The notes under the pieces were generated by a model. That model was given only the letters and a program-made list of their open reading frames with translations. It was not told where the DNA came from and ran no database searches. From the IMG/VR virus record IMGVR_UViG_3300034280_000607, positions 5,338-69,337 of that record: 64,000 nt of DNA; one strand, given 5' to 3'. The position numbers and the translations under genes are program-made. How positions within the stretch are numbered: the stretch's first letter is position 1; every line of letters begins with the position of its first letter. Source of the DNA: a virus. Of this stretch, positions 1-64,000 are shown in pieces.

Positions 1-882
1 CAAGATATAAAGATTAAAAGTTTATTTAACCCTAAAGAAAAGACACCTTCCATGTGTGTCTATTTTGATAAAAGTAAAAATACTTACAGATATAAAGACT
101 TTTCTTCTGGTAAAGGAGGATCTGCAGTAGACCTTGTAAAAGATTTAAAAGAACTTACATTTCATAAAGCTTGTCAACATATAGTTGAATGTTATAATGA
201 CTATGTCCTTCATAATAATGGTAGTTATGATGTAAAAGAATTTAAAGAAGCTAGTAAATATAAAGTTAAATCATATATATTTCGTTCATGGAATACTTCA
301 GATCAATACTACTGGACTCAGTTTAATATAGGTACACGTTTGTTAGAAGAATATTGTGTACGTCCTTTAGAAAATTATACACTTGAAAAAAAGCTTAATG
401 AAAAGGTAGATACATTAGTTATTTATAGCAATTATCTGTACGGTTATTTTAAAAAAGATGGTAGCTTGTATAAAATTTATCAGCCTAAAACTCTAGACAA
501 AAAGTTTATTAAAGTGCAAGATCATATCCAAGGCAGTGAGCAATTAAAATCTTCTAAATACTTAGTAATTACTAGTTCTTTAAAAGATATTATGGCACTT
601 AAAAGTCTTAAAATAGAAATGGATGTAATAGCTCCAGACTCAGAAAATAGTTTTATACGTAAAGAGTTGATGCAGGAATACATAAAATCTTATAAAAAAG
701 TAATAGTGCTATTTGATTATGATGATGCAGGTATAGCAGCTATGAATAAGTATAAAACATTATATCCAGAGATTGGCACTACTATTTTACCAATGAGTAA
801 AGATCCGTCTGACAGCATAAAAGACTTTGGTGCTAAAGAAGTGTTCTTAAGACTTATACCTATATTAGATAAAAAGTTATAA
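1..882 (+). CDS. DNA primase (DnaG/Toprim-type), 5'-truncated by window edge
   Basis: The frame is open from base 1 (QDIKIKSLFNPKEKTPSMCV...). It has a zinc-binding-like N-terminus (YKDFSSGKGG.AVDLV) and Toprim-like motifs (ITSSLKDIMAL, FDYDDAG, KDPSD). Confidence 0.8.
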   Translation, partial: QDIKIKSLFNPKEKTPSMCVYFDKSKNTYRYKDFSSGKGGSAVDLVKDLKELTFHKACQHIVECYNDYVLHNNGSYDVKEFKEASKYKVKSYIFRSWNTSDQYYWTQFNIGTRLLEEYCVRPLENYTLEKKLNEKVDTLVIYSNYLYGYFKKDGSLYKIYQPKTLDKKFIKVQDHIQGSEQLKSSKYLVITSSLKDIMALKSLKIEMDVIAPDSENSFIRKELMQEYIKSYKKVIVLFDYDDAGIAAMNKYKTLYPEIGTTILPMSKDPSDSIKDFGAKEVFLRLIPILDKKL

Positions 883-901
883 AAAATATTAACTTCTACA
901 C

Positions 902-909
902 TATATTTG
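902..909 (+). promoter_or_regulatory. Bacteroidota sigma-ABfr-type -7 box (TATATTTG)
   Basis: Exact TAnnTTTG match in the intergenic gap, ending 17 nt before the 927 ATG. Confidence 0.55.
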
Positions 910-926
910 TATAGAAAATTTATATT

Positions 927-1334
927 ATGCCTAAGAAAACTACAAAAAAACCTCGCGTAGCTAAAACTAGAAATGCAAGTACGATGACAGAAGCTGCCTT
1001 CTGGAGTTTTATACGTTCAGGTCTTAGACAGAAATCTAGATGGTGGAAACCTATTACTCAGTGTAAGTTAAAAGCTAAAAGAATATACAAAGGACCTAAT
1101 AAAAGACAAAAGTTTGAATACCAATGTAATATATGTAAACTTTGGTTTGCAGAAAAGCATATTAATGTAGACCATATACAACCTGCTGGTAGCTTAAACT
1201 GTGCAGAAGATCTTGCTGGATTTGTAGAAAGACTTTTTTGTGAAATAGACAATTTACAGGTACTCTGTGAACGTTGCCATGACATAAAAACGAAAGAAGA
1301 AAAATTAAATACATATGCCAAACCAAAAAAATAA
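927..1334 (+). CDS. HNH endonuclease
   Basis: CxxC (YQCNIC), VDHI and NLQVLCERCH(DIKT) form an HNH signature. Confidence 0.85.
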   Translation: MPKKTTKKPRVAKTRNASTMTEAAFWSFIRSGLRQKSRWWKPITQCKLKAKRIYKGPNKRQKFEYQCNICKLWFAEKHINVDHIQPAGSLNCAEDLAGFVERLFCEIDNLQVLCERCHDIKTKEEKLNTYAKPKK

Positions 1335-1635
1335 AGAAGAACTAATACAAAAAGTTATTGAACAAATAAGTGAAGATATTCACTTTCATGATCATGAAGC
1401 TTTAGAAGAATTATTAAACTTCACACCTATAAAATATCTGATAGGATATTTACCAGAAGAAGACTGGTCTAGTTTCAAAAAGATAAAAGAAGAAGAAGAA
1501 ACTAAAGAATCTATTGATGTTATAGATTTAATAAGTTTTTTAGAATATGAGGAAGGATATACAGTTGATCCAAAAAGTCAAAAACGTATACGAACTAAGC
1601 TTGAAGAACTTGGAGTGTGGAAAAAGAATAAATAA
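1315..1635 (+). CDS. hypothetical protein
   Basis: 106-aa ORF tightly packed in the operon, with phage-like codon usage. Confidence 0.65.
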   Translation: MPNQKNKEELIQKVIEQISEDIHFHDHEALEELLNFTPIKYLIGYLPEEDWSSFKKIKEEEETKESIDVIDLISFLEYEEGYTVDPKSQKRIRTKLEELGVWKKNK

Positions 1636-1652
1636 CATAAAATAAATAAACA

Positions 1653-2681
1653 ATGGAACTAGAAAGCATAATGGAAGAATCTGTAGAACTTTTAGAAAAA
1701 AGTTTCTATAATAAGAAGTTTTACTACTCATATAGTAGTTTAAATAAACTTTTATGGAGTCCTCAAGTATTCTATCAACTTTATGTACTTGGTCTGAAAG
1801 AAGAAAGAATGGAACAACATCTATTACAAGGTAAGCTTATTCACCTTCTTCTATTAGAACCTGAGAAGTTTAATCAAAAGTTTATAATGACACCACTTAC
1901 ACTACCTAAAGATAATCTAAAAGTAGTGATTGATAGAGTGTATCATCATCATGCAGAGCTAAAACGTAACGGTGATGAGCGTGCGGAACTTGCTGAGTTT
2001 GAAGGAGCTATACTAGATGTGATGAAAGATATGAATTATCATCAAAGTTTAAAGACTGATCAGCAAAGATTAGATAAAATAATAACACCTGAAGGAATTA
2101 GTTACTGGAGCTTTCTACAAAAGAAAGGTGATAAAACACTCGTTGATGCAGAAACCTATAAATATTGCTCTGATGCTGTAGAAATAATCAAAACAAATGA
2201 TAAAGTTTGCAAACTGATAGGCTGCAGTATATCAGAGTTTGAGAATAAAAAAGTAATTAATGAGCTAGAAGCATCTGTAGATTTTTCTAGCAAGTCATAT
2301 GGATTAAAGGGCATCATTGATAATGTAGTGATAGATCATGATGAAAAAATGATATATATCAATGATATTAAAACTACTAGTAAAGAGTTAAAAGATTTTA
2401 GTGAATCTGTAGAATACTATTCTTACTGGTTACAAGCTGTAATTTATATGATTATGGTAAACTTTTTATTCAATGATCTTCTAGGTCAAGGATATCAAGT
2501 TAAGTTTCACTTTGTTGTAATAGATAAAATGTTTCAAAGCTATGCATTTCCTGTTTCTGAAGAAACATTAAATAAGTGGTTAGATAGATTTCATCAATGC
2601 ATAGAAAAAGCAGAGTGGCATCTTAAAAATAAAAGTTATGAACTACCATATGAGTTTGCAAATAGTTTAGTAGTTTTATAA
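1653..2681 (+). CDS. PD-(D/E)XK nuclease (RecE/ExoVIII/Cas4-like exonuclease)
   Basis: Motifs YSYSSL, G.LIH.LLLEPE, KGIIDN..ID, INDIKTTS and Y.LQA.IY. Confidence 0.8.
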   Translation: MELESIMEESVELLEKSFYNKKFYYSYSSLNKLLWSPQVFYQLYVLGLKEERMEQHLLQGKLIHLLLLEPEKFNQKFIMTPLTLPKDNLKVVIDRVYHHHAELKRNGDERAELAEFEGAILDVMKDMNYHQSLKTDQQRLDKIITPEGISYWSFLQKKGDKTLVDAETYKYCSDAVEIIKTNDKVCKLIGCSISEFENKKVINELEASVDFSSKSYGLKGIIDNVVIDHDEKMIYINDIKTTSKELKDFSESVEYYSYWLQAVIYMIMVNFLFNDLLGQGYQVKFHFVVIDKMFQSYAFPVSEETLNKWLDRFHQCIEKAEWHLKNKSYELPYEFANSLVVL

Positions 2682-2692
2682 AATTTTTACTA

Positions 2693-3274
2693 ATGGCAGA
2701 TAAGTTAGAGAGAAAGATAAGTAATTTATACGGTAAATATTTTCAAAAGTCTAAGTCCTTCTTATATCCTGCATTGAATATAAGAAAGAGTAGTGACTTT
2801 CCTCCTACAGGTACTTATATGAGTTTAGAAGGAGTAACTAAAACAGAAGACTGTAAACTTGTATGCTCATATAAAAATGACGAGTCTGAAGACTTTTTAC
2901 ATTTTGAAAAAAAGATGTTGATTGGTAATCGTTTATTTATAAAAAAGATACCTGTAAAGTCATATAATTTATATCTATTTGATTATCAATCATATACAAA
3001 TGATTGGTTTAATGTTATAATAGGAAAATATTCTAAGTTAAGTGTTATACTAAAAGAAGCTATTAAAGAATATTACGGAGAAACTTCTGATGAGTATAAA
3101 CATATGAAAACATTTCTATATCCAGATAAATATTATGACATATATGCTCATCTTTTAGATGTAGATATAAGCCTGCTTAAAGACGTTGGAGAACTTTGTG
3201 ATCCTTGTGATATTGAAAAAGAAACATTAATAATTCCTGTAGAAGATTTGGAAATAATACAGAAATTGACTTAG
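2693..3274 (+). CDS. hypothetical protein
   Basis: 193-aa ORF in the operon; no motif recognised. Confidence 0.7.
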   Translation: MADKLERKISNLYGKYFQKSKSFLYPALNIRKSSDFPPTGTYMSLEGVTKTEDCKLVCSYKNDESEDFLHFEKKMLIGNRLFIKKIPVKSYNLYLFDYQSYTNDWFNVIIGKYSKLSVILKEAIKEYYGETSDEYKHMKTFLYPDKYYDIYAHLLDVDISLLKDVGELCDPCDIEKETLIIPVEDLEIIQKLT

Positions 3275-3279
3275 ATTTG
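3272..3279 (+). promoter_or_regulatory. Bacteroidota-type -7 box (TAGATTTG)
   Basis: Exact TAnnTTTG match, ending 20 nt before the 3300 ATG. Confidence 0.5.
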
Positions 3280-3299
3280 TAAAACTAATTTATATAACT

Positions 3300-3704
3300 A
3301 TGAATAAATGTATGATGCTAGTTACCGGCACATGGGGTAACACTAAAACTTTTAAGATGATTCCTACATCATCTGACTGCCCATTTGTAGAAGCAATCTT
3401 TGACCGTGATAGCAAAGTGCTTGCATTGATTGGTAGAGAAAAGAAAGAAAGTATGCACTTCTTTCCTAAGCTTGATGAGAATGGTGATATTAAGTACCTA
3501 AAGATGGGAAGACGTAAAGATGGTAAAGACTATGCTGAAGAAAGAAAAAGTCTTGAAAGCTATTATGAATATTATATTGAAGAACCCAGTGAGATTGTAG
3601 ATATTGTAAGTAGACTAGCTTTAAATGCAGATACATTTGACTTCAATTCTTATATTGAATTGTCTAATACTGTAGAAGAATCTACTGATCAAGTAAATAA
3701 ATAA
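3300..3704 (+). CDS. hypothetical protein
   Basis: 134-aa ORF downstream of a promoter box. Confidence 0.7.
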   Translation: MNKCMMLVTGTWGNTKTFKMIPTSSDCPFVEAIFDRDSKVLALIGREKKESMHFFPKLDENGDIKYLKMGRRKDGKDYAEERKSLESYYEYYIEEPSEIVDIVSRLALNADTFDFNSYIELSNTVEESTDQVNK

Positions 3705-3706
3705 AA

Positions 3707-3988
3707 ATGGGAATTGTTATACCTCCAATGCGTCCTATAATAGTTAAAGGTGGTGTTGCTTTATCAAATAATCACACTCTTCTAGAAAATGCTATTGGTA
3801 TACTTTTATTAATTATATTATGTAGTATACCGCATACAATACTCTGGTACTATCTAGAAATTATAGAAGAAAAAAAAGAGGATAGACCCAAATTAATTAT
3901 TAAATCGTTTATTCACAATTTCTTTTTGTACACAAGTGTTTTCATTTTTTTTGGACTTTGCTATTTAATTATGAATAAATTTCTTTAA
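3707..3988 (+). CDS. small membrane protein (2 predicted TM segments)
   Basis: Hydrophobic stretches AIGILLLIILCSIPHTILWYYL and FFLYTSVFIFFGLCYLIM. Confidence 0.6.
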   Translation: MGIVIPPMRPIIVKGGVALSNNHTLLENAIGILLLIILCSIPHTILWYYLEIIEEKKEDRPKLIIKSFIHNFFLYTSVFIFFGLCYLIMNKFL

Positions 3989-4038
3989 AGATATTTAATA
4001 AAAAAGGGGGAACAGCTTAACTGAACAAATCATTCCAT

Positions 4039-5982
4039 ATGAGTAATGAAACTCAGAGGACCCATTGGGTCATGGACTATGAAACAATAGTTAATTGTTT
4101 TGTAGGTGTATTTGTCCATTATAAAGATGATACTGTTAAGCACGTCTTTATAGTTAATAGAGACAGAAACGATATAGAAAAACTTGTCGCATTTCTACAA
4201 AAATGTGCGACAAATAAAGAGTGGCACATATCCTATAACGGATTAGCTTTTGATGCCCAGATTACCCAGTATATTATAAATAACGCAAAAAGATTAGTAT
4301 CTCTTACAACAGATAGTCTTGTAATTGAATTATATAGATATGCTCAGTCTGTAGTGAGTAGAACAGATAGAGGAGAAATGCATGACTTTCCTCCATTTAA
4401 ACTATCTATTAAGCAAATAGATTTGTTTAAGATGAATCACTGGGATAATAAAGCTAAGATGAGTAGTCTTAAATGGATACAATATTCCATGGATTGGACT
4501 AATGTAGAAGAGATGCCACATCCTCACTATGAACCTGTAGATGATGCTGAGACACTTAAAAATATAGTTAGCTATTGTTTAAATGATGTTCTTTCTACTA
4601 AAGAAATTATGGTATTTAGTAAGGAACAAATTGTTCTAAGACAGACACTAACAAATGAATATAATATTGATTTGTATAGTGCATCTGAACCTAGAATATC
4701 TAAAGAGCTATTCTTGTATTTCTTACATAAAAAGCTAGCCTGGAACAAATCTGATATTAAAATCATGAGAACACCCAGGCAGTATATAATCTTGGCAGAT
4801 TGTATACTACCTTACATAAAGTTTAAAACACCTGTATTTCAAAGTGTACTTGACTATTTCCGTACAAAAGTGATTACATCAACAAAAGACGGATTTAAAC
4901 ACACTATAGAATATAAAGGAGTTAAAACTGACTATGGATTAGGTGGTATACATGGTGCAGCTGACTGCGGTGTTTATGAGGCTAAAGCAGGTTGGACTAT
5001 AATGACATCTGATGTCATTAGTTTCTATCCTAATTTAGCTATCAAAAACGGATTTCATCCTGCACATCTACCTAAGAAAGAATTTTGTGAACTGTATGAA
5101 TGGATATTTGAGGAACGTAAAAAGATTCCTAAAACAGATCCTAAGAACTACGTTTATAAGATTATTCTTAACTCTACGTACGGACTAACTGGCGATGAAA
5201 ATAGTTTTTTGTATGATCCTAAAATGACCATGCAAATCACTATAAATGGTCAGCTTAGTCTAAGTATGTTATATGAGATGATATGTGAAGAAATTCCAGA
5301 TGCTATACCTCTAATGCAAAATACAGATGGTCTTGAAACAATGATTCCTAGTCATAGTGTAGGTAAGTATATGGATATATGTTCTAAATGGGAACAACTT
5401 ACTAAATTATCTCTAGAGCATGATCAGTATTCTAAAATGATCATCCGTGATGTAAACAACTATATTGCTATCACTAAAGAAGGTAAAGTTAAATGTAAAG
5501 GTGCATTTGAATGGGAAGACTTAGATAAGAAAAAAGTAGCTGTATTCCATAAAAATAAAAGCTTTCTTATTATTCCTAAAGCTATCTACGCATACTTTGT
5601 AAATGGTATTAAACCTGAAGACTTCTTAGATCAAAATAAAGAACTTACTGATTATTGTGCCGGTGTAAAAGCTAAAGGAGGATGGTATTTTGAAAAAAGA
5701 AGTATTCAAGATGGTAAACTGAAAATAAAACGCTTACAGAAAATTGTAAGATATTATATATCTAACAATGGTGAAAAAATAATTAAGTGTAACAAAGACG
5801 GTAGAGAAATACAAGTGGAAGCAGGAGAATGGATGCAAACAGTAGTAAACTTTATAGATAAAGAAAAACCATTTGAGGAGTATGATATTAATATGAAATA
5901 CTACTTAGATGAAATATACAAACAAATAGAACAAATAGAAAAGGTAAAACCTAAATCATTTACTCAATTATCACTTTTTTAA
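4039..5982 (+). CDS. DNA polymerase family B with 3'-5' exonuclease
   Basis: Exonuclease motifs DYET, YNGLAFD and YCLND; polymerase motifs DVISFYPN, KIILNSTYG and NTDG. Confidence 0.93.
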   Translation: MSNETQRTHWVMDYETIVNCFVGVFVHYKDDTVKHVFIVNRDRNDIEKLVAFLQKCATNKEWHISYNGLAFDAQITQYIINNAKRLVSLTTDSLVIELYRYAQSVVSRTDRGEMHDFPPFKLSIKQIDLFKMNHWDNKAKMSSLKWIQYSMDWTNVEEMPHPHYEPVDDAETLKNIVSYCLNDVLSTKEIMVFSKEQIVLRQTLTNEYNIDLYSASEPRISKELFLYFLHKKLAWNKSDIKIMRTPRQYIILADCILPYIKFKTPVFQSVLDYFRTKVITSTKDGFKHTIEYKGVKTDYGLGGIHGAADCGVYEAKAGWTIMTSDVISFYPNLAIKNGFHPAHLPKKEFCELYEWIFEERKKIPKTDPKNYVYKIILNSTYGLTGDENSFLYDPKMTMQITINGQLSLSMLYEMICEEIPDAIPLMQNTDGLETMIPSHSVGKYMDICSKWEQLTKLSLEHDQYSKMIIRDVNNYIAITKEGKVKCKGAFEWEDLDKKKVAVFHKNKSFLIIPKAIYAYFVNGIKPEDFLDQNKELTDYCAGVKAKGGWYFEKRSIQDGKLKIKRLQKIVRYYISNNGEKIIKCNKDGREIQVEAGEWMQTVVNFIDKEKPFEEYDINMKYYLDEIYKQIEQIEKVKPKSFTQLSLF

Positions 5983-5992
5983 AATTAATCGT

Positions 5993-6835
5993 ATGCCAGT
6001 AAAAACTAGCTTCGTAACAGAACAACATTTAAGAACTACACCTCTACCTAACCATGGTGGTAGGTATTCCGCAATTGGACACGGAACAATTATAGATAAT
6101 GTCCGCACTGAATTAGGTAAAGCAGGTTTCACTATTGATAAAGAATTATATAAAACCAGCCTTGATGGTCAAGTTGCCCAAGGTATATACCATCTTAACT
6201 ATGGTGAAGATAAAGATATGGGACTAATGTTTGCATGGTCTAATTCATATAACAAAATGATGAGATTTAAATGTGCTATTGGTGGACGAGTATTCATCTG
6301 TGACAACGGTGTTGTATCAGGTGATCTTGCAAACTTCCAAAGAAAGCACGTAGGTAAAACAGCTTTCGCAGATATGATTTCGTCTATACAATATCAGATT
6401 AGTCAAGCTCAAACCTATTATAATAGTCTTATAGCAGATAAAGAAATGTTAAAACAAGTAAGTCTTACTCAAGCTCAGAAAGGAAGTGTCGTGGGACGTC
6501 TTCTAATTGAACAAGATGTTCTTACACTTACACAAGTAGGTATGATACATCGTCAAATAGAAATACCTGCTCACAATTATTCTAGTAATCCAGATTCAGC
6601 TTGGGATTTGTACAACCATATAACACTTGCTTTAAAAGATTCACATCCAATGACTTATCTTTCAGATCATCAAAAAGTGCACAGCTTTTTTGTAAATGAA
6701 TTTGGTCAGTTACAAGGTTGGAATGAACCTACAGATAATAGTGATGATGGAACACCTGTAGTTTATCAGAGTGAAGAATTAGTTATGATGGAAGAAGAAC
6801 CAATTGTTAAAGAATTTGGTGTTAGTTTTAACTAA
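5993..6835 (+). CDS. DUF932/DUF945-like phage protein
   Basis: Motifs NSYNK, RVFICDNG, RKH and WDLYN.IT, typical of this family. Confidence 0.65.
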   Translation: MPVKTSFVTEQHLRTTPLPNHGGRYSAIGHGTIIDNVRTELGKAGFTIDKELYKTSLDGQVAQGIYHLNYGEDKDMGLMFAWSNSYNKMMRFKCAIGGRVFICDNGVVSGDLANFQRKHVGKTAFADMISSIQYQISQAQTYYNSLIADKEMLKQVSLTQAQKGSVVGRLLIEQDVLTLTQVGMIHRQIEIPAHNYSSNPDSAWDLYNHITLALKDSHPMTYLSDHQKVHSFFVNEFGQLQGWNEPTDNSDDGTPVVYQSEELVMMEEEPIVKEFGVSFN

Positions 6836-6865
6836 TATAAATATAGTTTTTTTTAGTTTGCAACA

Positions 6866-6908
6866 AAATAGCTCTAGGAGAATAACATCTCCTAGAGCTA
6901 TTTATTTT
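6866..6908 (+). terminator. Rho-independent terminator
   Basis: 16-bp perfect inverted repeat AAATAGCTCTAGGAGA-ataaca-TCTCCTAGAGCTATTT followed by a T-rich tract. Confidence 0.8.
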
Positions 6909-6930
6909 AATTTTTAAAAATAGAATAATT

Positions 6931-7770
6931 ATGGCAATAATTGGAATATCAGGCTATGCCGGATCAGGAAAAGACACTGTAGGTAGAATTATTCAATACT
7001 TACAATGTGCTAATGTAGGTAAACTTACATTAGAAGAAATACTAAAAAATGTAGATGAGCATGATTGGTGGTTATCTGAACAGTCTGGTTGGGAAATTAA
7101 AAAATGGTCAGGCAAGCTTAAAACTATAGCTAGTATATTAACTGGTATAGAAGAAAAAAACTTTGAAGATCAAGAGTTTAAGAAAACTTATCTACCTGAA
7201 GAATGGAATTATTATACCATATCTCTTATAGATAATGGTAAATTATTAATGCAGCATGGTACATTTAGTACTAAAGAAGAAGCTGAAGCTATTATTCCTA
7301 TGCTTAAACAAACATATGGTGTATTTAGAATGGAATATGTAGTGGGAATGAAACATATGAGTGTTAGAGAGTTCTTACAAAAACTAGGTACTGATGCTAT
7401 TAGAAATGGACTGCATCCTACTGCATGGGTGAATGCTCTTATGGCTGATTATAAACCTATTAATAATTGTCAACAGCATTCAGATGGGTTGTATTATACA
7501 GATGAACATGGAGAAAATGAAGTAATTCCTCAATACCCTAACTGGATTATTACAGATAGTAGATTTACTAATGATGCTAAAGTTGTTAAAGATGCAGGTG
7601 GTATTATGATACGTGTAGACCGTCCTGGAGTTATTGCAGTAAATGAACATCCATCTGAAATACAGTTAGATGATTACAATTTTGATTATAAGATTCTTAA
7701 TGGTTCAGATTTAGTATCTTTGATGTTCACTGTACATAATATTTTAAAAAAAGAAAAAATACTACAATGA
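6931..7770 (+). CDS. deoxynucleoside monophosphate kinase (T4 gp1/T5 dnk-like)
   Basis: Motifs IIGISGYAGSGKDT (P-loop), REFLQKLGTD, ITDSRF and HPSE. Confidence 0.85.
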   Translation: MAIIGISGYAGSGKDTVGRIIQYLQCANVGKLTLEEILKNVDEHDWWLSEQSGWEIKKWSGKLKTIASILTGIEEKNFEDQEFKKTYLPEEWNYYTISLIDNGKLLMQHGTFSTKEEAEAIIPMLKQTYGVFRMEYVVGMKHMSVREFLQKLGTDAIRNGLHPTAWVNALMADYKPINNCQQHSDGLYYTDEHGENEVIPQYPNWIITDSRFTNDAKVVKDAGGIMIRVDRPGVIAVNEHPSEIQLDDYNFDYKILNGSDLVSLMFTVHNILKKEKILQ

Positions 7771-7949
7771 CATTATTACAGAAACAAGCTATTAAGTGTG
7801 CATACGCAGACCTAAAAGGAGCACTAGAATGTTATGAAAGAGGAATTTATCATGAGCATGATTGGGAAGCACATAAGCTTAGTATAGAAGAACTTGAAGA
7901 TGAATTCAAATTTTTAACAGATGAAAATATAACGAATGAAAATAAATAA
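7767..7949 (+). CDS. hypothetical protein
   Basis: 60-aa ORF with an ATGA overlap to the upstream gene. Confidence 0.6.
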   Translation: MTLLQKQAIKCAYADLKGALECYERGIYHEHDWEAHKLSIEELEDEFKFLTDENITNENK

Positions 7950-8181
7950 CTTAACAGAAATGGAAATCAAGTTTATGCATTATAAACTTGGTATATTAGG
8001 TAGTGGTATGACTGCTCTTATAGATGCAATATTTAAATTAGATAGATCAAATAGAAATAAGATAGCTCTAGGTTTTCCTGAATTGGTTACAATTTGTAAC
8101 CGGTTTAATGATGAAAGCGGTTATTGGGAAAATTTGGAAAAGAGATTTGAAGAACAATTTAATTCTAAAACTAGTTTATGA
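7936..8181 (+). CDS. hypothetical protein
   Basis: 81-aa ORF in an overlapping operon arrangement. Confidence 0.6.
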   Translation: MKINNLTEMEIKFMHYKLGILGSGMTALIDAIFKLDRSNRNKIALGFPELVTICNRFNDESGYWENLEKRFEEQFNSKTSL

Positions 8182-8396
8182 AAGATAGATGTATAATTTG
8201 TGACAAGATCACTTTATATGATGTTACCGATCATATAGATTCCAGATATGGATATATTGAAGGTGCTGGTCAGCTATGTATAGATTGCTATGAAAAAGAA
8301 ACAAAATGCGTACAAGTACCTGTATCTGAAATAGTTAATACACCTAATGATATGGAATTAGGTAATAAAGTTAGAAAGTTATATAATAATATATGA
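8178..8396 (+). CDS. small zinc-finger protein
   Basis: Two CxxC pairs (CIIC, CIDC) with YIEGAGQLC; ATGA overlap. Confidence 0.65.
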   Translation: MKDRCIICDKITLYDVTDHIDSRYGYIEGAGQLCIDCYEKETKCVQVPVSEIVNTPNDMELGNKVRKLYNNI

Positions 8397-8668
8397 AACA
8401 CCCTAAAGAAGGTCTTAACACACTTCACTCAGATACGTGTGTTAAGGTTTTTGATCCAGAGTTAAAAAAGTTAATAGGCATCTATCCTAGTTATGCAAAA
8501 GCTAGTAATAGACTTGGTATAGATGCTAAAACTATTTTACAGAAATGTGGAAGTAAGAAAAGAGTACATTCTCCTACTTATGGAAAAGAAGTTGCTTGTA
8601 GATTATCTAAAATGGAACCAGAATACAAAGAACAAATTTTAATAAGTAGATCTAATTTTTTAAAATAA
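8393..8668 (+). CDS. NUMOD1-like helix-turn-helix DNA-binding protein
   Basis: LIGIYPSYAKASNRLGIDAKTILQKC resembles the NUMOD1 pattern; no nuclease domain is visible. Confidence 0.5.
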   Translation: MKHPKEGLNTLHSDTCVKVFDPELKKLIGIYPSYAKASNRLGIDAKTILQKCGSKKRVHSPTYGKEVACRLSKMEPEYKEQILISRSNFLK

Positions 8669-8675
8669 GAATAAT

Positions 8676-9209
8676 ATGATATTAAGTGACAAAGCTATTT
8701 TAGAAGAAATCAAAACAGGTGGTATAGTGATAGAACCACTAAATCCTGCACATGTAAATCCAAACAGTGTAGATCTTACATTAGCACCTCAATTTAAAGT
8801 TTATAAAGAGGGTGTATTAGATCCTAAAAAACCCAATGAAACTATTGAGCTCACTATTCCTGAAGAAGGGATAATACTATATCCCGGTGAAGTGTATTTA
8901 TATGCTTGTAATGAGCGTATAGGAGTGAAGAATAATATACGTGCAAAGGTAGAAGGAAAGAGTTCTTTAGGACGCCTGGGACTATTCATACATGTAACAG
9001 CTGGGTTTATAGATACAGGGTTTGAGGGAAGTTTAGTTCTAGAATTAGTAGCTACACGTGCTGTAAAAGTCTATCCTAATATGAAGATTTGTCAAATAGA
9101 ATTTGCTCGTGTAGAGGGAGAAATCTTAGAGACATATGATCAAAAGTCTGGAAGTAAATACAATGGTCAAACAGGTGTACAAGAATCAAAATATCATCAA
9201 AACTATTAA
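8676..9209 (+). CDS. dcd: dCTP deaminase
   Basis: Motifs MILSD, PNSVDLTL, GKSSLGRLGL, TAGFIDTGFEGSLVLEL, ICQI.F and KYNGQ. Confidence 0.92.
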   Translation: MILSDKAILEEIKTGGIVIEPLNPAHVNPNSVDLTLAPQFKVYKEGVLDPKKPNETIELTIPEEGIILYPGEVYLYACNERIGVKNNIRAKVEGKSSLGRLGLFIHVTAGFIDTGFEGSLVLELVATRAVKVYPNMKICQIEFARVEGEILETYDQKSGSKYNGQTGVQESKYHQNY

Positions 9210-9303
9210 AATACAAAATATGACAACAGGTACAGTAACAATGAGTCTTTCAGATGTAGATAAAATGAGAGATGACACAAAGAAAAAAGATAAACTATAA
9301 AAA

Positions 9304-9456
9304 ATGGAAATACGTTTGGAGTTATTCAGCAAAGTTAGCTGTCTGATAGGATTAGAGTATAGAAGTGGAAAAGGCTTTACTAAAGATAACGAAGTAACTT
9401 TCCATGAAATAGGCATCGGCCTGTTTTTTATAACTTTGTACCTAACTTGGTATTAG
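9304..9456 (+). CDS. small hypothetical protein (50 aa, hydrophobic C-terminus; not in ORF track)
   Basis: ATG at 9304 reads MEIRLELFSK...IGIGLFFITLYLTWY to TAG at 9454-9456, ending just before the terminator. Confidence 0.5.
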   Translation: MEIRLELFSKVSCLIGLEYRSGKGFTKDNEVTFHEIGIGLFFITLYLTWY

Positions 9457-9457
9457 T

Positions 9458-9490
9458 AAAAAAGGGGTAGTTAAAAACTACCCCTTTTTT
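9458..9490. terminator. bidirectional Rho-independent terminator between convergent modules
   Basis: AAAAAAGGGGTAGTT-aaa-AACTACCCCTTTTTT, located at the strand switch. Confidence 0.9.
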
Positions 9491-9493
9491 CTT

Positions 9494-12400
9494 TTAGTCT
9501 ATCTGTTTTTTATAATACTCTATCCTGTTTATATTACTCAAGATTGGTAACACCTTAGTCACTTTAAGAGCAGTACGTTCAGCGTCATAGTCCAACTCTC
9601 CATCTTCTTTCTCCACTCCAAATCCGTAATACGTTACAGCTTTTGCAGCAGATCCCCAGTTTCTCATAGTACGTATGATTGGAAATGCCTCACGTTGTAA
9701 CTCAGATACAGAGTTAATACTAATATAATAAGTTAAGTCTCGGTTCAAGTCATGCAGCTGACGCAATACTAGTAAATTATAGATTTTTTTGTCTTTATCA
9801 TCATCTGGTGCCATAGCTTTTAAGAGCAGATAACTCATCCATAATGTAGTGATTATCTGTATTTCTTTGACAGCTTTTTTAAAGTTAGCAAGGACCATCT
9901 CGTCTTGAATATCTAGTCTTCGTCCCATCATAGCATCAAACATCATTCCAATAACAGCAAGTTTCTTTTCTCCTGCTAAACGTAAAAATGTTCTATAGTA
10001 ACCTTCTTCATCACGATCTAGTAAAGCATCCTTGTGTCGAGGATCCCATCTCACACCAATAGTTTCAGGTAACCAGGATTTAAACAAGAATAACAAACGA
10101 CCAATAGCGTTATCTCTACCCTTTACAAAAATATCGTTACCTGTTGCACCATGAAGTTTGTTTGCCAGCTGACGGTACTTCAATATCTTCTTATTAAAGA
10201 AATCCTCAAAGCTCAAACCTTCATTTGCATCTGCATTCCATGAACCATATATTGCTTCATCATAGTCCCGTTCTTCATTGAGTACATCCCAGAAAGACAC
10301 ATCTCCTTTAGATGTTTTAACCTGCTCACGTTTCATAGCAGAGAGCATCATCTCAGCTTTAAAGTGATAATCACCACCACTAAGCCAAGTATAAGCTTTT
10401 GGAATCATTTCCCTAAACTTATTAAGTGGAGTTTTCTTATCAGCCAACGTTCTTAAGTACATACCATCAACTCCTTCGACCATTGCTGAGTCACTTAAAA
10501 GTCCAGCTAGTTTACGTGTAAAATTAGTATCATACTTTCCACGGCTCCAGTAATTAGCAGTAGCACCAGTAAGCATCTTGTTGGCCCACATCAGTTCCTT
10601 TTTTCCAAAGTCACGTCCACCTGAAGCATGTATACGATTATTCACTTTACCTACTAATAAGTTTCTAATAGCTGAGAATGGTGCAAAACCAAGAGCTGTT
10701 AGGCGAGTGTTATTAATACCACTATCAATTGCTTTAGTGAGAGAAAACTTACGACCACCAAGTTTATAATACTGCTGAATCTTTGCGTCCCTAGCATCAA
10801 TAATAGTTTTACGATCTTCATCAGAAAGAGTATCATTTGTTTCCAACACTTCATTAAACTTCTTAATATCCTCACTAAGTTTCTGTGCTTCTTTAGCTTT
10901 GGCAGATTTATAACCTAATAAAGGTATTATTTCTTTCCAGTCGTAAAACAGTTCATCACTTTGCCATAGAGAATCTTCTGACTTTAGTCCATAAAAACCT
11001 TTTCTAACTGTAAAGTCAGCCAGCGACTGAATACTAGTAGCATCCTTATCCTGACGCACAAGAGTGTTCAATTTTTTATCAAACTTATATGAACCTTTAG
11101 TGTTCTGAATAATATCATTAATTGTATCTACTTCAGCTTTCACAGTATTTTTATGCTTGTAGATGAGAGCCATATCACTAAAAAGTTTAGCAATTAATCC
11201 CAAGTCAGTAGTACGTTCTTCTACAGCTACATTCTCAGTAATGAATCTGCTTTTAAAGTTTCTGAGTTCTTTACGACTAAAAGGATTAACAGCTGTTTTT
11301 TCTTCAAAACCACTAACAGTTAAAGCATTTACAAACCACTCACCAATACCATTTACAGACTCTTTTAACGAAGTGAATCCGTATTCTTTAGCTAATCTGT
11401 CTGCAATTATAGGAAGAAAGTTACTACCCAAATCTTCAATCTCTTCTTGTGGAAGCCATGTAAGATTATCAGAGATAAATTTTGTAAACCAGGTATAAAA
11501 CTCATAAAGCTTTGGATCAGCAGCTATCTTAGCAAAGTTCTCATCATAATAACCTGAGTCTTTACCACCTAGCGTTTTAACAGGTATCAAATAAGTATAC
11601 CGTGCACCACCATAGGCAGTAATCTTTTCACCAAAGAACTTCTGATTCATATACTTTAGTGGATTATTCATATCATCAAATTCCTCAACTTTATTCTTAA
11701 CATACTGATCATAAGTCATTCCTTGTGGAATAATTGACGGATCAGCAGCTGCCTCACTCATTATTTCATAAGCATATTCTTCTTTACGATTTTCAAAACG
11801 TTCATTCAGCTTGAAAGATTGACTAATAATGTCATTAACTTCCATCTGATTAAAACCCATAGATTTCATACGAGCTATCTCAACATCTCTCTGCTGATCT
11901 GTATAAGCATCCCGATTTATAAACAACAATGCATTAAAAGCAATAGTATTTTTCTCATTCCAAGCATGGTATGTTTTCCAGGCTAAAGACTTTTTAGTTT
12001 TATCGCCTTCTGCTTCTTTAAGATCTTTACGTAGTTTACGATTTACAGATCTTAGGTTATCCCAGAATGTCTGAGAATAACGAGTCACTATACCTAATGT
12101 TTCAACGCCATCACGGTTTTTCTGCTTTTTAATAAAGATGCTAAAATCTTTTATACCTTGAGTCATTTTGTCAATAATAGAATAGTTTTTACTATGCTCT
12201 TTATTTATTTTAAGATTAATCTCTTTTAAAATGTATGCCAAGTGATTAGGCAATGCCACACCTGCAGTGCTTAGTTCACGTGTCCACTCTGTAAGCCTTG
12301 TAGTATCTACTAGTTTAGTAATATCATCTTCAGACAACTTACCGTTTGAAACTTGCTTAATCAGCTCAACAGCCATAGCTTGTGAACGTCTGCTCAAAAG

Positions 12401-12943
12401 AGCATATTCGACCTCATTTTTTTCCAGTTGTTTGCTAAGCTCCGGATCTAGCTTGGGATCATAAATATCTGCAATACCTAAAGCTTCAGGAAGACTCTTC
12501 CAAGTTTCCACTATTGTGTTAGCAAATTGAAGCTCATTAAAAGTCATTGCTTTAGAAGTATACATAGCTTTTACCAACTCAGCGTCTATACGAGCTAGTT
12601 CCAATACAAAGTCTAGCTGCTGGTCGGCATTGGTTTCCAATAAAGCTTTGATAGAGTCAGAAGTTCTGCTAATGATACCATTATAGTAAGCAGTTTTTTT
12701 AAGCTTTACGTCTTTAGAATCTTTACTGTTCTTAATAGCCTGAATAACGTCTTCAGCCTGCTTCTTTCTTTGGTAAAGTACAGTTAATGTATCCTTTACA
12801 ATGTCAGACTGCTTCTGCTTTTTCTGTGTAGCTACTGACTTAAATATATCAACAGGATTCTGCTGGAACAAACCAGTAGCTATACCAGAAACCAGTTCTT
12901 CTTTTGTATACTCTTTACCGTTATATATGTATTTGCAAGCCAT
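9494..12943 (-). CDS. large internal virion (cargo/ejection) protein
   Basis: About 1149 aa; the likely start is ATG at 12943, in a TAATG overlap with the vRNAP stop. It is helical and lies directly downstream of the vRNAP, as in crAss-like phages. It has a late hydrophobic segment (IQIITTLWMSYLLLKAM) and a single Cys at residue 3. Confidence 0.7.
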   Translation of the reverse strand: MACKYIYNGKEYTKEELVSGIATGLFQQNPVDIFKSVATQKKQKQSDIVKDTLTVLYQRKKQAEDVIQAIKNSKDSKDVKLKKTAYYNGIISRTSDSIKALLETNADQQLDFVLELARIDAELVKAMYTSKAMTFNELQFANTIVETWKSLPEALGIADIYDPKLDPELSKQLEKNEVEYALLSRRSQAMAVELIKQVSNGKLSEDDITKLVDTTRLTEWTRELSTAGVALPNHLAYILKEINLKINKEHSKNYSIIDKMTQGIKDFSIFIKKQKNRDGVETLGIVTRYSQTFWDNLRSVNRKLRKDLKEAEGDKTKKSLAWKTYHAWNEKNTIAFNALLFINRDAYTDQQRDVEIARMKSMGFNQMEVNDIISQSFKLNERFENRKEEYAYEIMSEAAADPSIIPQGMTYDQYVKNKVEEFDDMNNPLKYMNQKFFGEKITAYGGARYTYLIPVKTLGGKDSGYYDENFAKIAADPKLYEFYTWFTKFISDNLTWLPQEEIEDLGSNFLPIIADRLAKEYGFTSLKESVNGIGEWFVNALTVSGFEEKTAVNPFSRKELRNFKSRFITENVAVEERTTDLGLIAKLFSDMALIYKHKNTVKAEVDTINDIIQNTKGSYKFDKKLNTLVRQDKDATSIQSLADFTVRKGFYGLKSEDSLWQSDELFYDWKEIIPLLGYKSAKAKEAQKLSEDIKKFNEVLETNDTLSDEDRKTIIDARDAKIQQYYKLGGRKFSLTKAIDSGINNTRLTALGFAPFSAIRNLLVGKVNNRIHASGGRDFGKKELMWANKMLTGATANYWSRGKYDTNFTRKLAGLLSDSAMVEGVDGMYLRTLADKKTPLNKFREMIPKAYTWLSGGDYHFKAEMMLSAMKREQVKTSKGDVSFWDVLNEERDYDEAIYGSWNADANEGLSFEDFFNKKILKYRQLANKLHGATGNDIFVKGRDNAIGRLLFLFKSWLPETIGVRWDPRHKDALLDRDEEGYYRTFLRLAGEKKLAVIGMMFDAMMGRRLDIQDEMVLANFKKAVKEIQIITTLWMSYLLLKAMAPDDDKDKKIYNLLVLRQLHDLNRDLTYYISINSVSELQREAFPIIRTMRNWGSAAKAVTYYGFGVEKEDGELDYDAERTALKVTKVLPILSNINRIEYYKKQID

Positions 12944-15900
12944 TAGCAATTAGTTTTAATGTTCAGTACGTTAATTATAGTATCAAAGTTTTGCTCGATG
13001 TAACTACGATTTACATTCTCTGTAGCAATTGATTTCTGTACAGTTTCTGTACGAGAACCAATCAGACCTATTATGTTTCTAAGACCTTCATCTAAAGCAG
13101 ACCTGTCTTTTACTTGTATACCCAGAGACTTGATAATGTTCATAAGCAGATCTATAAAACGATCCAGAACAGTTTTATCTCCCTGTACTTCTATAGTGTT
13201 CATAAACTGCTGAAAACTTTTATCAGTCATCATCATAGTAACAAAATCATACACACTGGTCAGACCATAGTAAAGTGACTTATCTTTAGCAGACAAGAAC
13301 CCGTCTGTGTTCATTTGGCTCATGGCCATAAGAAGTGATGCAGAGTGCTCAGGATCTTCTAGCATTTTGATTTGCACTTGATCAAAAAGGTTATTAATAG
13401 CTTTTACCCACTTACGCTGCTCCGGAGACAGTGTAGCTTGATCAGCCATCAGCATATCCACTGTAAGATGATGCATCAGCTCATGCATAATAACCTCATG
13501 AATCTTAGCCTTCATATCTTCAATATCAGTTGCATCAACAATGGCTGCTTTAGGATTAATAGTAATAGTCCGAGTAGCACGATTGTAGGTACCAGGATCA
13601 GCTTGAGACATATCTATCTTAAAAGTCACCTGCTCAATAGAACCAGTCTTACTAATAGCAGTAATGATAGCTTTGTTCAAAGGAGAAGTCACCTTGAATA
13701 AATTATTAAGAAAACCTTTATAGTCAGTAACTTGTTTTTCTTTACCAAATAACTCAGTAGTAAATATTTCTACTGCTTCATCTTTTTGATGACTTATTAA
13801 AAGCTCTAAAGGATTAAATACTTCTACTTCCGGAGCTTCGTCAACAGATACACCATCAGTAAACTCATTGTATGTAAAATCTGTTGCTACAATATTCTTA
13901 GGCACAACCAGTTTCTTAGCTGCACGAGACATACCTACGTAGTAAAGTGCATTCTTTTCTGTATTAAACTTAACACCATTACGAGTAATTACAGTGTTAG
14001 TTACTACACTCAAACTGCTTGTATCAAAATATACAATGGGAATAGTCATACCCTGTGACTTATGTACAGTGATACCATATCCAAAGTCTACACCCTTGTC
14101 TATTTCCAGATTAGCATTGATTCCTTTGTGTTTGTCTTTATCATAAAGCTCTACATCATTGATAGCCGGATTAAAAATATACCTGTTACCAGTATTTATT
14201 TCAGCAAGTTGCATACGTATAGTTTGTACTTCTACTAAATAGTTAGAATAAGAAATACCTTTTCTCTGATAAAGCTCATTAAGCTCATGTATTTTTCTAA
14301 GCTTGTCAGCAAGTTCTTTCTTGTTATTCAGCATCTGCTGAGGCGTAAGTTCAAAATCCAAAGAGTCATTAGCTGATAACTGCAAATAGCTGAACGATGC
14401 ACTAGTAGGAAATCCTTTCATACCTGCTTTCTGCAGATCTTCTAAAGCTTTAGATGTACTAGTAATTACTACAGAACCTTCATCTCTTACAGTGACATCT
14501 TGCACCATATAACTTACCGAGTTAGCCAAGTGACCTTTTTCTATCTGCTTAGTTTGAGAACCACCATAACCAACAATTTTTTCACCAGGTTTTAATGGGC
14601 CACTGTAACCCAACACTTGACGTGCAGCTTTATTAATCTTAGCTACACCATCATTAGTATAGTTAATAATAGTGATGTCTTCCAGGTTATTTTTCAAATC
14701 ATCAATCAACTCTTCATTATATTCCGATCTGCTTAACTGCTTCATGTTATCTGAGTTCTCAAACTCATATTCTACAAAGTCAGAATTGTTACGAATGTTA
14801 GTTAAGACAGTAAGAATATTATTATCCTTGGTTCTGAAAACTGTTGTAAGCTCAGACTTGTTAGGATTAGCAAAAGCTTTGGCAAGCTCTTTAGTCTTTA
14901 CACCAGGCATAACTTCAGGAATCTGTTTAGGATCACCCATAAAGATAATTTTAAAACCTTCTGCTTTAGCAGCAGCAACCAACTTCTCAAAGTCTTTATT
15001 AGCAAGCATAGAAGCCTCATCTAAAACAATGACGTTCTTTATTCCGGTAGCCCTGTCAGTAAGCTTTTTAGTAAACTTAGGTCCAGGTTTGCGAGGATCT
15101 CTGGATTCAGTTACAGAAGCCTGTACAGTCATTGGTAATTCCTTAGCTCCATATTTTACAATATTATTACCTAATGCTACAGTAGCAGCATGTGTAGGAG
15201 CCATGTATAAGAACTTAGTAGCTCTTGACTTCTGACCCATGTAACGATCCAAAATACCAATAATAGATGTCTTACCTGTACCTGCATATCCTTCTAAAGT
15301 GTAAGTACCATCAAAGGTTCCATCTCCTGAAGTCCTGGCTTCTACAAAGTCAATAATCTTTTTTAAAGCATCTGCCTGTTCTATACTAAGCTGGAACTCT
15401 GTTGGTACAGTGATTCCATTATAATTAAATGTTGTAGTAGATTCTTCCTGTTGAACCTGCTTTTCCTGTATTGGTGTATTCATCTGTTGCATCACACGAC
15501 GTGTGACATCGTCAGATGTAATTAGGTCAGCATATGAACTTGGTTGAAGAGAGTAAATACGGTTGTCAAAAGCTACATAGTATCTGTTTTCTTTACTACC
15601 AATCTGTATAGTGACAACTTTTTCTGGATACAGGATAGCAGCATGTGTAAGCTGCACTTTCATAAACAGTCCCTTATCTTTTACGAGAGCACCTTTTGCT
15701 CCATTATTATTAGCATAGAAAACATCAAAACTACCTGCGTTTTCTTCTAGGATAAAGTTTCTACCACCATATGTTACCTTGGTAAATAACTCCTGATCCT
15801 CTTGAGGTGCTTTAATAACTTCCTGCTCCTCGTTTTGCTCTGCTAAAATTTCAGCATCTTCAATTACACCATAATAAGCTTCTTGTAAAGCATTAATAAA

Positions 15901-18900
15901 CAAGTTTAGACCACCCGTTTCCCAAACAGTATTCTTATTAGTAGGCTGATGAGTAGCATTACTTAACCATTCCTGACCACCTATTTTAGTAATTTCTTCT
16001 ACCAAACGAGGATGTTGCTTAAGCTTAGCTTCCAGGATCTGTACCATCAGATCATATGTAGATCCTTTACCAAGACCTTCAGGTTTATACTTACCCTTGT
16101 TTTTCTGGTAAGCTTCTTCTGCATCTTTATAAGTAACCCCATCAAATGTAACAGGATAAGACTGAGTCAAATTACCTTTCTGCTTAGCCAGCTCTGTAGG
16201 ATTAGTAAGAGCTGCTGCCAGACCTTTAGAGTTAGAAGAGATTTCTACACCTTGACTAACAGGAGCATCCTGCTTATTCAACAACTTACTAAACCCTTCT
16301 TCAAATACTATATTAGATGGTATCTCTGCAGAAGAGAACATATCAGCCATCTCTTGTGCACTGTATCCGTTCAGGTTTTTACCTGTAGCACTATAGGCTA
16401 CCATGAACTCTTTATCTGAATTACGGTTAGCATGATCATACAACCTTTGTACCTGATAAATAATTTGTGCTTTAGTTCTACTAGGATGTTTTTCTTTAGT
16501 TAAATCTTTAGTTATAATAGCAAAACTTTGACCTTGAGCACCCCAAGCTTGTCCATATTTAGCACCAAACTTTTCTTTAGCTGTTTTAGCTGATCCTGCA
16601 CCGTGCCTTCCTTCTGTATTAGACCCAAACACAAACACTTGGTTAGGTTGCAAGCTTTCTATCTTACCTGTGTAAGTCTTAAGTTTAGTTGTTTCTGCCT
16701 GACTAAATGTTTTTGCATATACATTACGAATAGCCTGCAAAGACTTTTCTATAACTTCTGGCGTACTGAGTGTCCTGCTGCCTATACCTGCAAAGTTCTT
16801 TGTAAGTGTAGGAGTTTCAGTAAGTACAAAGTTTTTAGCATCATAGTCGTATTTATACCAACCTTGTTTTGTACCATCAAACACATACACCGGCTTACCT
16901 TCATTGATAGCCATTTGAACAGCATAGCCTGTACCTCCTTTAACTAAAGGAATAGCTGCTATTCTATTATCCCCAGCTTTATCAGAAGCATTCTCACCAG
17001 GTTGTTTAATAGTACCTAACGCATAAACAGCATCAGCATATTTAACCTGAGCCCAGTTTCTGATGATGTAGTTAGATCTTACAGTTTTATTAGCTGAATC
17101 AGTATACATCATTCTAAATGCAGCAGTAGCTTTTTGAGTACCTTCTGCGTAGTCTGTATCAGAAATATTTACTGGTTTAACACCTGCAGCTCTAAGCTTG
17201 CTAGAATCCAACTCTTTAGCACCTGGTTCTCTGTAATGATTATGTTTAACCACCCCAAACTCTCTACCAATCTGATCCCATTCTGTATCAGAAAGAGCAG
17301 CTCCGCCTGAGTGATTAATAAACTCGGCTGGATTATTAGAACCAGAAACTGCAGGCTGTTGTTGCACAGGAGCTACAGGCGGAACTGTTTCTTGAAATGC
17401 TGCATCATCCTCTACGTTATTATTACCTTCTATAGCTGATACCAGCTCTGGATTGTTGAAGTCATACTCCTTGATACCGTTGTATCCCAGAATATTTATT
17501 CTTTCATATGTAGCAGCACCAGAAGGATCTCCAATAGGACTCACTCTCTTATACAGATAGTTTACATTACGGCTACCTGCTTCTACAAACTCACTTGTAA
17601 ATGTATCATTGATGAGAATATACGGAGGATATTTAAAGTTTACTGTACTTCCTTGTTCTTTAAGAGATTTTGACTCACTGTTTGACAGAGGAACCTTTAA
17701 AGAGTCTGCTATGTTCTTTCCTTTAGAATCAGCTTCAAAATCACCAATCTTAATAGTAAACGTGTTTACATCTTTAAGCTCTTCTTTACCTACTAACTTC
17801 TTTACCACACGCTTAAAAACATTATCTTTTGCTCCTGTAAAACCACTGTAAGTAGAATACTTAAAGGATTTCGCAAACTGCTCAGGATTGTTCTGCACAA
17901 TCTGCAGAACCAAAGACTCCATAGCACCTGGATCATCCATGTGCATACTGTATGCAGAATCTATAACTCCTATAACTTTCTTAAAATCTTCATCACTAAA
18001 GTAATAATCTACGGGAATAAACCTTCCTATGTTACCTGCATCACTAGTTAAGAAAGGATATATAGCCAAGTCTTTAGCAAGCTGACGTATCTCTTCTTTA
18101 TCAGAAGTAGCCAGTTCATAAAACCCACTGATAATGCCTTTCTCATCAATGTCAGATCCAAATAAGGCACGGATACCAATAGTATATGCTTTTTGTCTAG
18201 GAGCCTGTTTGACTTCAATGTTTTTCAAAAAACCATTGCTTTTAAACTCCGGATCTTTAGCAAGGTTCACAATACGTTTACCTAAAGAACTTTCACCATT
18301 AATCATTTGTGCACGCATGCCACGGGCGTTCTGAAATAGTTCCAGTTCCGGCATTGTGTACATATACGCTTTGATACCATTAAAAACAGTATCATACAGA
18401 TTGATATAACTATTTTTTCCAAGCTCTTCTTTGTTCTTACCCTGGTTAGCCATTAGTATATCAACTATACTTTCTATGTTTTTACCAGAGCTGATAGGAA
18501 ATAGAATGTTATACATTTCTTGAGCTACCATCAAACTATGCTTTATAGAAGCTCCAATCTCACCCTGAGCCTGAATTTCCAGCATACCTGTATCTTTATT
18601 ACGCTGAACAGTACCTGCTATATTACTTAGACCAATAAAGTTAGTAGAACCAGAGAGTTTATTTAGCTGATTAAGCTTCTGACGTGTAGCAAATACGTTG
18701 GGACCAATACCCTTGGTATAAGTGTATACACTACCAAGTATAGTGTTTAACTCACGACCAATGTCTTCCATTCTCTTAAACAAATTCAGACTGTCATATT
18801 GAACTGTGTTATACTTAAGCATCATATTACGAACAGAACTATAACCTTTATCTTTAGCTATCTTTTCTAAAATAGTTTCAGCATTTAACTTTTCATTATA

Positions 18901-21900
18901 TTCTATACCTGACTCAGGATCTTTATAACTTAATTGTTCTTTTTGCTCAATTTGATTAACAAAGTTATATTGAGATAAAGCACCAGCTTCTATAGCTTTT
19001 CCTATTAACCACATGTCTTCCAGTGTTTCCGGATCCAGTGCCTGGTCACGATCTTGGTCTTCTAAATATTGTTCTACTTCCGCCATGCTGCCGAAGTATC
19101 CCTGCTTCATCAATCTTTCAGCAATCTTGCTTTGAATCTCCAGCATAGCAGTTTCCATAGCATTACTATCATACTCACCAAAAGAGTCTTGCTTCTGATC
19201 CATCAGAGTAAAGAGATGCTTGATAGCACCTTGGGAAGTAAGATCCATCACGAACTCAATAGGAGCTGCATTACCATCAGCGTCAGTGAGCATCTCAAAA
19301 ACACCAATAGCACTCATTGCTTTTTCTTCCCAATTGAACTCACGCAAAAACTGGTTCTTAGCGTTGTCCACTGACTCTGTAAACATCATATTTAGGTTCT
19401 CTGATATATTACGGGTCTTTCCTATAAAAGAGTTAGAACTACCGGGTTGTCCCAAGTAAAGTAGATCAATCACCTTTCCTTTCTTGGACAACTTAATTTT
19501 GATAGGATTTTCTTTTTCCAAATCATCCACTACCATACCTAGTCTAAGAACCTTGTCTTGAAAATCTGCTTGTGCAGAAATCAGGTTGGCAAATACACCC
19601 ACACCCACTTTACCAGAACGGTTGTCATTAAAACGATTAATAGAGGTTATAAAGTCCAGTGGTAGCATAACGTCTTTGTCTGAAGTGATACCGTACTTTT
19701 CTAGTTCAACTTCCCTTTCAGCCACTTTTCTTTTTACCTCAGGCATATCAATAGACTTGGTAATTTTATCATATGCAGCAGGGTGAGTAAGAACCATCCA
19801 ATGAATATCACGATAGAGCTGACCCAGTTGTTCTTCATTCATATTTTCAACATCTTCAGTACTATCCAGCTTATAGTTAACTAGTTCAAAAGTACTGGGA
19901 CGTTCCACTTTAAACTTTGGAACTTCATTATTTCCGTATTTATTTTTTACAGCCTGAGCCAGATAATTATTAAAATTAGAATATATGCCTTTATCGTCAG
20001 CCTGTTCACCAGCAGCTTTAGCTATCTTTTTAGCAGCAGCTACCAGTTCAGTATACTCTTCCTGATTGGCACCAAGTTTTTCTATAGTATTATCTTTATA
20101 GTTAAACTTTGTTGCATAAGCATAAAGTTTATCTACGTCAAAGTCAGAACCCATTTGACCGGTGATACCATCTGGAACAATAATAGTATTCTCCATATAG
20201 GCAGGTAGAAAACCTACCACTTCTATAGGAAGCATAGAAGGATGAGACTGGTTAGGAATACGCGTACCTACCAACTGAAACAATTCAGCTGGCATCTTAG
20301 AAGTATTTAATATTTTTACAGTGGTGTTTCCTACTTTTTCTTCAGTAATATATTTAGAAAGATCAACTAGTTTTCCATTTGCATCTCTAAGATACTGAGA
20401 TACAATCACCTGTGCAGGCTTTACCTCATCACCTTCTTTACGAATATAATTTAACTTGACGTCTCCATCTTTAAAGCTTTTGGCGTAACTATCTGTCCAA
20501 ATGATACCACTCTTTACACCTTTGGCAAGGTTTGAAAAGTTATACTTAGCTCCAACTCCGGATACCTGTACAAAGCTAGATCCTTCTACTTTCAACATCA
20601 CGTTCTTATTGATCATAGAGTTAATCAATCCCTGAAACTTCTTCAGCTTAAACTGCTGTTCTAACGGCATCAGAAACTTACCAGTTTTTTCATCTAGTTC
20701 TATGCTTTTAAGATCATTTTCCCCGTAGCTTCCTGTAGTGTCATTTATGATAACATCTTTAAGTAAACGATGCAAACCTCTATGAGATCTATTTAAGTCT
20801 CCTAATTCTTTTTGTAACTGTTGTACTTGTAAATCAAATAAACGGGAACGAACAAGTTCTTTTAAGCTTTTAGCTTGTGTACCACTCATTTCTTTAATAC
20901 CTTTTAAAGAAAAAGTTTCATTCAGCATGTTATCAAACAAGGTTCTGTTCATCTGAGAAACAGTACGTATTTCGTCTTTTTGATGAGGGATTTCCTGCTG
21001 TGTACGAAGACCATCACGGCTGAGTGTCTGTCTAGCTGCTGCCAGATCATCTTTAGAAGGTTCAATAAACTCAGAACCATTCTCATTAAACAGTGCTACT
21101 GATTTTATAGGTCGTCCGAGTTTCTTTGCAGAAGCAAAGTTTACAGCTTGTATACCATTTTGTTCCATCCATTGACGGAGCTTATCACGCTCACTACCAG
21201 CTTCATGCTGAGGAATCAATGGATAACGAGAAGACTTTACATAATCTATGCGGTTTAACCCTGCATCAGCAGTAGCCTCATCTACGTCATTTACATGTAC
21301 AGGTTTTGTAGGTGTGAATACATAACCTAGTTCTTTATCTGAAAGCTCGTAGTATCCACCAGGACCAGCTTTTTGGATCTTATCATATATTAATTGCCAG
21401 ATTTCTAAAGAAATCTTACCTTCACTCATAAGATTATCTATATGCTCATTGAGTGTAATGTATTCTTGAGCGTCTGTAATAGTGTTTTCTGTATCACCAA
21501 TTTTATACTCTACGTCCGCTGCAGTAAAAGCCTGGTAGTTTGAAGAAGAGTAACTCTCTCCATTTTTCATCTTCCAGCTGTAACTTCCTTGAGCACCCGG
21601 TGCAATTAGTGCAGCAGCACGCTTAGAAAATTCATCCCATGTAGAAGAAACTAATTTCACCTTATCCTCACCACTAATCTCATTGAACTTAGAAGCCTTA
21701 TTAAAATCTTTAAATGATTTGAATGCCAAGGCAGGATCAAAACGCAGAAACTGGATCATCTTTACCTGAGTGTTGATGTAATTCAGTTTCATGTCCATCA
21801 TCATTAGACGAGCCAAGTCACGACCTTTTAGTCCTGACTGACGTAAACGATTGATATAGTCTGTGTTCTTAAAGCCATTAATAGAAGTGGGGAAACTAAA

Positions 21901-24747
21901 GTTTCCATTCTCTTGTTTAATTATACCGTTAGCCAAAAATTCGTTAATCTGCTGCTCACTAGACTGTTTCATATCTTCCAGAATAGCTTCACCCACTATA
22001 GTGCTATATTTGGCATTAATCTGGTCTAGGTTCATCTGACCGCTATACAGATCATTACGGAACTCTTGTAAAACACTATTAACATTTAAGGAAGGAATAA
22101 AATAAAATAGTCTGCCTGCTAGATCAAAGTTCTCTAGCTTAACATCTTTACTGTGCTTAATAGTAGCCAGTATACGGCTAATCTCAGGTGCTGCAAATGC
22201 AGTGTATGCTCTTTCAGTAAGACCAGATGAATATTGCAGTTCACCTTGTTCGTTCAAGAAGTAGTCACGACCTTTACCCAAAGGCTGGTCATCATTATCT
22301 ATAAAGAACTCCTTAGTCATCTTGGTCTCAATAGTAGTGGTCTTATCAGACAATGTAAAGTTGATATAAGTAGCAACATTGAGGTTCTCCTGATGCTTGA
22401 GCAGCATAGTAACTGTCTGCTCTTTATCTGTAAGAGACTTTCTCACCTTACCGTCTTTACCAGCTTCCTGTTCACGGATACCGTTAAAGTACTGAGGAAT
22501 AAAAGTGCTAATTCCTTTCTTTACACTTTCCCAAAATGATTTATTAGGACGTCCCAGTGCACTGTTAGTAACAGAAACAGTTTGCCCAAGCTTCCACTGA
22601 CGTTTCTTATTTTCAATATAGTTAGGAAGTATGTATAGATACTTCTGTTTACCATCTGCTGTTTGTGCAGAGGGAATCTTGTACTTACCAGGATTTGCTT
22701 CATAGTAGAGGATAGCCAGCTTACGCATAGAACCTTTCTCATCCTGAAAACCATAATTGTCTTCAAACACTAATTCTGCATTATCTGCATAAGACTTGTA
22801 GATATTATCTAATAGATTGTTCTTGGCAAAGATGACATCAAAATCATTGCCTTTACTAAGAGCTTTAGCTATCCGGGGTGTGATATAATCCAGTTCTTTA
22901 TCTGTAAACTCAATACCCAGTGTAGCAAAGAACTCTTTAAACTTAACCACCTTGTCTTTACCTACAGCAGTCTTACCTTCTTCTATCAACTTGGCAAGTT
23001 TTTCTATTTTAGCAAGATTAGGTTTTAGTTCATTCAGTGCAGAACGCTTGAAGAATTCTGATTGCTTGTGCACTTCCAACCAATCACGGGATATTTGGTC
23101 TTCTACTGTATCACGATTTGAGTTGATCACCTTTACATCAGTGATACCAGTTACCTGATTTCCATCCTTACGGGTTTTATATAAAAGCAAGGTCTCTTGA
23201 GCAAAAGCTTTAGTAGCAAAGGTTAAAATGTCATTGATCTTGTCCCACTCATTGTTTTTTTCAAAACGGTTAAGCTTAGTTAGAAAATCATTCAGGTAAG
23301 GTCTTGCATCTGAACGCTTGTATAAACTAGCCTTAAAAGCATTCAGTTTACCTGCAGTATCAGTAAATCCAGTAAGAGCCATTTCACTACCTGCATACAA
23401 GATATCAGCAAACACATCATTAGAATCTGCATATATAGGAATACCAAGCTCATACTCACCGGTCTTGATAGTTTGTACCAAAGCTTTTACACGTACAGAA
23501 GCCGTGTCTCGAGGGTTTGTTTCAAATACACTACGATCAAAACGTTCACCTACTTCTTCCTGTGAGATTTCAACATCCTCATTATTATCTACTTCTTGAT
23601 TAGCTACATCCTGAGAATCTATTGTCTGTATAGCGTTCTTAACCATCCGGATACCTTTCCGAGCAAGTTCAGCTACAACAGCATCCTTGTATTTGTCAAA
23701 GTTGTTTACAATCGTATCATATGTTTCTGCAGCTTTAACCATGTCTTCATAATTATTGACATATGCAAGTACTGGAAACTCATTCAAAATATCATTATAA
23801 GACGATGAAGCTTTTACATCTGCCAAGTCTTGGTCAGAATTGATGATTCCATTAAGAGCCATCTTTAGGTTATCTGCTACTTCTGAGTAGATACCTTTCA
23901 CTGTACGAAATGCTTCAGCTGGTGTAATGTCTAGCTTTTTATTAGGAGCAATATCACCTAGAGTGTTAATCACGCTAGCCATAATATGAGAAGTATACTT
24001 CAGATCATTCTGAGAACGGATTAGATCTTTGTTAATGCCAGCTGCAATCTGTTCTGTAGACTTTGTCCTAATAGAACGGAACAAAACTCCTCCCTGATTA
24101 ACAGGATTTTGAGCTACATACCTTTTAAAACTCTCCTGGTCTTGCTTACTGCCCAGTATGAGAATCTGCTCAGGTTCAAATACAGCAACCGTACTTCCTT
24201 CTTTCTGTCCGGCATCTATACCTATTACAGCATCATAGTTTCCACCCTGGGTTTTAATAATTCTAGGATTAGTGTACTCATCTGTATTATGTACTTCTTC
24301 AGGAACGTCTGCAAGTTCTGAGGGAGAATTATAAGGTTTCTGAACGTTGACAACAGCAGATATAACTTTTCTCTTTATGAGGAAACCAAAAGTTTCAGCG
24401 TAGCTTTTAGCTGTGGTAAAGTAGGTAACATATCCTTTGAACTTACCATCTGCAGGTAATAAGTGTTCCATTGCACCATGGTACATTACATCTTTGACCT
24501 TACTATCCGGAAAGATAGTATTTACATATGCATTATACTGGTCTAAGTTACCAATATCAGAAAGCTCTTTTGAACCATTAAATACCTCAGCTACCCCAGG
24601 TTTTACTAAAGATCTATCTGCTACTACTTGATAGTTATCAGCACTGGGGATCTTTCCATAAATCAAAAACTCTTTCCAAGCACGGTTTTCACCGACCTTA
24701 GCAACCAAAGCTTTCCACTCCGGACTGGTAATGTTAGGACAAATCAT
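12943..24747 (-). CDS. virion-packaged RNA polymerase (crAss-like, double-psi beta-barrel), polyvalent fusion with ART-like, SLOG-like, macro-like, NADAR-like, RecD/Dda-like SF1B helicase and zincin peptidase domains
   Basis: Catalytic GSDFDVDKL (DFDVD at 20131-20145) is preceded by RIPNQ. Helicase motifs: GYAGTGKT (15268-15291), DEASM, GDPKQI, YGITVHKSQG, YVGMSRA. Zincin motif HELMH at 13471-13485. Confidence 0.88.
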   Translation of the reverse strand: MICPNITSPEWKALVAKVGENRAWKEFLIYGKIPSADNYQVVADRSLVKPGVAEVFNGSKELSDIGNLDQYNAYVNTIFPDSKVKDVMYHGAMEHLLPADGKFKGYVTYFTTAKSYAETFGFLIKRKVISAVVNVQKPYNSPSELADVPEEVHNTDEYTNPRIIKTQGGNYDAVIGIDAGQKEGSTVAVFEPEQILILGSKQDQESFKRYVAQNPVNQGGVLFRSIRTKSTEQIAAGINKDLIRSQNDLKYTSHIMASVINTLGDIAPNKKLDITPAEAFRTVKGIYSEVADNLKMALNGIINSDQDLADVKASSSYNDILNEFPVLAYVNNYEDMVKAAETYDTIVNNFDKYKDAVVAELARKGIRMVKNAIQTIDSQDVANQEVDNNEDVEISQEEVGERFDRSVFETNPRDTASVRVKALVQTIKTGEYELGIPIYADSNDVFADILYAGSEMALTGFTDTAGKLNAFKASLYKRSDARPYLNDFLTKLNRFEKNNEWDKINDILTFATKAFAQETLLLYKTRKDGNQVTGITDVKVINSNRDTVEDQISRDWLEVHKQSEFFKRSALNELKPNLAKIEKLAKLIEEGKTAVGKDKVVKFKEFFATLGIEFTDKELDYITPRIAKALSKGNDFDVIFAKNNLLDNIYKSYADNAELVFEDNYGFQDEKGSMRKLAILYYEANPGKYKIPSAQTADGKQKYLYILPNYIENKKRQWKLGQTVSVTNSALGRPNKSFWESVKKGISTFIPQYFNGIREQEAGKDGKVRKSLTDKEQTVTMLLKHQENLNVATYINFTLSDKTTTIETKMTKEFFIDNDDQPLGKGRDYFLNEQGELQYSSGLTERAYTAFAAPEISRILATIKHSKDVKLENFDLAGRLFYFIPSLNVNSVLQEFRNDLYSGQMNLDQINAKYSTIVGEAILEDMKQSSEQQINEFLANGIIKQENGNFSFPTSINGFKNTDYINRLRQSGLKGRDLARLMMMDMKLNYINTQVKMIQFLRFDPALAFKSFKDFNKASKFNEISGEDKVKLVSSTWDEFSKRAAALIAPGAQGSYSWKMKNGESYSSSNYQAFTAADVEYKIGDTENTITDAQEYITLNEHIDNLMSEGKISLEIWQLIYDKIQKAGPGGYYELSDKELGYVFTPTKPVHVNDVDEATADAGLNRIDYVKSSRYPLIPQHEAGSERDKLRQWMEQNGIQAVNFASAKKLGRPIKSVALFNENGSEFIEPSKDDLAAARQTLSRDGLRTQQEIPHQKDEIRTVSQMNRTLFDNMLNETFSLKGIKEMSGTQAKSLKELVRSRLFDLQVQQLQKELGDLNRSHRGLHRLLKDVIINDTTGSYGENDLKSIELDEKTGKFLMPLEQQFKLKKFQGLINSMINKNVMLKVEGSSFVQVSGVGAKYNFSNLAKGVKSGIIWTDSYAKSFKDGDVKLNYIRKEGDEVKPAQVIVSQYLRDANGKLVDLSKYITEEKVGNTTVKILNTSKMPAELFQLVGTRIPNQSHPSMLPIEVVGFLPAYMENTIIVPDGITGQMGSDFDVDKLYAYATKFNYKDNTIEKLGANQEEYTELVAAAKKIAKAAGEQADDKGIYSNFNNYLAQAVKNKYGNNEVPKFKVERPSTFELVNYKLDSTEDVENMNEEQLGQLYRDIHWMVLTHPAAYDKITKSIDMPEVKRKVAEREVELEKYGITSDKDVMLPLDFITSINRFNDNRSGKVGVGVFANLISAQADFQDKVLRLGMVVDDLEKENPIKIKLSKKGKVIDLLYLGQPGSSNSFIGKTRNISENLNMMFTESVDNAKNQFLREFNWEEKAMSAIGVFEMLTDADGNAAPIEFVMDLTSQGAIKHLFTLMDQKQDSFGEYDSNAMETAMLEIQSKIAERLMKQGYFGSMAEVEQYLEDQDRDQALDPETLEDMWLIGKAIEAGALSQYNFVNQIEQKEQLSYKDPESGIEYNEKLNAETILEKIAKDKGYSSVRNMMLKYNTVQYDSLNLFKRMEDIGRELNTILGSVYTYTKGIGPNVFATRQKLNQLNKLSGSTNFIGLSNIAGTVQRNKDTGMLEIQAQGEIGASIKHSLMVAQEMYNILFPISSGKNIESIVDILMANQGKNKEELGKNSYINLYDTVFNGIKAYMYTMPELELFQNARGMRAQMINGESSLGKRIVNLAKDPEFKSNGFLKNIEVKQAPRQKAYTIGIRALFGSDIDEKGIISGFYELATSDKEEIRQLAKDLAIYPFLTSDAGNIGRFIPVDYYFSDEDFKKVIGVIDSAYSMHMDDPGAMESLVLQIVQNNPEQFAKSFKYSTYSGFTGAKDNVFKRVVKKLVGKEELKDVNTFTIKIGDFEADSKGKNIADSLKVPLSNSESKSLKEQGSTVNFKYPPYILINDTFTSEFVEAGSRNVNYLYKRVSPIGDPSGAATYERINILGYNGIKEYDFNNPELVSAIEGNNNVEDDAAFQETVPPVAPVQQQPAVSGSNNPAEFINHSGGAALSDTEWDQIGREFGVVKHNHYREPGAKELDSSKLRAAGVKPVNISDTDYAEGTQKATAAFRMMYTDSANKTVRSNYIIRNWAQVKYADAVYALGTIKQPGENASDKAGDNRIAAIPLVKGGTGYAVQMAINEGKPVYVFDGTKQGWYKYDYDAKNFVLTETPTLTKNFAGIGSRTLSTPEVIEKSLQAIRNVYAKTFSQAETTKLKTYTGKIESLQPNQVFVFGSNTEGRHGAGSAKTAKEKFGAKYGQAWGAQGQSFAIITKDLTKEKHPSRTKAQIIYQVQRLYDHANRNSDKEFMVAYSATGKNLNGYSAQEMADMFSSAEIPSNIVFEEGFSKLLNKQDAPVSQGVEISSNSKGLAAALTNPTELAKQKGNLTQSYPVTFDGVTYKDAEEAYQKNKGKYKPEGLGKGSTYDLMVQILEAKLKQHPRLVEEITKIGGQEWLSNATHQPTNKNTVWETGGLNLFINALQEAYYGVIEDAEILAEQNEEQEVIKAPQEDQELFTKVTYGGRNFILEENAGSFDVFYANNNGAKGALVKDKGLFMKVQLTHAAILYPEKVVTIQIGSKENRYYVAFDNRIYSLQPSSYADLITSDDVTRRVMQQMNTPIQEKQVQQEESTTTFNYNGITVPTEFQLSIEQADALKKIIDFVEARTSGDGTFDGTYTLEGYAGTGKTSIIGILDRYMGQKSRATKFLYMAPTHAATVALGNNIVKYGAKELPMTVQASVTESRDPRKPGPKFTKKLTDRATGIKNVIVLDEASMLANKDFEKLVAAAKAEGFKIIFMGDPKQIPEVMPGVKTKELAKAFANPNKSELTTVFRTKDNNILTVLTNIRNNSDFVEYEFENSDNMKQLSRSEYNEELIDDLKNNLEDITIINYTNDGVAKINKAARQVLGYSGPLKPGEKIVGYGGSQTKQIEKGHLANSVSYMVQDVTVRDEGSVVITSTSKALEDLQKAGMKGFPTSASFSYLQLSANDSLDFELTPQQMLNNKKELADKLRKIHELNELYQRKGISYSNYLVEVQTIRMQLAEINTGNRYIFNPAINDVELYDKDKHKGINANLEIDKGVDFGYGITVHKSQGMTIPIVYFDTSSLSVVTNTVITRNGVKFNTEKNALYYVGMSRAAKKLVVPKNIVATDFTYNEFTDGVSVDEAPEVEVFNPLELLISHQKDEAVEIFTTELFGKEKQVTDYKGFLNNLFKVTSPLNKAIITAISKTGSIEQVTFKIDMSQADPGTYNRATRTITINPKAAIVDATDIEDMKAKIHEVIMHELMHHLTVDMLMADQATLSPEQRKWVKAINNLFDQVQIKMLEDPEHSASLLMAMSQMNTDGFLSAKDKSLYYGLTSVYDFVTMMMTDKSFQQFMNTIEVQGDKTVLDRFIDLLMNIIKSLGIQVKDRSALDEGLRNIIGLIGSRTETVQKSIATENVNRSYIEQNFDTIINVLNIKTNC

Positions 24748-24763
24748 AGGATATAGGGTGGGA

Positions 24764-27700
24764 TTACATTATCTTATCTAACTTTCCTCTCAGGCCTGAA
24801 CAGTTTTCTTTTTGTTCTTCTACCTGTTGTTCTTGTAGCTTCTTAGCTTTGAGGGCTGCCAAGAGAGCTGCTCCTTTATCTTCACGTGGAGTATTAACCT
24901 GTTCCACTGTAGGAGCTGGTGTGGTTTCTTTTTGTTCCTGTATTCCTTCATTAGGATCTGTGACACCAGTCACTCCCATTTTCACCACAGGATTGGCAAA
25001 ATATACCCAGTCACTAAAGGCATTCTTACTTTGAATACCCTTATCTACAAAAGTTCCAGCACGGTCCATGATATATTGATTATACATCATTTTTTCTTTA
25101 ACTAATTTACCGTTTATAATTGAAAGTATGGTAGCCTTTTCTGTAGAGTTGATACCCTTAAGACTATCATTCTTTACATTAGTAAACTTGATAGTGGTTC
25201 TAAGATTAGTCATTTTATACAGATAATCCACTGGCAATTGTTCTGCCTTGGTTATTGGCTGTTTAGTAGCAAACCATTCACCGTTGACATCTTTTACCTG
25301 CAGTTCTAGTTCACCATTAGTAGTAATGTTAATACGAGCACTTCCAGGGCGGACATCAGTACCATTTCCTGTACGGGAAATATTCTTACTATCTACTTGA
25401 GTGATGTAATGATCTATATACTGTCTCAGTATCCCAATAGCAAAACCATCTGCAGACCGTGTAAGCCCCATGGCTTCATATACAGCATCGATCATTTCAG
25501 GATTATTAGTCTGCCCTGTAAAAGCCTTCCATGCCTCTATAATAAAGTTTGCCTGATCTACAGAAACATTTGGCAGCTTGATAAAAGAAGGATACCATTG
25601 ACCAACGGGAGTAGGGAGCATAAGAACAGCTACACCCTGATAGTCAGCAATATTCTGAGGAGAAAAAGTCTCTGTAGCAATAATATTATCTACTGCAACA
25701 TTACGATCTGACTGTATACTACCATCTCTTACAATAGCAAATACACCATGACGGTTATCAATACCACCCTCAGCAATCCTTGGATTTAACCGCTTACTAA
25801 TTGGCTCTATAGATTCTGTAGTTCTTAGTATACCCATAGATTTATCTTCTACAATACCCTGTATAACAAAGTTATGATTTTTGTTGTAGCTATCCAAGAT
25901 TAACTTACGAAGTTCTCTATTTTTTATGACCTCTTGTTTTACCACTTCAGGGACTGCCTGATCGAGCTGATCTTCAGGAATAGCAATATGAGGATACTTC
26001 TCTCTAATTTTATACTCAATCCACTGTGGCTCATGTATGGTGCCTATCATGGTTTCTTTTCCACGGATGTTTGCAAACACTCCAATAGGAATAAAGTCAT
26101 ACTTGTTCTGAATAGCATTCAAGTTCTCATCATAAAGAGCACTCTTGTCGTACTTCTCACCAGTAAGACGGTTAACTACCTGCTCAAATCCACTTACCAT
26201 TACTTTAAACGTTACACTATGACCAGGCATAAAACTGCTAGTGGCTACATCAAAGACATAGTTTTTGTTTACCTCTCCTCTTTCATAGCGGATCTGGTTA
26301 GTAGCAAACTCTACTACGTTTACAATATCTGTAGTATTGGCCAATGAGTTAGAAGGAGCTACTTGTCTGTAACCTTCCTGGTATTCAGCATTAGCCAGAG
26401 TATTATTCTTATTTGACTGAGTACGATATTGATTAATATCCTGTACAAAGTCTTTAACATCGTTAGATGTATCCTCTTCCTGCTGCTCCTCACTTTCCAC
26501 TTCCGGCTCAGTCTGCATCTGTGCATACTTAGCTTCTATAATAGCCTTATCCTGATTGTATTTATCTAGAATAGATTTAGGATTCTTGGAATAAAGCTTA
26601 GTAAATGCTTCAGGATAATATCCAAGTGCAGACGATGCCTGATTGCTAGCTGTTTTTGGATTAAAACTTTGTTCCGGACCATCATTCTTACGATACTCTA
26701 AACTACGTCCATACTTATCCTTTTTAGAAACAACCTGATATTTGTTACCTTCTTTATCATATCCTATAGAACCTGGTTTCATAAACCTGAGTTCTGTAGT
26801 AAAACCAAGATCTTTACGTAACTGATTACCAAGGTCTTCCAGTTCCTTTTCTAACGTAGATCCAGGAGCCTGTTGTTCTGACACTTGCTCAGCACCCTGT
26901 TCTTGTTGTTTGATAAAACTTCTTACCTGGGAAAGTAATTGTTCCCTGGCTGAAATATTTCCTTTAGCAAACTCTTTTACAACTGCCTCAGGAAAACTAC
27001 CCAGTACCCAATCAAAAGCTTCTACAATTTCTCCAGCATCTCTAACGCGGTCTACTATGTTCTCAATATCCTGGTTGGCTATTAAAGCCTGCTCTATTTG
27101 TTTAGCAACATTAACCGTAAGTTCTTGAGTTTCTTCAGCAGGTTTAGCTCCTTCTAAAGCAGCTAGTTCTGCATCATATTTAGCATTAATTTTATCCTCT
27201 GTTATTAATTGATCTTCAAAATATTTAAAATCTTTTTTTATTTTTTCATATTTTTCTTTTTGAGCTGTTAGCTCGTTCATTCTCTTAAAATCCTGTTTGT
27301 ATTTAGCTGAAGGATAGTGTCTATTATAATCAAGAATATATGAATCTGCAAGTTCAAATTCTTTTAAATTTTTTAATTCTTCTTTTCTTCTTCTTTCTAT
27401 ATCAGTAATTGCTTTAAATAAAGCTGGATATTTATTTACTACGCTACCTACTACAGTAGGTTCTTTTGGATTTTCTAAAAAGAACTTAACCAGTTTTACT
27501 AACTCTTTAAATTCAGAAGAAGTTATGTTTTGTTTCTCAGCTTCTACATCAGAAACAGAAATTGCAGTAGAAGCTTTCTTTCTAATTATTTCATTTATCT
27601 CTGATGTCTTACCAGAAAAGATTGCTGTTTCTCTTTGAGACAATGATTCACGAGCAATTATTTTATCTGCAATAGAGTTTAAAACATCATTTGGTATAAT

Positions 27701-30700
27701 ATTTTTATCTATATAATTATTATATATATCATCTGTAATTACATCAGAAACAGGAGCTGTAGAATTACTAGACTGTTGCTGTCCTTTCTTAGACATCCAC
27801 AGTTTAGTCAGTGCAACACCTGCTGTCTTCTTCCACTCTGCATAAGAAGGTATCTTTATATTCTGTGCCTCAGATGCCTCCTTAGCCATGTTATATTCTT
27901 GTTGCAGAAATGTTTCTAGATCATCAGGATAAGTTTTAGCTGATGTAGGTTGTTGTTGTGTAGCTATAGGTTTAGACTCTATCTTTGGTGTCTGAGGAGG
28001 TTTTACAGGAACAACTTTTCCTTCAGCCAAAGCTTTTTGAAACTCTTCCTGAGTCATACTCAAACTATTATTTTCATCAGCTGACTTTACATTCATCATT
28101 ATTACATCATTACCAAGCATCATAATGTTGTATAGACTACCTTGATATGAGTAAGATAAATCTGGATCAATAGTGGCCTGAGTCTGATTAGATGCTGCAG
28201 GTGGAATAGAACCTGTTGGTCCAGAAGGTGAAGTAGCAGGAGGCAGTTCTGCCTGCTTATTTTCCTCTTCAACAATGTTATTAATAGGTGTTCTGATCTG
28301 TTCTTCTATGAACATATCAAGAAAGTTCTTCTTTCCGTTCTCAAAGTCTGCGTAGTAACCCCATTCTTGCCCCAAGGACTCAATATGATTATCCAACTCT
28401 CCTTTATACTTCATTTTCTTATAAAGAGGATTTAAAAAAGCAATATTGTTACGTTCCTCTTTCTCATACTGGTAAAGACCATTATTAAATGTGCTTAATG
28501 TCTTTACACTAGTCTCATTGTTTTTCTTAAGTTGCGTTAACTTGTCATTCAAGTTATCCAAAAGTGTCTCAGCAATAGTAACCTGTGATTTAGTAAGTTG
28601 ATCAGGAGAAGACTTTAGCTCTTTAATATATTGCTCCTGACTTATAATTCTTAGCTTAATTGCATTTAATTGATCTACTAATCCATCACTCAGAGATGAG
28701 TTTTCAGAATTGATCATCTCGTTACGAATATCATTATACTTATTTTGTTCTTCTGCAGCAAGACCTCTGTATACAGCCTGCTGTGCTGCCAGCTCAGTCA
28801 AACGAGCCTTACGGGCTAAGTCTTCTTTACTACCGTCAAAAATAATATCATTATTAATTATCTTATTCTGCTTTATAATATTAGACGCTAATGTTTTATA
28901 TCTTGCAAGCTGTTCATTCAATGTATCATCTACAGCAAATCCCAACTTAGCTAAATCCTCAGGTGAACTTTTAGCAATAGAGTCCAACTTCTTAAGTAAT
29001 GTTCCCTCCATATTAGCATTAATATGAGCTAATACAAAATCTGCAAAAGCATTATCTCTCACCATGTTTCTGCGACTTATATTAGTATCTGTATCTGTGA
29101 TATCTATGGCTGCAGCATTAGACCTTACAGAACTGGTTATACCAGCAAGCTTCTGCTTATCCATGATAGGTTGACCACTTTGGTCCAGCTTTATCTTTTC
29201 TATAACGATATCATTTCCATTTTCATCTTTAGAAGTTACTTCTTCAGTTTCATATATGTTACCAAACTTTAACCAGGATTGCTGAGCTCTATTGTAATAA
29301 TCAACAGCTTCTTCAGTTGTAAGTTTATTTTTAGCTGTCTGACTACGGTTAGCTATAGCTGTTTGACCACCACCCAAAATACCACCCAGACCAATACTAG
29401 TAGAAGTTTCAATAGACTCCTGAGTTTTTTCACCAAAAAAAGCATCTTTTGTTTGTGAATAATACTGTTCACCTAATCCTTTATAAGTATTAAAATCCAG
29501 CATGTCTGCTACTTTACCCTTTGTTCCATACTGAGTATTAAAACGCTGAATAGCAAGCTGTCCATTCTCTTCTATAATACCTTCCCTAAAAATACCATTA
29601 ACAACATCTTTACTAAATCTTCCATATCCTGATTGTAAAAACTTACCAACTTTAGTAGTAGCTTCTTTTACAGCTACCTCTTCTCCAAAGTTTAATCCAC
29701 CTTTAATTCCTTTTGCAACACCTTCTGTTTTATTTAATATTTTAGAAACAAGAGGAAGTTCAAATACATTAGTTACTCCTAAAAGAGCAGCATTCATTAA
29801 AAAAGCATTGCGGGCATTATCACCAGCTATTCTCTTTTTTTGATCTTCTGTAAAGCTGCTATTTTCCAAGGCTTTCATAATATCATCCTTGACACCTTTA
29901 GCTTCAAACATAGCTTCTGATGATGTAGCAATAGCCCAAGAATTAAATTTATCCAAGTACTCAGCATATTTAACTGCATTCTTAAAATAATTAGTAGTAG
30001 CTCCTACAGCTTCAATAGTACCAGCTACACTTGAAGCACCTTCAGTAGCCAAGCCTAACTTAGCTAAAGCGTTAATAGCTTTTACTCCAGCACCCACTTT
30101 ACTTAGTGCCATACCTGGTATCCAAGCTGAAGCCATGAATGCTAATCCATCCACTACATCTTCAGACCAAAAGTCTATATCTGTAAATGCTCTGGAAAAA
30201 AAACCTTTATTTCTATCTTCTGCTTCCTGAAAAGCTGGTAACCATTGGTTCTTAATATCGTTTTCCCAGCTGTCAAAAAAATTACTGATACCATTATCTG
30301 CCACAGCTGATATATAACCATTTTCATCAAACCAGTTAAAAGGATTGATTAAACCTGTTATAAAACCAACACCTGATCCCAGTTTAGTAGCTGTATAAAG
30401 AGGTAACTTTAGAAGTCCTTTACCAAACTTTTCTAAACCAGATTGCTGTTGGGCATAGTAATCCTCATTATCAATAAGAGGATTAAATCCGTAATCAGCA
30501 TTCAGTACTTTTTCTGTACCTTTTTCGGCAACAGATCTATATTGTTTAAACAAGTTTTCATTCTGACTTACATAACTTGTAGAAAGCTTATTATTAAAAA
30601 AGTTACTAGCTTGTAAAAAATCAACTGATTTTTTTCCATCAGGAACAGGATCTACAGGCCCCTGAGGTGTAAGAGAAGCTCCAAATTGATCTATTTGAAA

Positions 30701-30733
30701 ATCTGATGTATATTGATCTAAAGTTTGTGGCAT
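24764..30733 (-). CDS. large internal virion (cargo/ejection) protein
   Basis: 1989 aa, with N-terminal Gly/Ala-rich hydrophobic helices, coiled coils and a modular middle region. It lies directly upstream of the vRNAP and has a single Cys near the C-terminus. Confidence 0.7.
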   Translation of the reverse strand: MPQTLDQYTSDFQIDQFGASLTPQGPVDPVPDGKKSVDFLQASNFFNNKLSTSYVSQNENLFKQYRSVAEKGTEKVLNADYGFNPLIDNEDYYAQQQSGLEKFGKGLLKLPLYTATKLGSGVGFITGLINPFNWFDENGYISAVADNGISNFFDSWENDIKNQWLPAFQEAEDRNKGFFSRAFTDIDFWSEDVVDGLAFMASAWIPGMALSKVGAGVKAINALAKLGLATEGASSVAGTIEAVGATTNYFKNAVKYAEYLDKFNSWAIATSSEAMFEAKGVKDDIMKALENSSFTEDQKKRIAGDNARNAFLMNAALLGVTNVFELPLVSKILNKTEGVAKGIKGGLNFGEEVAVKEATTKVGKFLQSGYGRFSKDVVNGIFREGIIEENGQLAIQRFNTQYGTKGKVADMLDFNTYKGLGEQYYSQTKDAFFGEKTQESIETSTSIGLGGILGGGQTAIANRSQTAKNKLTTEEAVDYYNRAQQSWLKFGNIYETEEVTSKDENGNDIVIEKIKLDQSGQPIMDKQKLAGITSSVRSNAAAIDITDTDTNISRRNMVRDNAFADFVLAHINANMEGTLLKKLDSIAKSSPEDLAKLGFAVDDTLNEQLARYKTLASNIIKQNKIINNDIIFDGSKEDLARKARLTELAAQQAVYRGLAAEEQNKYNDIRNEMINSENSSLSDGLVDQLNAIKLRIISQEQYIKELKSSPDQLTKSQVTIAETLLDNLNDKLTQLKKNNETSVKTLSTFNNGLYQYEKEERNNIAFLNPLYKKMKYKGELDNHIESLGQEWGYYADFENGKKNFLDMFIEEQIRTPINNIVEEENKQAELPPATSPSGPTGSIPPAASNQTQATIDPDLSYSYQGSLYNIMMLGNDVIMMNVKSADENNSLSMTQEEFQKALAEGKVVPVKPPQTPKIESKPIATQQQPTSAKTYPDDLETFLQQEYNMAKEASEAQNIKIPSYAEWKKTAGVALTKLWMSKKGQQQSSNSTAPVSDVITDDIYNNYIDKNIIPNDVLNSIADKIIARESLSQRETAIFSGKTSEINEIIRKKASTAISVSDVEAEKQNITSSEFKELVKLVKFFLENPKEPTVVGSVVNKYPALFKAITDIERRRKEELKNLKEFELADSYILDYNRHYPSAKYKQDFKRMNELTAQKEKYEKIKKDFKYFEDQLITEDKINAKYDAELAALEGAKPAEETQELTVNVAKQIEQALIANQDIENIVDRVRDAGEIVEAFDWVLGSFPEAVVKEFAKGNISAREQLLSQVRSFIKQQEQGAEQVSEQQAPGSTLEKELEDLGNQLRKDLGFTTELRFMKPGSIGYDKEGNKYQVVSKKDKYGRSLEYRKNDGPEQSFNPKTASNQASSALGYYPEAFTKLYSKNPKSILDKYNQDKAIIEAKYAQMQTEPEVESEEQQEEDTSNDVKDFVQDINQYRTQSNKNNTLANAEYQEGYRQVAPSNSLANTTDIVNVVEFATNQIRYERGEVNKNYVFDVATSSFMPGHSVTFKVMVSGFEQVVNRLTGEKYDKSALYDENLNAIQNKYDFIPIGVFANIRGKETMIGTIHEPQWIEYKIREKYPHIAIPEDQLDQAVPEVVKQEVIKNRELRKLILDSYNKNHNFVIQGIVEDKSMGILRTTESIEPISKRLNPRIAEGGIDNRHGVFAIVRDGSIQSDRNVAVDNIIATETFSPQNIADYQGVAVLMLPTPVGQWYPSFIKLPNVSVDQANFIIEAWKAFTGQTNNPEMIDAVYEAMGLTRSADGFAIGILRQYIDHYITQVDSKNISRTGNGTDVRPGSARINITTNGELELQVKDVNGEWFATKQPITKAEQLPVDYLYKMTNLRTTIKFTNVKNDSLKGINSTEKATILSIINGKLVKEKMMYNQYIMDRAGTFVDKGIQSKNAFSDWVYFANPVVKMGVTGVTDPNEGIQEQKETTPAPTVEQVNTPREDKGAALLAALKAKKLQEQQVEEQKENCSGLRGKLDKIM

Positions 30734-30737
30734 GATT

Positions 30738-33254
30738 TTATTTTAAACTTTCTACAAGTTGTACAGCTTTATCTGGGTATTGTCCCAGATTTCCTATTTG
30801 AGTCACAAGCTGTAAAGGATCAGACATACTGCCAAGCAATGGAGTTTTGTAGTTATTTCCATCATATAAAAAATACTCATAGTTTACTGACTTAGTACCG
30901 TCAGTACCAGGATATTCTCGGGTAATTCTTTTCCACTGAAAATCATAAGGAAGATTACCAATTTTAAAAGGAGGGCTTTCTAAAATATGAACACCGTTTC
31001 CTAAATTCTTTCCTTTAAGTGGAGTGACTGCAGCCTCGTAAATAGCCTGTTGGGTAGGAGAAAAAGTAGATAGTATGTTCATCCCTTTCATACCCTTTAC
31101 ATAAAACAGATCATTTGTCTCGTCATAAACAACATTTGCTCTTCCTTTAGTAAGATTAAGAACTTCATCCCTAGACATTTTGTCCGGAGCACTCACAGCC
31201 AGGCTACCACTGAGAAGATCAACCCCACGTATTGTCATATTCTTACCAAAGATCTGGTTAACATCACCTTGTCTATCTTTAAAAAAGTTAGAGTTGGCAT
31301 CAAACAAAGCAAGACTGTTATTATTAATAACATCAGATGAATATATATTATTACGTGTATTTTTTATATTTTTAAATTCTTTTGATTCATATAAATTACG
31401 AATGCTTTTAACAGCATTAACAACTGCAGGATTCTTATCTGTAAGTGGAACCTCTATACCATTAACATTAATGGATTCAGTACCTGAAGAATAAACACTC
31501 ATACCTGGACCACTGAATGTGCTACCTCCACCTACACTGTTAAAAGTTATAGAACCGGACAACATACCATCAAAAAGTTCTTTATTAGTTATTTTTATAG
31601 ACTTACCATTTTTACTAAAAACAAGATCTTTTCCATTATTAATAGCACTAATTTTTTTATCTAGTACATCATAATCAGTTCCAGCTTGCTTTTTAACTTC
31701 AGCATTTAATTGGTTCTTAGCATTTTCTAAAGCTGTAAGTTTCATCTGAGCTGGAGAAACAGCACTTTGCCATTGCTGAAAAGCCTGAAGGTCAGCCAAC
31801 ACTGCAGTTTCTACTGGTTTTTTGGTATCACGGTAACGATAACCAATAAGTTGGTTATTTTTGATTACCGGTTCCATATTACTTGTAAGTGAAGAATACT
31901 TATCTACAAAAGCTTTTACAGTGTTGGCATCTGTACCTTGACCTGTAGTAGCTAAACGAGAAACAATTAACTGGTCTGCAGCAGATATTTGTTCTCTGGC
32001 TGCAAGAATATCCTTCTCTACTCCAGAAACACCATAAGATGTAATGTTAGATGTTTTTAGCACTACACTATTACCAGAAAGTGCACCGCCTGTAATAGTT
32101 GTACCAGCTCTTTTGAGCTCATCTTCTTTCATCATTTTTTTCCACTGAAAATCCTGTTCATTTTTTTGACGAGCCCACTGCTGCTGATTAGAAAAAATTG
32201 TCTTCCATATCTCACTGGCCTGTACATCATACTTCTCATCATGACGTTCTGCAGCTTTACCAAACTGATCTATCTTTTCTGAGTAGTAAAGATCCGATGC
32301 CACCTTATCTTTTATTCTATTTAAAGTTTTAGGATCTGCAGAAGTAAGAGCAGATACACTATTATTAATATCCTCAATACGATTATTATAATAATCCATT
32401 GCAGATTGTACCTGTTTCTTTTCATCATCAGTTTTAGCCAGCTTCATCTGCCCATCATAATACTTAAGCTGGGTAGTAAAAGACTTAATCTGACTACTAG
32501 CTTTATCAGTATAAGCTGTAATAAGAGCATTAGGAGAAGAACCATATTTTACAATACCCTCTATTTCAATCTGTCTTTTTTCTTCTGGTGTAAGTAAACT
32601 TTCTAAGTAACGTTTAAACTCCTCTGAATTTACATCTGTAGTTTCCTTTGTTACAATCCACTGACCATTAAGATTTTGTGGTAAAGGCTTTTTAACAGTT
32701 GGCTTAAACTTTTCATAAGCCATCTCAAACTTAGCTGCATAATTCTTATATGGAGAAAAGTAACGTTTTTCTGCCATATAATTTCCTACTGATTCAGGAG
32801 TATCTCGGGCAAATGCGTTACGCTGCATTCTGACATAGTCAAGATTGTCTTGACTAAACTCTTTACCACCATCTTTAAGTCTATAACTTTCTGCTATAGC
32901 TTCCTGCTGATCCATGTGTGCAGTGAATGCCATATCCATTAATACTTCTCTATTTTGCACAAAAGGTTCAAAGACACGTCTAGCTGCTTCAACATTTTGT
33001 TGCTGAGAAAGATCCATTGCAGATATGTCTTTAAGATTCTTTTTTGCTTGAGATAGGAATTTATCTCTAACATCAAGATTGTATGGATTAGTAACATTTC
33101 TGTTTATAAAGTTGTAGTTACTACTAACTTGTGCAAAACCTTGATCATACATAGATTGTCTTCTTCTTAACATTGTGTCAAGAAAAGAAAAATTTGGTGC
33201 ATATCCAGCACTTTCAGGTAAAACATCCGTTATATTTGGTAAATAAGTTGCCAT
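30738..33254 (-). CDS. internal virion (cargo) protein
   Basis: 838-aa helical protein with no Cys seen, in the cargo gene block and preceded by a conserved promoter-like element. Confidence 0.6.
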   Translation of the reverse strand: MATYLPNITDVLPESAGYAPNFSFLDTMLRRRQSMYDQGFAQVSSNYNFINRNVTNPYNLDVRDKFLSQAKKNLKDISAMDLSQQQNVEAARRVFEPFVQNREVLMDMAFTAHMDQQEAIAESYRLKDGGKEFSQDNLDYVRMQRNAFARDTPESVGNYMAEKRYFSPYKNYAAKFEMAYEKFKPTVKKPLPQNLNGQWIVTKETTDVNSEEFKRYLESLLTPEEKRQIEIEGIVKYGSSPNALITAYTDKASSQIKSFTTQLKYYDGQMKLAKTDDEKKQVQSAMDYYNNRIEDINNSVSALTSADPKTLNRIKDKVASDLYYSEKIDQFGKAAERHDEKYDVQASEIWKTIFSNQQQWARQKNEQDFQWKKMMKEDELKRAGTTITGGALSGNSVVLKTSNITSYGVSGVEKDILAAREQISAADQLIVSRLATTGQGTDANTVKAFVDKYSSLTSNMEPVIKNNQLIGYRYRDTKKPVETAVLADLQAFQQWQSAVSPAQMKLTALENAKNQLNAEVKKQAGTDYDVLDKKISAINNGKDLVFSKNGKSIKITNKELFDGMLSGSITFNSVGGGSTFSGPGMSVYSSGTESINVNGIEVPLTDKNPAVVNAVKSIRNLYESKEFKNIKNTRNNIYSSDVINNNSLALFDANSNFFKDRQGDVNQIFGKNMTIRGVDLLSGSLAVSAPDKMSRDEVLNLTKGRANVVYDETNDLFYVKGMKGMNILSTFSPTQQAIYEAAVTPLKGKNLGNGVHILESPPFKIGNLPYDFQWKRITREYPGTDGTKSVNYEYFLYDGNNYKTPLLGSMSDPLQLVTQIGNLGQYPDKAVQLVESLK

Positions 33255-33256
33255 AC

Positions 33257-33306
33257 TCTACAATAATAATATAAGATAAAATCTTATAAGTTTAAAATTA
33301 AACTTA
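33257..33306 (-). promoter_or_regulatory. putative phage late-promoter element, copy 1
   Basis: 40/50 identical to 47053-47102; both sit directly upstream of (-) strand start codons. Confidence 0.6.
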
Positions 33307-33312
33307 TAATGT

Positions 33313-36174
33313 TTAAAAAGGATAAACATCTGAGCCAATTAATCCACCCATTTTTCTATTAAGCATATTTAATCCACCTATGTTATTCATATTAAAAGGT
33401 GTTAAATAATTATCAGGTACTCCTCTTCTAGAAAATGTTGCTCTATCAGGATAACCATCCATATCATTATCCATATAAGAAGTAGTTCCTCTTCCACCTG
33501 AAAAAACTTGATCAGCCTTTCGTTCAGCAAGTGACTCACTATAACCTTCTTGCATAAACTTATTCTTTAAATCACGAAAAGAATTAGTAGCTGCATCTGC
33601 ACTTTGACTGCCTTGTTTGCCTAAATTATATCCTCTTTTAGTAAAATAGGACTTACCTGTAAAAGGATCAATTCTATACATAGGATTTACAGCATTGATT
33701 AAACCTAAGTTCATTCTATTATTAAAAGCCATAGCAAACTTATCACCTATATTAGTTCTATATTTAGCCAACGCATTATCAAACTGTTGATTAGAAATAA
33801 CTCCAGCATCATAAAGATCATTAGCTCTTTGCATAGCTAATAGATTTTCTTTACCCAAAATATCAGCATTAATACCCGCAAACTGATTAGCTACACCTAC
33901 ATTTTGGTTTTGAACTCTACCTATAGTGTTAGCAACTCCTTCACCTAAACTTCCTTGAAGTTTGGAAACATTTGCCATATATGCTTGTGGATTACCTATT
34001 AAAGCAGCACTTTGTGCAAACATATTGGCGGCTTCATTTTGTGCAGCTATTTCTCTATTAGGGTCATAGAAAGTAGGTTTAACTTTTGGTAAATTTACTG
34101 GTGCCTTATATGGAAGATATTTTTTTGGTTTGTTTATAGCAGCAATTCCTAAATTAATAACATCTGGAAGCATATAACCAAAAGGAGGTTCTTCATTATT
34201 GTATAAAGGTTTTTCTCCAGGAGGAGTATAAGAAGGTTTATCTTTAGCAGTAGATTGACAACTTGCAGCAGCTTCTTCCTTTGTAGAAAATGCACCTGCT
34301 GCAGATCTTGCTTGTTCATCTTTAAAAGAAGACGATACTATAACAGGTGAGTTTGAATTATCTAAACCTTGACATATAAAACCTAATACAGGTTGTGAAG
34401 TAACTGCTGTAGCTTGAGTAGGTTCAATATCAGGTGCACTAAAGGTGTATTCACCAAATTTATCATCATAAGCTCTAAAACTATTTTTTTCAGAAAAGTA
34501 TGGTTTCATCCCTTTTTTTACACGTTCAGCATCATACCATCTTTGAAATTTCTGAGTCGCTCTTTTCACTCTAGGATTCCATCCTGGATTTTCTGAAATA
34601 AACTTTTTTTGACGTTTTACAAAGTCAGCCATGTTCTCTACACTGGTCCAATCTTCATCACCATATACACCGGTTTTACCTTTTATAGTATTCTGCATAG
34701 AAGGTAAAGTAAATCTTTGAGCATCATTAGCAAGATCTCTAGCATTAATAGGAATATTTACAGTGTATTTTTGTTTTAAATATTCTTCAAGAAGCTTTCT
34801 TTGTTCATCATCCCAAACAGGCACGCGATTATTAGAAACAGTACTTGAACCTTTACTTCCTTGAAACTTTGGAAGAGCACCTCCATATTTGGCTTGATCT
34901 AATCCAGCTTCATTCTCATCTTCTAAAAGACCTTGTGACACAGAAGGCACACCTTGTGGAAATCCTTTCATAGATTCTTGAACCATTGCTAAATATTCTA
35001 ATTTCTTTTGATAGTTTTCTATCATTCTATTAGCAGTGTTTAATAAAATATCATCACTTGTAGGATCTTCTAAAATTGCTATATATTTATTTACATCATA
35101 TTTTTTAGCAATTTCAGCAGGTGTATAACCACCTTTTTTTTCTGGCATTCCAAAATAACTAAGTATTTCAGGATCTTTGATTTTCATTTTCTGTGTGTCA
35201 GAAAAAATAAAGGTTCCTTCAGGTACATTAAGAGGCACACCGCCTTTTGAATGTCTTGGACCTACAATTTTTTTATGAAGTTTTTTACCATCGTTATTTA
35301 GATCACCATAAATAGTTTCACCACCTTCAGCTTCAATATTAGCTTCATTTCTAGGTACAGCAGATATAGTATTACTATATGATTCTGATTTTGTAGAAGG
35401 CATGTCAGTATATATATCACGAGATCCTAGATCAAGTCCACTTCCTGACTGACCACCGTATGCCATTGAAGGCTGTTTTGTAATACGTATTTTCATAATT
35501 TCTTGATTTTCACCTCCATATTGAGCAAACATTCCTTTATTAACAACATAGTCATTAGGTCTAAATTCTCCAAAACGAGATCCTGTAGTTACATAATCTC
35601 CATCAGATCCTTCTACAGCATTAAAAAGAGCATCTGAGTTCATTTGATTTCTTTTCCATTTTGAAAAGTCAGTATCTCTTTTTTTACGATTAATATCATC
35701 CATAATAGAAGAACCTAAAATAGAAGCACCTTTAATTACATCACCTAGTTTTTGAAAATCAGCTATGTAATTACGTTTAACATCAGGTTTTGGTATTTTA
35801 AAATCTGAAATGGTAGGTGCATCATTTGCTGTTTTATAAAACGTTTTAGATTCACCAAAGTTTCCAAATTGTTCTTTACTACCATCTGCATTAACAACTT
35901 CATATCTAGGAGTTGGTGCAACTCCTGTGTTAAAGTTTTTCCATACATAAGATCCTCCCATATCAGGAAGAGGTCCTTTATTCTCTTTGTCAGTGGCAGG
36001 GATAGATGTACTAGCATTTGGCACAGTACCCATGTCAAAACCTTTATATGGCCATATATCATTAGACCAATTAGAAGCTGTTGGTAAATTAAAGTTACCA
36101 ACTGAATTAGGAGGATATTGACTATTTTGCCACTGTGCTTTAGGCAATCCTTTTTTAGTAATACGTATTTTCAT
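33313..36174 (-). CDS. internal virion (cargo) protein with xxGG linkers
   Basis: 953 aa with an EAEGGET...HSKGGVPL domain, a duplicated MKIRITK start, and AQYGG, MAYGG, AKYGG and RKMGG motifs. Confidence 0.65.
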   Translation of the reverse strand: MKIRITKKGLPKAQWQNSQYPPNSVGNFNLPTASNWSNDIWPYKGFDMGTVPNASTSIPATDKENKGPLPDMGGSYVWKNFNTGVAPTPRYEVVNADGSKEQFGNFGESKTFYKTANDAPTISDFKIPKPDVKRNYIADFQKLGDVIKGASILGSSIMDDINRKKRDTDFSKWKRNQMNSDALFNAVEGSDGDYVTTGSRFGEFRPNDYVVNKGMFAQYGGENQEIMKIRITKQPSMAYGGQSGSGLDLGSRDIYTDMPSTKSESYSNTISAVPRNEANIEAEGGETIYGDLNNDGKKLHKKIVGPRHSKGGVPLNVPEGTFIFSDTQKMKIKDPEILSYFGMPEKKGGYTPAEIAKKYDVNKYIAILEDPTSDDILLNTANRMIENYQKKLEYLAMVQESMKGFPQGVPSVSQGLLEDENEAGLDQAKYGGALPKFQGSKGSSTVSNNRVPVWDDEQRKLLEEYLKQKYTVNIPINARDLANDAQRFTLPSMQNTIKGKTGVYGDEDWTSVENMADFVKRQKKFISENPGWNPRVKRATQKFQRWYDAERVKKGMKPYFSEKNSFRAYDDKFGEYTFSAPDIEPTQATAVTSQPVLGFICQGLDNSNSPVIVSSSFKDEQARSAAGAFSTKEEAAASCQSTAKDKPSYTPPGEKPLYNNEEPPFGYMLPDVINLGIAAINKPKKYLPYKAPVNLPKVKPTFYDPNREIAAQNEAANMFAQSAALIGNPQAYMANVSKLQGSLGEGVANTIGRVQNQNVGVANQFAGINADILGKENLLAMQRANDLYDAGVISNQQFDNALAKYRTNIGDKFAMAFNNRMNLGLINAVNPMYRIDPFTGKSYFTKRGYNLGKQGSQSADAATNSFRDLKNKFMQEGYSESLAERKADQVFSGGRGTTSYMDNDMDGYPDRATFSRRGVPDNYLTPFNMNNIGGLNMLNRKMGGLIGSDVYPF

Positions 36175-36178
36175 AATA

Positions 36179-39100
36179 TTAAATTATTTCAAATTCATAA
36201 CCTTGTTGACGTAACATCTCAGCTTGTTCAGGTGTCACTTCCATTTCTGCACCATTTACTAAACCTCCAGTTTGATAATTAGATCTTTCATACAAATCAT
36301 TTATATTTGCTTGTGCTCTTTTATTAAACTTATTCCAAGGCATTGTTGTACCTGGTTTCATTTTAGTACCTATTCCCATTATAATCTCTTCTTCTTCAGC
36401 GGCATCTTGCAAAAGCTTAGCCAACTTTTTATCTGTTTTAGCAGCTTGAGCTAATTTATTCATATCATATTTATATTGTGCCGCAACTTTTCTAACAGAA
36501 GGCATAAATTTATTAGCTCCACTAAACAAGTTTTCTAATGTAAGTTCTTCAAACATAGGATTACCTATATTTCTAGACATAGGATTTAAAGACTTCATAC
36601 GTATCAATCTACCAAATGCAGGAAGTTTATTAACTAATCTATTTGCATATGGTATCATTGATGCTCCAGTTATCAAAGCATCACGAGCATCTCCTTTACC
36701 TGTTAAAATTTTTCCAGAACTTGATGCAAATGCTAAAGCAGGTTCTGCAATTAAATTATTAAAAGCCCATGCTCCAATAGCACCTAATGGATTATTAGGA
36801 TTATCTCTTAATGACATAGCAGCAGCATCAGATCCATACGCTCCTGTATTCAATTTATTCTGCATAACCTCAAACATGTTTGGCTTATAATCATCAGCTT
36901 TATCAACAATCATGTTTGCATTTGGATTAGCTGATTTGTATACATTTGTAGCATATGTAAAAAAATCATTATTTGCTTCTTTATCAGAAGGATTTACAGA
37001 AGGATTTGCAGAAGAACTTCTAGATTTTTTACTAGGAAAACTTTTAAATTCTTTAGTATATGGCTTACTTGAAAGCATACTTAAAAGTTGCATATTTTGA
37101 TCAGATGTTCCTATGTAGTTTTTAATTCCTTTTTCAGAAGCAATTTGTTTACGTGTATTAAAATCAGAAGCAAGTCCCATGCTATTTAAATAATCAACTA
37201 TACTTACACCTTTATAATTATTTGATTTTTTAGAAGGCTTTTCTTGAACAGGAAGTCTAACATCTAATGGTCTACCCTGAAAACTTTGAGGTGCTGGATA
37301 TAATTCAGATAGAGAAGGATCAGACGTATATAAATCCATATTATCTACTCCAGATTGTTGATAAGCAAGTAAAGCTTGTCTCCAAGAATTATAATCTGGA
37401 TAATCCTCTAATTGAGGTTGACCACCATTTTGATAGAATGCATTACCACTAAATGTAGACCCACCCTTTTTATATTCTCCTTTACGTATTTTTTTCCATC
37501 TATCTTTTTGATATTCATCTAAACGTTGTAATTCTAATTGAGCCCCTGTAAGACTCTGATTACCATATGTAGGAAATAACTCACTATTTGGTGTTAATCC
37601 TATTTTTTCACCTGCTCGTGCTATTTTACTGTACACATATGCTGGCATATCAACATTTAGTTTATCCCACATAAGTTTAGGACTAGATTTAATAATGTTC
37701 CAAAGTTGTTCTTCTGAACTGGGATAATCACTTCCAGGATAAAAAGCAGAAATTGGTTTAGATGCTACATATGTATTATCAACAAGTGCTTTATTTCCAC
37801 CTTTTTGCATTTCCACCAGACCACCTTCTTGCCAAGTCTTTCTAGCAAACGCTCTAAAGAAAGGGTTATTCTCTAAGTTCTTTTTATGACGAGCATAGAA
37901 AGCTGCTTTACGTTTTGGGTCTTTAGGATGCTGACCTAACTTAGAATCACCAAAGTATTTAACAGTTCCATCAGGACCAGTCACTTTATGTGTTTTACCT
38001 TTACGATCATTACTTCTTGTAACAACGTATCCACCGTTAGCCATCATATCTTCCATATCCTCTTCTTCCATTTCTTCTCCATCACCTTGAGCTTCAGGGT
38101 TATACATCATATAATTAGTAATAGCATCAGCTGAATCATCCATAACTGCAAGTTTAGAAGCAATCCATGGATCTAAGTTTTTATCAGGAGATATAAACTG
38201 ACGAAGCTTGTTCATCTTATCTGAAACAGCCATCATTTGACCTAGTGCCATGCCACCATTAGGTTCACCACCTTCTTCCATCATTGGATTATAATATCCA
38301 CCATATCCCATGTTAGATAATATTTTAGCCTGTACATATTCAGGTAAGGCTTCAAATCCTGGGTTGTTTGTTCCTCCGTATTTCATTTCTTTAGATTTTA
38401 TTTTATGTTCTTGTTTTAGCATTTCTTTAGTAGGTTTCTTACCTGAGCCTTTATTAGCTCTAATGTTATCCCAGAGTCCTCTCTTAGAATAACTACCATC
38501 TTTGCGTTTAATCATTTCTCCACCATTTTTCATTATAGGATATTCATCTACATAAGATGCACCACTAAAATTATAGTCTTGTCCTGGATACATCATTTGT
38601 TTTTCACCATTAGAACCTACACCTAGTACAGGATAGGGTACACCTTGCATAGTTATATTAGGACTAGATATACGAGTTACTTTACCTGGATGTGCCCATT
38701 GTCCTCTATTGTCTTTTATTACACCACCATTTTTATTTTTTGATAGAAAAGACTTAAAACTCGAATGAATTGCAAGATCAGGAAACTTAATTTGATTTCT
38801 TTGTGCGTCAAAATATATGTTATCTAGTTCATTATCAACAAACATTTTTCTAAACTTTTCAACATCTAATTGATTTTTATAATCTAATCCATGATTTTTC
38901 ATAACACCTCTCATCTCATTACCAAAGCTTTTCCAGTCAGAATTTAAAAACCAACCATCAATAGGATATAAATCTTTACTATTAGCTATGAGTTCTTTTG
39001 CTTCATTTCTTATTCTAGGGTCAATATCATATCTTGGTAATCCATAAAATTCTCTTTGCTGTTTATAAGAGAGCCCACTGAGATAGTCTTTTAATTCGTC

Positions 39101-39760
39101 ATCTGTTAACTTATCTAAAAATCTTTTTTTAATATCACCTTCAGCTCCTAAATCTCCAAATCCTTCTCCAAGATTATAATATTTATTTCCACCACGTTGT
39201 GTGTATATTCCTAAATCATCTACCCCTTTGTTTGCCAAAGAATTGTATTTCAAAGAATTCTTTAAAGCTGTATTCTCTAAAGCATATTTACCTGCGGTTT
39301 TTAATCCTTTACCAACAAGCCCTGCTCCAGAAACAAGCATTTCAGCTTCAAATCCAGGAACAACAATATTATCCCATGTTCTTGCAGCTAGCTTACTATC
39401 TGCCATATCACCAAGAAGCCCTTGTGTATAATTACCTTGTTCATCAGAATATCCTCCATGCGTAGCTGCATATTGTTTAGCAAACTTATATCTTCTGGCT
39501 TCATCTAAATCTTTAACAGGAGTGTATTGAGAAACAGAGGGTTGACTTTCAATAATTCTTCTAGCCCTTTCTTGTTCTTGTCTTTTAGCTGTTGCTTCAG
39601 CTAAAACTCTTCTTTGAGGACTATCATTCATTCTAGCTATCTGAGGATAGTAAGATTGCATATCTCCTCTTGCTCTATTATTAGATTTGACTAATCCCAT
39701 CTGAGCTTTAGGAAGCATAGACATGTAAAACTGTTGTAATATAGAATCTGATCTTTTCAT
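36179..39760 (-). CDS. mosaic virion protein of mini-domains separated by xxGG linkers (includes a DUF3597-like domain)
   Basis: 1193 aa with about 11 [M/Y/W/N]xxGG motifs; SIVDYLNSMG...RKQIA...GIKNYIGTSDQN segment at about 37073-37213. Confidence 0.65.
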   Translation of the reverse strand: MKRSDSILQQFYMSMLPKAQMGLVKSNNRARGDMQSYYPQIARMNDSPQRRVLAEATAKRQEQERARRIIESQPSVSQYTPVKDLDEARRYKFAKQYAATHGGYSDEQGNYTQGLLGDMADSKLAARTWDNIVVPGFEAEMLVSGAGLVGKGLKTAGKYALENTALKNSLKYNSLANKGVDDLGIYTQRGGNKYYNLGEGFGDLGAEGDIKKRFLDKLTDDELKDYLSGLSYKQQREFYGLPRYDIDPRIRNEAKELIANSKDLYPIDGWFLNSDWKSFGNEMRGVMKNHGLDYKNQLDVEKFRKMFVDNELDNIYFDAQRNQIKFPDLAIHSSFKSFLSKNKNGGVIKDNRGQWAHPGKVTRISSPNITMQGVPYPVLGVGSNGEKQMMYPGQDYNFSGASYVDEYPIMKNGGEMIKRKDGSYSKRGLWDNIRANKGSGKKPTKEMLKQEHKIKSKEMKYGGTNNPGFEALPEYVQAKILSNMGYGGYYNPMMEEGGEPNGGMALGQMMAVSDKMNKLRQFISPDKNLDPWIASKLAVMDDSADAITNYMMYNPEAQGDGEEMEEEDMEDMMANGGYVVTRSNDRKGKTHKVTGPDGTVKYFGDSKLGQHPKDPKRKAAFYARHKKNLENNPFFRAFARKTWQEGGLVEMQKGGNKALVDNTYVASKPISAFYPGSDYPSSEEQLWNIIKSSPKLMWDKLNVDMPAYVYSKIARAGEKIGLTPNSELFPTYGNQSLTGAQLELQRLDEYQKDRWKKIRKGEYKKGGSTFSGNAFYQNGGQPQLEDYPDYNSWRQALLAYQQSGVDNMDLYTSDPSLSELYPAPQSFQGRPLDVRLPVQEKPSKKSNNYKGVSIVDYLNSMGLASDFNTRKQIASEKGIKNYIGTSDQNMQLLSMLSSKPYTKEFKSFPSKKSRSSSANPSVNPSDKEANNDFFTYATNVYKSANPNANMIVDKADDYKPNMFEVMQNKLNTGAYGSDAAAMSLRDNPNNPLGAIGAWAFNNLIAEPALAFASSSGKILTGKGDARDALITGASMIPYANRLVNKLPAFGRLIRMKSLNPMSRNIGNPMFEELTLENLFSGANKFMPSVRKVAAQYKYDMNKLAQAAKTDKKLAKLLQDAAEEEEIIMGIGTKMKPGTTMPWNKFNKRAQANINDLYERSNYQTGGLVNGAEMEVTPEQAEMLRQQGYEFEII

Positions 39761-42700
39761 TACCTCTGACTAAGTTGTATTTTCTGATTAGATATTTTAA
39801 ATAACATCTTTACATCATCACTCTTAAACTTTCTTAAAAACACTTTGTTTAAATTATGACGAAACTTCTTACGCTCTAATGGTGATTTTTGATAGTTTAC
39901 ATAAGCTGGATTGATTTTAAATTTATATCCATTAGATTCTGTAATGAACATTGGGATGTTTGTACTTGTAGTAAACTCTCCTCTATCTTTAGTAATATCC
40001 CAAAACTGATTAAACCGATATTTCTGTTCTTCTTTAGAATAGTTTATTCCTATAGACTGAGGTCTTATCTGAGGATAACTAAGCATTGCCACAGGGTTAG
40101 CTTTATTCTTAAGCTCTAGTTCTAAAAGTCCAGATACCTGTTCTGAGTTATAGACAATAGCCTGATCAAAATTTGCATCTAATACATGAAACTTATCTCT
40201 ACAATCATTGTGCATCTTGTAAGCTTCTAATATGTATTCTATGTTTCTCATAGATACAACTTGCTGACCGCTAGCTGATACAAATTCTATTTCAAAAGGA
40301 TAGTCTACACCATAGTAGTTAGAATACTTATCACACCTTATATTATGTTTCCAAATAGAGTTTTGGTTAACACTCATAAAATGAGCTTTACCAGGAATTA
40401 AAAAACTAGGTATCCAGTCATGAAAACTTATCCATGTTTGACTTTTAGGATCATAAGACATGGTCCAACTAGCATCTTCAAAATATGCAGTGTTAGTCAA
40501 AGGAATATAAACCTTACCATTAGAAGCACTCACTTCATAAAAACCTTTAGAGTCAAACAATAAGTTAGTCTTTAAAGGTTTATAATCTTTTTTGCTTACG
40601 TATATAATCTCATTAGTGTTATCATATATCATTTGTACACCTACAGCAATAACAGGATTATCAGCAAAAGGATAATCAGGATAAATTCTTAATAGTTCAC
40701 TTGGTAAATATTTAGCAAACCACCATTTAAGACCATCTCTTGATATTTCTTTAATTTGCCCTGCATACTGAAATATCTTACCTTGGTTTTGACTCACCCA
40801 GAAAACACCATGTGTACAACCTAATGTAGCAAGTTTATTTTGACAAGAACCATATTCATATGATTCATCTGAGTTAGTAATACTTTGTAAAGGTTGATTA
40901 AATAATCCACCATCTCCCACTGTAATTTTAGTACCAGCATCTGTCTGAAGTTGATCCACACCTAGAAATTGTAATGGACTTTGTCTAGACATCATAAACA
41001 GTGCCCCTGTCTTATTAATATTTTTAATAGATGTAATAGGTGAACCAAAATCTTTATAATTATTAGCTAAAAATACTCTCCAATTATCCTTAACTCCTTC
41101 AAGTTGTTGTGGAAGTGAGTATGCTACCCTAGTAGGATAGTAGGTAAAACATGTAGAAAACTTCTTAGGATCATAATATCTTGGAAGTAAATTACCGTAA
41201 GAAACATATTGATTAAATATTTTACTAACACTTAAAGAATAATCATACTTATAAAAGTTTCTACTCTTAATTATATCTGATCTAAAAAGAGATTTATAGT
41301 CAGAATAATTATAAGGATCATAGTGACGTTTTTCAACAAGTTCTTCCCAGTCTCTGAAAGCAAGATTCACTTCACTTTCTACAAAAAAATCTCTAACACC
41401 TGAATTAAATAAATAGAAATAACCTTTGCTAACAAAAAAAGTAGAACTATCTCTTTCATCTAAATGTCTATTATTACTCATATTACCAAATAACTTATAA
41501 GAAGGTCTCTCGGAATTTATCCAAAACCTAGGATAAGCTATGTTGATATAATTTCTATAATCATGTTCTGTTTCATCTGGCTCACCCATAAGCCAAGAGT
41601 TAAAAAAGAAAAATGAGTTCTTTTCTGTAAATCTGTTTATGTAAGTATCTCCATTAAATAAAACACTTGTTGACTGACTTTTTGCATCAGAAATAATAGA
41701 ATGTACACATGCGGAAACAGGAACTTGTTTTATCTGATCCAGTTGACCATATTGAGAAGAAAAAACAACTTTAATTGCACCATAGTGTCCAGATATTGTT
41801 GATTCTACTTCTTTATTTATTTTTTTACCGGGTACAGCAGAAAGTCTAAATCTTGAGTTGTCTATACTAATGGGATTATTCTTATCTCTTTCAATTTGAA
41901 TAGCTACATAACCTGATCTAAAAACATTATTTATATTATAATTTGAATTAAAGGACTGTATGTTAGAATCAACATAACTAGAATCATCTATACGAAATCT
42001 ACGGTCTCCTTCGTTTGTTATAATAGATTTATTATAATGTCCATGTGAATCATATTGTAAAGCATTCTGTCTTTTAGGAACCATTCCATAAATAACATTT
42101 AACATCTGTTCACCAACAGCTGTTGCTTCAACATAAGACATTGCAACACTAACTGTCAAATTATATGTTCCAATAATACTATTAGTTATAGCGATAACAG
42201 GATTGGGAACACTTGCACCTGAACCAAAAAGAGAAAAAGATACAGGATGATTGGTCATTTTAGCAAGTGTAAGTTGCTTTTCATAATTAAGCTTATCTGT
42301 TTTACCAAGTGTAATATTACCATTGTTTGCAATAGCAGATAGAACATTTCCAATAGAACTAATAACAGCAATAACACTAGAAAATATACCAGAAAAGTTA
42401 GTTAACGTTTTAAACTTTGGATGCTTATAAGGCTCAGAAAAAAGACCTCTAGACTTTCCGTAAATTTCTTGATATACCTTTAATTCAGACACACCTAAAA
42501 AAGGTCTAGTAAATGTAGTGTCAGGACTATGAAAAGATAGATGATCTTTTTTATATAATGTTAAAGGATATGCTAAATTAACACCATTTGAGTCACCACT
42601 TCTTCTAAGATCTTTACGAGCTGCTCTTAATTTTGCTTTTGCTTCTCTTCTTTGTCTACGTCTTAACTTTCTTTCTTGACGTCTACGCCTTCTTTCCGCT

Positions 42701-44568
42701 CTTTTACTATCATTGTCATCATCATCTTCTTCATCAAACTCATCTATTTCATCTATTTCATCATTATCCCTTTCTGCAGAGTCTAATAATTCATCTTGAG
42801 CATCATCACCAAGTGGGTTTACAACAGATCCTGCTTCAGGATCTATAATAGATAAATTACTTGTTAAGAAGGTATCAGCATCTAAATCATTATATGGATA
42901 GTTTTGATACAATCCTCTAGTACTACTTCCAGGTATATCATACTCTCTCAAGTTATTTAAAAGTCCTTTTGCAATAATACTTTTTTGACCTTCTCTACTT
43001 CCTCTTAGTATTTCATATCCCACTACAGAAGTTATAGGATTTCCAGATAGGTCTACAGGAATCTGTATATTACTAAATGATACACCTAATATTACAATAT
43101 TACTACCATCTGAGTTAAATATATTTAAAAGAGGAGAAACAGTTTCATCAGGCATTTTATGATGTCTAATATTTTTCCCGCAAAGACTATCCCAAATATC
43201 CGGTTTATTATCAGGATATTTTTCAGTGCTTTCCCAATATGCCATATTACCTGATGCTATAACTACACCACCATCTGAAAGTGTAGGTCCACCTATATTT
43301 TCAAGAGTGGCTGTATTTTGAACTTGCCATCTTTGCTTTTGTACACCATCTTTAGACTCATAAGCATCACTACTAAGATCTAATACTAGATCAGAAGCTA
43401 AAGCCTGTCTACCAGGTATATGATATGAGTCAGAACGTTCACCAGTATTATACACCCATCTTATAAAAAATGAATACTGTTCATCTCTTAAATAACCGGT
43501 GTTATTTCCTCCCTTGTAGTAATACTGTGCAGGATATTGTACAGCATTCCACTGCACTTTAATGTTATTAGCTAAAGGTTGATAATTAAATTTATACTTA
43601 GATCTTGTACCCACCTTAAGTAGATAATCATTAACTGTATACATAGAGTCAGATCTTTCAATAGGATCTGTTCTTAATAGCACTTGATTCAAAGGAATAG
43701 TAATAAGTTCAGGTCCAATTGTGTCTATGTATATTTTTCCTTGATTACTAGAATAAATACCTATTTTTTTAGCTACTGTTTGCTGATTAATAATAGAAAT
43801 GATTACTAATTCAAACTCATCAAAATTTTGGTCTACAGAACTCACTTCTATTTCTAAAGATCCATTAAGATTTTCATGAGACCATATAGGCTGCACTTCA
43901 GTGGTTCCCATATAATCAGTAACTCGTACACCATTTATAGTGTAAGCAATAAGTGCTTGATAAGAACCATTTGCTAGTGTACCGCTGCCAACTCCTTTTT
44001 TTATATTCAAACAGGGTTGAGCTATAAGTGGAGAAAGTCTAAGCTTTTCACAATCAAGTTGTAAAGGTTGTAAATATGTTTTTATAGCACATCCATCTTC
44101 AATAGTTTCAATATATTTAAAAGGAGGATTGCCTATATCCATAAATCTGTCTGGATTTAGTGCATCAACCCAATATACAGGTCTATCACAATCAAATCTT
44201 TTACGAGAAGCACCTGTAATTAAATTAGACCTTTTGAATCCTAAACATGGGTCATTTACCACCTTTGTATAAGTACACTGACTTTCGTCAAATATTCCTA
44301 TTTCTGAATCAACATCATCAGTAGTAAAAACAACCCATTGATCATCAGTAAGATGAATACAACCTATTAGTGTATATGGAAGTGTTACACAGTACAAGTT
44401 AGCAGGCTCATTACCTATTACACCAAGCTGACCATCATGTGAGTTATTTACAGCATTGCGAGCATGTGTATACAACCCTTCTCCTACAAATGTTTCATTG
44501 TAGTCTTTCACCATACCTTTGCTAAAAGTATTAGTAATTATACCAGGGTTTTGTGATTGCTCAGCCAT
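39760..44568 (-). CDS. tail stabilisation/muzzle protein (P22 gp10-like)
   Basis: 1602 aa; N-terminal NTFSKGMVKD...NAVN and beta-propeller-like aromatic repeats (WTMSYDP..WISFHDW). It lies between the ring genes and the cargo genes. Confidence 0.75.
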   Translation of the reverse strand: MAEQSQNPGIITNTFSKGMVKDYNETFVGEGLYTHARNAVNNSHDGQLGVIGNEPANLYCVTLPYTLIGCIHLTDDQWVVFTTDDVDSEIGIFDESQCTYTKVVNDPCLGFKRSNLITGASRKRFDCDRPVYWVDALNPDRFMDIGNPPFKYIETIEDGCAIKTYLQPLQLDCEKLRLSPLIAQPCLNIKKGVGSGTLANGSYQALIAYTINGVRVTDYMGTTEVQPIWSHENLNGSLEIEVSSVDQNFDEFELVIISIINQQTVAKKIGIYSSNQGKIYIDTIGPELITIPLNQVLLRTDPIERSDSMYTVNDYLLKVGTRSKYKFNYQPLANNIKVQWNAVQYPAQYYYKGGNNTGYLRDEQYSFFIRWVYNTGERSDSYHIPGRQALASDLVLDLSSDAYESKDGVQKQRWQVQNTATLENIGGPTLSDGGVVIASGNMAYWESTEKYPDNKPDIWDSLCGKNIRHHKMPDETVSPLLNIFNSDGSNIVILGVSFSNIQIPVDLSGNPITSVVGYEILRGSREGQKSIIAKGLLNNLREYDIPGSSTRGLYQNYPYNDLDADTFLTSNLSIIDPEAGSVVNPLGDDAQDELLDSAERDNDEIDEIDEFDEEDDDDNDSKRAERRRRRQERKLRRRQRREAKAKLRAARKDLRRSGDSNGVNLAYPLTLYKKDHLSFHSPDTTFTRPFLGVSELKVYQEIYGKSRGLFSEPYKHPKFKTLTNFSGIFSSVIAVISSIGNVLSAIANNGNITLGKTDKLNYEKQLTLAKMTNHPVSFSLFGSGASVPNPVIAITNSIIGTYNLTVSVAMSYVEATAVGEQMLNVIYGMVPKRQNALQYDSHGHYNKSIITNEGDRRFRIDDSSYVDSNIQSFNSNYNINNVFRSGYVAIQIERDKNNPISIDNSRFRLSAVPGKKINKEVESTISGHYGAIKVVFSSQYGQLDQIKQVPVSACVHSIISDAKSQSTSVLFNGDTYINRFTEKNSFFFFNSWLMGEPDETEHDYRNYINIAYPRFWINSERPSYKLFGNMSNNRHLDERDSSTFFVSKGYFYLFNSGVRDFFVESEVNLAFRDWEELVEKRHYDPYNYSDYKSLFRSDIIKSRNFYKYDYSLSVSKIFNQYVSYGNLLPRYYDPKKFSTCFTYYPTRVAYSLPQQLEGVKDNWRVFLANNYKDFGSPITSIKNINKTGALFMMSRQSPLQFLGVDQLQTDAGTKITVGDGGLFNQPLQSITNSDESYEYGSCQNKLATLGCTHGVFWVSQNQGKIFQYAGQIKEISRDGLKWWFAKYLPSELLRIYPDYPFADNPVIAVGVQMIYDNTNEIIYVSKKDYKPLKTNLLFDSKGFYEVSASNGKVYIPLTNTAYFEDASWTMSYDPKSQTWISFHDWIPSFLIPGKAHFMSVNQNSIWKHNIRCDKYSNYYGVDYPFEIEFVSASGQQVVSMRNIEYILEAYKMHNDCRDKFHVLDANFDQAIVYNSEQVSGLLELELKNKANPVAMLSYPQIRPQSIGINYSKEEQKYRFNQFWDITKDRGEFTTSTNIPMFITESNGYKFKINPAYVNYQKSPLERKKFRHNLNKVFLRKFKSDDVKMLFKISNQKIQLSQR

Positions 44569-44920
44569 GTTTTACTACTAGCTTCTTTTTTTCTAAAAAT
44601 TTATATATCTCTCCAGTGAGATGACCATCTAACCAAGCTCGTGCTTCTTCATCTACTATGTCTCTATCTTCAGTAACTCTTACAGCAGCATGAAACACCT
44701 CATGAGCTATTGTATTATGGGTTAAATAAGACTTATTAAGAAGCAGATAATATCTAGATGCGTTTGGCATAATAACAGCACCCTCAGCTTCATCTTCAAA
44801 AACATCATTTATCTTATATTTTTTATACAGTTTTGCAGCTTCAGCAGATACACTGTCTACAACACTAACTACAATTTCACAACCGTAAGTATCCAATTTA
44901 ATAGTGGTAGTTATTTTCAT
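44561..44920 (-). CDS. small zincin-like metalloprotein (HExxH)
   Basis: TIAHEVFHAA followed by EEARAW (candidate third ligand E). Confidence 0.6.
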   Translation of the reverse strand: MKITTTIKLDTYGCEIVVSVVDSVSAEAAKLYKKYKINDVFEDEAEGAVIMPNASRYYLLLNKSYLTHNTIAHEVFHAAVRVTEDRDIVDEEARAWLDGHLTGEIYKFLEKKKLVVKHG

Positions 44921-44922
44921 AT

Positions 44923-45789
44923 TCAGAATCCCTCAGTACTTTTAAACATATTATAATATCTAGAATACTGTGCTTTTCTATTAGCTTGCCATAGTTTATA
45001 CATTTCTCCAAAGTCAGGAGTGTTCACTATAGTCAAAGCATTATTACGAGCAGCTCTTAACCGTTGTTCTATTAGTTGCATTTTCTGTGTTACATCTTCT
45101 CCATTCATGTATAAGTTTTCAAGAAGACGCTGCTTAAGTGCATATTCATAATATTCATTAATCATAGGATGATCTAACACTAGCAAGTTACCATCCTCAT
45201 CTTCTAATGCTCCTTGATAAGATATGAATAAATTACCTTCTTCTACATTAGTATATAAGAACTTATTTTTAATATACCCTGCGGGATGAGAATCATTTAT
45301 TGCATCTATTCTACCAGTTGATGTTGCAATACTAATAGGAGTGAATGTATCATACACTCTTGTTTCATACTTTCTTTTTTCAACCACCTGAACAAATATC
45401 TTCTCTCCGGTATTACACTCAACAGTGTATGTTTTTTCACAAGCACATTCTGGATCCGGTTCTCCACATTTAGAACAGTATGAACTATTTAGAATAACAT
45501 TTTCTGTTTCTCTTCCTGCTAATACAGGATTTGTAACACTATGTTTTCCACACAAATAAGCATAATTTAAAACATAAAAATCATCAGGGAGTTTTGTTTT
45601 ACTCTTCGTAATTTCTAAAACTTTTTCTTTAGTTCCATATATTCTAAGACCTAAGTCATAGTTAACTCTTTGAGCCACCTTAATAAGTTGACCGGGTTCA
45701 ATCATGCCCTCATTATTATAAGTGGCAAAATCAGTTGCCACCTCATTAAGAAGTTCATCAAATGTTCTATAAGAAAGTTCTGTTTTCAT
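44923..45789 (-). CDS. tail tubular/ring protein
   Basis: Motifs LPDDF and ISYQGALEDEDG.LLV.DHP...YEYA, plus position upstream of the muzzle gene; contains a Cys-rich insertion. Confidence 0.6.
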   Translation of the reverse strand: MKTELSYRTFDELLNEVATDFATYNNEGMIEPGQLIKVAQRVNYDLGLRIYGTKEKVLEITKSKTKLPDDFYVLNYAYLCGKHSVTNPVLAGRETENVILNSSYCSKCGEPDPECACEKTYTVECNTGEKIFVQVVEKRKYETRVYDTFTPISIATSTGRIDAINDSHPAGYIKNKFLYTNVEEGNLFISYQGALEDEDGNLLVLDHPMINEYYEYALKQRLLENLYMNGEDVTQKMQLIEQRLRAARNNALTIVNTPDFGEMYKLWQANRKAQYSRYYNMFKSTEGF

Positions 45790-46460
45790 CTACTAATATT
45801 TTGCTTATCTGCAGTTACATCTGATGGTAATTGAAGCATTCCTACAAGATCTTTAAATACATTATTTTCTATTTCACCAGATAAATAATCAGGAACATTA
45901 AAAGGTTGATCTGCTTTCTGAATACAAGAGTCTTGAGCACAAGTAAAATTAGATATATCATCTTCAAATATTCCCTCTATACGAACAGCATCCCATTCAA
46001 GATTGGGAAAGTATAGATAATCATTTAAATACCAATAGTATTTTGTTTTATTATACTTGAAGTTTTTACTTTTACTTATTGCTAAATATGTACTAGGATT
46101 GGTAATTTGAAGTTCTTCAGAACCATCTAAAGAAGTGACACTACGAATAAGTGGTCCGTAATATCCCTGCATAAACACAGGCATTACAAGTTTGCTTCTT
46201 TTAATAACACAATCAGAAGATACACCCGTACACCTAGCTTCAACCTTATCTACTTCTACAAGTTCAACAAAGTCCATTGTTTGAACAATACCAGAAAAAC
46301 CAAGAAGTTTGTTTTTACTATCTTCCCTTTTCATAAGCCACTTGCTATGCTTAAGTATAAAAGCATAGATAGCTCTGTCAGTCAAGAATGCATCTTGCCT
46401 AACAGCCTTGACCTGTGTGCGTATTCTTGATATAACACTTCCTATTGTTGTCCTTCCCAT
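45786..46460 (-). CDS. tail ring/adaptor structural protein
   Basis: Motifs YYWYLNDYLY and VRIEGIFED, plus synteny with crAss-like ring genes. Confidence 0.55.
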   Translation of the reverse strand: MGRTTIGSVISRIRTQVKAVRQDAFLTDRAIYAFILKHSKWLMKREDSKNKLLGFSGIVQTMDFVELVEVDKVEARCTGVSSDCVIKRSKLVMPVFMQGYYGPLIRSVTSLDGSEELQITNPSTYLAISKSKNFKYNKTKYYWYLNDYLYFPNLEWDAVRIEGIFEDDISNFTCAQDSCIQKADQPFNVPDYLSGEIENNVFKDLVGMLQLPSDVTADKQNISR

Positions 46461-47047
46461 GGATTTTCTAAATTAAACTCATTGTATTTCTGTAAAAACT
46501 CTTTAGTTAAATCTTCTTTGTAATGTCTAAACTTATGTTTTCTAAATATTCTGCTTATACGAACTAAATTATCCACCATTAAATACTTCTTCCATTCCTG
46601 GGGATAGGTTTTAGCCACTGTTCTTTTGAAATCTCTCACTCCGGTAAAACCCCACATCTCATGATGTTTAAACCGGTATTTAGTTTCATAATTAGTGTAG
46701 AATATTTTAGCAACGTATTGATCTGATTCCCAGTTTTGATTCTGAAGTTTCACTCCATAATTCTGAGATTTATAAAAATCTACATTACTCTTTTTACGTG
46801 GACAGGTACCTATAAAAATAAAACCGAGCTGCTCAGGCAACTCTACACCATCTCTTTCTGCTATTACTGTCTCCCAAATCTTTCCATTAAAAGAGCTAAT
46901 AATATTCTTAAATACGTCTAATTCAATACCAGAATACTTAGGGTTATCTTTTATAAACTGGTCATAGAAAGCAGTATTAGTAAAATTCAACTTCTTTGGT
47001 CTATACCTAGGAGCATTAAGATCTGGTTTTTTATATGGTTTGGTCAC
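46442..47047 (-). CDS. IHF/HU-like DNA-binding protein (crAss-type)
   Basis: IISSFN..IWETVI...GVELPEQLGFIFI HU-like core; basic protein; GTG start; position before the ring genes. Confidence 0.6.
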   Translation of the reverse strand: MTKPYKKPDLNAPRYRPKKLNFTNTAFYDQFIKDNPKYSGIELDVFKNIISSFNGKIWETVIAERDGVELPEQLGFIFIGTCPRKKSNVDFYKSQNYGVKLQNQNWESDQYVAKIFYTNYETKYRFKHHEMWGFTGVRDFKRTVAKTYPQEWKKYLMVDNLVRISRIFRKHKFRHYKEDLTKEFLQKYNEFNLENPWEGQQ

Positions 47048-47052
47048 AACGT

Positions 47053-47102
47053 TCTACATTAATAATTTACGTAAAAATCTCTACAGTTTAAAATTAAACC
47101 TA
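47053..47102 (-). promoter_or_regulatory. putative phage late-promoter element, copy 2
   Basis: 40/50 identical to 33257-33306. Confidence 0.6.
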
Positions 47103-47108
47103 ATAGGT

Positions 47109-48425
47109 TTAAGCAGTATATATAAACTCAGATACTTTGCCCTTAGAAAAATCATGAACTTCCATAATAGCTTGGCGTTTGGCACAAGTGAATTTATTAT
47201 GATAGTGCCAGTAGTCAGACTTAGAAAGACTAGGAAGTTGTTTTATAGCAAATCCGTGCACTTCATTTTCAGAGACATATTCCATTGTCTTTTTACGATG
47301 CCAGTGACCAGTGTAACAAGTGCGGAAGGTAGTAGAGCCCCATTCTTTAGGAAACTCTGTAGCATATACTAATGGAGTGTTCTTAGAACTAATGTCTCCA
47401 TGCTCAAAAGCAAAAAAGTTATCACCGTAAGTAATAACCTTTCTTTCTTCATATTCTGCATCAAATATAATATTAGAATCTGTACTAAAACATTTAGATA
47501 GGGCATGAGCCATATGATAGCTGCTAAGTCTATCATGATTACCAGGAAGATAAACTACATGAAGATTATTACAAAACTGCTTAATAAAGCTAATGCTCCA
47601 ATACAGAGAATCAAAAGCAACATTATAAGCTTCCTGGGCTCTTAAATCATTATCAACCGGTGTACCTTTTGTAGTGGAACCATTAAAGGTATCCATATTT
47701 AAAAGATCACCTCCAAATACATAGACTATTTTATCAAGTCTATGACTTTTATAAGCTCTTAAGACTAAATTACTTACAGCTTCTCGGAAGTCTTTAACTA
47801 CACCAAGGTTACCTTCTTTACCAAAGTGGAGGTCTTGAATACTCAAAACCCCCACTGTAGGTAAAACGAATGTGTCGTTTAAATGCACCTCTGCAACAGG
47901 TGTATAATTTGGTTGGAAGTTTTCAATAACTTCCTTCAGATAATCTTTTTCATCTAAAGTCTTTTGAGTGACCATGGCTGAAATAAGCCAGTGATCTTTT
48001 TTTTGCTTATTCCAATAGGAACTAAGCTTCCATTTATTAGTGTCTATCCGTAAAATTCTAATTATTTCTTCAGGACTTTTAGGTTCTGAAAATGCAACTC
48101 CTTTAATTTCAGCAGTGCACGCATCAAGATTTTCTTTAAACTCAATAACTTTTTCTTTTTGACTAGCCAATGCTTCTGCTAAACTATCTTCTAAATCAGA
48201 AATATACTCATTCTTAATTCCTTCATCATCAATGAGTTCTAGCATTCTTTTACTAGCAAGTTCTACAAGACTAGCATCTAGTTCTTTTTGTAGAAGATCT
48301 TTTGTTTGTAAAATTTGCTTTTTGATTTCTTGGTACTTTTGTAAAGAAATACCTAACTTTGTGGCACAGAACTCATCAGTTTTTTTCCATCTGAGAGACC
48401 CATACACCTGATTGATTAAAGACAT
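47109..48425 (-). CDS. calcineurin-like metallophosphoesterase with N-terminal HTH-like region
   Basis: Motifs DLHFG, GGDLLN, PGNHD, EHGD and GHWH. Confidence 0.85.
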   Translation of the reverse strand: MSLINQVYGSLRWKKTDEFCATKLGISLQKYQEIKKQILQTKDLLQKELDASLVELASKRMLELIDDEGIKNEYISDLEDSLAEALASQKEKVIEFKENLDACTAEIKGVAFSEPKSPEEIIRILRIDTNKWKLSSYWNKQKKDHWLISAMVTQKTLDEKDYLKEVIENFQPNYTPVAEVHLNDTFVLPTVGVLSIQDLHFGKEGNLGVVKDFREAVSNLVLRAYKSHRLDKIVYVFGGDLLNMDTFNGSTTKGTPVDNDLRAQEAYNVAFDSLYWSISFIKQFCNNLHVVYLPGNHDRLSSYHMAHALSKCFSTDSNIIFDAEYEERKVITYGDNFFAFEHGDISSKNTPLVYATEFPKEWGSTTFRTCYTGHWHRKKTMEYVSENEVHGFAIKQLPSLSKSDYWHYHNKFTCAKRQAIMEVHDFSKGKVSEFIYTA

Positions 48426-48586
48426 AATATAAGGATTTGGTATATGGTGTATAAAGTTAGATGATATTAAACATCTTCACTATATTTTATACACACGTTA
48501 TAAACATTTCTACAAAATTAAGGTCCCGGTGTAGAAACACTAGGACCTGTCATGTGGGTAAACCAACAAAACCACGGACTTATATT

Positions 48587-49504
48587 TTAACTCTGTAACA
48601 CAGCTATTTGTACAGATTGACTAGTGTTTACCACTACATTAGTAAAGGTGAGTGTTGAACTTGATGCTTGTGCCGTTTGTGTTTGAGCAACACCATTGCT
48701 ACCAGTTAAGCGTATCACTCTTGGACTAGATAAAGCAGGATTGCTGTATGAAACAGTTATGTTAAATGTACCTATTTGATTGGTTCTAAAATAGCCCAGT
48801 CCTGAGAATGATATTGGAAGATTAACACCGCTTTCATAAGTTACAGCTACACCATTAACACTTACAGCAGATATTGTTACTCCTGAAAATGCAGCGTTAC
48901 TAACAACTACAGATGGATTAGTAGATATACAACTACCAACAGTCATAGAACCCACTCCTGTTCCATTTGTACAATTTACAGTATCAATTTGAAGTTTATA
49001 TGTAACAGCACTTCCTGATGTATTTGTTAGTGTGTAAAAACTAGGACTAGTAACACCAGCACCAGCACCTGTTTGAGTGTAAGTAAAAGCTTGAATTACG
49101 CTATTACTATTATTTAATAAAGCACCTGTAATTGTTCTAGTTCCTGTTCCAGAATAATAAAATCCATATAAATTAACAGTAGTGGAAAATCCAGTGGCTA
49201 ATGTAAATGTAGATGTTTGACCAGAAGAACAATTTGCAGTGGCAAGAGTAGTTCCGGAAGTGCAAGGATCTGCTATAAAACTTGAAAAAGTTGTCAAAGA
49301 TGAATAAAGACCTGCACCACAATCTGCTTCTATTGTACCTTGATATGCACTACCACTCAATCCTGTAATATTTACAGGAGAAGAAGAAGGATTGGGAGAA
49401 ACAGTAAATATATTTGATGGATCTGAAGCAAGCCAATATATCACTCTATAACCATTTGCAGGCGGTGATACAGGAGGAGTAAATGATACAGTTAATGTAG
49501 CCAT
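48587..49504 (-). CDS. FN3/Ig-like structural protein
   Basis: LTVSFTPP...NGYRVIYW...ITGL FN3 pattern; Ser/Thr-rich beta composition. Confidence 0.65.
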   Translation of the reverse strand: MATLTVSFTPPVSPPANGYRVIYWLASDPSNIFTVSPNPSSSPVNITGLSGSAYQGTIEADCGAGLYSSLTTFSSFIADPCTSGTTLATANCSSGQTSTFTLATGFSTTVNLYGFYYSGTGTRTITGALLNNSNSVIQAFTYTQTGAGAGVTSPSFYTLTNTSGSAVTYKLQIDTVNCTNGTGVGSMTVGSCISTNPSVVVSNAAFSGVTISAVSVNGVAVTYESGVNLPISFSGLGYFRTNQIGTFNITVSYSNPALSSPRVIRLTGSNGVAQTQTAQASSSTLTFTNVVVNTSQSVQIAVLQS

Positions 49505-49514
49505 AGCTATTTAG

Positions 49515-49943
49515 TTATGAAAGACAACTTGTATTTAAATCAGTGAATGTTCCACCAAGCAATGTACCATCTTTTATACAGATACTTTGTGGTGTACTTG
49601 CATTATTTATAATCTGTAACTGTTCAGATCCACCACAAGCAACATAATAGTAAACAGCAGTTTGTAAAAGAGTAACTTGTCTACAATTATCAGAACTAGA
49701 AGAAACAGCAAAGTTAATAGGAGAACCAAAATTTCCTCCACCACAATCAGCTTGTATAGTACCTTCAATATTAAAACAAGTGGGTACACCAGCTATAATA
49801 ATAGGATTCTGATTTTGAGTGACAGTATTCCAATTTACTTCTCCTACAACTCTCCATTTAACTAAGTATCCATTCACAGGAGCTATAGTAGGTGCTGTAA
49901 AACTAACTTGCAATGTTTTATATGTGTTACAAGGAAGAGACAT
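49515..49943 (-). CDS. FN3-like Cys-rich structural protein
   Basis: LQVSFTAP...NGYLVKWR; shares GTI.ADCG.G with the neighbouring gene (paralogue). Confidence 0.65.
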   Translation of the reverse strand: MSLPCNTYKTLQVSFTAPTIAPVNGYLVKWRVVGEVNWNTVTQNQNPIIIAGVPTCFNIEGTIQADCGGGNFGSPINFAVSSSSDNCRQVTLLQTAVYYYVACGGSEQLQIINNASTPQSICIKDGTLLGGTFTDLNTSCLS

Positions 49944-49960
49944 AGTAAATTTAGTTTATT

Positions 49961-50614
49961 TTATACAACAGTTCCTGTTCCAACAGTAACAACAGAACCC
50001 GTAAATGCTTTAAATGACTGAGGAATGTTTTTAGCAACAGCAATATTAAAAATTTCATGATTACTTCCTGTTGCTCTAACTACAGTGGCTCCTCCTGAAA
50101 GAGCAGTGGTTGGAGCATTAGCAACTGTAAATGTAGTGTTGCCAGGAATACTTATAACAATAGCACCGTTACCAGCAAAAGCTCCTACACCTGCAATAAC
50201 TTCTAATGTCATTCCTATTGCAAGATTGGTTGTAGAACCCACTGTTATTGTTGTACCAGAACTTGTAGCACCGGCTGTAGATACATAGACAGGACCCAAT
50301 CCTAAATAACTAACATTAAAAGCAGGATTACCAACAGCAGTTGTAGTGTTAGTTGCAGTGTAAGTAGTTAAAGGAATAGTTGGTGTTATTACACCATTCA
50401 GCACTTTATGAAGTTTTGTTAGTATAGTGATAAGTCTATCATTATTACTTACACCAAGTGCAGGAAGATTAGGTCCTTTATATAAAACACAAGGTGCTTC
50501 ACTTATTTCTTCACAAGGTTCTCCACCAGGACAATCCGGAAGAACATAACTTACAGATGATCCGTAACTAGAGCAACAAGGTTCACAAGGTGTATGTGTG
50601 CATCCGCAAGACAT
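49961..50614 (-). CDS. Cys-rich structural/fibre protein
   Basis: N-terminus MSCGCTHTPCEPCC; CVLYKGPNLP motif shared with 51190..52419. Confidence 0.6.
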   Translation of the reverse strand: MSCGCTHTPCEPCCSSYGSSVSYVLPDCPGGEPCEEISEAPCVLYKGPNLPALGVSNNDRLITILTKLHKVLNGVITPTIPLTTYTATNTTTAVGNPAFNVSYLGLGPVYVSTAGATSSGTTITVGSTTNLAIGMTLEVIAGVGAFAGNGAIVISIPGNTTFTVANAPTTALSGGATVVRATGSNHEIFNIAVAKNIPQSFKAFTGSVVTVGTGTVV

Positions 50615-50639
50615 AGTGTATATTATTTAATGTTTTTAA

Positions 50640-51188
50640 TTATGATAGGGTAGCTGTAACACCAGTGGGAGGATTACATGTAGGATTTGCAGTGGTGGTA
50701 GCACTTACAAAAGAACAGTTTGTCTTACTAAAAGTTCCTGCAGTTATTTCTATACGTATTTTATAATTTGTACTTGCTGTAAGTCCTGTAAAAGAACCCG
50801 TTCTTGTTGTTGTTCCAGAGGGTGTTTGAGAAGATATTAATGTAGTTCCTGTAGTATCAAATATTTTAGCCGTATAAGCAGTTATGGAAGAGGTCGTATC
50901 ATGAGAAAATGAGTAACCAATAGTAGTACTTGATGGATTGGTATTGACAGTTGGACAAAGTATATTAATTTGTTGTGTAGCGGCAGATGTTGATATACCT
51001 CCTGCACAGTTTGTAACCACTCTAAAATCATATATTCTATTATCTAACAAACCATTTATAGTTGCTGTAGCAACACCAGCAGCTACATTAGAATGTGTAG
51101 TCCAAATAGTTGGCTCAGTAGATAACTTATACTGAACATCTTGATTTGATGCACTAGCTCCAGGTGTCCATGTTAATGTAATATTCAT
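50640..51188 (-). CDS. fibronectin type III repeat protein
   Basis: Two FN3 units: ITLTWT...INGLLDNRIYDFRV and FTGLTASTNYKIRI. Confidence 0.75.
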   Translation of the reverse strand: MNITLTWTPGASASNQDVQYKLSTEPTIWTTHSNVAAGVATATINGLLDNRIYDFRVVTNCAGGISTSAATQQINILCPTVNTNPSSTTIGYSFSHDTTSSITAYTAKIFDTTGTTLISSQTPSGTTTRTGSFTGLTASTNYKIRIEITAGTFSKTNCSFVSATTTANPTCNPPTGVTATLS

Positions 51189-51189
51189 A

Positions 51190-52419
51190 TTATACTAAAG
51201 TTGCGGTTACACCAGTCACAATAGGACAAGGTACAGAAATATTTTTAACAATAGACTTGTTACATACATTACTGTTTTTAGAAATAAATGCATTTACAGT
51301 GACTGTATAAGGCATTGATGTATTAAGAGGTGTTCCTACAACAGAACCACCAGCTACAATACATGTATAAGGAGTAGAGTTAGCAGCCTCTGTAACTATA
51401 TTGATAGTGTATGTTTTACTATTTGTACCATCAGAAATAGTAATTGTAGTATTTTGTAAAGCTTGTATGAAACCAGAAGGTATAACTGTTGTAGGATTAA
51501 AGTCAAGATATACTTCTTGACGATTTGCATTAGCTGAGGCAGTGTATTCAAGAATAAATCCTGAACAATCAGATTGTCCACAACAATTTTTAAGATCGGC
51601 TATAACTGCTCTCATATCACATACAGTAATCCAAAGATTCTGCATTGCTTGTGACATATTAGTAACAGTTGTGTTCCAACCTGATATTGAAGACATTGTA
51701 CTAGCTTGACTAAGAGCGTTTGCAGAACTTAAAGCTATACATTGTTGAGAAGCAGCAGCTGTAATCTGTGAGTTAGATCCTAAAGCAGTTCTAAGAAGAC
51801 AATACTCTTCTTCTAGTTTATCCAATACAACAGACATTGCTGTTGGTGTAGAAGGAAGAATACAGTTAGGAGTAACTGTTGGTAGAGAAGGAGCTGTAAT
51901 GTTTTCTAATGCTGTAATCCTTGCATTATGACTAGTAAGGGTTGTAGCATGAGAATCAACTGTTGCTTTTAAAGAACAATATTGATTAGCAATACGTAAA
52001 GTGTATTGATTATGAATAAGTTGTGTTACTGTCAATCCAGTGCCGCCATCTACATATTGTAGACAAGTGGGTAATGGTAAGGTAGGTTCTGTATAAGGTG
52101 TACCACCAGCTGCAGGAATTAAATCTTCAAGACAACAAATCTTTCTTACAATAAAGTCCAATACAGCCGAGAGGGTTTTTGTAGTGGGTGCCGGATTTGC
52201 AGAAGAGCAAAATGTAACCAAACAAGCAAGGTCCAAATTGGTCAAATCCAGAGTAGACTTAATAGTGCACAAGTCTGTAGCTACCTTGTAAACTACATCA
52301 GAAACAGTGTCACCGTTGCAGAGGTTAAGACAGGGAATATCAGGACCCTGCCATACGACACAGTTAGAAGAAACAGGAATACAACCCTGCTCGGCAGTAT
52401 TGGATTTCACAGGTAACAT
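51190..52419 (-). CDS. Cys-rich coiled-coil structural/fibre protein
   Basis: CVVWQGPDIPCL motif, HNARITALEN heptads and many Cys. Confidence 0.65.
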   Translation of the reverse strand: MLPVKSNTAEQGCIPVSSNCVVWQGPDIPCLNLCNGDTVSDVVYKVATDLCTIKSTLDLTNLDLACLVTFCSSANPAPTTKTLSAVLDFIVRKICCLEDLIPAAGGTPYTEPTLPLPTCLQYVDGGTGLTVTQLIHNQYTLRIANQYCSLKATVDSHATTLTSHNARITALENITAPSLPTVTPNCILPSTPTAMSVVLDKLEEEYCLLRTALGSNSQITAAASQQCIALSSANALSQASTMSSISGWNTTVTNMSQAMQNLWITVCDMRAVIADLKNCCGQSDCSGFILEYTASANANRQEVYLDFNPTTVIPSGFIQALQNTTITISDGTNSKTYTINIVTEAANSTPYTCIVAGGSVVGTPLNTSMPYTVTVNAFISKNSNVCNKSIVKNISVPCPIVTGVTATLV

Positions 52420-52439
52420 AGTATATAGGATATATTAAA

Positions 52440-52742
52440 TTAAATAAATGTACCACCCACTTCGTCTAAAAACAGTTCTTCTGCTTTAACAAAAGCTTCA
52501 TCAAATTCATTACATAAATAAGTTTTAGAAATAACATCTACAGGTTGTCCACCAGCATCTTTAGAATCAAGTGATGCATATATATTAAAATTTGCATATA
52601 AGTTTGCTTGTCCTTGAGCAGGTGGTTGAGAAAGAGGTGGCATCATACCTCCTATTTTAGACTTTGTAACAGATGTTACTGAAGCTACTGCTTCGGGAAA
52701 AAGATATTTATATCTGTCTGAATTAAATGAAAATTGTACCAT
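52440..52742 (-). CDS. hypothetical protein
   Basis: 100-aa ORF following a promoter-like element. Confidence 0.6.
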   Translation of the reverse strand: MVQFSFNSDRYKYLFPEAVASVTSVTKSKIGGMMPPLSQPPAQGQANLYANFNIYASLDSKDAGGQPVDVISKTYLCNEFDEAFVKAEELFLDEVGGTFI

Positions 52743-52767
52743 ATATTGTAGTTTAAATTAGATGTAG

Positions 52768-52792
52768 TCTACACTATAATATACAAAATTCT
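52768..52792 (-). promoter_or_regulatory. putative late-promoter core, partial third copy
   Basis: TCTACACTATAATATACAAAATTCT (+ strand) matches the core of the 33257 and 47053 elements and lies just after a terminator. Confidence 0.45.
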
Positions 52793-52809
52793 AAAGACAG
52801 TACCAAAAT

Positions 52810-52841
52810 AAAAAACACTCTCATTTCTGAGAGTGTTTTTT
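52810..52841 (-). terminator. Rho-independent terminator (bidirectional form)
   Basis: AAAAAACACTCTCA-tttc-TGAGAGTGTTTTTT. Confidence 0.85.
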
Positions 52842-52867
52842 ACTAAACACTAAGAAGCACACACTAA

Positions 52868-53389
52868 TTACCTTGGGGTCATTGGCACAACATTATCCGT
52901 AGTTTCGGTAGCAACAAGTTTAAAAAATACAGTGTAATTTTCAGAAGTTTCTACTTTTTCTAGCTCAGAAAGCTTAATAGGTTTGTATTCCACATCTTTT
53001 TCTGTTTGTAAAAACTCATTAAATTCTTTCTCAAACTGCTGAAAGTCGGGGTTAAATTTTCTACGTACAGTTTCTTTACCTTCAGAATTTACATCTTTGT
53101 AAGGAACACCTTCTTCATCTAAGTCTTCTACTAACATTGGAATAGTGATGGAGCCATTTTCATCTTCTTTTCCATACTTTTTAATAAGGTCATTTTTGAT
53201 TTGTTCTATAGCTTGTTTTTCAGCAGCCACTTTTTTAGCAAGATCTGAAATCCAGTATTTTGTTACAAGAGAAAGTTTTTCTCCAAGTAATCCAGAAGAA
53301 AGTTTTTCACCAGTGCCCTGGTTAACAATACCGTTTAGTTCTGCATCTAAATTATAGAACTCGTGTAATTTTAATGTAATTTTTTGCAT
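52868..53389 (-). CDS. hypothetical protein (DUF1617-like / possible tail chaperone)
   Basis: LIKKYGKEDENG...FNEFL..E pattern; flanked by its own promoter and terminator. Confidence 0.55.
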   Translation of the reverse strand: MQKITLKLHEFYNLDAELNGIVNQGTGEKLSSGLLGEKLSLVTKYWISDLAKKVAAEKQAIEQIKNDLIKKYGKEDENGSITIPMLVEDLDEEGVPYKDVNSEGKETVRRKFNPDFQQFEKEFNEFLQTEKDVEYKPIKLSELEKVETSENYTVFFKLVATETTDNVVPMTPR

Positions 53390-53411
53390 AAAATAGGTTT
53401 AATGTGTATAC

Positions 53412-53419
53412 CAAAGATA
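53412..53419 (-). promoter_or_regulatory. Bacteroidota-type -7 box (TATCTTTG)
   Basis: Exact TAnnTTTG match on the minus strand, ending 22 nt before the 53389 ATG. Confidence 0.55.
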
Positions 53420-53467
53420 AATATTATCTAGAATATTTATACTATATAAGTTTTCAACACATGTGAA

Positions 53468-53812
53468 TTAAAATTCATCCGAAGAAGCCGTAACATCAGT
53501 CGGACCTGTTGGATATAAAGCACCTGAACTTAAACTAGTACCAGGAGAACCAGTACTACTATTTGAATATAATGCACCAGTGTTATCTGTAACTGTAAGA
53601 TCTACCAACGCTGTTAAAAATGTATTAGATGTTGCATCCAGTGTTATAATAATATAATCACCAGGAGAGTAACTAAAATTACCACTTTGAGTTGATGATA
53701 CATTTACAATATTGGTTCCGTTCTTAGATATTTGCATAGATCCGCTTAATGCAGTCATAGTGTATGACCATGAAACATTATAGGATTCAAAAACTTTTAC
53801 TTGTATTGCCAT
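53468..53812 (-). CDS. small beta-rich tail accessory protein
   Basis: 114 aa, Ser/Thr-rich, in the tail-fibre operon. Confidence 0.55.
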   Translation of the reverse strand: MAIQVKVFESYNVSWSYTMTALSGSMQISKNGTNIVNVSSTQSGNFSYSPGDYIIITLDATSNTFLTALVDLTVTDNTGALYSNSSTGSPGTSLSSGALYPTGPTDVTASSDEF

Positions 53813-53821
53813 TTTATATAG

Positions 53822-54415
53822 TTAAGTACAACTTTTATGAATTACAACATAAAGATACTGACCTTTTGAACTATCATAAATATAATTGTAGTTAAAACTA
53901 ACTGTAAGAGATGTACCAAAAGTAGTTCTATCGTTTTCATAAACTTTAGTAGCACCACCTGTACCACCATTGCCATTACTACTCCAAGGTTTACCATACC
54001 ATACAAAAATGATTTGAACACCATTAAAATCTGTACTATTACCTGTTATTGAAATAGTATAATTTTTATTTGATGTTCCTACATCAAATACAATCATTGA
54101 ACTATCATAGCAGGAACACGCACTTCCTCCACCTGATGAAAAAAATAAATCACGATCTGTTCCATCACTAGCATAGGATAAAGTGTGGTTATAACCATAC
54201 CAACTTGACATTTGAATATTTGTACAGGTTGTTGTGTATTTTCCTGTATTAGAAGAATGTACATTTATAGGAGCATAATAAGGATTACTTGTTGGAGTTG
54301 GATAAAAAGCATTGCCAAAAGCCCATGATCCAAATTTGTAATCTGTCATTGTTGACTGAGCCATTTCAACCCTAACGTCATTAAAACTTATTTGTCCGCT
54401 AGCTGGTAGTGCCAT
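53822..54415 (-). CDS. tail-fibre-associated adhesin-like protein
   Basis: MALPASGQISFNDVRVEM N-terminus, typical of genes that follow S74-bearing fibres; overlaps the fibre stop. Confidence 0.6.
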   Translation of the reverse strand: MALPASGQISFNDVRVEMAQSTMTDYKFGSWAFGNAFYPTPTSNPYYAPINVHSSNTGKYTTTCTNIQMSSWYGYNHTLSYASDGTDRDLFFSSGGGSACSCYDSSMIVFDVGTSNKNYTISITGNSTDFNGVQIIFVWYGKPWSSNGNGGTGGATKVYENDRTTFGTSLTVSFNYNYIYDSSKGQYLYVVIHKSCT

Positions 54416-57400
54416 AAACTTTTATTTTCAGTTCTTCAATTATAGTTTGTTGCTCTTTTATTGCCTCTATTAATAATGGAACTATTTTTTCGTATTGTAC
54501 AGTTAAATAGTTTTGTCCTGAAATTGAATTATCATATCCATCATTGTCAAATGGTGCCAACTTAACAGCTTCTGGTAATATTGATTGAACTTCTTGTGCA
54601 TATACTCCAACATGTTTAACTACTACATCAAAACCAGCTAACTTATTTGCTCTGTCGTTCCAATTATATATAAAGCCTGTTAGAGACTTAACTTTTTCTA
54701 ATGGATTTGAAATTTTTTTTATATTTGTTTTAAGACGCATATCTGAAGAATATGCTACAATATCATTTGAAGCATCAATTCTTCCATCTGTTGCATTTGG
54801 ATTAACATTAACACCTAAAGCACCAGATGTTATTTTTTGGTCTCCAACTATTTCTAACTTATAAGCAGGACTTGCCGTTCCGATACCTACGTTGCCCGCA
54901 GAAGGTTGTAAAATTAAACCGTTGTTATTATAAATATATCTTAAAAAGTTATTACCAGCAGTACCATAAAAATTTATAGTGTTTCCAGAATCGTATCTTG
55001 ATTCTATATCAAAATAATAAATACTTGGATCTGATTCTGTAGATAATCTAAGCTTAACTCCATTTCCTTGTACATTTAATTTTGTAGCTGGACTTGTCGT
55101 ACCTATACCTACGTTGCCTAATTCTCCAATAGTCAGTTTAGCATCACTAAGTGTAGCAGAAGCTGCACCAGTTGAAGGTCCGTTTAAAATATGAACTTTT
55201 CCTGCTGCATTTCCCCCTCCACCACTATTATCAGTTCTTTCAAAAACTATAGCCGACTTTCTATAAAGTGTATTGTTTTCTCTATAACCAAAATGAATTC
55301 CCGACCAATTACCTACACCCATTAGAGAAGCAAAACTTGCATAGCCATTAGTTGGAGTAACCACATCTAAAATACTTTGGGGACTTGTCGTACCTATTCC
55401 AAAATTACCGGCATTTATATAACTATTAGAAGTATTATTGGCATTTAATTGTATATTACTTGTACCTCCTTTATATAAATCCAAAATACCATGTGCTGAT
55501 ACACTAGTACCACTAGCTGAAACTGTAAAAACAGTTGATGTATTATTATAATTAACATTTAGATATATAGAGTCATTATATCCAACAACGGTCGTAGCAC
55601 CCGCAATGAATTTTTCATAACTTGTTCCTGGGTTATCTCTTACAGAAACTCTACCTGATGACTCCAATAAAATACTTGAAGCTACTACACCTCCCCAGTG
55701 GAATCCTAATTGTGGTGCATAAATCACATTTGTATTACCACTACCTCCTGAATTTTCTCTTATTTGCCAGTTTTGTGTGTAAGCAATTCCTGTTGATGTG
55801 GATTGTATATATGAACCTCCAGTTCCAAGTATAATAGGAGTAGAAATAGCACCTACAGTAGCTGTTCCACTTAGGTTTAAAGTGACTGCTTCTAATGTAG
55901 TGATATTTGTAATATTCCATGCACCCATGTTTATATGACCTCCCATAGTGCCACCACTTAAGGGTAAAGCATAAGAACTGTAATTACCACTATCTAATAC
56001 AGTTCTCCATGATTGCCATGTCCCATTATTTTTACCTCTAATAGCTATCTGCCCTGTTCTATAATCACCATATATTTGATGTTGCCAAACTGAACTGTAA
56101 GCTTGGGAAAATAATGCACCATCTGATTGTCCAAATAATGATATATTAGTTCCAACATAACTAATACCATTACTATTAATGCTATCTGCAGCAGTCGCGG
56201 AGTTTGATCCGGTATTAACAAAACTCCATCCATCTATATTATCTGCTGAAGTAGCAGTTGCAGCATTACCTGTAATGTTTATACTCCATGTACCACTTGC
56301 ACCAGTACCTGTTAAGGTTGGAGAATATGAGTTATAATTAGCTGAATGTAAAACATCTACAAAATTAGAATAAGCAGTAGCAGATCCAAAAGACTGCTGG
56401 TATATTCTCATACCAATAGCATCTTTGCGGAACAAGACTAAATTATCATTACCTCCAGAACCATCTAAATAAGATCTTAGATGTAAAAAGTCAGCATATG
56501 GTGCTGTATTATTATTAGCCCATGAGGTAAATCCAAATCTTAATTCAGAAGCACTTTCAGAGTTTGGAGCTATTGTTCTTATGTCTCTAGAAGTAAGTCT
56601 AGCAGCAGCTCCAGTAATACTAGCAGATGATGTAATGTAACCAGGGCCGTTAGTTAACTGATTAAGATTAGTTAGATTACCGGAATCCCAAATTGTATTA
56701 CCTAATGCAGTTGGCCGGCTTCTTACAAAATTTACTACACCTCCATTAGATATGCTAATAGCTGTTTTAGAACCACTAACATATGCATCTGTAGTAGCAA
56801 TGTACATTATTGTACCAAAATTACCTCCTGATATTACATATATTCCAGCTTGGGCAGTAGTTCCAGAAGAACTGTCTCTTGCACCAAATGTAATTGCAGG
56901 TCCAAAATCTGTTGTAACACTAGCAGCTCCTAAATGCAAACCACCATTAGCTGTACCTGGAGTAGTAGCATTCCATGCTGCTAAACTTCCTTGTAAAACA
57001 ATAGGCGTAGAAGTAGTAGCCCCACGCCCAGTTACTGTTGCTAAAGTATCAGACTCAGCAGTTAAAAATGCAGGAGCACCAGTAATTTTAGACCATCCAA
57101 GAGAAGTTATCCATGCTGGGTTTGCATAAGATCCAGTAGTATAAACTCCATCAGTGACAGTTCCAGAATTTCCATCTATGGAAACACCTGTTAATGTTTG
57201 TGCTGCACTGGCTCGTCCAAGTGATATTGAGGTAGTACCTATATTAAAAGAGCTGTTTACTAACATTGCGTTAGTAACCACACCATTTGCAATTGTTGTT
57301 ACTATAGATGTAGTACCAGATCCAGTCACATTTCCAGTTAATGTAATAGTTTGGTTGCCTGTTATATAACCTGCCCCATTAACAAGTTGACTAGTATTAG

Positions 57401-58703
57401 TAGGTATGGTAATAACTCCTGTAGAAGAGTTGTATGCACCACTACCCGCTACAAAACTTAAAGCTGCACGTGCACGCGTGTCTGTGTAATAAAGATTTGT
57501 ACCCTCACTTACATTTGTTGTAGATAGAGAAGGAAGATCTGCTAAAAGTAAAGCTCTAAATGTAGGAACTCCTGCTGATCCGTTTGGAGCAATAAATACT
57601 GTATTAGCTGTTTGTGAAGCTAATGTAACTGTAAATGTACCAGATGTAGTGATGGGAGAACCACTGAGTCCAAATATTCCAGGTAGAGCAATGGCTACAG
57701 ATGTAACTGTACCTGTATTATTTGTATAACCTGATGGGTTGGAAGCTAGATAATAAGTGGCAGTGTCAAGAGAAAATGTTCCAGCACCAGTCATTTTTAC
57801 AAACGGTGTACCTGAAGTCCAAGAAAGAGCAGCTAATCCTGATAGCACAGAACTAGCTTGTTGGGCTCCTATAGTATTATAGCTTATAGTAACTGCTGAA
57901 GATCCATCAAATGTAATACCTGATGAGTTACCACTACCGGAATTATTAAATGTAACAGGATTTGTTGTTGTACCAGAACTACCACCACCTCCACCTGAAG
58001 GGGCTGCCCATGTACCGTCTGCTCTAAGGAAGTTTGTAGTACCTCCCGTTGAAACAGGAACTAACCCTTTTGCAGTAGTTGAGAATAGATCTAATAAAGC
58101 TGTAGCTTGAGTAGCTGTTAATGATTCAACATTCCCAGTACCACCTGTCACTCTACCTAATATAGTGGACGTAGATACTTGAGCAAGTTTTGCTAATGTT
58201 ACAACATTATTAGAAATAACGGTAGATAGGGCTGTATTACCAGAGCCTGTAATATCACCTGAGAGTGTAATAGTCTGATTAGCAGTGAGATAGGTAGTTG
58301 TATCTAATGCAAACGTATTTGCACCAGTCATCTTTACAAAAGGAGTGCCTCCTGAATAAACTAAATTAGTTAGTGCTGTAAGAATAGGTGACTGACCCTG
58401 TGCACCAATAGTGTTATAACTTACTGTTATAGACTGAGATCCATTATAACTAGCACCAGAACTATTACCAGAACCAGTGTTGTTAAATAATACTACATTT
58501 GGGTTAGGACTTGAAGAGGATGGAACATAACTTATTGTAACATCTCCTGTACCAGGATCTATCCCAGTGTATGATATTTCTATATTGGAACCAGCAATGA
58601 TTTTTCTAATCACAGCATGACCAGGACTTATTACGTTTAAGTCCTGTCTAAGTATACCCTGCTCAGGTTGTACTGGTTGTCTTGTTAAAGAAAATATTGA
58701 CAC
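54399..58703 (-). CDS. long tail fibre with C-terminal peptidase S74 intramolecular chaperone
   Basis: GN(V/F)GIGT(T/A)SP repeats; S74 motifs SSDMRLKTNI, GVYAQEV..ILPEAV and VQYEKIVPLLIEAIKEQQ. Confidence 0.88.
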   Translation of the reverse strand: MSIFSLTRQPVQPEQGILRQDLNVISPGHAVIRKIIAGSNIEISYTGIDPGTGDVTISYVPSSSSPNPNVVLFNNTGSGNSSGASYNGSQSITVSYNTIGAQGQSPILTALTNLVYSGGTPFVKMTGANTFALDTTTYLTANQTITLSGDITGSGNTALSTVISNNVVTLAKLAQVSTSTILGRVTGGTGNVESLTATQATALLDLFSTTAKGLVPVSTGGTTNFLRADGTWAAPSGGGGGSSGTTTNPVTFNNSGSGNSSGITFDGSSAVTISYNTIGAQQASSVLSGLAALSWTSGTPFVKMTGAGTFSLDTATYYLASNPSGYTNNTGTVTSVAIALPGIFGLSGSPITTSGTFTVTLASQTANTVFIAPNGSAGVPTFRALLLADLPSLSTTNVSEGTNLYYTDTRARAALSFVAGSGAYNSSTGVITIPTNTSQLVNGAGYITGNQTITLTGNVTGSGTTSIVTTIANGVVTNAMLVNSSFNIGTTSISLGRASAAQTLTGVSIDGNSGTVTDGVYTTGSYANPAWITSLGWSKITGAPAFLTAESDTLATVTGRGATTSTPIVLQGSLAAWNATTPGTANGGLHLGAASVTTDFGPAITFGARDSSSGTTAQAGIYVISGGNFGTIMYIATTDAYVSGSKTAISISNGGVVNFVRSRPTALGNTIWDSGNLTNLNQLTNGPGYITSSASITGAAARLTSRDIRTIAPNSESASELRFGFTSWANNNTAPYADFLHLRSYLDGSGGNDNLVLFRKDAIGMRIYQQSFGSATAYSNFVDVLHSANYNSYSPTLTGTGASGTWSINITGNAATATSADNIDGWSFVNTGSNSATAADSINSNGISYVGTNISLFGQSDGALFSQAYSSVWQHQIYGDYRTGQIAIRGKNNGTWQSWRTVLDSGNYSSYALPLSGGTMGGHINMGAWNITNITTLEAVTLNLSGTATVGAISTPIILGTGGSYIQSTSTGIAYTQNWQIRENSGGSGNTNVIYAPQLGFHWGGVVASSILLESSGRVSVRDNPGTSYEKFIAGATTVVGYNDSIYLNVNYNNTSTVFTVSASGTSVSAHGILDLYKGGTSNIQLNANNTSNSYINAGNFGIGTTSPQSILDVVTPTNGYASFASLMGVGNWSGIHFGYRENNTLYRKSAIVFERTDNSGGGGNAAGKVHILNGPSTGAASATLSDAKLTIGELGNVGIGTTSPATKLNVQGNGVKLRLSTESDPSIYYFDIESRYDSGNTINFYGTAGNNFLRYIYNNNGLILQPSAGNVGIGTASPAYKLEIVGDQKITSGALGVNVNPNATDGRIDASNDIVAYSSDMRLKTNIKKISNPLEKVKSLTGFIYNWNDRANKLAGFDVVVKHVGVYAQEVQSILPEAVKLAPFDNDGYDNSISGQNYLTVQYEKIVPLLIEAIKEQQTIIEELKIKVYGTTS

Positions 58704-58713
58704 GTTAAATTAG

Positions 58714-58875
58714 TTATTTCCAGATTCCACTCACATTAAGCTTTGGTGTAGTGGTTTTCCAAGTACCACTCACCTTAACAAACATAGTTGCTTGTTTCCA
58801 AGTACCAGCAACCTTAATCCATACGACTACCGGTGTAGGTGGAGCACCACTATTCTGTAATAGTGTAAGAAACAT
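58714..58875 (-). CDS. small tail accessory protein (53 aa; not in ORF track)
   Basis: MFLTLLQNSGAPPTPVVVWIKVAGTWKQATMFVKVSGTWKTTTPKLNVSGIWK*, containing three V.G.WK repeats. Confidence 0.6.
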   Translation of the reverse strand: MFLTLLQNSGAPPTPVVVWIKVAGTWKQATMFVKVSGTWKTTTPKLNVSGIWK

Positions 58876-58877
58876 GG

Positions 58878-59042
58878 TTAGTTAGTATTCTTAAGTTTAT
58901 CTATAGTTTCTTGCAATTCTAATATTTCAATATCAAGTTTATTAACAAGTTGATTGTTATCTAATTGAATATTAGAAATTCTAGATTGTTTTAAATACTC
59001 TAGTCTAATTTCACATTGTTCTATAAGTTTAAGGATTGTCAT
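58878..59042 (-). CDS. small coiled-coil protein (54 aa; not in ORF track)
   Basis: MTILKLIEQCEIRLEYLK...LQETIDKLKNTN* fills the gap in the operon. Confidence 0.55.
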   Translation of the reverse strand: MTILKLIEQCEIRLEYLKQSRISNIQLDNNQLVNKLDIEILELQETIDKLKNTN

Positions 59043-59061
59043 TTTATATATATTAAATTAA

Positions 59062-61701
59062 TTATAAAATCCAAAATACAAGTACCTTATAGCACTCCTG
59101 GAAAGATGCTCGATTAAGCCAAACATATTTCAAACCATCTTTTGTTTGAATAACTTCCATTCTGTTTCCAATAATAGCAGTTGGAGCGGCATATGGATAC
59201 ATAGAAGCTCCGTTTACCTTTCCTGTCACTACATTTAACGCCATAATTCTTTGAGTGTTATCTTTATGATAAAAGATTCTATCCTCTCCATCATAAGCTG
59301 CCATTGTTCCTGTAGTGAGGGTTTCTGTTAATGGTACAGTAAACATAAGATTAAATCTATCCGTAGTTAAATCCCATCTATCAAATCCGATAGCAGCTCC
59401 TCCTCTTATAATAAAAGCATATCTTCCTCTCATATTCAAATCACTTGTTCCAAATGCCCAGTTTATACTTGTTCCTGTTCCTTTTACACCTTGTTCAAGA
59501 ATAGTGTACCCAGTAACAGCAGTTGTTGGTGCGGTAATAGTACCACAAGTGATAGTATTTGATGTATTACTTGTAATTGCCACCTCTATAGGACCACCTG
59601 TTGTTGTAAGAATCCTTAATCTTTTACCTGCCCATATATTTACTGCCCAAGATTTAGACGTATCTTGAAGAGTAGTGGTAGAACCTGTACCGGTTGCAAC
59701 ACCAAAATCTGCTGCACCAATAGCTGATGATGTACATATACTATACCTACTAACACCGTTTAATGGTGCTGTAGCTACTGCCGCAAGTGTTAATGTGGTT
59801 GCTGTATTAGATGTAATACGGAATATCTGTGATGCAACACTACCGGTTCCTGCAGTAATAGCGCCTGTGTACATATAAACTGTAAACCCTGCCCATTGGT
59901 TGGTAGTCCAGTTTTTGCTAAAATCCGTAAGCGTAGTTGTTGATTGAGTTCCAACAATCGTTGTAGCAGCAGGAGTTCCTGCCATTGTGTAAGTGAATGT
60001 AGTTGCAGATGGTACAGTGGCAATAGCTACGTTTGTTACGTTAAAGTTAGCATCAGTAGCACCTCTTACTGTTACCAAATCTCCAACTTTAAATTGATGT
60101 GCATGAACAGTAGTTACAGTAGCTGTAGTTGTGGCATTTGCTAATGTAGAAATGGCAATAGGTTGATGTCCTGCTACAGTTGCTGCTGCATTTCTTGCTA
60201 TACCAAAATCTTGTTGTCTACCAAATGAAGTTACTAATGAATCTATATTATAGATACCAATTGCAGCAATACCTCCTAATTGAATGTACGCTTTATTCGG
60301 GTCTCCTTGTATTGCAAATACTGATGTACTATCAGGATTTGTATCCCAAGTACCTACAATAGTAAGTGCGGTGGCTGTATTACTTGCTATTGGTCTTATT
60401 TGACCTGCTCCTGTTCCTGCCAAAATTCTTACAGCATAGTTTGACCATCTATTTACGGCCCAAGATTTTGTTGAATCAGTAATAGTTGTTGCTGCACCAG
60501 ATGTAGCTGTTCCGGCATCAAAGCCAAGAATGAAATATCTACTTGTTGCATTAGGATGTGGATTAATATGAGTATTCCAAGTTAATGTAGTGGAAGTATT
60601 TGAAGCAATTTGTCTAATCTGACCTGCACCTGTACCTGAATAAATATACACCCAATATCCTGCCCATTGGTTTACTTTCCAGGCTGCTCTATCAACACCA
60701 AGAGAAGCATCAACTAATGTAGTTACTGTGCTACTTGCAGAAGATATTCCCCTGTACCAATATGTAGCATTTTCAGTAGTTCTTTCAATGCTACAATCTG
60801 TACCTACTGCTGTAAAAATGTTTTGACTGGCAGGTAAAACATACCAAGTATCTGAAATTATATCATAAGACTGCATTGTAAAAAATGGAGCTGCTGCAGC
60901 ACTTGATACTAACCCAATCAAGCCTGTTTGAATACGATAAACAGATGTCGTGTCTGGTTGAACAGTCCAAGCAGAATCTAGAGTGATCACTTGTGATTCT
61001 ATTGCGTATGTAGATTGAGAACCTGCTGTTGCTGAAATAGCAGGAGTAAATACAGCAGGATTGTTCCAGGGTTTATTCATTTGAGTAGTATCACCCAAAG
61101 TAATTATGTTTGCTGCATTAGAAAGTATTCTTCTAATTTGGCTTACACCAGCGTTACCTGTAATACGAAGTGTATAACCTTCATATTGATTTACAGCCCA
61201 AGTTTTTAAAGTGTCTGTAATGTTTAAAGCTCCAGCGGTGTTTGATACAGCTGTAACTATCCCACTATCCGCAATTACTGGCTCTGCCACACCTGTAATG
61301 GTTCTACGCTGTCCTGCTCCTGTTCCAGATAAAATAACAATATCATATCCAATTAATGATTGTTGTGTAATTGCAGCAACTTGTAATGTACTTGCTCCTG
61401 CAGAAATCACCTTACCATCAATACCTAATGCTGCATTATACTTCATTGAACTAAATGTAATGGGAGCAATAGCAGGAGGTGAAAGCTGTTGGAACATATC
61501 AGTCCAAGTATCATAACGAAAAAACTGAGTAGCTGATATTAAGTAATAAATATATCTACCGTGTTCATCTGGTAGAAAGTCAGAATTATCTGCTGAACAA
61601 GTTGAAGAAATAGCACTACTTACAGCTGGTGCAAAACGTGTCCATTCCCATACTGGCATATCTACCTGTCTTGTAAGTGTATTTGAAGTTAAAGCTGGCA
61701 T
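59062..61701 (-). CDS. repeat-rich tail/receptor-binding structural protein
   Basis: 879 aa with five D..K.W..N.(W/Y) repeats plus GTGAGQ.R.I; kelch-like RYD...D.W/F segments at both ends. Confidence 0.65.
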   Translation of the reverse strand: MPALTSNTLTRQVDMPVWEWTRFAPAVSSAISSTCSADNSDFLPDEHGRYIYYLISATQFFRYDTWTDMFQQLSPPAIAPITFSSMKYNAALGIDGKVISAGASTLQVAAITQQSLIGYDIVILSGTGAGQRRTITGVAEPVIADSGIVTAVSNTAGALNITDTLKTWAVNQYEGYTLRITGNAGVSQIRRILSNAANIITLGDTTQMNKPWNNPAVFTPAISATAGSQSTYAIESQVITLDSAWTVQPDTTSVYRIQTGLIGLVSSAAAAPFFTMQSYDIISDTWYVLPASQNIFTAVGTDCSIERTTENATYWYRGISSASSTVTTLVDASLGVDRAAWKVNQWAGYWVYIYSGTGAGQIRQIASNTSTTLTWNTHINPHPNATSRYFILGFDAGTATSGAATTITDSTKSWAVNRWSNYAVRILAGTGAGQIRPIASNTATALTIVGTWDTNPDSTSVFAIQGDPNKAYIQLGGIAAIGIYNIDSLVTSFGRQQDFGIARNAAATVAGHQPIAISTLANATTTATVTTVHAHQFKVGDLVTVRGATDANFNVTNVAIATVPSATTFTYTMAGTPAATTIVGTQSTTTLTDFSKNWTTNQWAGFTVYMYTGAITAGTGSVASQIFRITSNTATTLTLAAVATAPLNGVSRYSICTSSAIGAADFGVATGTGSTTTLQDTSKSWAVNIWAGKRLRILTTTGGPIEVAITSNTSNTITCGTITAPTTAVTGYTILEQGVKGTGTSINWAFGTSDLNMRGRYAFIIRGGAAIGFDRWDLTTDRFNLMFTVPLTETLTTGTMAAYDGEDRIFYHKDNTQRIMALNVVTGKVNGASMYPYAAPTAIIGNRMEVIQTKDGLKYVWLNRASFQECYKVLVFWIL

Positions 61702-61719
61702 AAAATATAATTTAAATTA

Positions 61720-62157
61720 TTATTGTATTTTTAAGTTTGCACGAATAGCTTGTGCATATGTTTGTCTGGATATATTTATATACATCTCTCTGTCCATACC
61801 TGCAAGTGCAGTTTGAGCAGCTACGTTGGTCACAGATGAGACAGTTGAAACGGTGGTAACAGTTGATACAGTTCCTAAAGTTAAACCTGTTGTAATATCA
61901 TCAATTCTTATTCTCTGTCTTTGAGCAGAGTCTACAACTTGAAGAGTTTCTGAAATTTTTACTAATCTTTCTAATAAACTAAGTAAATCTTCTACTCTCA
62001 CTGCTTTAGCAGGTAGAGGGTTACTAGCACTAACATCACCATCAGAAACACCATCTGCACCAAGAACCATTTTTATTCTTTGATGCTGTATTCCACCAAT
62101 ATCATCAGATGCTATGTTTGCACCCGAACCTGGCGTATATCCTAAATTATCTGGCAT
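61720..62157 (-). CDS. tail accessory hypothetical protein
   Basis: 145 aa with VSASNPLP and a TVSTVTTVSTVSSV low-complexity run. Confidence 0.6.
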   Translation of the reverse strand: MPDNLGYTPGSGANIASDDIGGIQHQRIKMVLGADGVSDGDVSASNPLPAKAVRVEDLLSLLERLVKISETLQVVDSAQRQRIRIDDITTGLTLGTVSTVTTVSTVSSVTNVAAQTALAGMDREMYINISRQTYAQAIRANLKIQ

Positions 62158-62175
62158 ATGTTTTAATTTTAAGTG

Positions 62176-62451
62176 TTATATAATAGTTACTCCAAGTGTT
62201 TGGGCAGCCCAACTCCATGCTTGTGGGTTTGTTTCCCAAGAATCATAAGCTGCACCTAACATTGTGATGTTTCCATCAGTTAGTATATTTCCAGATATTT
62301 CTTTACCATCTTTGTCTAATGTAGCTTCATGCAAAGAGTAATAAAATATTGCTGAATCTTGTAAATTATCTGTTCCACATCTAAGAAACATATACTTTGC
62401 TGATTTTATTTGTCCGTTTACCCAAATGTTAAATGGTTGTATCTTTTTCAT
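62176..62451 (-). CDS. small tail-fibre-associated protein
   Basis: 91 aa ending AWSWAAQTLGVTII; lies directly downstream of a fibre gene. Confidence 0.6.
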   Translation of the reverse strand: MKKIQPFNIWVNGQIKSAKYMFLRCGTDNLQDSAIFYYSLHEATLDKDGKEISGNILTDGNITMLGAAYDSWETNPQAWSWAAQTLGVTII

Positions 62452-62461
62452 TCTTTATAGC

Positions 62462-64000
62462 TTAAACATATTGTAAATAAATATCTCCGTCATTACCTCC
62501 ACTTGGTGCTGCTGTTCCACTTGTTATCTGTTTAACACCACCATCTGCATAAAGAACCTGTGAACTTGTTCCACCCGACCTTACAAAAGAGCCACCCGTA
62601 ACAGTTCCACGAAGTAATGTTTGAGTTATAGAACTGTTTCCTAATGTTACTGTATTGCTTCCTTGTCCTACTGCATTGTGACCGAATACCATTTCGTTTG
62701 TGTTGCCGTTAGCAGACGAGCGAGTATCTTCACCAATATAAATAGATGTGTTTGATGTTTGGTTAGCACCCCCTCCGCTTATCCTTCTTCCTGCGTCTAA
62801 TCCTAAAGCAATGTTGGATGAACCGGATGTATTTTCATATAATACCTGACTACCTATACCTACGTTTTTATTTCCTGTTGTAAATTGTAAAGCAAATGCA
62901 CCAATTCCAAAATTATCAGTTCCTGAAACAACAGAGTTTAAGGCATTAGTTCCAATCCCGACATTTCTTTGCCCTGTGGTTTGATATTCTAATGCTGAAA
63001 AACCTAAAGCAACATTACTAAATCCGGATGTGTTTCTTTGTAATGCTCTACCTCCAATTCCAGTATTGTAATAACCCGATGTATTAGAAATCATTGCATC
63101 CACACCAATTCCAACATTGTTATCACCCGAAACGGTTGCGGGTGCAGTATTATTTATCCATAAGTTATTACCTGTACCAGAATTGTAAAACGTAGATATA
63201 TTTAAAGTTTGCCCTGATGTATTAACCTTCAAAGTAGATGCTATTGCAGAGCCGTTTACTTGTAGTTTATCTACTCCGTTATCGGTAGTGGTGCTTATAA
63301 GTACTGCTCCCGAAGAAGCTACCCTCATTCTTTCTGTTGATGTAGTCCAAAACTGAACGTTATCATTACCACCATCAACGTAAAAACGTGCTATATTTTG
63401 TGTGCTTCCTGAACTTGCAAAAAACTCCCAAGCTCCAGGTACATTGGTTGATGTTGCACCATTTTGCCTATAATTAAAGTCTCCTCCATAAACAAATGCA
63501 GAGTTACTTGACCCGTATGCGGAAAAACTCAAAATTGCATCAGTATTTGTAGTTGCAACAAAACTACCTGGGGTATTTGACCTTGTAACAAGAGTATTCC
63601 AATATACTCCTGCTACTCCACTGGAATAACTAAAATGTCTGTGAATGTATTGCGAACCTGCTTTATGAAATTCCATAGCACTATTAGCACCCACAAAAGA
63701 AGTAGTAGGCATATTAAAGCCTATTTGATTTGAACTATTAACAAGCATGGTATTAACACTACCTGCTACATCATTAATTCTAAATAATCTACTCCCCCCG
63801 TTATAATCATTTCCTACTCTCCATTGAGTTGTGCCTGCATTTTGAAAATCTATATAAGCATTACTTGTAGCTAATCCATTTAATTGTTGTACTACTCCAT
63901 TACTACTTGCTACTGTTAGTATACTATTTGTGTTATTCCATGTAAAGTTTGCACTTCCTGCAAAAGCCCCCGAATTGTTGTACTGAACTTGTGTATTTGA
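62462..64000 (-). CDS. tail fibre with YadA/Hep-Hag-like N(V/T)(G/A)IG..AL repeats, 5'-truncated by window edge
   Basis: The frame is open to base 64000 (SNTQVQYNNSGAFAGSANFTW...). It has 14-residue NxGIG repeats and the C-terminus SGTAAPSGGNDGDIYLQY. Confidence 0.8.
   Translation of the reverse strand, partial: SNTQVQYNNSGAFAGSANFTWNNTNSILTVASSNGVVQQLNGLATSNAYIDFQNAGTTQWRVGNDYNGGSRLFRINDVAGSVNTMLVNSSNQIGFNMPTTSFVGANSAMEFHKAGSQYIHRHFSYSSGVAGVYWNTLVTRSNTPGSFVATTNTDAILSFSAYGSSNSAFVYGGDFNYRQNGATSTNVPGAWEFFASSGSTQNIARFYVDGGNDNVQFWTTSTERMRVASSGAVLISTTTDNGVDKLQVNGSAIASTLKVNTSGQTLNISTFYNSGTGNNLWINNTAPATVSGDNNVGIGVDAMISNTSGYYNTGIGGRALQRNTSGFSNVALGFSALEYQTTGQRNVGIGTNALNSVVSGTDNFGIGAFALQFTTGNKNVGIGSQVLYENTSGSSNIALGLDAGRRISGGGANQTSNTSIYIGEDTRSSANGNTNEMVFGHNAVGQGSNTVTLGNSSITQTLLRGTVTGGSFVRSGGTSSQVLYADGGVKQITSGTAAPSGGNDGDIYLQYV

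Follow-up and report, generated by a model that had tools for sequence, protein, structure and literature searches.

Conserved cysteine pairs at the facing termini of three giant phage cargo proteins suggest head-to-tail joining

The minus strand of the 64,000 nt stretch of viral DNA analysed here (the window) carries three very large consecutive genes for predicted cargo proteins, here called A, B and C, which make up an RNA-polymerase trio of crAss type. Their positions, those of the features discussed below, and a group of further large ORFs lying upstream of them are as follows.

30738..39760, minus strand: three more large Cys-poor ORFs upstream of the trio, of 838, 953 and 1193 aa, with 0, 2 and 0 Cys
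24764..30733, minus strand: protein A, 1989 aa, an RNAP-associated cargo protein and homologue of phi14:2 gp67 (family HMM, E 1.7e-21)
24800..24802, minus strand: Cys1978 of A, among only 15 invariant columns of the 28-sequence alignment A3
12943..24747, minus strand: protein B (vRNAP), 3934 aa, virion RNA polymerase with added enzyme domains
24739..24741, minus strand: Cys3 of B, within the N-terminal motif M-x-C-P-N..S..W
20131..20145, minus strand: DFDVD, catalytic motif of two-barrel RNAP, residues 1535-1539 of B
13903..15393, minus strand: Cys-free helicase module of B, residues 3119-3615 (AAA_30, E 6e-22; PIF1; UvrD_C_2)
13471..13485, minus strand: HExxH in the C-terminal domain of B, with H3755, E3756 and H3759 invariant in alignment A2
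12946..12948, minus strand: Cys3934, the last residue of B, invariant in A2
9494..12943, minus strand: protein C, 1149 aa from ATG, a mostly helical cargo protein
12935..12937, minus strand: Cys3 of C, within the N-terminal motif M-[ASGP]-C-x-Y, invariant in alignment A1

Protein B matches phi14:2 g066, which is annotated as 'Catalytic RNA polymerase subunit' (tblastn), and carries the DFDxD motif, the significance of which is described in the available text of bioRxiv 10.1101/2020.03.07.982082. Alignment A2, of 36 sequences, shows no variation at residues C3, P4, N5, S8 and W11 near the N-terminus of B. The HExxH motif stands about 175 residues ahead of the terminal Cys, in a region that returned weak, below-threshold Pfam matches to SprT-like and Zincin_1. 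The TAA stop of B and the ATG of C share one base (TAATG), directly adjoining both Cys codons; the longest ORF for C uses a TTG start two codons earlier and would give 1151 aa. Database searches returned little for the companions of the polymerase: neither A nor C has a Pfam match, the same two proteins and those of 838 and 953 aa match no PHROGs family, and a tblastn search of the phage collection with C gave one weak, unrelated hit only. A structure model of C (mean pLDDT 74), for which Foldseek found no match in the PDB at E <= 0.001, has a beta-hairpin (residues 5-12) and a helix (14-22) joined to the body of the protein by a low-confidence linker (28-44). Cys3 lies at the tip of this small hairpin-helix module and, on the model, is probably exposed. 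The 838-, 953- and 1193-aa ORFs probably specify other ejected proteins; the 1193-aa protein includes a cell-wall peptidase-like stretch (phrog_2307, L-alanyl-D-glutamate peptidase, E 2.2e-14).

The first-pass annotation had read, by eye, four cysteines in about 7070 residues of A, B and C, and translation of the ORFs showed both the number and the positions to be exact. The sole Cys of A is residue 1978 (12th from the C-terminus), B has two only (residue 3 and the last residue, 3934), and the sole Cys of C is residue 3; the full translations show no internal Cys. The remaining 35 ORFs of the window contain 138 Cys in 10,416 aa (1.32%), a background from which about 94 cysteines would be expected in the 7072 aa of A, B and C, and the observed four place the trio far under the rest of the proteome (binomial P ~4e-35). 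The six large ORFs of the cargo block taken together have 6 Cys in 10,056 aa. For four Cys to fall one apiece in the four junction termini (12 residues each), the chance probability is about 2e-10 for the window alone. Proteins A, B and C are purged of all cysteines save four at mutually facing termini. It had also been claimed that the imported enzyme domains within the RNAP are Cys-free, which holds for the helicase module, and that neighbouring structural proteins are Cys-rich, which is true of proteins of 409 aa (21 Cys) and 1602 aa (15 Cys) but not of a 1310-aa tail-fibre-like protein (0 Cys).

Conservation of the terminal cysteines in orthologues, on which the head-to-tail docking proposed in the first-pass annotation depended, is clear in all three families. 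Cys3 is present in 53/53 homologues of C and is the only Cys in 32 of them. In the A family, a Cys is found among the last 16 residues in 40/40 sequences (sole Cys in 35/40), and 88 of the 120 giant RNAP-like proteins carry Cys in both the first 8 and the last 12 residues, usually with a total of 2-3 Cys per 3000-5000 aa. The outer ends of the trio, read as free of Cys in the first-pass annotation, are so throughout, with none at 40 A N-termini and none at 53 C C-termini. Where both sides of a junction were visible in IMG/VR loci, the B|C pair was present in 13/13, and the A|B pair in 5/5 loci with a visible end of A. Both TGT and TGC are used for the terminal Cys codon of B homologues and the stop-start spacing is variable; as judged from this comparison, selection acts on the amino acid.

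The pattern extends to named phages, where a Cys pair was found at 16/16 split junctions in twelve genomes (phi14:2, crAss001, cr112_1, cr116_1, FpV4, cr113_1, cr109_1, cr118_1, cr53_1, cr107_1, LMMB and cr127_1). It recurs in phi14:2, crAss001, FpV4 and the Suoli-, Intesti- and Crevaviridae. Junction cysteines are the last residue or lie at most 16 residues from the C-terminus, and are residue 3-6 at the N-terminus. The RNAP core HMM matches phi14:2 gp66, crAss001 gp50 and FpV4 gp32, while the gut crassvirus proteins were assigned as A, B or C by order, size, RNAP position and record annotation, as the window-family HMMs of A and C do not reach them. The C-family HMM gave no sequence match to phi14:2 gp65 or crAss001 gp49, and the equivalence of C to these proteins rests on position, size and the N-terminal Cys. 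In gut lineages internal Cys are tolerated, and these proteins can have as many as about 10. Being neighbours in the genome does not account for the Cys pairs, since A is encoded on the opposite strand in crAss001, cr112_1 and cr116_1.

Fused genes provide a second line of evidence. Fusion of two neighbours goes with absence of the Cys pair at that junction and retention of the pair at the other one, which supports the pairing originally claimed, of each C-terminal Cys with the N-terminal Cys of the next protein. Eleven giant proteins end in a C domain according to the C-family HMM; a C-terminal Cys occurs in none of these B-C fusions, and 9/11 lack any internal Cys. All seven giant proteins that have an N-terminal Cys only are B-C fusions. 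Conversely, the A-B fusion P0109 lacks the N-terminal Cys and keeps the C-terminal one, as do presumed A-B fusions in FpV4, cr113_1, cr118_1 and cr53_1, and presumed B-C fusions in cr107_1, LMMB and cr127_1 are likewise without the cysteines of the fused junction and keep the other pair (fusion status in gut phages and FpV4 was judged by length, RNAP core position and record annotation). The two pairs therefore behave independently, as A-C:B-N and B-C:C-N. Each consists of one conserved Cys per partner, and its members co-occur and are lost together, as would be expected of inter-chain pairs. A tree of 102 RNAP cores (FastTree), the deep branches of which are weak, implies at least six changes of B-C fusion state by parsimony; an independent-pairs test of co-change had only two supported pairs and hence no statistical power.

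Some proteins depart from the pattern. Five giant proteins have neither a C-terminal Cys nor a detectable C domain, and P0066 lacks the N-terminal Cys module and is not an evident fusion. An 861-aa protein of LMMB has Cys 860 only, and FpV4 gp30 has Cys5 only, both without a visible partner; FpV4 gp29 has no C-terminal Cys. In cr116_1, gp49 carries a C-terminal Cys and no N-terminal one, the RNAP core HMM match breaks off at the end of gp51, at position 433 of the 536 in the model, and gp51 and gp49 have a small Cys-rich ORF between them. The gp51 and gp49 ORFs look like one interrupted B gene, and the imbalance of gp49 is probably an annotation effect.

The conserved pattern suggests that the three cargo proteins are tied head to tail into one long chain. 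The reading we prefer, with a probability of roughly 0.55, is that two inter-chain disulfides link A, B and C into a nearly linear chain that corresponds to the polyprotein of relatives with fused genes. On storage in the virion, each facing Cys pair would form a disulfide, turning A, B and C into an almost unbranched molecule of about 7000 residues, a covalent counterpart of the single polyprotein found in related phages. Links at the very ends would keep any side branch to a few residues, so that the chain, partly unfolded, could thread the tail protein after protein; for crAss001, cargo has been proposed to unfold in part as it is ejected (PMC10172136, available text). Periplasmic thiol oxidases would not act on a disulfide that had already formed, and reduction in the cytoplasm would free the three proteins. 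The positions of the cysteines, their conservation, their pairing and their loss on fusion are observed; the disulfide chemistry, the ordered ejection and the reductive release are inferred. More tentatively, with the odds falling a little short of even, the Crassvirales and FpV4-like phages may share a redox-released 'ejection train' of about 5600 aa (phi14:2) to 7000 aa (window), held by two separate terminal disulfides, each with its own terminal peptide-module pair, that form in the particle, survive the periplasm, are cut in the reducing cytoplasm and are evolutionarily interchangeable with a polyprotein. Spontaneous oxidation is not assured, because assembly takes place in a reducing cytoplasm and gut crassviruses of anoxic habitat keep the pattern. 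A complex prediction for B 3680-3934 with C 1-180 (alignments A2 and A1) scored 0.02 against a mark of 0.32 and counts neither for nor against the proposal.

Chains could also be joined head to tail without a disulfide, if the two thiolates bridge a shared metal ion or the terminal peptides simply dock, the bond then being coordinative or non-covalent. Such joining draws on the same conservation and fusion evidence and needs no oxidant, which suits anoxic gut phages and the cytoplasmic site of assembly, and an HExxH metal site does lie near the C-terminus of B. There are only two thiols per junction, however, with no other conserved His or Cys ligands adjoining in alignments A1, A2 and A3, and a two-ligand metal bridge would presumably be weak for a chain under ejection force; we consider this reading unlikely. 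A single metal site of all four cysteines is ruled out, as the two junctions are lost independently. It is similarly improbable that each terminal Cys acts alone, either by anchoring its chain end to another part of the virion (the portal, the inside of the capsid or one of the smaller cargo proteins) or as a label for packaging or ordering, with the cysteines gone from fusions simply because those chain ends no longer exist. The lone terminal cysteines of the LMMB 861-aa protein and FpV4 gp30, both from the cargo block, speak for a solitary role, as does the contact of the crAss001 cargo protein gp45 with portal and tail barrel (PMC10172136, available text), but it leaves unexplained why the outer ends (0/40 and 0/53) are free of Cys and why each break has one C-terminal and one N-terminal Cys at 16/16 junctions.

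Regulation of a zincin protease, by a 'cysteine switch' keeping the catalytic zinc blocked up to ejection, or marking of proteolytic processing sites would draw on the invariant HExxH of B with its weak SprT/Zincin_1 similarity, on the zincin-like domain reported for phi14:2 gp65 (bioRxiv 10.1101/2020.03.07.982082, available text) and on another annotated in protein A of LMMB. Yet a switch needs one Cys rather than two pairs, the zincin domain occurs in different proteins in different lineages while Cys is found at every junction, and fused proteins that retain the domains lose the Cys, all of which make such a role very unlikely. The TAATG overlap of the B stop and C start, adjoining both Cys codons in the window, could suggest that the pattern is a by-product of constraints on the nucleotides where stop and start codons overlap. 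Chance or such a by-product has a negligible probability given the figure of about 2e-10 in the window alone and the presence of the pattern in every family and genome examined; the use of both Cys codons, the variable spacing and the A genes on the other strand in crAss001, cr112_1 and cr116_1 rule out a nucleotide or translational-coupling artefact.

The disulfide-joined chain bears on a question raised by the crAss001 structure, namely how several megadaltons of protein are stored and then pass in order down a narrow tail. If true, conserved covalent linking of the proteins head to tail would be a concrete mechanism for ordered cargo delivery and would explain how freely the trio genes fuse and split in evolution. 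It is testable at once, as phi14:2 and crAss001 are cultured and have the same four cysteines. The published idea on ejected proteins would be refined, in that they would avoid all cysteines except those already paired. The Cys pairs also offer an easy way to locate protein junctions, mis-called starts and intron-split genes in the many uncultured crAss-like genomes. Neither full-text literature searches nor term searches within PMC10172136, bioRxiv 10.1101/2020.03.07.982082, PMC7886860, PMC10136315 and PMC8954989 turned up any account of terminal cysteines in the cargo proteins of crAss phages; the word 'cysteine' occurs 0 times in the texts of the first two, which mention no disulfides in these proteins either.

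Split inteins and protein trans-ligation likewise join two separately encoded polypeptides end to end with a Cys at the joint. They need Hint halves, for which the window termini leave no room, and Pfam searches of the C-terminal ends of A and B and of the whole of C gave no Hint-type domain; a split intein or ligation is ruled out. The ejection proteins of the Schitoviridae resemble the window trio in comprising a giant ejected vRNAP with companions and in the suppression of Cys. The polymerases of N4-like and crAss phages are not known to be related, being T7-like and two-barrel, respectively. Cys-poverty of ejected proteins is not new: N4 gp50/51/52 and DEV gp71/72/73 have been reported to contain Cys far less often than the proteome does, which was explained by passage through the disulfide-forming periplasm (PMC11445570, available text). 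Cys suppression is thus already on record for N4-like phages, and junction-specific pairs are described in none of the crAss papers searched. The Schitoviridae proteins lack Cys altogether (N4 gp50, gp51 and gp52 have 0 each, the N4 vRNAP being a single chain of 3500 aa), whereas the window trio keeps, and conserves, exactly those at the junction termini.

Within the crAss-like phages, disulfides between subunits of a virus particle are reported between hub and ring proteins of the crAss001 tail (PMC10172136, available text), but these staple a static external structure, while the window pairs lie at the chain ends of proteins that are probably internal and ejected. The closest counterparts are phi14:2 gp67/gp66/gp65 and crAss001 gp47/gp50/gp49, which share with the window homology in the RNAP core and A family, a third protein that corresponds to C in position, size and N-terminal Cys, and the same layout of terminal cysteines. 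Those proteins are packaged in the virion (bioRxiv 10.1101/2020.03.07.982082; PMC10172136; available texts), and B of the window is much larger (3934 aa), carrying helicase and HExxH modules. The RNAP polyproteins of crAss-like phages have the same domain order A, B, C in one chain (bioRxiv 10.1101/2020.03.07.982082, available text). In the B-C and A-B fusions found here, the joint is a peptide bond and the junction cysteines are missing, whereas in the window the proteins are separate and the cysteines are present.

Three giant ORFs lie in succession on the minus strand of the window (G+C ~29–37%, part of a crAss-like phage genome):

24764-30733, minus strand, A, ORF of 1989 aa, predicted RNAP-associated cargo protein
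12943-24747, minus strand, B, ORF of 3934 aa, predicted virion RNA polymerase
9494-12943, minus strand, C, ORF of 1149 aa counted from ATG, putative cargo protein

From its sequence, B is identified as the virion RNA polymerase (vRNAP); residues ~1090-1670 match phi14:2 g066 ('Catalytic RNA polymerase subunit' by annotation) and related FpV4 proteins, and a DFDVD motif lies at residue 1535. The protein also carries a helicase module (residues 3119-3615) and, close to its C-terminus, an HExxH motif (window 13471-13485, minus strand) that is invariant among homologues and whose domain shows weak, sub-threshold similarity to SprT-like and Zincin_1 families. A zincin-like domain is annotated in protein A of LMMB, and the published account of phi14:2 reports one in another trio member, gp65. 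Accessory domains of vRNAP homologues vary according to precomputed Pfam data (AlkB-type dioxygenase PF13532, DUF1768/YbiA PF08719, SprT PF10263, PF18760, PF25176 and RNase H PF00075), and one homologue, P0137, has Hint/intein and LAGLIDADG domains. The A-family HMM matches phi14:2 gp67. C is without a family match; its predicted structure is helical for the most part, and comparison of this model with the PDB found no relative.

Translation confirmed the cysteine count and terminal positions claimed by the first-pass annotation: the single Cys of A is 12th from the C-terminus, those of B are residue 3 and the last residue, and the sole Cys of C is residue 3. At the frequency of the other window ORFs (1.32%), ~94 Cys would be expected in the trio and four are seen (P ~4e-35). 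The upstream large ORFs of 838, 953 and 1193 aa contain 0, 2 and 0 Cys, so the whole presumed ejected block is Cys-poor. Residues 846-990 of the 1193-aa protein (36179-39760, minus strand) resemble an L-alanyl-D-glutamate peptidase, and the protein is probably an ejected cell-wall hydrolase. Other structural genes, also on the minus strand, show Cys contents at both extremes, from 21 (5.1%) in a 409-aa ORF of no family (51190-52419) to none in a 1310-aa tail-fibre-like protein (54399-58331). In the window and in marine/freshwater phages (phi14:2, FpV4) the trio has almost no internal Cys; counts are higher, reaching ~10 per protein, in several human-gut lineages within a small sample of named genomes.

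The terminal residues are strongly conserved, extending the initial observation greatly. All 53 homologues of C (identity 49-83%) start M-x-C. Every one of the 40 homologues of A has a Cys among its final 16 residues, as its only Cys in 35, and none has an N-terminal Cys; alignment A3 has just 15 invariant columns out of 1989, and the C-terminal Cys occupies one of them. On single IMG/VR contigs, the B|C pair (C-terminal Cys, then N-terminal Cys of the next protein) was found in 13/13 loci with both sides visible, and Cys occurred within the first nine residues of 35/35 complete C-type ORFs (51 loci surveyed, 16 extending past the fetched flank). At A|B, a C-terminal Cys of A was followed by an ORF with Cys3 in all five scored loci of 15, nine others extending past the flank and one being unreadable. 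Twelve named phages, spanning Steigviridae, Suoliviridae, Intestiviridae, Crevaviridae and the FpV4 group, have the pair at 16/16 split junctions. In crAss001, cr112_1 and cr116_1 the A gene is on the strand opposite B and C and retains its C-terminal Cys; both Cys codons are in use and stop-start spacing is variable, which argues for selection on the residue rather than the DNA.

Some related phages are reported to encode the trio as a single polyprotein with the same order of A, B and C. A survey of 120 giant RNAP-like proteins (2172-6631 aa), counting a Cys as terminal within the first 8 or the last 12 residues, found both terminal Cys in 88, the C-terminal one alone in 16, the N-terminal one alone in 7 and neither in 9. 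The C-terminal-only group includes at least three proteins that are fragments or gene calls missing their N-terminus (P0098, P0147, P0164). By the C-family HMM, 11 of the giant proteins have a C domain at their C-terminal end; none of these 11 has a C-terminal Cys, their predicted B-C junction regions have no Cys, and internal Cys are wholly absent in nine. All seven N-terminal-only proteins are among these B-C fusions. Conversely, P0109, with an A domain at its N-terminus, is without the N-terminal Cys and retains the C-terminal one. The same is seen in very long proteins of FpV4 (gp32), cr113_1 (gp38), cr118_1 and cr53_1, where the RNAP core is ~1500 residues further downstream and the next protein in each case is a C with its Cys at residue 3 or 4. 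The mirror case is found in cr107_1, LMMB and cr127_1, in which A ends with its Cys and is followed by a ~4100-aa protein with Cys3 or Cys4 and without a C-terminal Cys, annotated as a fusion in the LMMB record; fusion status in FpV4 and the gut phages is judged from length, core position and annotation. A tree-based test of repeated co-change was underpowered. The pair is thus absent where proteins are fused, a peptide bond replacing it, and the two junctions lose or retain their pairs separately. This fits pairing of the A C-terminus with the B N-terminus and of the B C-terminus with the C N-terminus, and supports the pairing logic proposed in the first-pass annotation.

The N-terminal Cys peptides (window 24712-24747 and 12908-12943, minus strand) look like movable modules. 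'C-P-N..S-P-E-W-K' starts B in the window's clade and C in Suoliviridae (cr113_1, cr118_1), while 'C-K-Y.[YL].G.E-Y' starts C in the window and B in the clade of loci L067 and L075. Within one phage, different modules are always found at the A|B and B|C junctions. In P0066, a close relative of the window vRNAP, an unrelated Cys-free segment of ~100 residues stands in place of the initial ~45 residues and the Cys module they contain, apparently a genuine exchange of the N-terminal module. In cr116_1 (9088-23799) the RNAP core HMM match ends at the very end of gp51, which is followed by gp50 (215 aa, Cys-rich) and gp49 (833 aa, Cys at its end); gp51-gp49 looks like one B gene broken by an inserted element and not an extra protein. 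Read with table 11, the giant cargo genes of the Suoliviridae cr113_1, cr109_1 and cr53_1 are interrupted by many in-frame stops (for example 70 in cr109_1 gp53), a pattern compatible with reassignment of a stop codon in late genes.

We favour, at a probability of about 0.55, a model in which the facing Cys form inter-chain disulfides that would join A, B and C into a single, nearly linear chain. The interchangeability of Cys pairs with peptide bonds argues for it, as does placement at the extreme ends, which would give the least branching in a chain threading a narrow channel; for crAss001, cargo has been proposed to unfold partly as it is ejected. The purging of all other Cys is expected if stray thiols cross-link in storage or the periplasm. 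Further arguments are the probably exposed N-terminal hairpin module bearing Cys3 in the predicted structure of C, and the reported presence of disulfides in crassvirus particles. Against the chain stand the reducing assembly site, the oxygen-free habitat of the gut relatives and a few terminal Cys without a visible partner. Examples of the last are an 861-aa LMMB cargo-block protein (2763-5348), whose only Cys is residue 860, and FpV4 gp30 (2225-4021), whose only Cys is residue 5 and whose preceding gene lacks a C-terminal Cys. The disulfide chemistry is put forward as a hypothesis.

Linkage of the facing ends by a metal or by docking is improbable, and independent anchoring of each chain end is equally so. 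An intramolecular pair between the two termini of B and a single four-Cys site are both excluded, each junction being lost or kept independently. The likelihood of a protease cysteine switch is slight. Chance can be practically dismissed; for the window, the probability that the four Cys would be distributed one per facing 12-residue terminus is ~2e-10. The disulfide chain is a strong hypothesis, and is directly testable in phi14:2 and crAss001.

Cysteine suppression in ejected proteins has already been published for N4-like phages (PMC11445570), so the general depletion in the trio is a further case of something already known. That paper, on phage DEV, describes near-zero Cys among gp71, gp72 and gp73 homologues, and cites an earlier note on N4 gp50 as well as a proposal that Cys is selected against when proteins must cross the disulfide-forming periplasm; our count gave 0 Cys in each of N4 gp50, gp51 and gp52. 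What is new is the retention of Cys pairs at the junctions, described in none of the crAss papers searched. The N4-like ejected proteins and the trio are alike in being Cys-depleted, but the retained pairs are a feature of the crAss-like trio.

Follow-up and report, generated by a model that had tools for sequence, protein, structure and literature searches.

A Gly-Gly seam motif marks module borders in cargo-position proteins of a distant crassvirus

Introduction

Crassviruses rank with the commonest phages known, and the way in which several megadaltons of protein are stored in them and ejected is a standing question. The stretch of DNA analysed here (the window; 64,000 nucleotides, positions 5,338 to 69,337 of IMG/VR record IMGVR_UViG_3300034280_000607) bears on that question through a 1193-aa modular protein (protein A, P0001; 36179..39760) in which short motifs ending in Gly-Gly, here termed seams, recur between unlike segments. 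The original prediction took A for a polyprotein-like cargo protein, and its motif for either a maturation-protease site or a docking tag that also serves as a junction for module shuffling. What the seams do is the question addressed here. All coordinates are those of the window, and every feature described lies on its minus strand.

Results

Gene order around protein A

Gene A was found directly after genes for CrAss_Ring_2, CrAss_Ring_1 and a muzzle-sized protein, an order kept in nearly all of 63 related loci. The crAss tail ring proteins 1 (44923-45789) and 2 (45786-46460), which together span 44923..46460, matched Pfam families PF24228 and PF25702 at 48.2 and 77.8 bits, scores that exceed the curated cut-off (27). 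The 1602-aa protein in the muzzle position (39760..44568) adjoins A upstream in conserved synteny and matched phrog_37948, a virion structural protein (E 5e-64), with no Pfam or PDB sequence match. In Bacteroides phage crAss001, the cargo proteins C1 (gp45) and C2 (gp46) are likewise encoded directly after the muzzle gene of a crAss-type tail module (Bayfield et al. 2023, PMC10172136), and they are likewise large and mostly unstructured. Given the crAss ring genes and the muzzle-sized gene just before it, A is therefore placed as a cargo-position protein of a distant crassvirus, followed by a second seamed protein in cargo position (protein B, P0002; 953 aa; 33313..36174). A is probably packed in the particle and injected by this uncultured crAss-like phage; packaging of A and B in virions we infer from gene position only. 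Neither the window nor its 69-kb record (53 % complete) contained a crAss-type major capsid protein, and the Crass_capsid family (PF23898, E 4.8e-31) was identified in a syntenic, 97 %-complete relative (G001). The related loci were found by an alignment-based scan, a single-protein query of A having returned none, and tblastn of A against 50,697 GenBank phage records picked up nothing beyond LysM-like matches to Bacillus phage endolysins.

The seam motif in protein A

All 11 Gly-Gly sites originally listed for A were located, at aa 345/346 (window 38723-38728), 413/414 (38519), 462/463 (38372), 487/488 (38297), 497/498 (38267), 576/577 (38030), 646/647 (37820), 654/655 (37796), 766/767 (37460), 779/780 (37421) and 1165/1166 (36263), with ten of them inside aa 345-780, in keeping with the span of about 440 aa originally stated. 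The protein contains 14 GG dipeptides in total, the remainder being EPNGG (502/503), THGG (102/103) and QRGG (190/191). GG alone was only mildly enriched over shuffled sequences (14 versus 8.8, p=0.046), whereas [MYW]xxGG stood clearly above the expectation from composition, with 10 sites versus 0.96 in the whole protein and 9 versus 0.71 in aa 340-790, counts reached by 0/5000 shuffles in either case. The regular expression was picked after the data had been seen, and three controls concurred with it. The other large ORFs of the module (n=4) carried 0-1 sites each; 252 other ORFs from the 63 related loci displayed no Met or aromatic preference at -3; and the A and B genes alone stood out in two near-complete relatives, with 11 and 5 sites in one and 9, 5 and 5 in the other versus ≤3 in other genes. 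Domain boundaries also coincided with the motif, as 10/11 seams fell in AlphaFold2 stretches of pLDDT <50 between folded modules. Ten of the 11 were coil in DSSP, and at five a helix ended 1-3 aa before the GG.

The same motif was found family-wide, where 1373 of 2204 GG dipeptides in 121 proteins followed the [bulky]xxGG pattern. A position logo of the 2204 showed Met, Tyr, Phe or Trp in 63 % at -3, Ala or Gln at -2, Pro at -5 and Glu or Tyr at +1, giving a seam consensus of [M/Y/F/W]-[A/Q/K]-x-G-G with specificity spread over ~7 positions. Family proteins carried 9-18 copies, and the GG columns were among the few invariant ones in the family alignment. A functionless pattern, arisen by chance from composition or from a handful of duplicated units, could draw on the mild enrichment of GG alone and on the post hoc choice of expression; it is hardly credible against the shuffles, the 1373 family sites, the invariant GG columns and the unrelated modules on either side. 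Furthermore, GG was encoded by 16 different codon pairs and so is not one repeated DNA word, and we rejected a seam signal at the DNA level on that ground. The first seam Gly was GGT in 81 % of cases versus 61 % in the background, consistent with GGAGG avoidance, and the codon usage of the second equalled the background. A Shine-Dalgarno or internal-start reading was dropped, since position -3 holds Tyr, Phe or Trp at some sites in place of Met.

Modules between the seams

As predicted, A proved to be a chain of distinct mini-modules, folded units of ~25-110 aa plus a few longer segments, unrelated to one another in composition and fold. The lineage-specific N-terminal part (aa 1-345; 38726..39760), whose leader finishes in LPKAQMG (aa 16-22), aligned with no more than roughly 8-24 of 119 homologues and forms a separate upstream gene (A1) in most relatives. 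Module 1 (aa 346-414; 38519..38725), which opens with GQWAHPG, is a beta-rich mini-domain (pLDDT 85-91 at aa 364-409) present in 101/280 family proteins, with no Pfam or PHROG match. The basic module 2 (aa 415-463; 38372..38518), containing RGLWDNIRANKGSGKKP, occurred in 78/280 proteins and was bounded by GG or a terminus at its start in 78/78 and at its end in 77/78. The stretch at aa 464-503 (38252..38371) comprises module 3 (NNPGFEALPEYVQ) and short seam units running through MGYGG, YYNPMMEEGG and EPNGG, with pLDDT <50 at aa 484-503; module 3 was found in 144/280 proteins. Module 5 (aa 504-577; 38030..38251; 154/280 proteins) runs from MALGQ past DPWIASKL to an acidic end and has many invariant columns in its alignment. 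Module 6 (aa 578-647; 37820..38029; 133/280 proteins), with the pattern KGKTHKV...FGD...FYARH, is a basic beta/alpha mini-domain (pLDDT 80-89 at aa 579-644). Between aa 648 and 780 (37421..37819) lie the seam unit LVEMQKGG, the rare module 7 (aa 656-767; 2/280 proteins) and module 8 (STFSGNAFYQNGG; 93/280).

A long segment with no internal seams follows (aa 781-1166; 36263..37420). It holds a LysM-like, DUF3597-type cell-wall-binding domain (aa ~840-900; window 37061-37240), which matched PF12200 below the curated cut-off (E 3.6e-5), phrog_2307 and endolysin PHROGs, as well as the Bacillus phage endolysins noted above. Searched module by module against Pfam and PHROGs, A yielded only this region and a weak phrog_7595 match in module 6 (E 0.0012), and no recognisable enzyme domain. 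A DUF5872 match in one relative falls in a module absent from A, and a Foldseek search of the PDB with the model of aa 335-800 returned nothing at E≤1e-3.

Seams as module borders

Several measures supported the claim that the motif brackets modules. Of the BLAST alignment ends, 22 % coincided with the second Gly and 55 % lay ≤5 aa from it, versus 12 % for random positions. Besides module 2, starts coincided with GG or a terminus in 164/164 occurrences of module 3, 133/133 of module 6 and 127/129 of the C-terminal tail described below, and the AlphaFold2 pLDDT profile concurred. The idea of a junction for module shuffling also held, in that 70 distinct module orders, with permutations and duplications, were observed among the 280 proteins compared. 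Modules were mapped with those of A as queries, since single-linkage clustering merged the segments between seams into a single giant cluster. The seam motif is thus a real pattern that marks module borders. Mosaic relatives number in the thousands and this clade has two to four seamed genes, unlike the crAss001 cargo.

In many family proteins the motif also stood at the extreme N-terminus, preceded by nothing (e.g. MYYQQGG, MMRKQYQEGG, MSWLEQYKQGG), and in 46/352 the first motif ended ≤12 aa from the protein start. At the other end, 0/352 finished in the motif. When module 2 was internal, its KIK[SA]K end was followed by GG in 37/38 cases, and eight proteins ended at KIK[SA]K with no GG. These distributions bear on a docking reading, in which the seam would be a short tag, repeated along the chain, for the inner face of the capsid, the portal, the ring proteins or DNA, so that each module would be packed by its own tag and shuffling would be a by-product. 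A conserved bulky residue at fixed spacing, the high copy number per protein, the N-terminal copies and the confinement of the motif to cargo-position genes all suit such a tag. The loss of the motif when a module comes last does not, nor does the predicted disorder of the seams; any partner is hypothetical, and the motif was not significantly enriched in crAss001 gp45 (3 versus 1.34; 745/5000 shuffles reach it), while gp46 has no site. We consider docking improbable.

Gene splits, tails and heads

Seams coincided with the points at which relatives split or fuse the A and B genes. A is a single gene here and in 6 loci, and two ORFs in 44/63; B is a fusion of genes that are separate (B1 and B2) in 20 related loci. 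Directly after its last seam, A ends in a C-terminal tail (aa 1167-1193; 36182..36262; LVNGAEMEVTPEQAEMLRQQGYEFEII) that followed a strict pattern in 95/120 homologues. Local HMM hits to this tail ended ≤3 aa from the C-terminus in 265/265 cases, and 770 cluster representatives were recovered at E≤1e-3. The head of B (aa 1-14; 36133..36174; MKIRITKKGLPKAQ) begins 4 nt after the A stop codon, with M1, P11, K12 and Q14 conserved in ≥90 % of 41 sequences. A second, internal head (aa 227-241; 35452..35496; MKIRITKQPSMAYGG) corresponds to the B2 start in split relatives. The LPKAQ reported near the N-terminus of both genes was confirmed at aa 16-20 of A and aa 10-14 of B.

Among non-redundant adjacent gene pairs, a conserved ~27-aa tail was followed by a gene with a basic MKIRIT-type head in 61/61, with no case of a head without a tail and 287 pairs with neither; the three pairs with a tail and no head all stemmed from spurious nested ORFs. 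The types co-varied, with tail type 1 pairing with LPKAQ-type heads in 40/40 and tail type 2 with KVRIKK-type heads in 21/21, six of these on A-like carriers. The tail was missing at the junction in 20 non-redundant fused B forms, and five distant proteins carried the tail module internally with no head after it. Tails and heads at neighbouring cargo genes look like matching connectors. Modular polyketide and non-ribosomal peptide synthases offer a parallel, in that an assembly line divided among several genes has short, matched docking domains of co-varying type at the C- and N-terminal ends that meet, and in fused genes a covalent linker takes their place. These domains belong to an unrelated system and have no sequence relation to the tail and head, whose binding is putative. 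A complex prediction for the A tail (64 aa) and B head (60 aa), run twice without controls, scored 0.15 each time, where the mark was 0.32, and is evidence neither for nor against contact; the association could reflect inherited synteny rather than binding. That connectors occur only where the chain is broken suggests that continuity matters, and fits poorly with cutting at every seam.

Protein B and the crAss001 cargo proteins

The four further motifs attributed to the next gene (AQYGG, MAYGG, AKYGG and RKMGG) were present in B. Strict [MYW]xxGG was not enriched there (1 versus 0.64); the bulky residue of B lies instead at -1, with [MYFW]GG found 5 times versus 0.95 (10/5000 shuffles reach it). 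A similar x-[YF]-G-G brackets the resolved pieces of crAss001 gp45. According to the available part of PMC10172136, gp45 was proposed to be one chain spanning portal and tail, with aa 214-245 resolved in the tail barrel and aa 425-552 on the portal (PDB 7qog chain M), and we found these pieces bracketed by SAYGG (209/210), AFGG (427/428) and FAYGG (562/563).

B contains a folded domain (aa 238-403; 34966..35463; AlphaFold2 mean pLDDT 82.8) whose best match, a weak one in both profile and fold, was this portal-bound domain of gp45. The sole hhalign match was gp45 aa 425-543 (E 0.015, probability 3 %), the first-ranked Foldseek match was 7qog_M (E 0.24), and VIA-align gave Z 5.1 with rmsd 4.3 over 93 aligned residues, the next row having Z 4.7. 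The two domains are possibly homologous. Otherwise, A and B displayed no significant sequence match to gp45 or gp46 (BLASTP against gp45 E≥0.2) and no PDB sequence hit; Pfam crAss cargo families (crAss_CARG1) were absent at E≤0.1 for A and B and at E≤1 for 19 B relatives. Unlike the A/B junction, that of gp45 and gp46 has neither tail nor head.

A giant neighbour and the search for a protease

The same gene block encodes a 3934-aa protein (12943..24747) with a PIF1/Dda-type helicase domain and a C-terminal HExxH motif (HELMH, aa 3755-3759), which was kept in 19/21 homologues and did not vary across an alignment of 14 sequences. Among them, this protein and its relatives have helicase, AlkB and ART-PolyVal domains. 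The HExxH region matched SprT-like (E 0.0069, 16.7 bits, cut-off 25.6) and Zincin_1 (E 0.018, 15.5 bits, cut-off 22.4), both below the Pfam cut-offs, and in a protein atlas it met only viral hypothetical clusters, one with LPD23 on 18 % of its members. Judged by sequence, it is a candidate zincin-like peptidase domain, and as such keeps alive the reading of seams as protease sites.

A protease would cut after or within the GG, in the head or after ejection, freeing about ten mini-proteins and removing short N-terminal leaders; the cutter would be an unrecognised phage enzyme, for which the HExxH domain is the candidate, or a host enzyme. The specificity over ~7 positions is site-like, the motif precedes modules even at N-termini as a leader and site would, and the modules differ in composition and fold. 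Adenovirus, African swine fever virus (ASFV), T4 and phiKZ all process packaged proteins at short motifs, and GG sites are known from adenovirus ((M/I/L)XGG/X), ASFV polyproteins and the LXGG of ubiquitin-like proteins and coronavirus PLpro. The adenovirus and ASFV sites likewise are short, end in GG, have an upstream bulky residue and lie in proteins inside the particle. The proposed adenovirus-type analogy nevertheless broke down on spacing, as adenain-type sites have the bulky residue one before the GG (bulky-x-GG) and the seams two before (bulky-x-x-GG). In T4 (LxE) and phiKZ (S/A/G-x-E), a head protease processes internal proteins that are packaged and ejected, as A probably is, and that also have short leaders at the N-terminus and short sites that recur; the motif differs, and both phages encode a recognisable prohead protease, whereas S78 was found in 0/5 near-complete relatives here.

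No maturation protease for the motif emerged either. Pfam detected no clan-CE enzyme, as used in adenain-type processing, and no C39 or other maturation protease in G001, the only peptidase family at E≤1e-3 being Peptidase_S74 (fibre chaperone); the scan took in 126/141 called ORFs (≥75 aa), and a divergent enzyme could escape it. Further points against cutting are that no family protein ends in ...GG, leaving no natural mimic of a cut product, that connectors sit exactly at gene splits, and that three non-canonical GG dipeptides lie inside the gp45 stretch reported as resolved (aa 425-552). On balance, we regard a protease site as the main rival reading, though a somewhat unlikely one. The available text of PMC10172136 contains no words beginning with cleav- or proteol- and neither protease, peptidase nor scaffold. 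SDS-PAGE of crAss001 gave what were called thirteen bands, at ~15, 35, 54, 58, 70, 77, 80, 85, 100, 150, 270 and >300 kDa in the accessible part of PMC6235969.

Discussion

The best reading of these data, which we hold tentatively, is that A is an uncut, hinged and threadable chain of modules, arranged as beads on a string and joined by [M/Y/F/W]-[A/Q/K]-x-G-G seams. Each seam would be a structural joint, in which a bulky residue ends a helix or turn and a Gly-Gly hinge follows, keeping modules independent so that each may dock at its own site in the particle. The intact chain would then thread the portal and tail bead by bead, and seams would be the sole places that tolerate module swaps, gene splits and gene fusions. 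Where genes are split, the acidic C-terminal tail upstream and the basic MKIRIT-type head downstream may act as matching connectors that maintain the cargo order, with A preceding B. Two observations count against a hinge. The residues conserved at -5 (Pro), -3 (Met or aromatic), -2 (Ala or Gln) and +1 (Glu or Tyr) are more than a plain hinge needs, and a motif at an N-terminus with nothing upstream is useless there as a linker. In a further reading, the chain would be threaded, ordered by tails and heads, delivered via the tail and only then cut at each [M/Y/F/W]xxGG into about ten mini-proteins, with the zincin-like domain of a co-packaged 3934-aa protein as candidate cutter, or a host enzyme; this combination strikes us as doubtful.

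The polyvalent proteins of phages and conjugative elements offer a further close comparison. In the available text of Iyer et al. 2017 (PMC5512222) they too are large mosaics of several domains whose genes lie among those for the virion, and their delivery is thought to accompany that of the DNA. A single phage polypeptide of this kind is described there as combining from two up to fifteen different domains, some of them conflict-related enzymatic or nucleic-acid-binding ones, and zincin-like peptidase domains were proposed to process such proteins once packaged, which favours the protease reading. Relatives of A carry ART-PolyVal, YkuD and DUF5872 domains (PF18760, PF03734 and PF19197; precomputed Pfam). 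A itself has no enzyme domain that can be recognised; of its many modules only the LysM-like one is recognisable, and its units are mini-modules of 25-110 aa. The available text of PMC5512222 contains neither 'linker' nor 'glycine', so no seam rule is described in it, and we found no description of seams or of tail-head pairing in the literature on Crassvirales cargo proteins, DUF5872, crAss-like virion proteolysis or polyvalent proteins. New here are the seams at gene split and fusion points, the tail-head pairing and the HExxH motif in the 3934-aa protein.

For crassviruses, these results supply a simple sequence rule for module borders in thousands of cargo proteins, by which otherwise unannotatable proteins can be parsed into units that are each expressible and testable alone. 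The rule also shows where such genes can be cut and rejoined, which helps in understanding and engineering phage-delivered proteins in phage-host pairs kept in the laboratory. Tail-head pairs suggest a coupling of separate cargo proteins in gene order, and if this coupling is true, an ordered-ejection model becomes testable with two short peptides. Should the seams be cut instead, these phages would possess a polyprotein system that injects a swappable cocktail of small effectors.

Genomic context of the motif-rich genes

The source contig of the window (69 kb, viral, estimated 53 % complete) carries a block of very large genes on the minus strand. Pfam matches above curated cut-offs identified CrAss_Ring_2 (45786-46460, minus strand) and CrAss_Ring_1 (44923-45789, minus strand), followed on the same strand by a gene of 119 aa, a virion structural protein of 1602 aa in the muzzle position, gene A (1193 aa, 36179-39760), gene B (953 aa, 33313-36174) and ORFs of 838, 1989, 3934 and 1151 aa, in that order. 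The muzzle-position gene and A share one base, common to the stop codon of the former and the start codon of the latter (39758-39762), and 4 nt separate the end of A from the start of B. The order Ring2-Ring1-muzzle-sized gene-A-B-next gene was kept, with few exceptions, in 63 related viral loci, and one relative (G001; 126.6 kb, 97 % complete) encodes a crassvirus-family major capsid protein. This phage belongs among the distant crass-like viruses, and because of this gene order, the syntenic relatives and the capsid family, A can be placed at the position of the cargo proteins of Bacteroides phage crAss001 (PMC10172136). A, B and the muzzle-position protein displayed no sequence match to the solved crAss001 proteins.

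The start of A in the library (P0004) lies 12 codons downstream of the one used here, and the longer N-terminus is conserved in related locus L003. An SbcD-like DNA repair exonuclease gene (47109-48425, minus strand; phrog_704, E 9e-51) lies amid the tail/virion gene block. G001 also carries a tyrosine integrase with Bacteroidota-type arm-binding and SAM-like domains (L066:7898-9010), a Tad2-like (Thoeris anti-defence) protein (L067:8577-8873) and a match to the C-terminus of arginine-tRNA-protein transferase (L067:6756-7430, E 2.8e-7).

Gly-Gly seams and module architecture

The original prediction described A as mini-domains separated by [M/Y/W]xxGG linkers, and all eleven Gly-Gly sites that it named were found in A exactly where it had placed them. 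GG dipeptides as such were only mildly in excess (14 vs 8.8 in shuffled sequences). The full motif occurred 10 times vs 0.96 after shuffling, a count that was not equalled in any of 5000 shuffled sequences. Across 121 family proteins, M, Y, W or F occupied position -3 before 1373 of 2204 GG dipeptides (Met 31 %, Tyr 18 %, Phe 9 %, Trp 5 %), with further preferences for Pro at -5, Ala or Gln at -2 and Glu or Tyr at +1. The remaining ORFs of these loci displayed no such preference around GG, and in two near-complete relatives A and B were the only motif-rich genes. In B the bulky residue was mostly at -1 (AQYGG, MAYGG, AKYGG, RKMGG; 5 sites vs 0.95 expected). We refer to these peptides as seams and to the mini-domains between them as modules. 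Sixteen different codon pairs encode the seam GG, and the constraint therefore acts on the protein.

Homologue coverage of A was a patchwork, with a core (aa 461-645) common to approximately 110 of 119 homologues and the first 340 aa common to approximately 10. At E<=1e-3 the family itself comprised 536 members of comparable length together with 3635 shorter proteins. Domain borders coincided with the motif: in an all-against-all BLAST comparison, 55 % of alignment ends and 40 % of starts fell within 5 aa of a seam (random, 12 %), and 22 % of ends fell exactly on the second Gly. The suggestion that seams act as junctions for module shuffling was likewise supported by 70 module orders, including permutations and duplications, among 280 family proteins; in practically every occurrence, modules 2, 3, 6 and the C-terminal tail were bordered by GG or a protein terminus. 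An AlphaFold2 model of A aa 335-800 (44-row alignment, mean pLDDT 57) contained two confident mini-domains (aa 364-409 and 579-644), had pLDDT <50 in the stretches around 10 of 11 seams and ended a helix 1-3 residues ahead of GG at five seams. The sole recognizable region of A was a LysM-like/DUF3597 cell-wall-binding domain (approximately aa 840-900). YkuD L,D-transpeptidase domains are present in some relatives of A, and a Phage_lysozyme domain (E 8.7e-17) in one B-type protein of the alignment of B relatives (A5). With the LysM-like domain of A, these domains point to cell-wall action during entry.

Seams as gene borders

Seams also mark gene borders, a new observation. A is a single gene in the window and six loci; in 44 of 63 loci its position is occupied by two ORFs, of which the long one (A1) has few motifs and the short one (A2) 9-16. 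In some split forms A2 or A1 begins with module 1, which corresponds to the NKNGG seam position of the window's A. In some lineages (A1 genes, loci L051-L062) the seam is extended to W-L-x-K-Y-x-x-G-G; proteins from these loci may start with it (MKKWLDKYAEGG, MSWLEQYKQGG), and some stop in its first half (...GGQTSWLNKYK).

Twenty loci have B split into two ORFs; in the window it is fused, and the second start signature persists inside the protein (MKIRITKKGLPKAQ at aa 1, MKIRITKQPSMAYGG at aa 227; 35452-35496, minus strand). In 20 non-redundant fused forms (the window and loci L003, L005, L006, L008-L010, L013, L019, L020, L037, L040, L041, L047, L049, L053, L056 and L060-L062), the junction reads bulky-x-x-GG, 5-12 residues, Met and KIRIT, and the tail is gone. 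In most of the 20 fused proteins the internal KIRIT head is preceded by a retained Met, either adjacent or one residue away, which could be left over from the earlier start codon or could still serve as an internal start.

Among 352 family proteins, short leaders ending in the motif were frequent at N-termini (first motif completed within 12 aa in 46 and within 30 aa in 112), and none had its C-terminus in the motif; the last module stops ahead of a seam.

Paired tails and heads of adjacent genes

Directly after its last seam, A ends in a tail of approximately 27 aa, LVNGAEMEVTPEQAEMLRQQGYEFEII, present in 95 of 120 homologues under a strict pattern. All 265 local HMM hits ended within 3 aa of the C-terminus. 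In a library of 1.84 billion proteins the tail occurred in 770 cluster representatives; among the 150 matches listed, 146 spanned the tail part of the profile and approximately 140 of those, by our reading, reached the C-terminus. Five distant proteins (P0315, P0322, P0334, P0348 and P0319) carry the tail internally between GG seams with no head after it, which makes the tail itself a module that can be shuffled.

Across the 63 loci, the gene following a tailed gene, at a distance of -1 to 23 nt, opened with a basic, strand-like head (MKIRITGKGLPKAQ, MKTYKVRIKK...). Tail and head occurred together in 61 gene pairs, tail only in three, head only in none and neither in 287; the three tail-only pairs were all due to spurious nested ORFs. 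Types were also matched: GYxFEII-type tails were followed by LPKAQ-type heads in 40/40 pairs, mostly at -1 to 5 nt, and GGxVEFL-type tails by KVRIKK-type heads in 21/21 pairs at 10-21 nt, six of these on A-like, not B1-like, carriers. No tail followed by a head within one chain was present among the fused B forms or internal-tail proteins examined. In split assembly-line synthases, matched docking elements replace a covalent link. The tail-head pattern is of this kind, and tail and head are putative docking elements standing in for such a link, although much of their association could come from shared descent of syntenic genes.

Crassvirus cargo proteins and mosaic polyvalent proteins are already known; the seam rule and tail-head pairs were not found described in the available portions of the literature on crassvirus cargo, crAss-like virion processing, DUF5872 and polyvalent proteins.

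Possible seam function and the proposed cargo chain

A protease site or a binding tag would account better than a plain hinge for seam sequence specificity, for the occurrence of seams at N-termini with nothing upstream and for the diverse modules. We regard a docking tag as improbable and cleavage of the chain at seams, the main rival reading, as unlikely, if less so, with other readings or mixtures accounting for the rest. Against cleavage, Pfam detected no prohead, clan-CE or C39 protease among 126 ORFs of the 97 %-complete relative, S78 was absent from all five near-complete relatives, and seam spacing is unlike that at the sites of known GG proteases. In its favour, the neighbouring 3934-aa protein (12943-24747, minus strand) has a conserved HExxH near its C-terminus (HELMH, aa 3755-3759), downstream of a PIF1/Dda-type helicase domain and kept in 19 of 21 homologues. 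Matches of this region to SprT-like and Zincin_1 were weak and below cut-offs, and relatives of the protein contain AlkB (PF13532) and ART-PolyVal (PF18760) domains. We read the 3934-aa protein as a helicase-bearing polyvalent-type giant with a possible peptidase domain; such zincin-like domains were proposed by Iyer et al. to process packaged proteins (PMC5512222).

The reading we favour, at somewhat under an even chance, is that A and B are ejected cargo proteins built as intact, hinged chains. The only structural precedent is crAss001 cargo protein 1 (gp45), in which both resolved pieces are bracketed by x-[YF]-G-G; the tail barrel houses one piece and the portal the other, and its authors proposed a single chain spanning both (PMC10172136). 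The profile of the B family hit gp45 at aa 425-543 only (E 0.015, probability 3 %). With a confidently predicted structure of B aa 226-420 (pLDDT 82.8) as query, Foldseek and VIA-align both ranked gp45 first but weakly (E 0.24; Z 5.1, next row 4.7), and the match of the confident fold at aa 238-403 (34966-35463, minus strand) starts at an aligned AYGG/AFGG. B may share the portal-bound domain of gp45, and since both profile and fold comparisons rank this domain first, if weakly, cargo protein 1 may have its counterpart in B and not in A.

The putative tail-head connectors are confined to places where separate genes interrupt the chain, which argues that continuity matters and fits an intact chain better than one cut at every seam. 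In such a hinged chain, the bulky residue would close a helix or turn ahead of a Gly-Gly hinge at each seam, so that the modules of these ejected cargo proteins would fold, dock and traverse the portal-tail channel one at a time.
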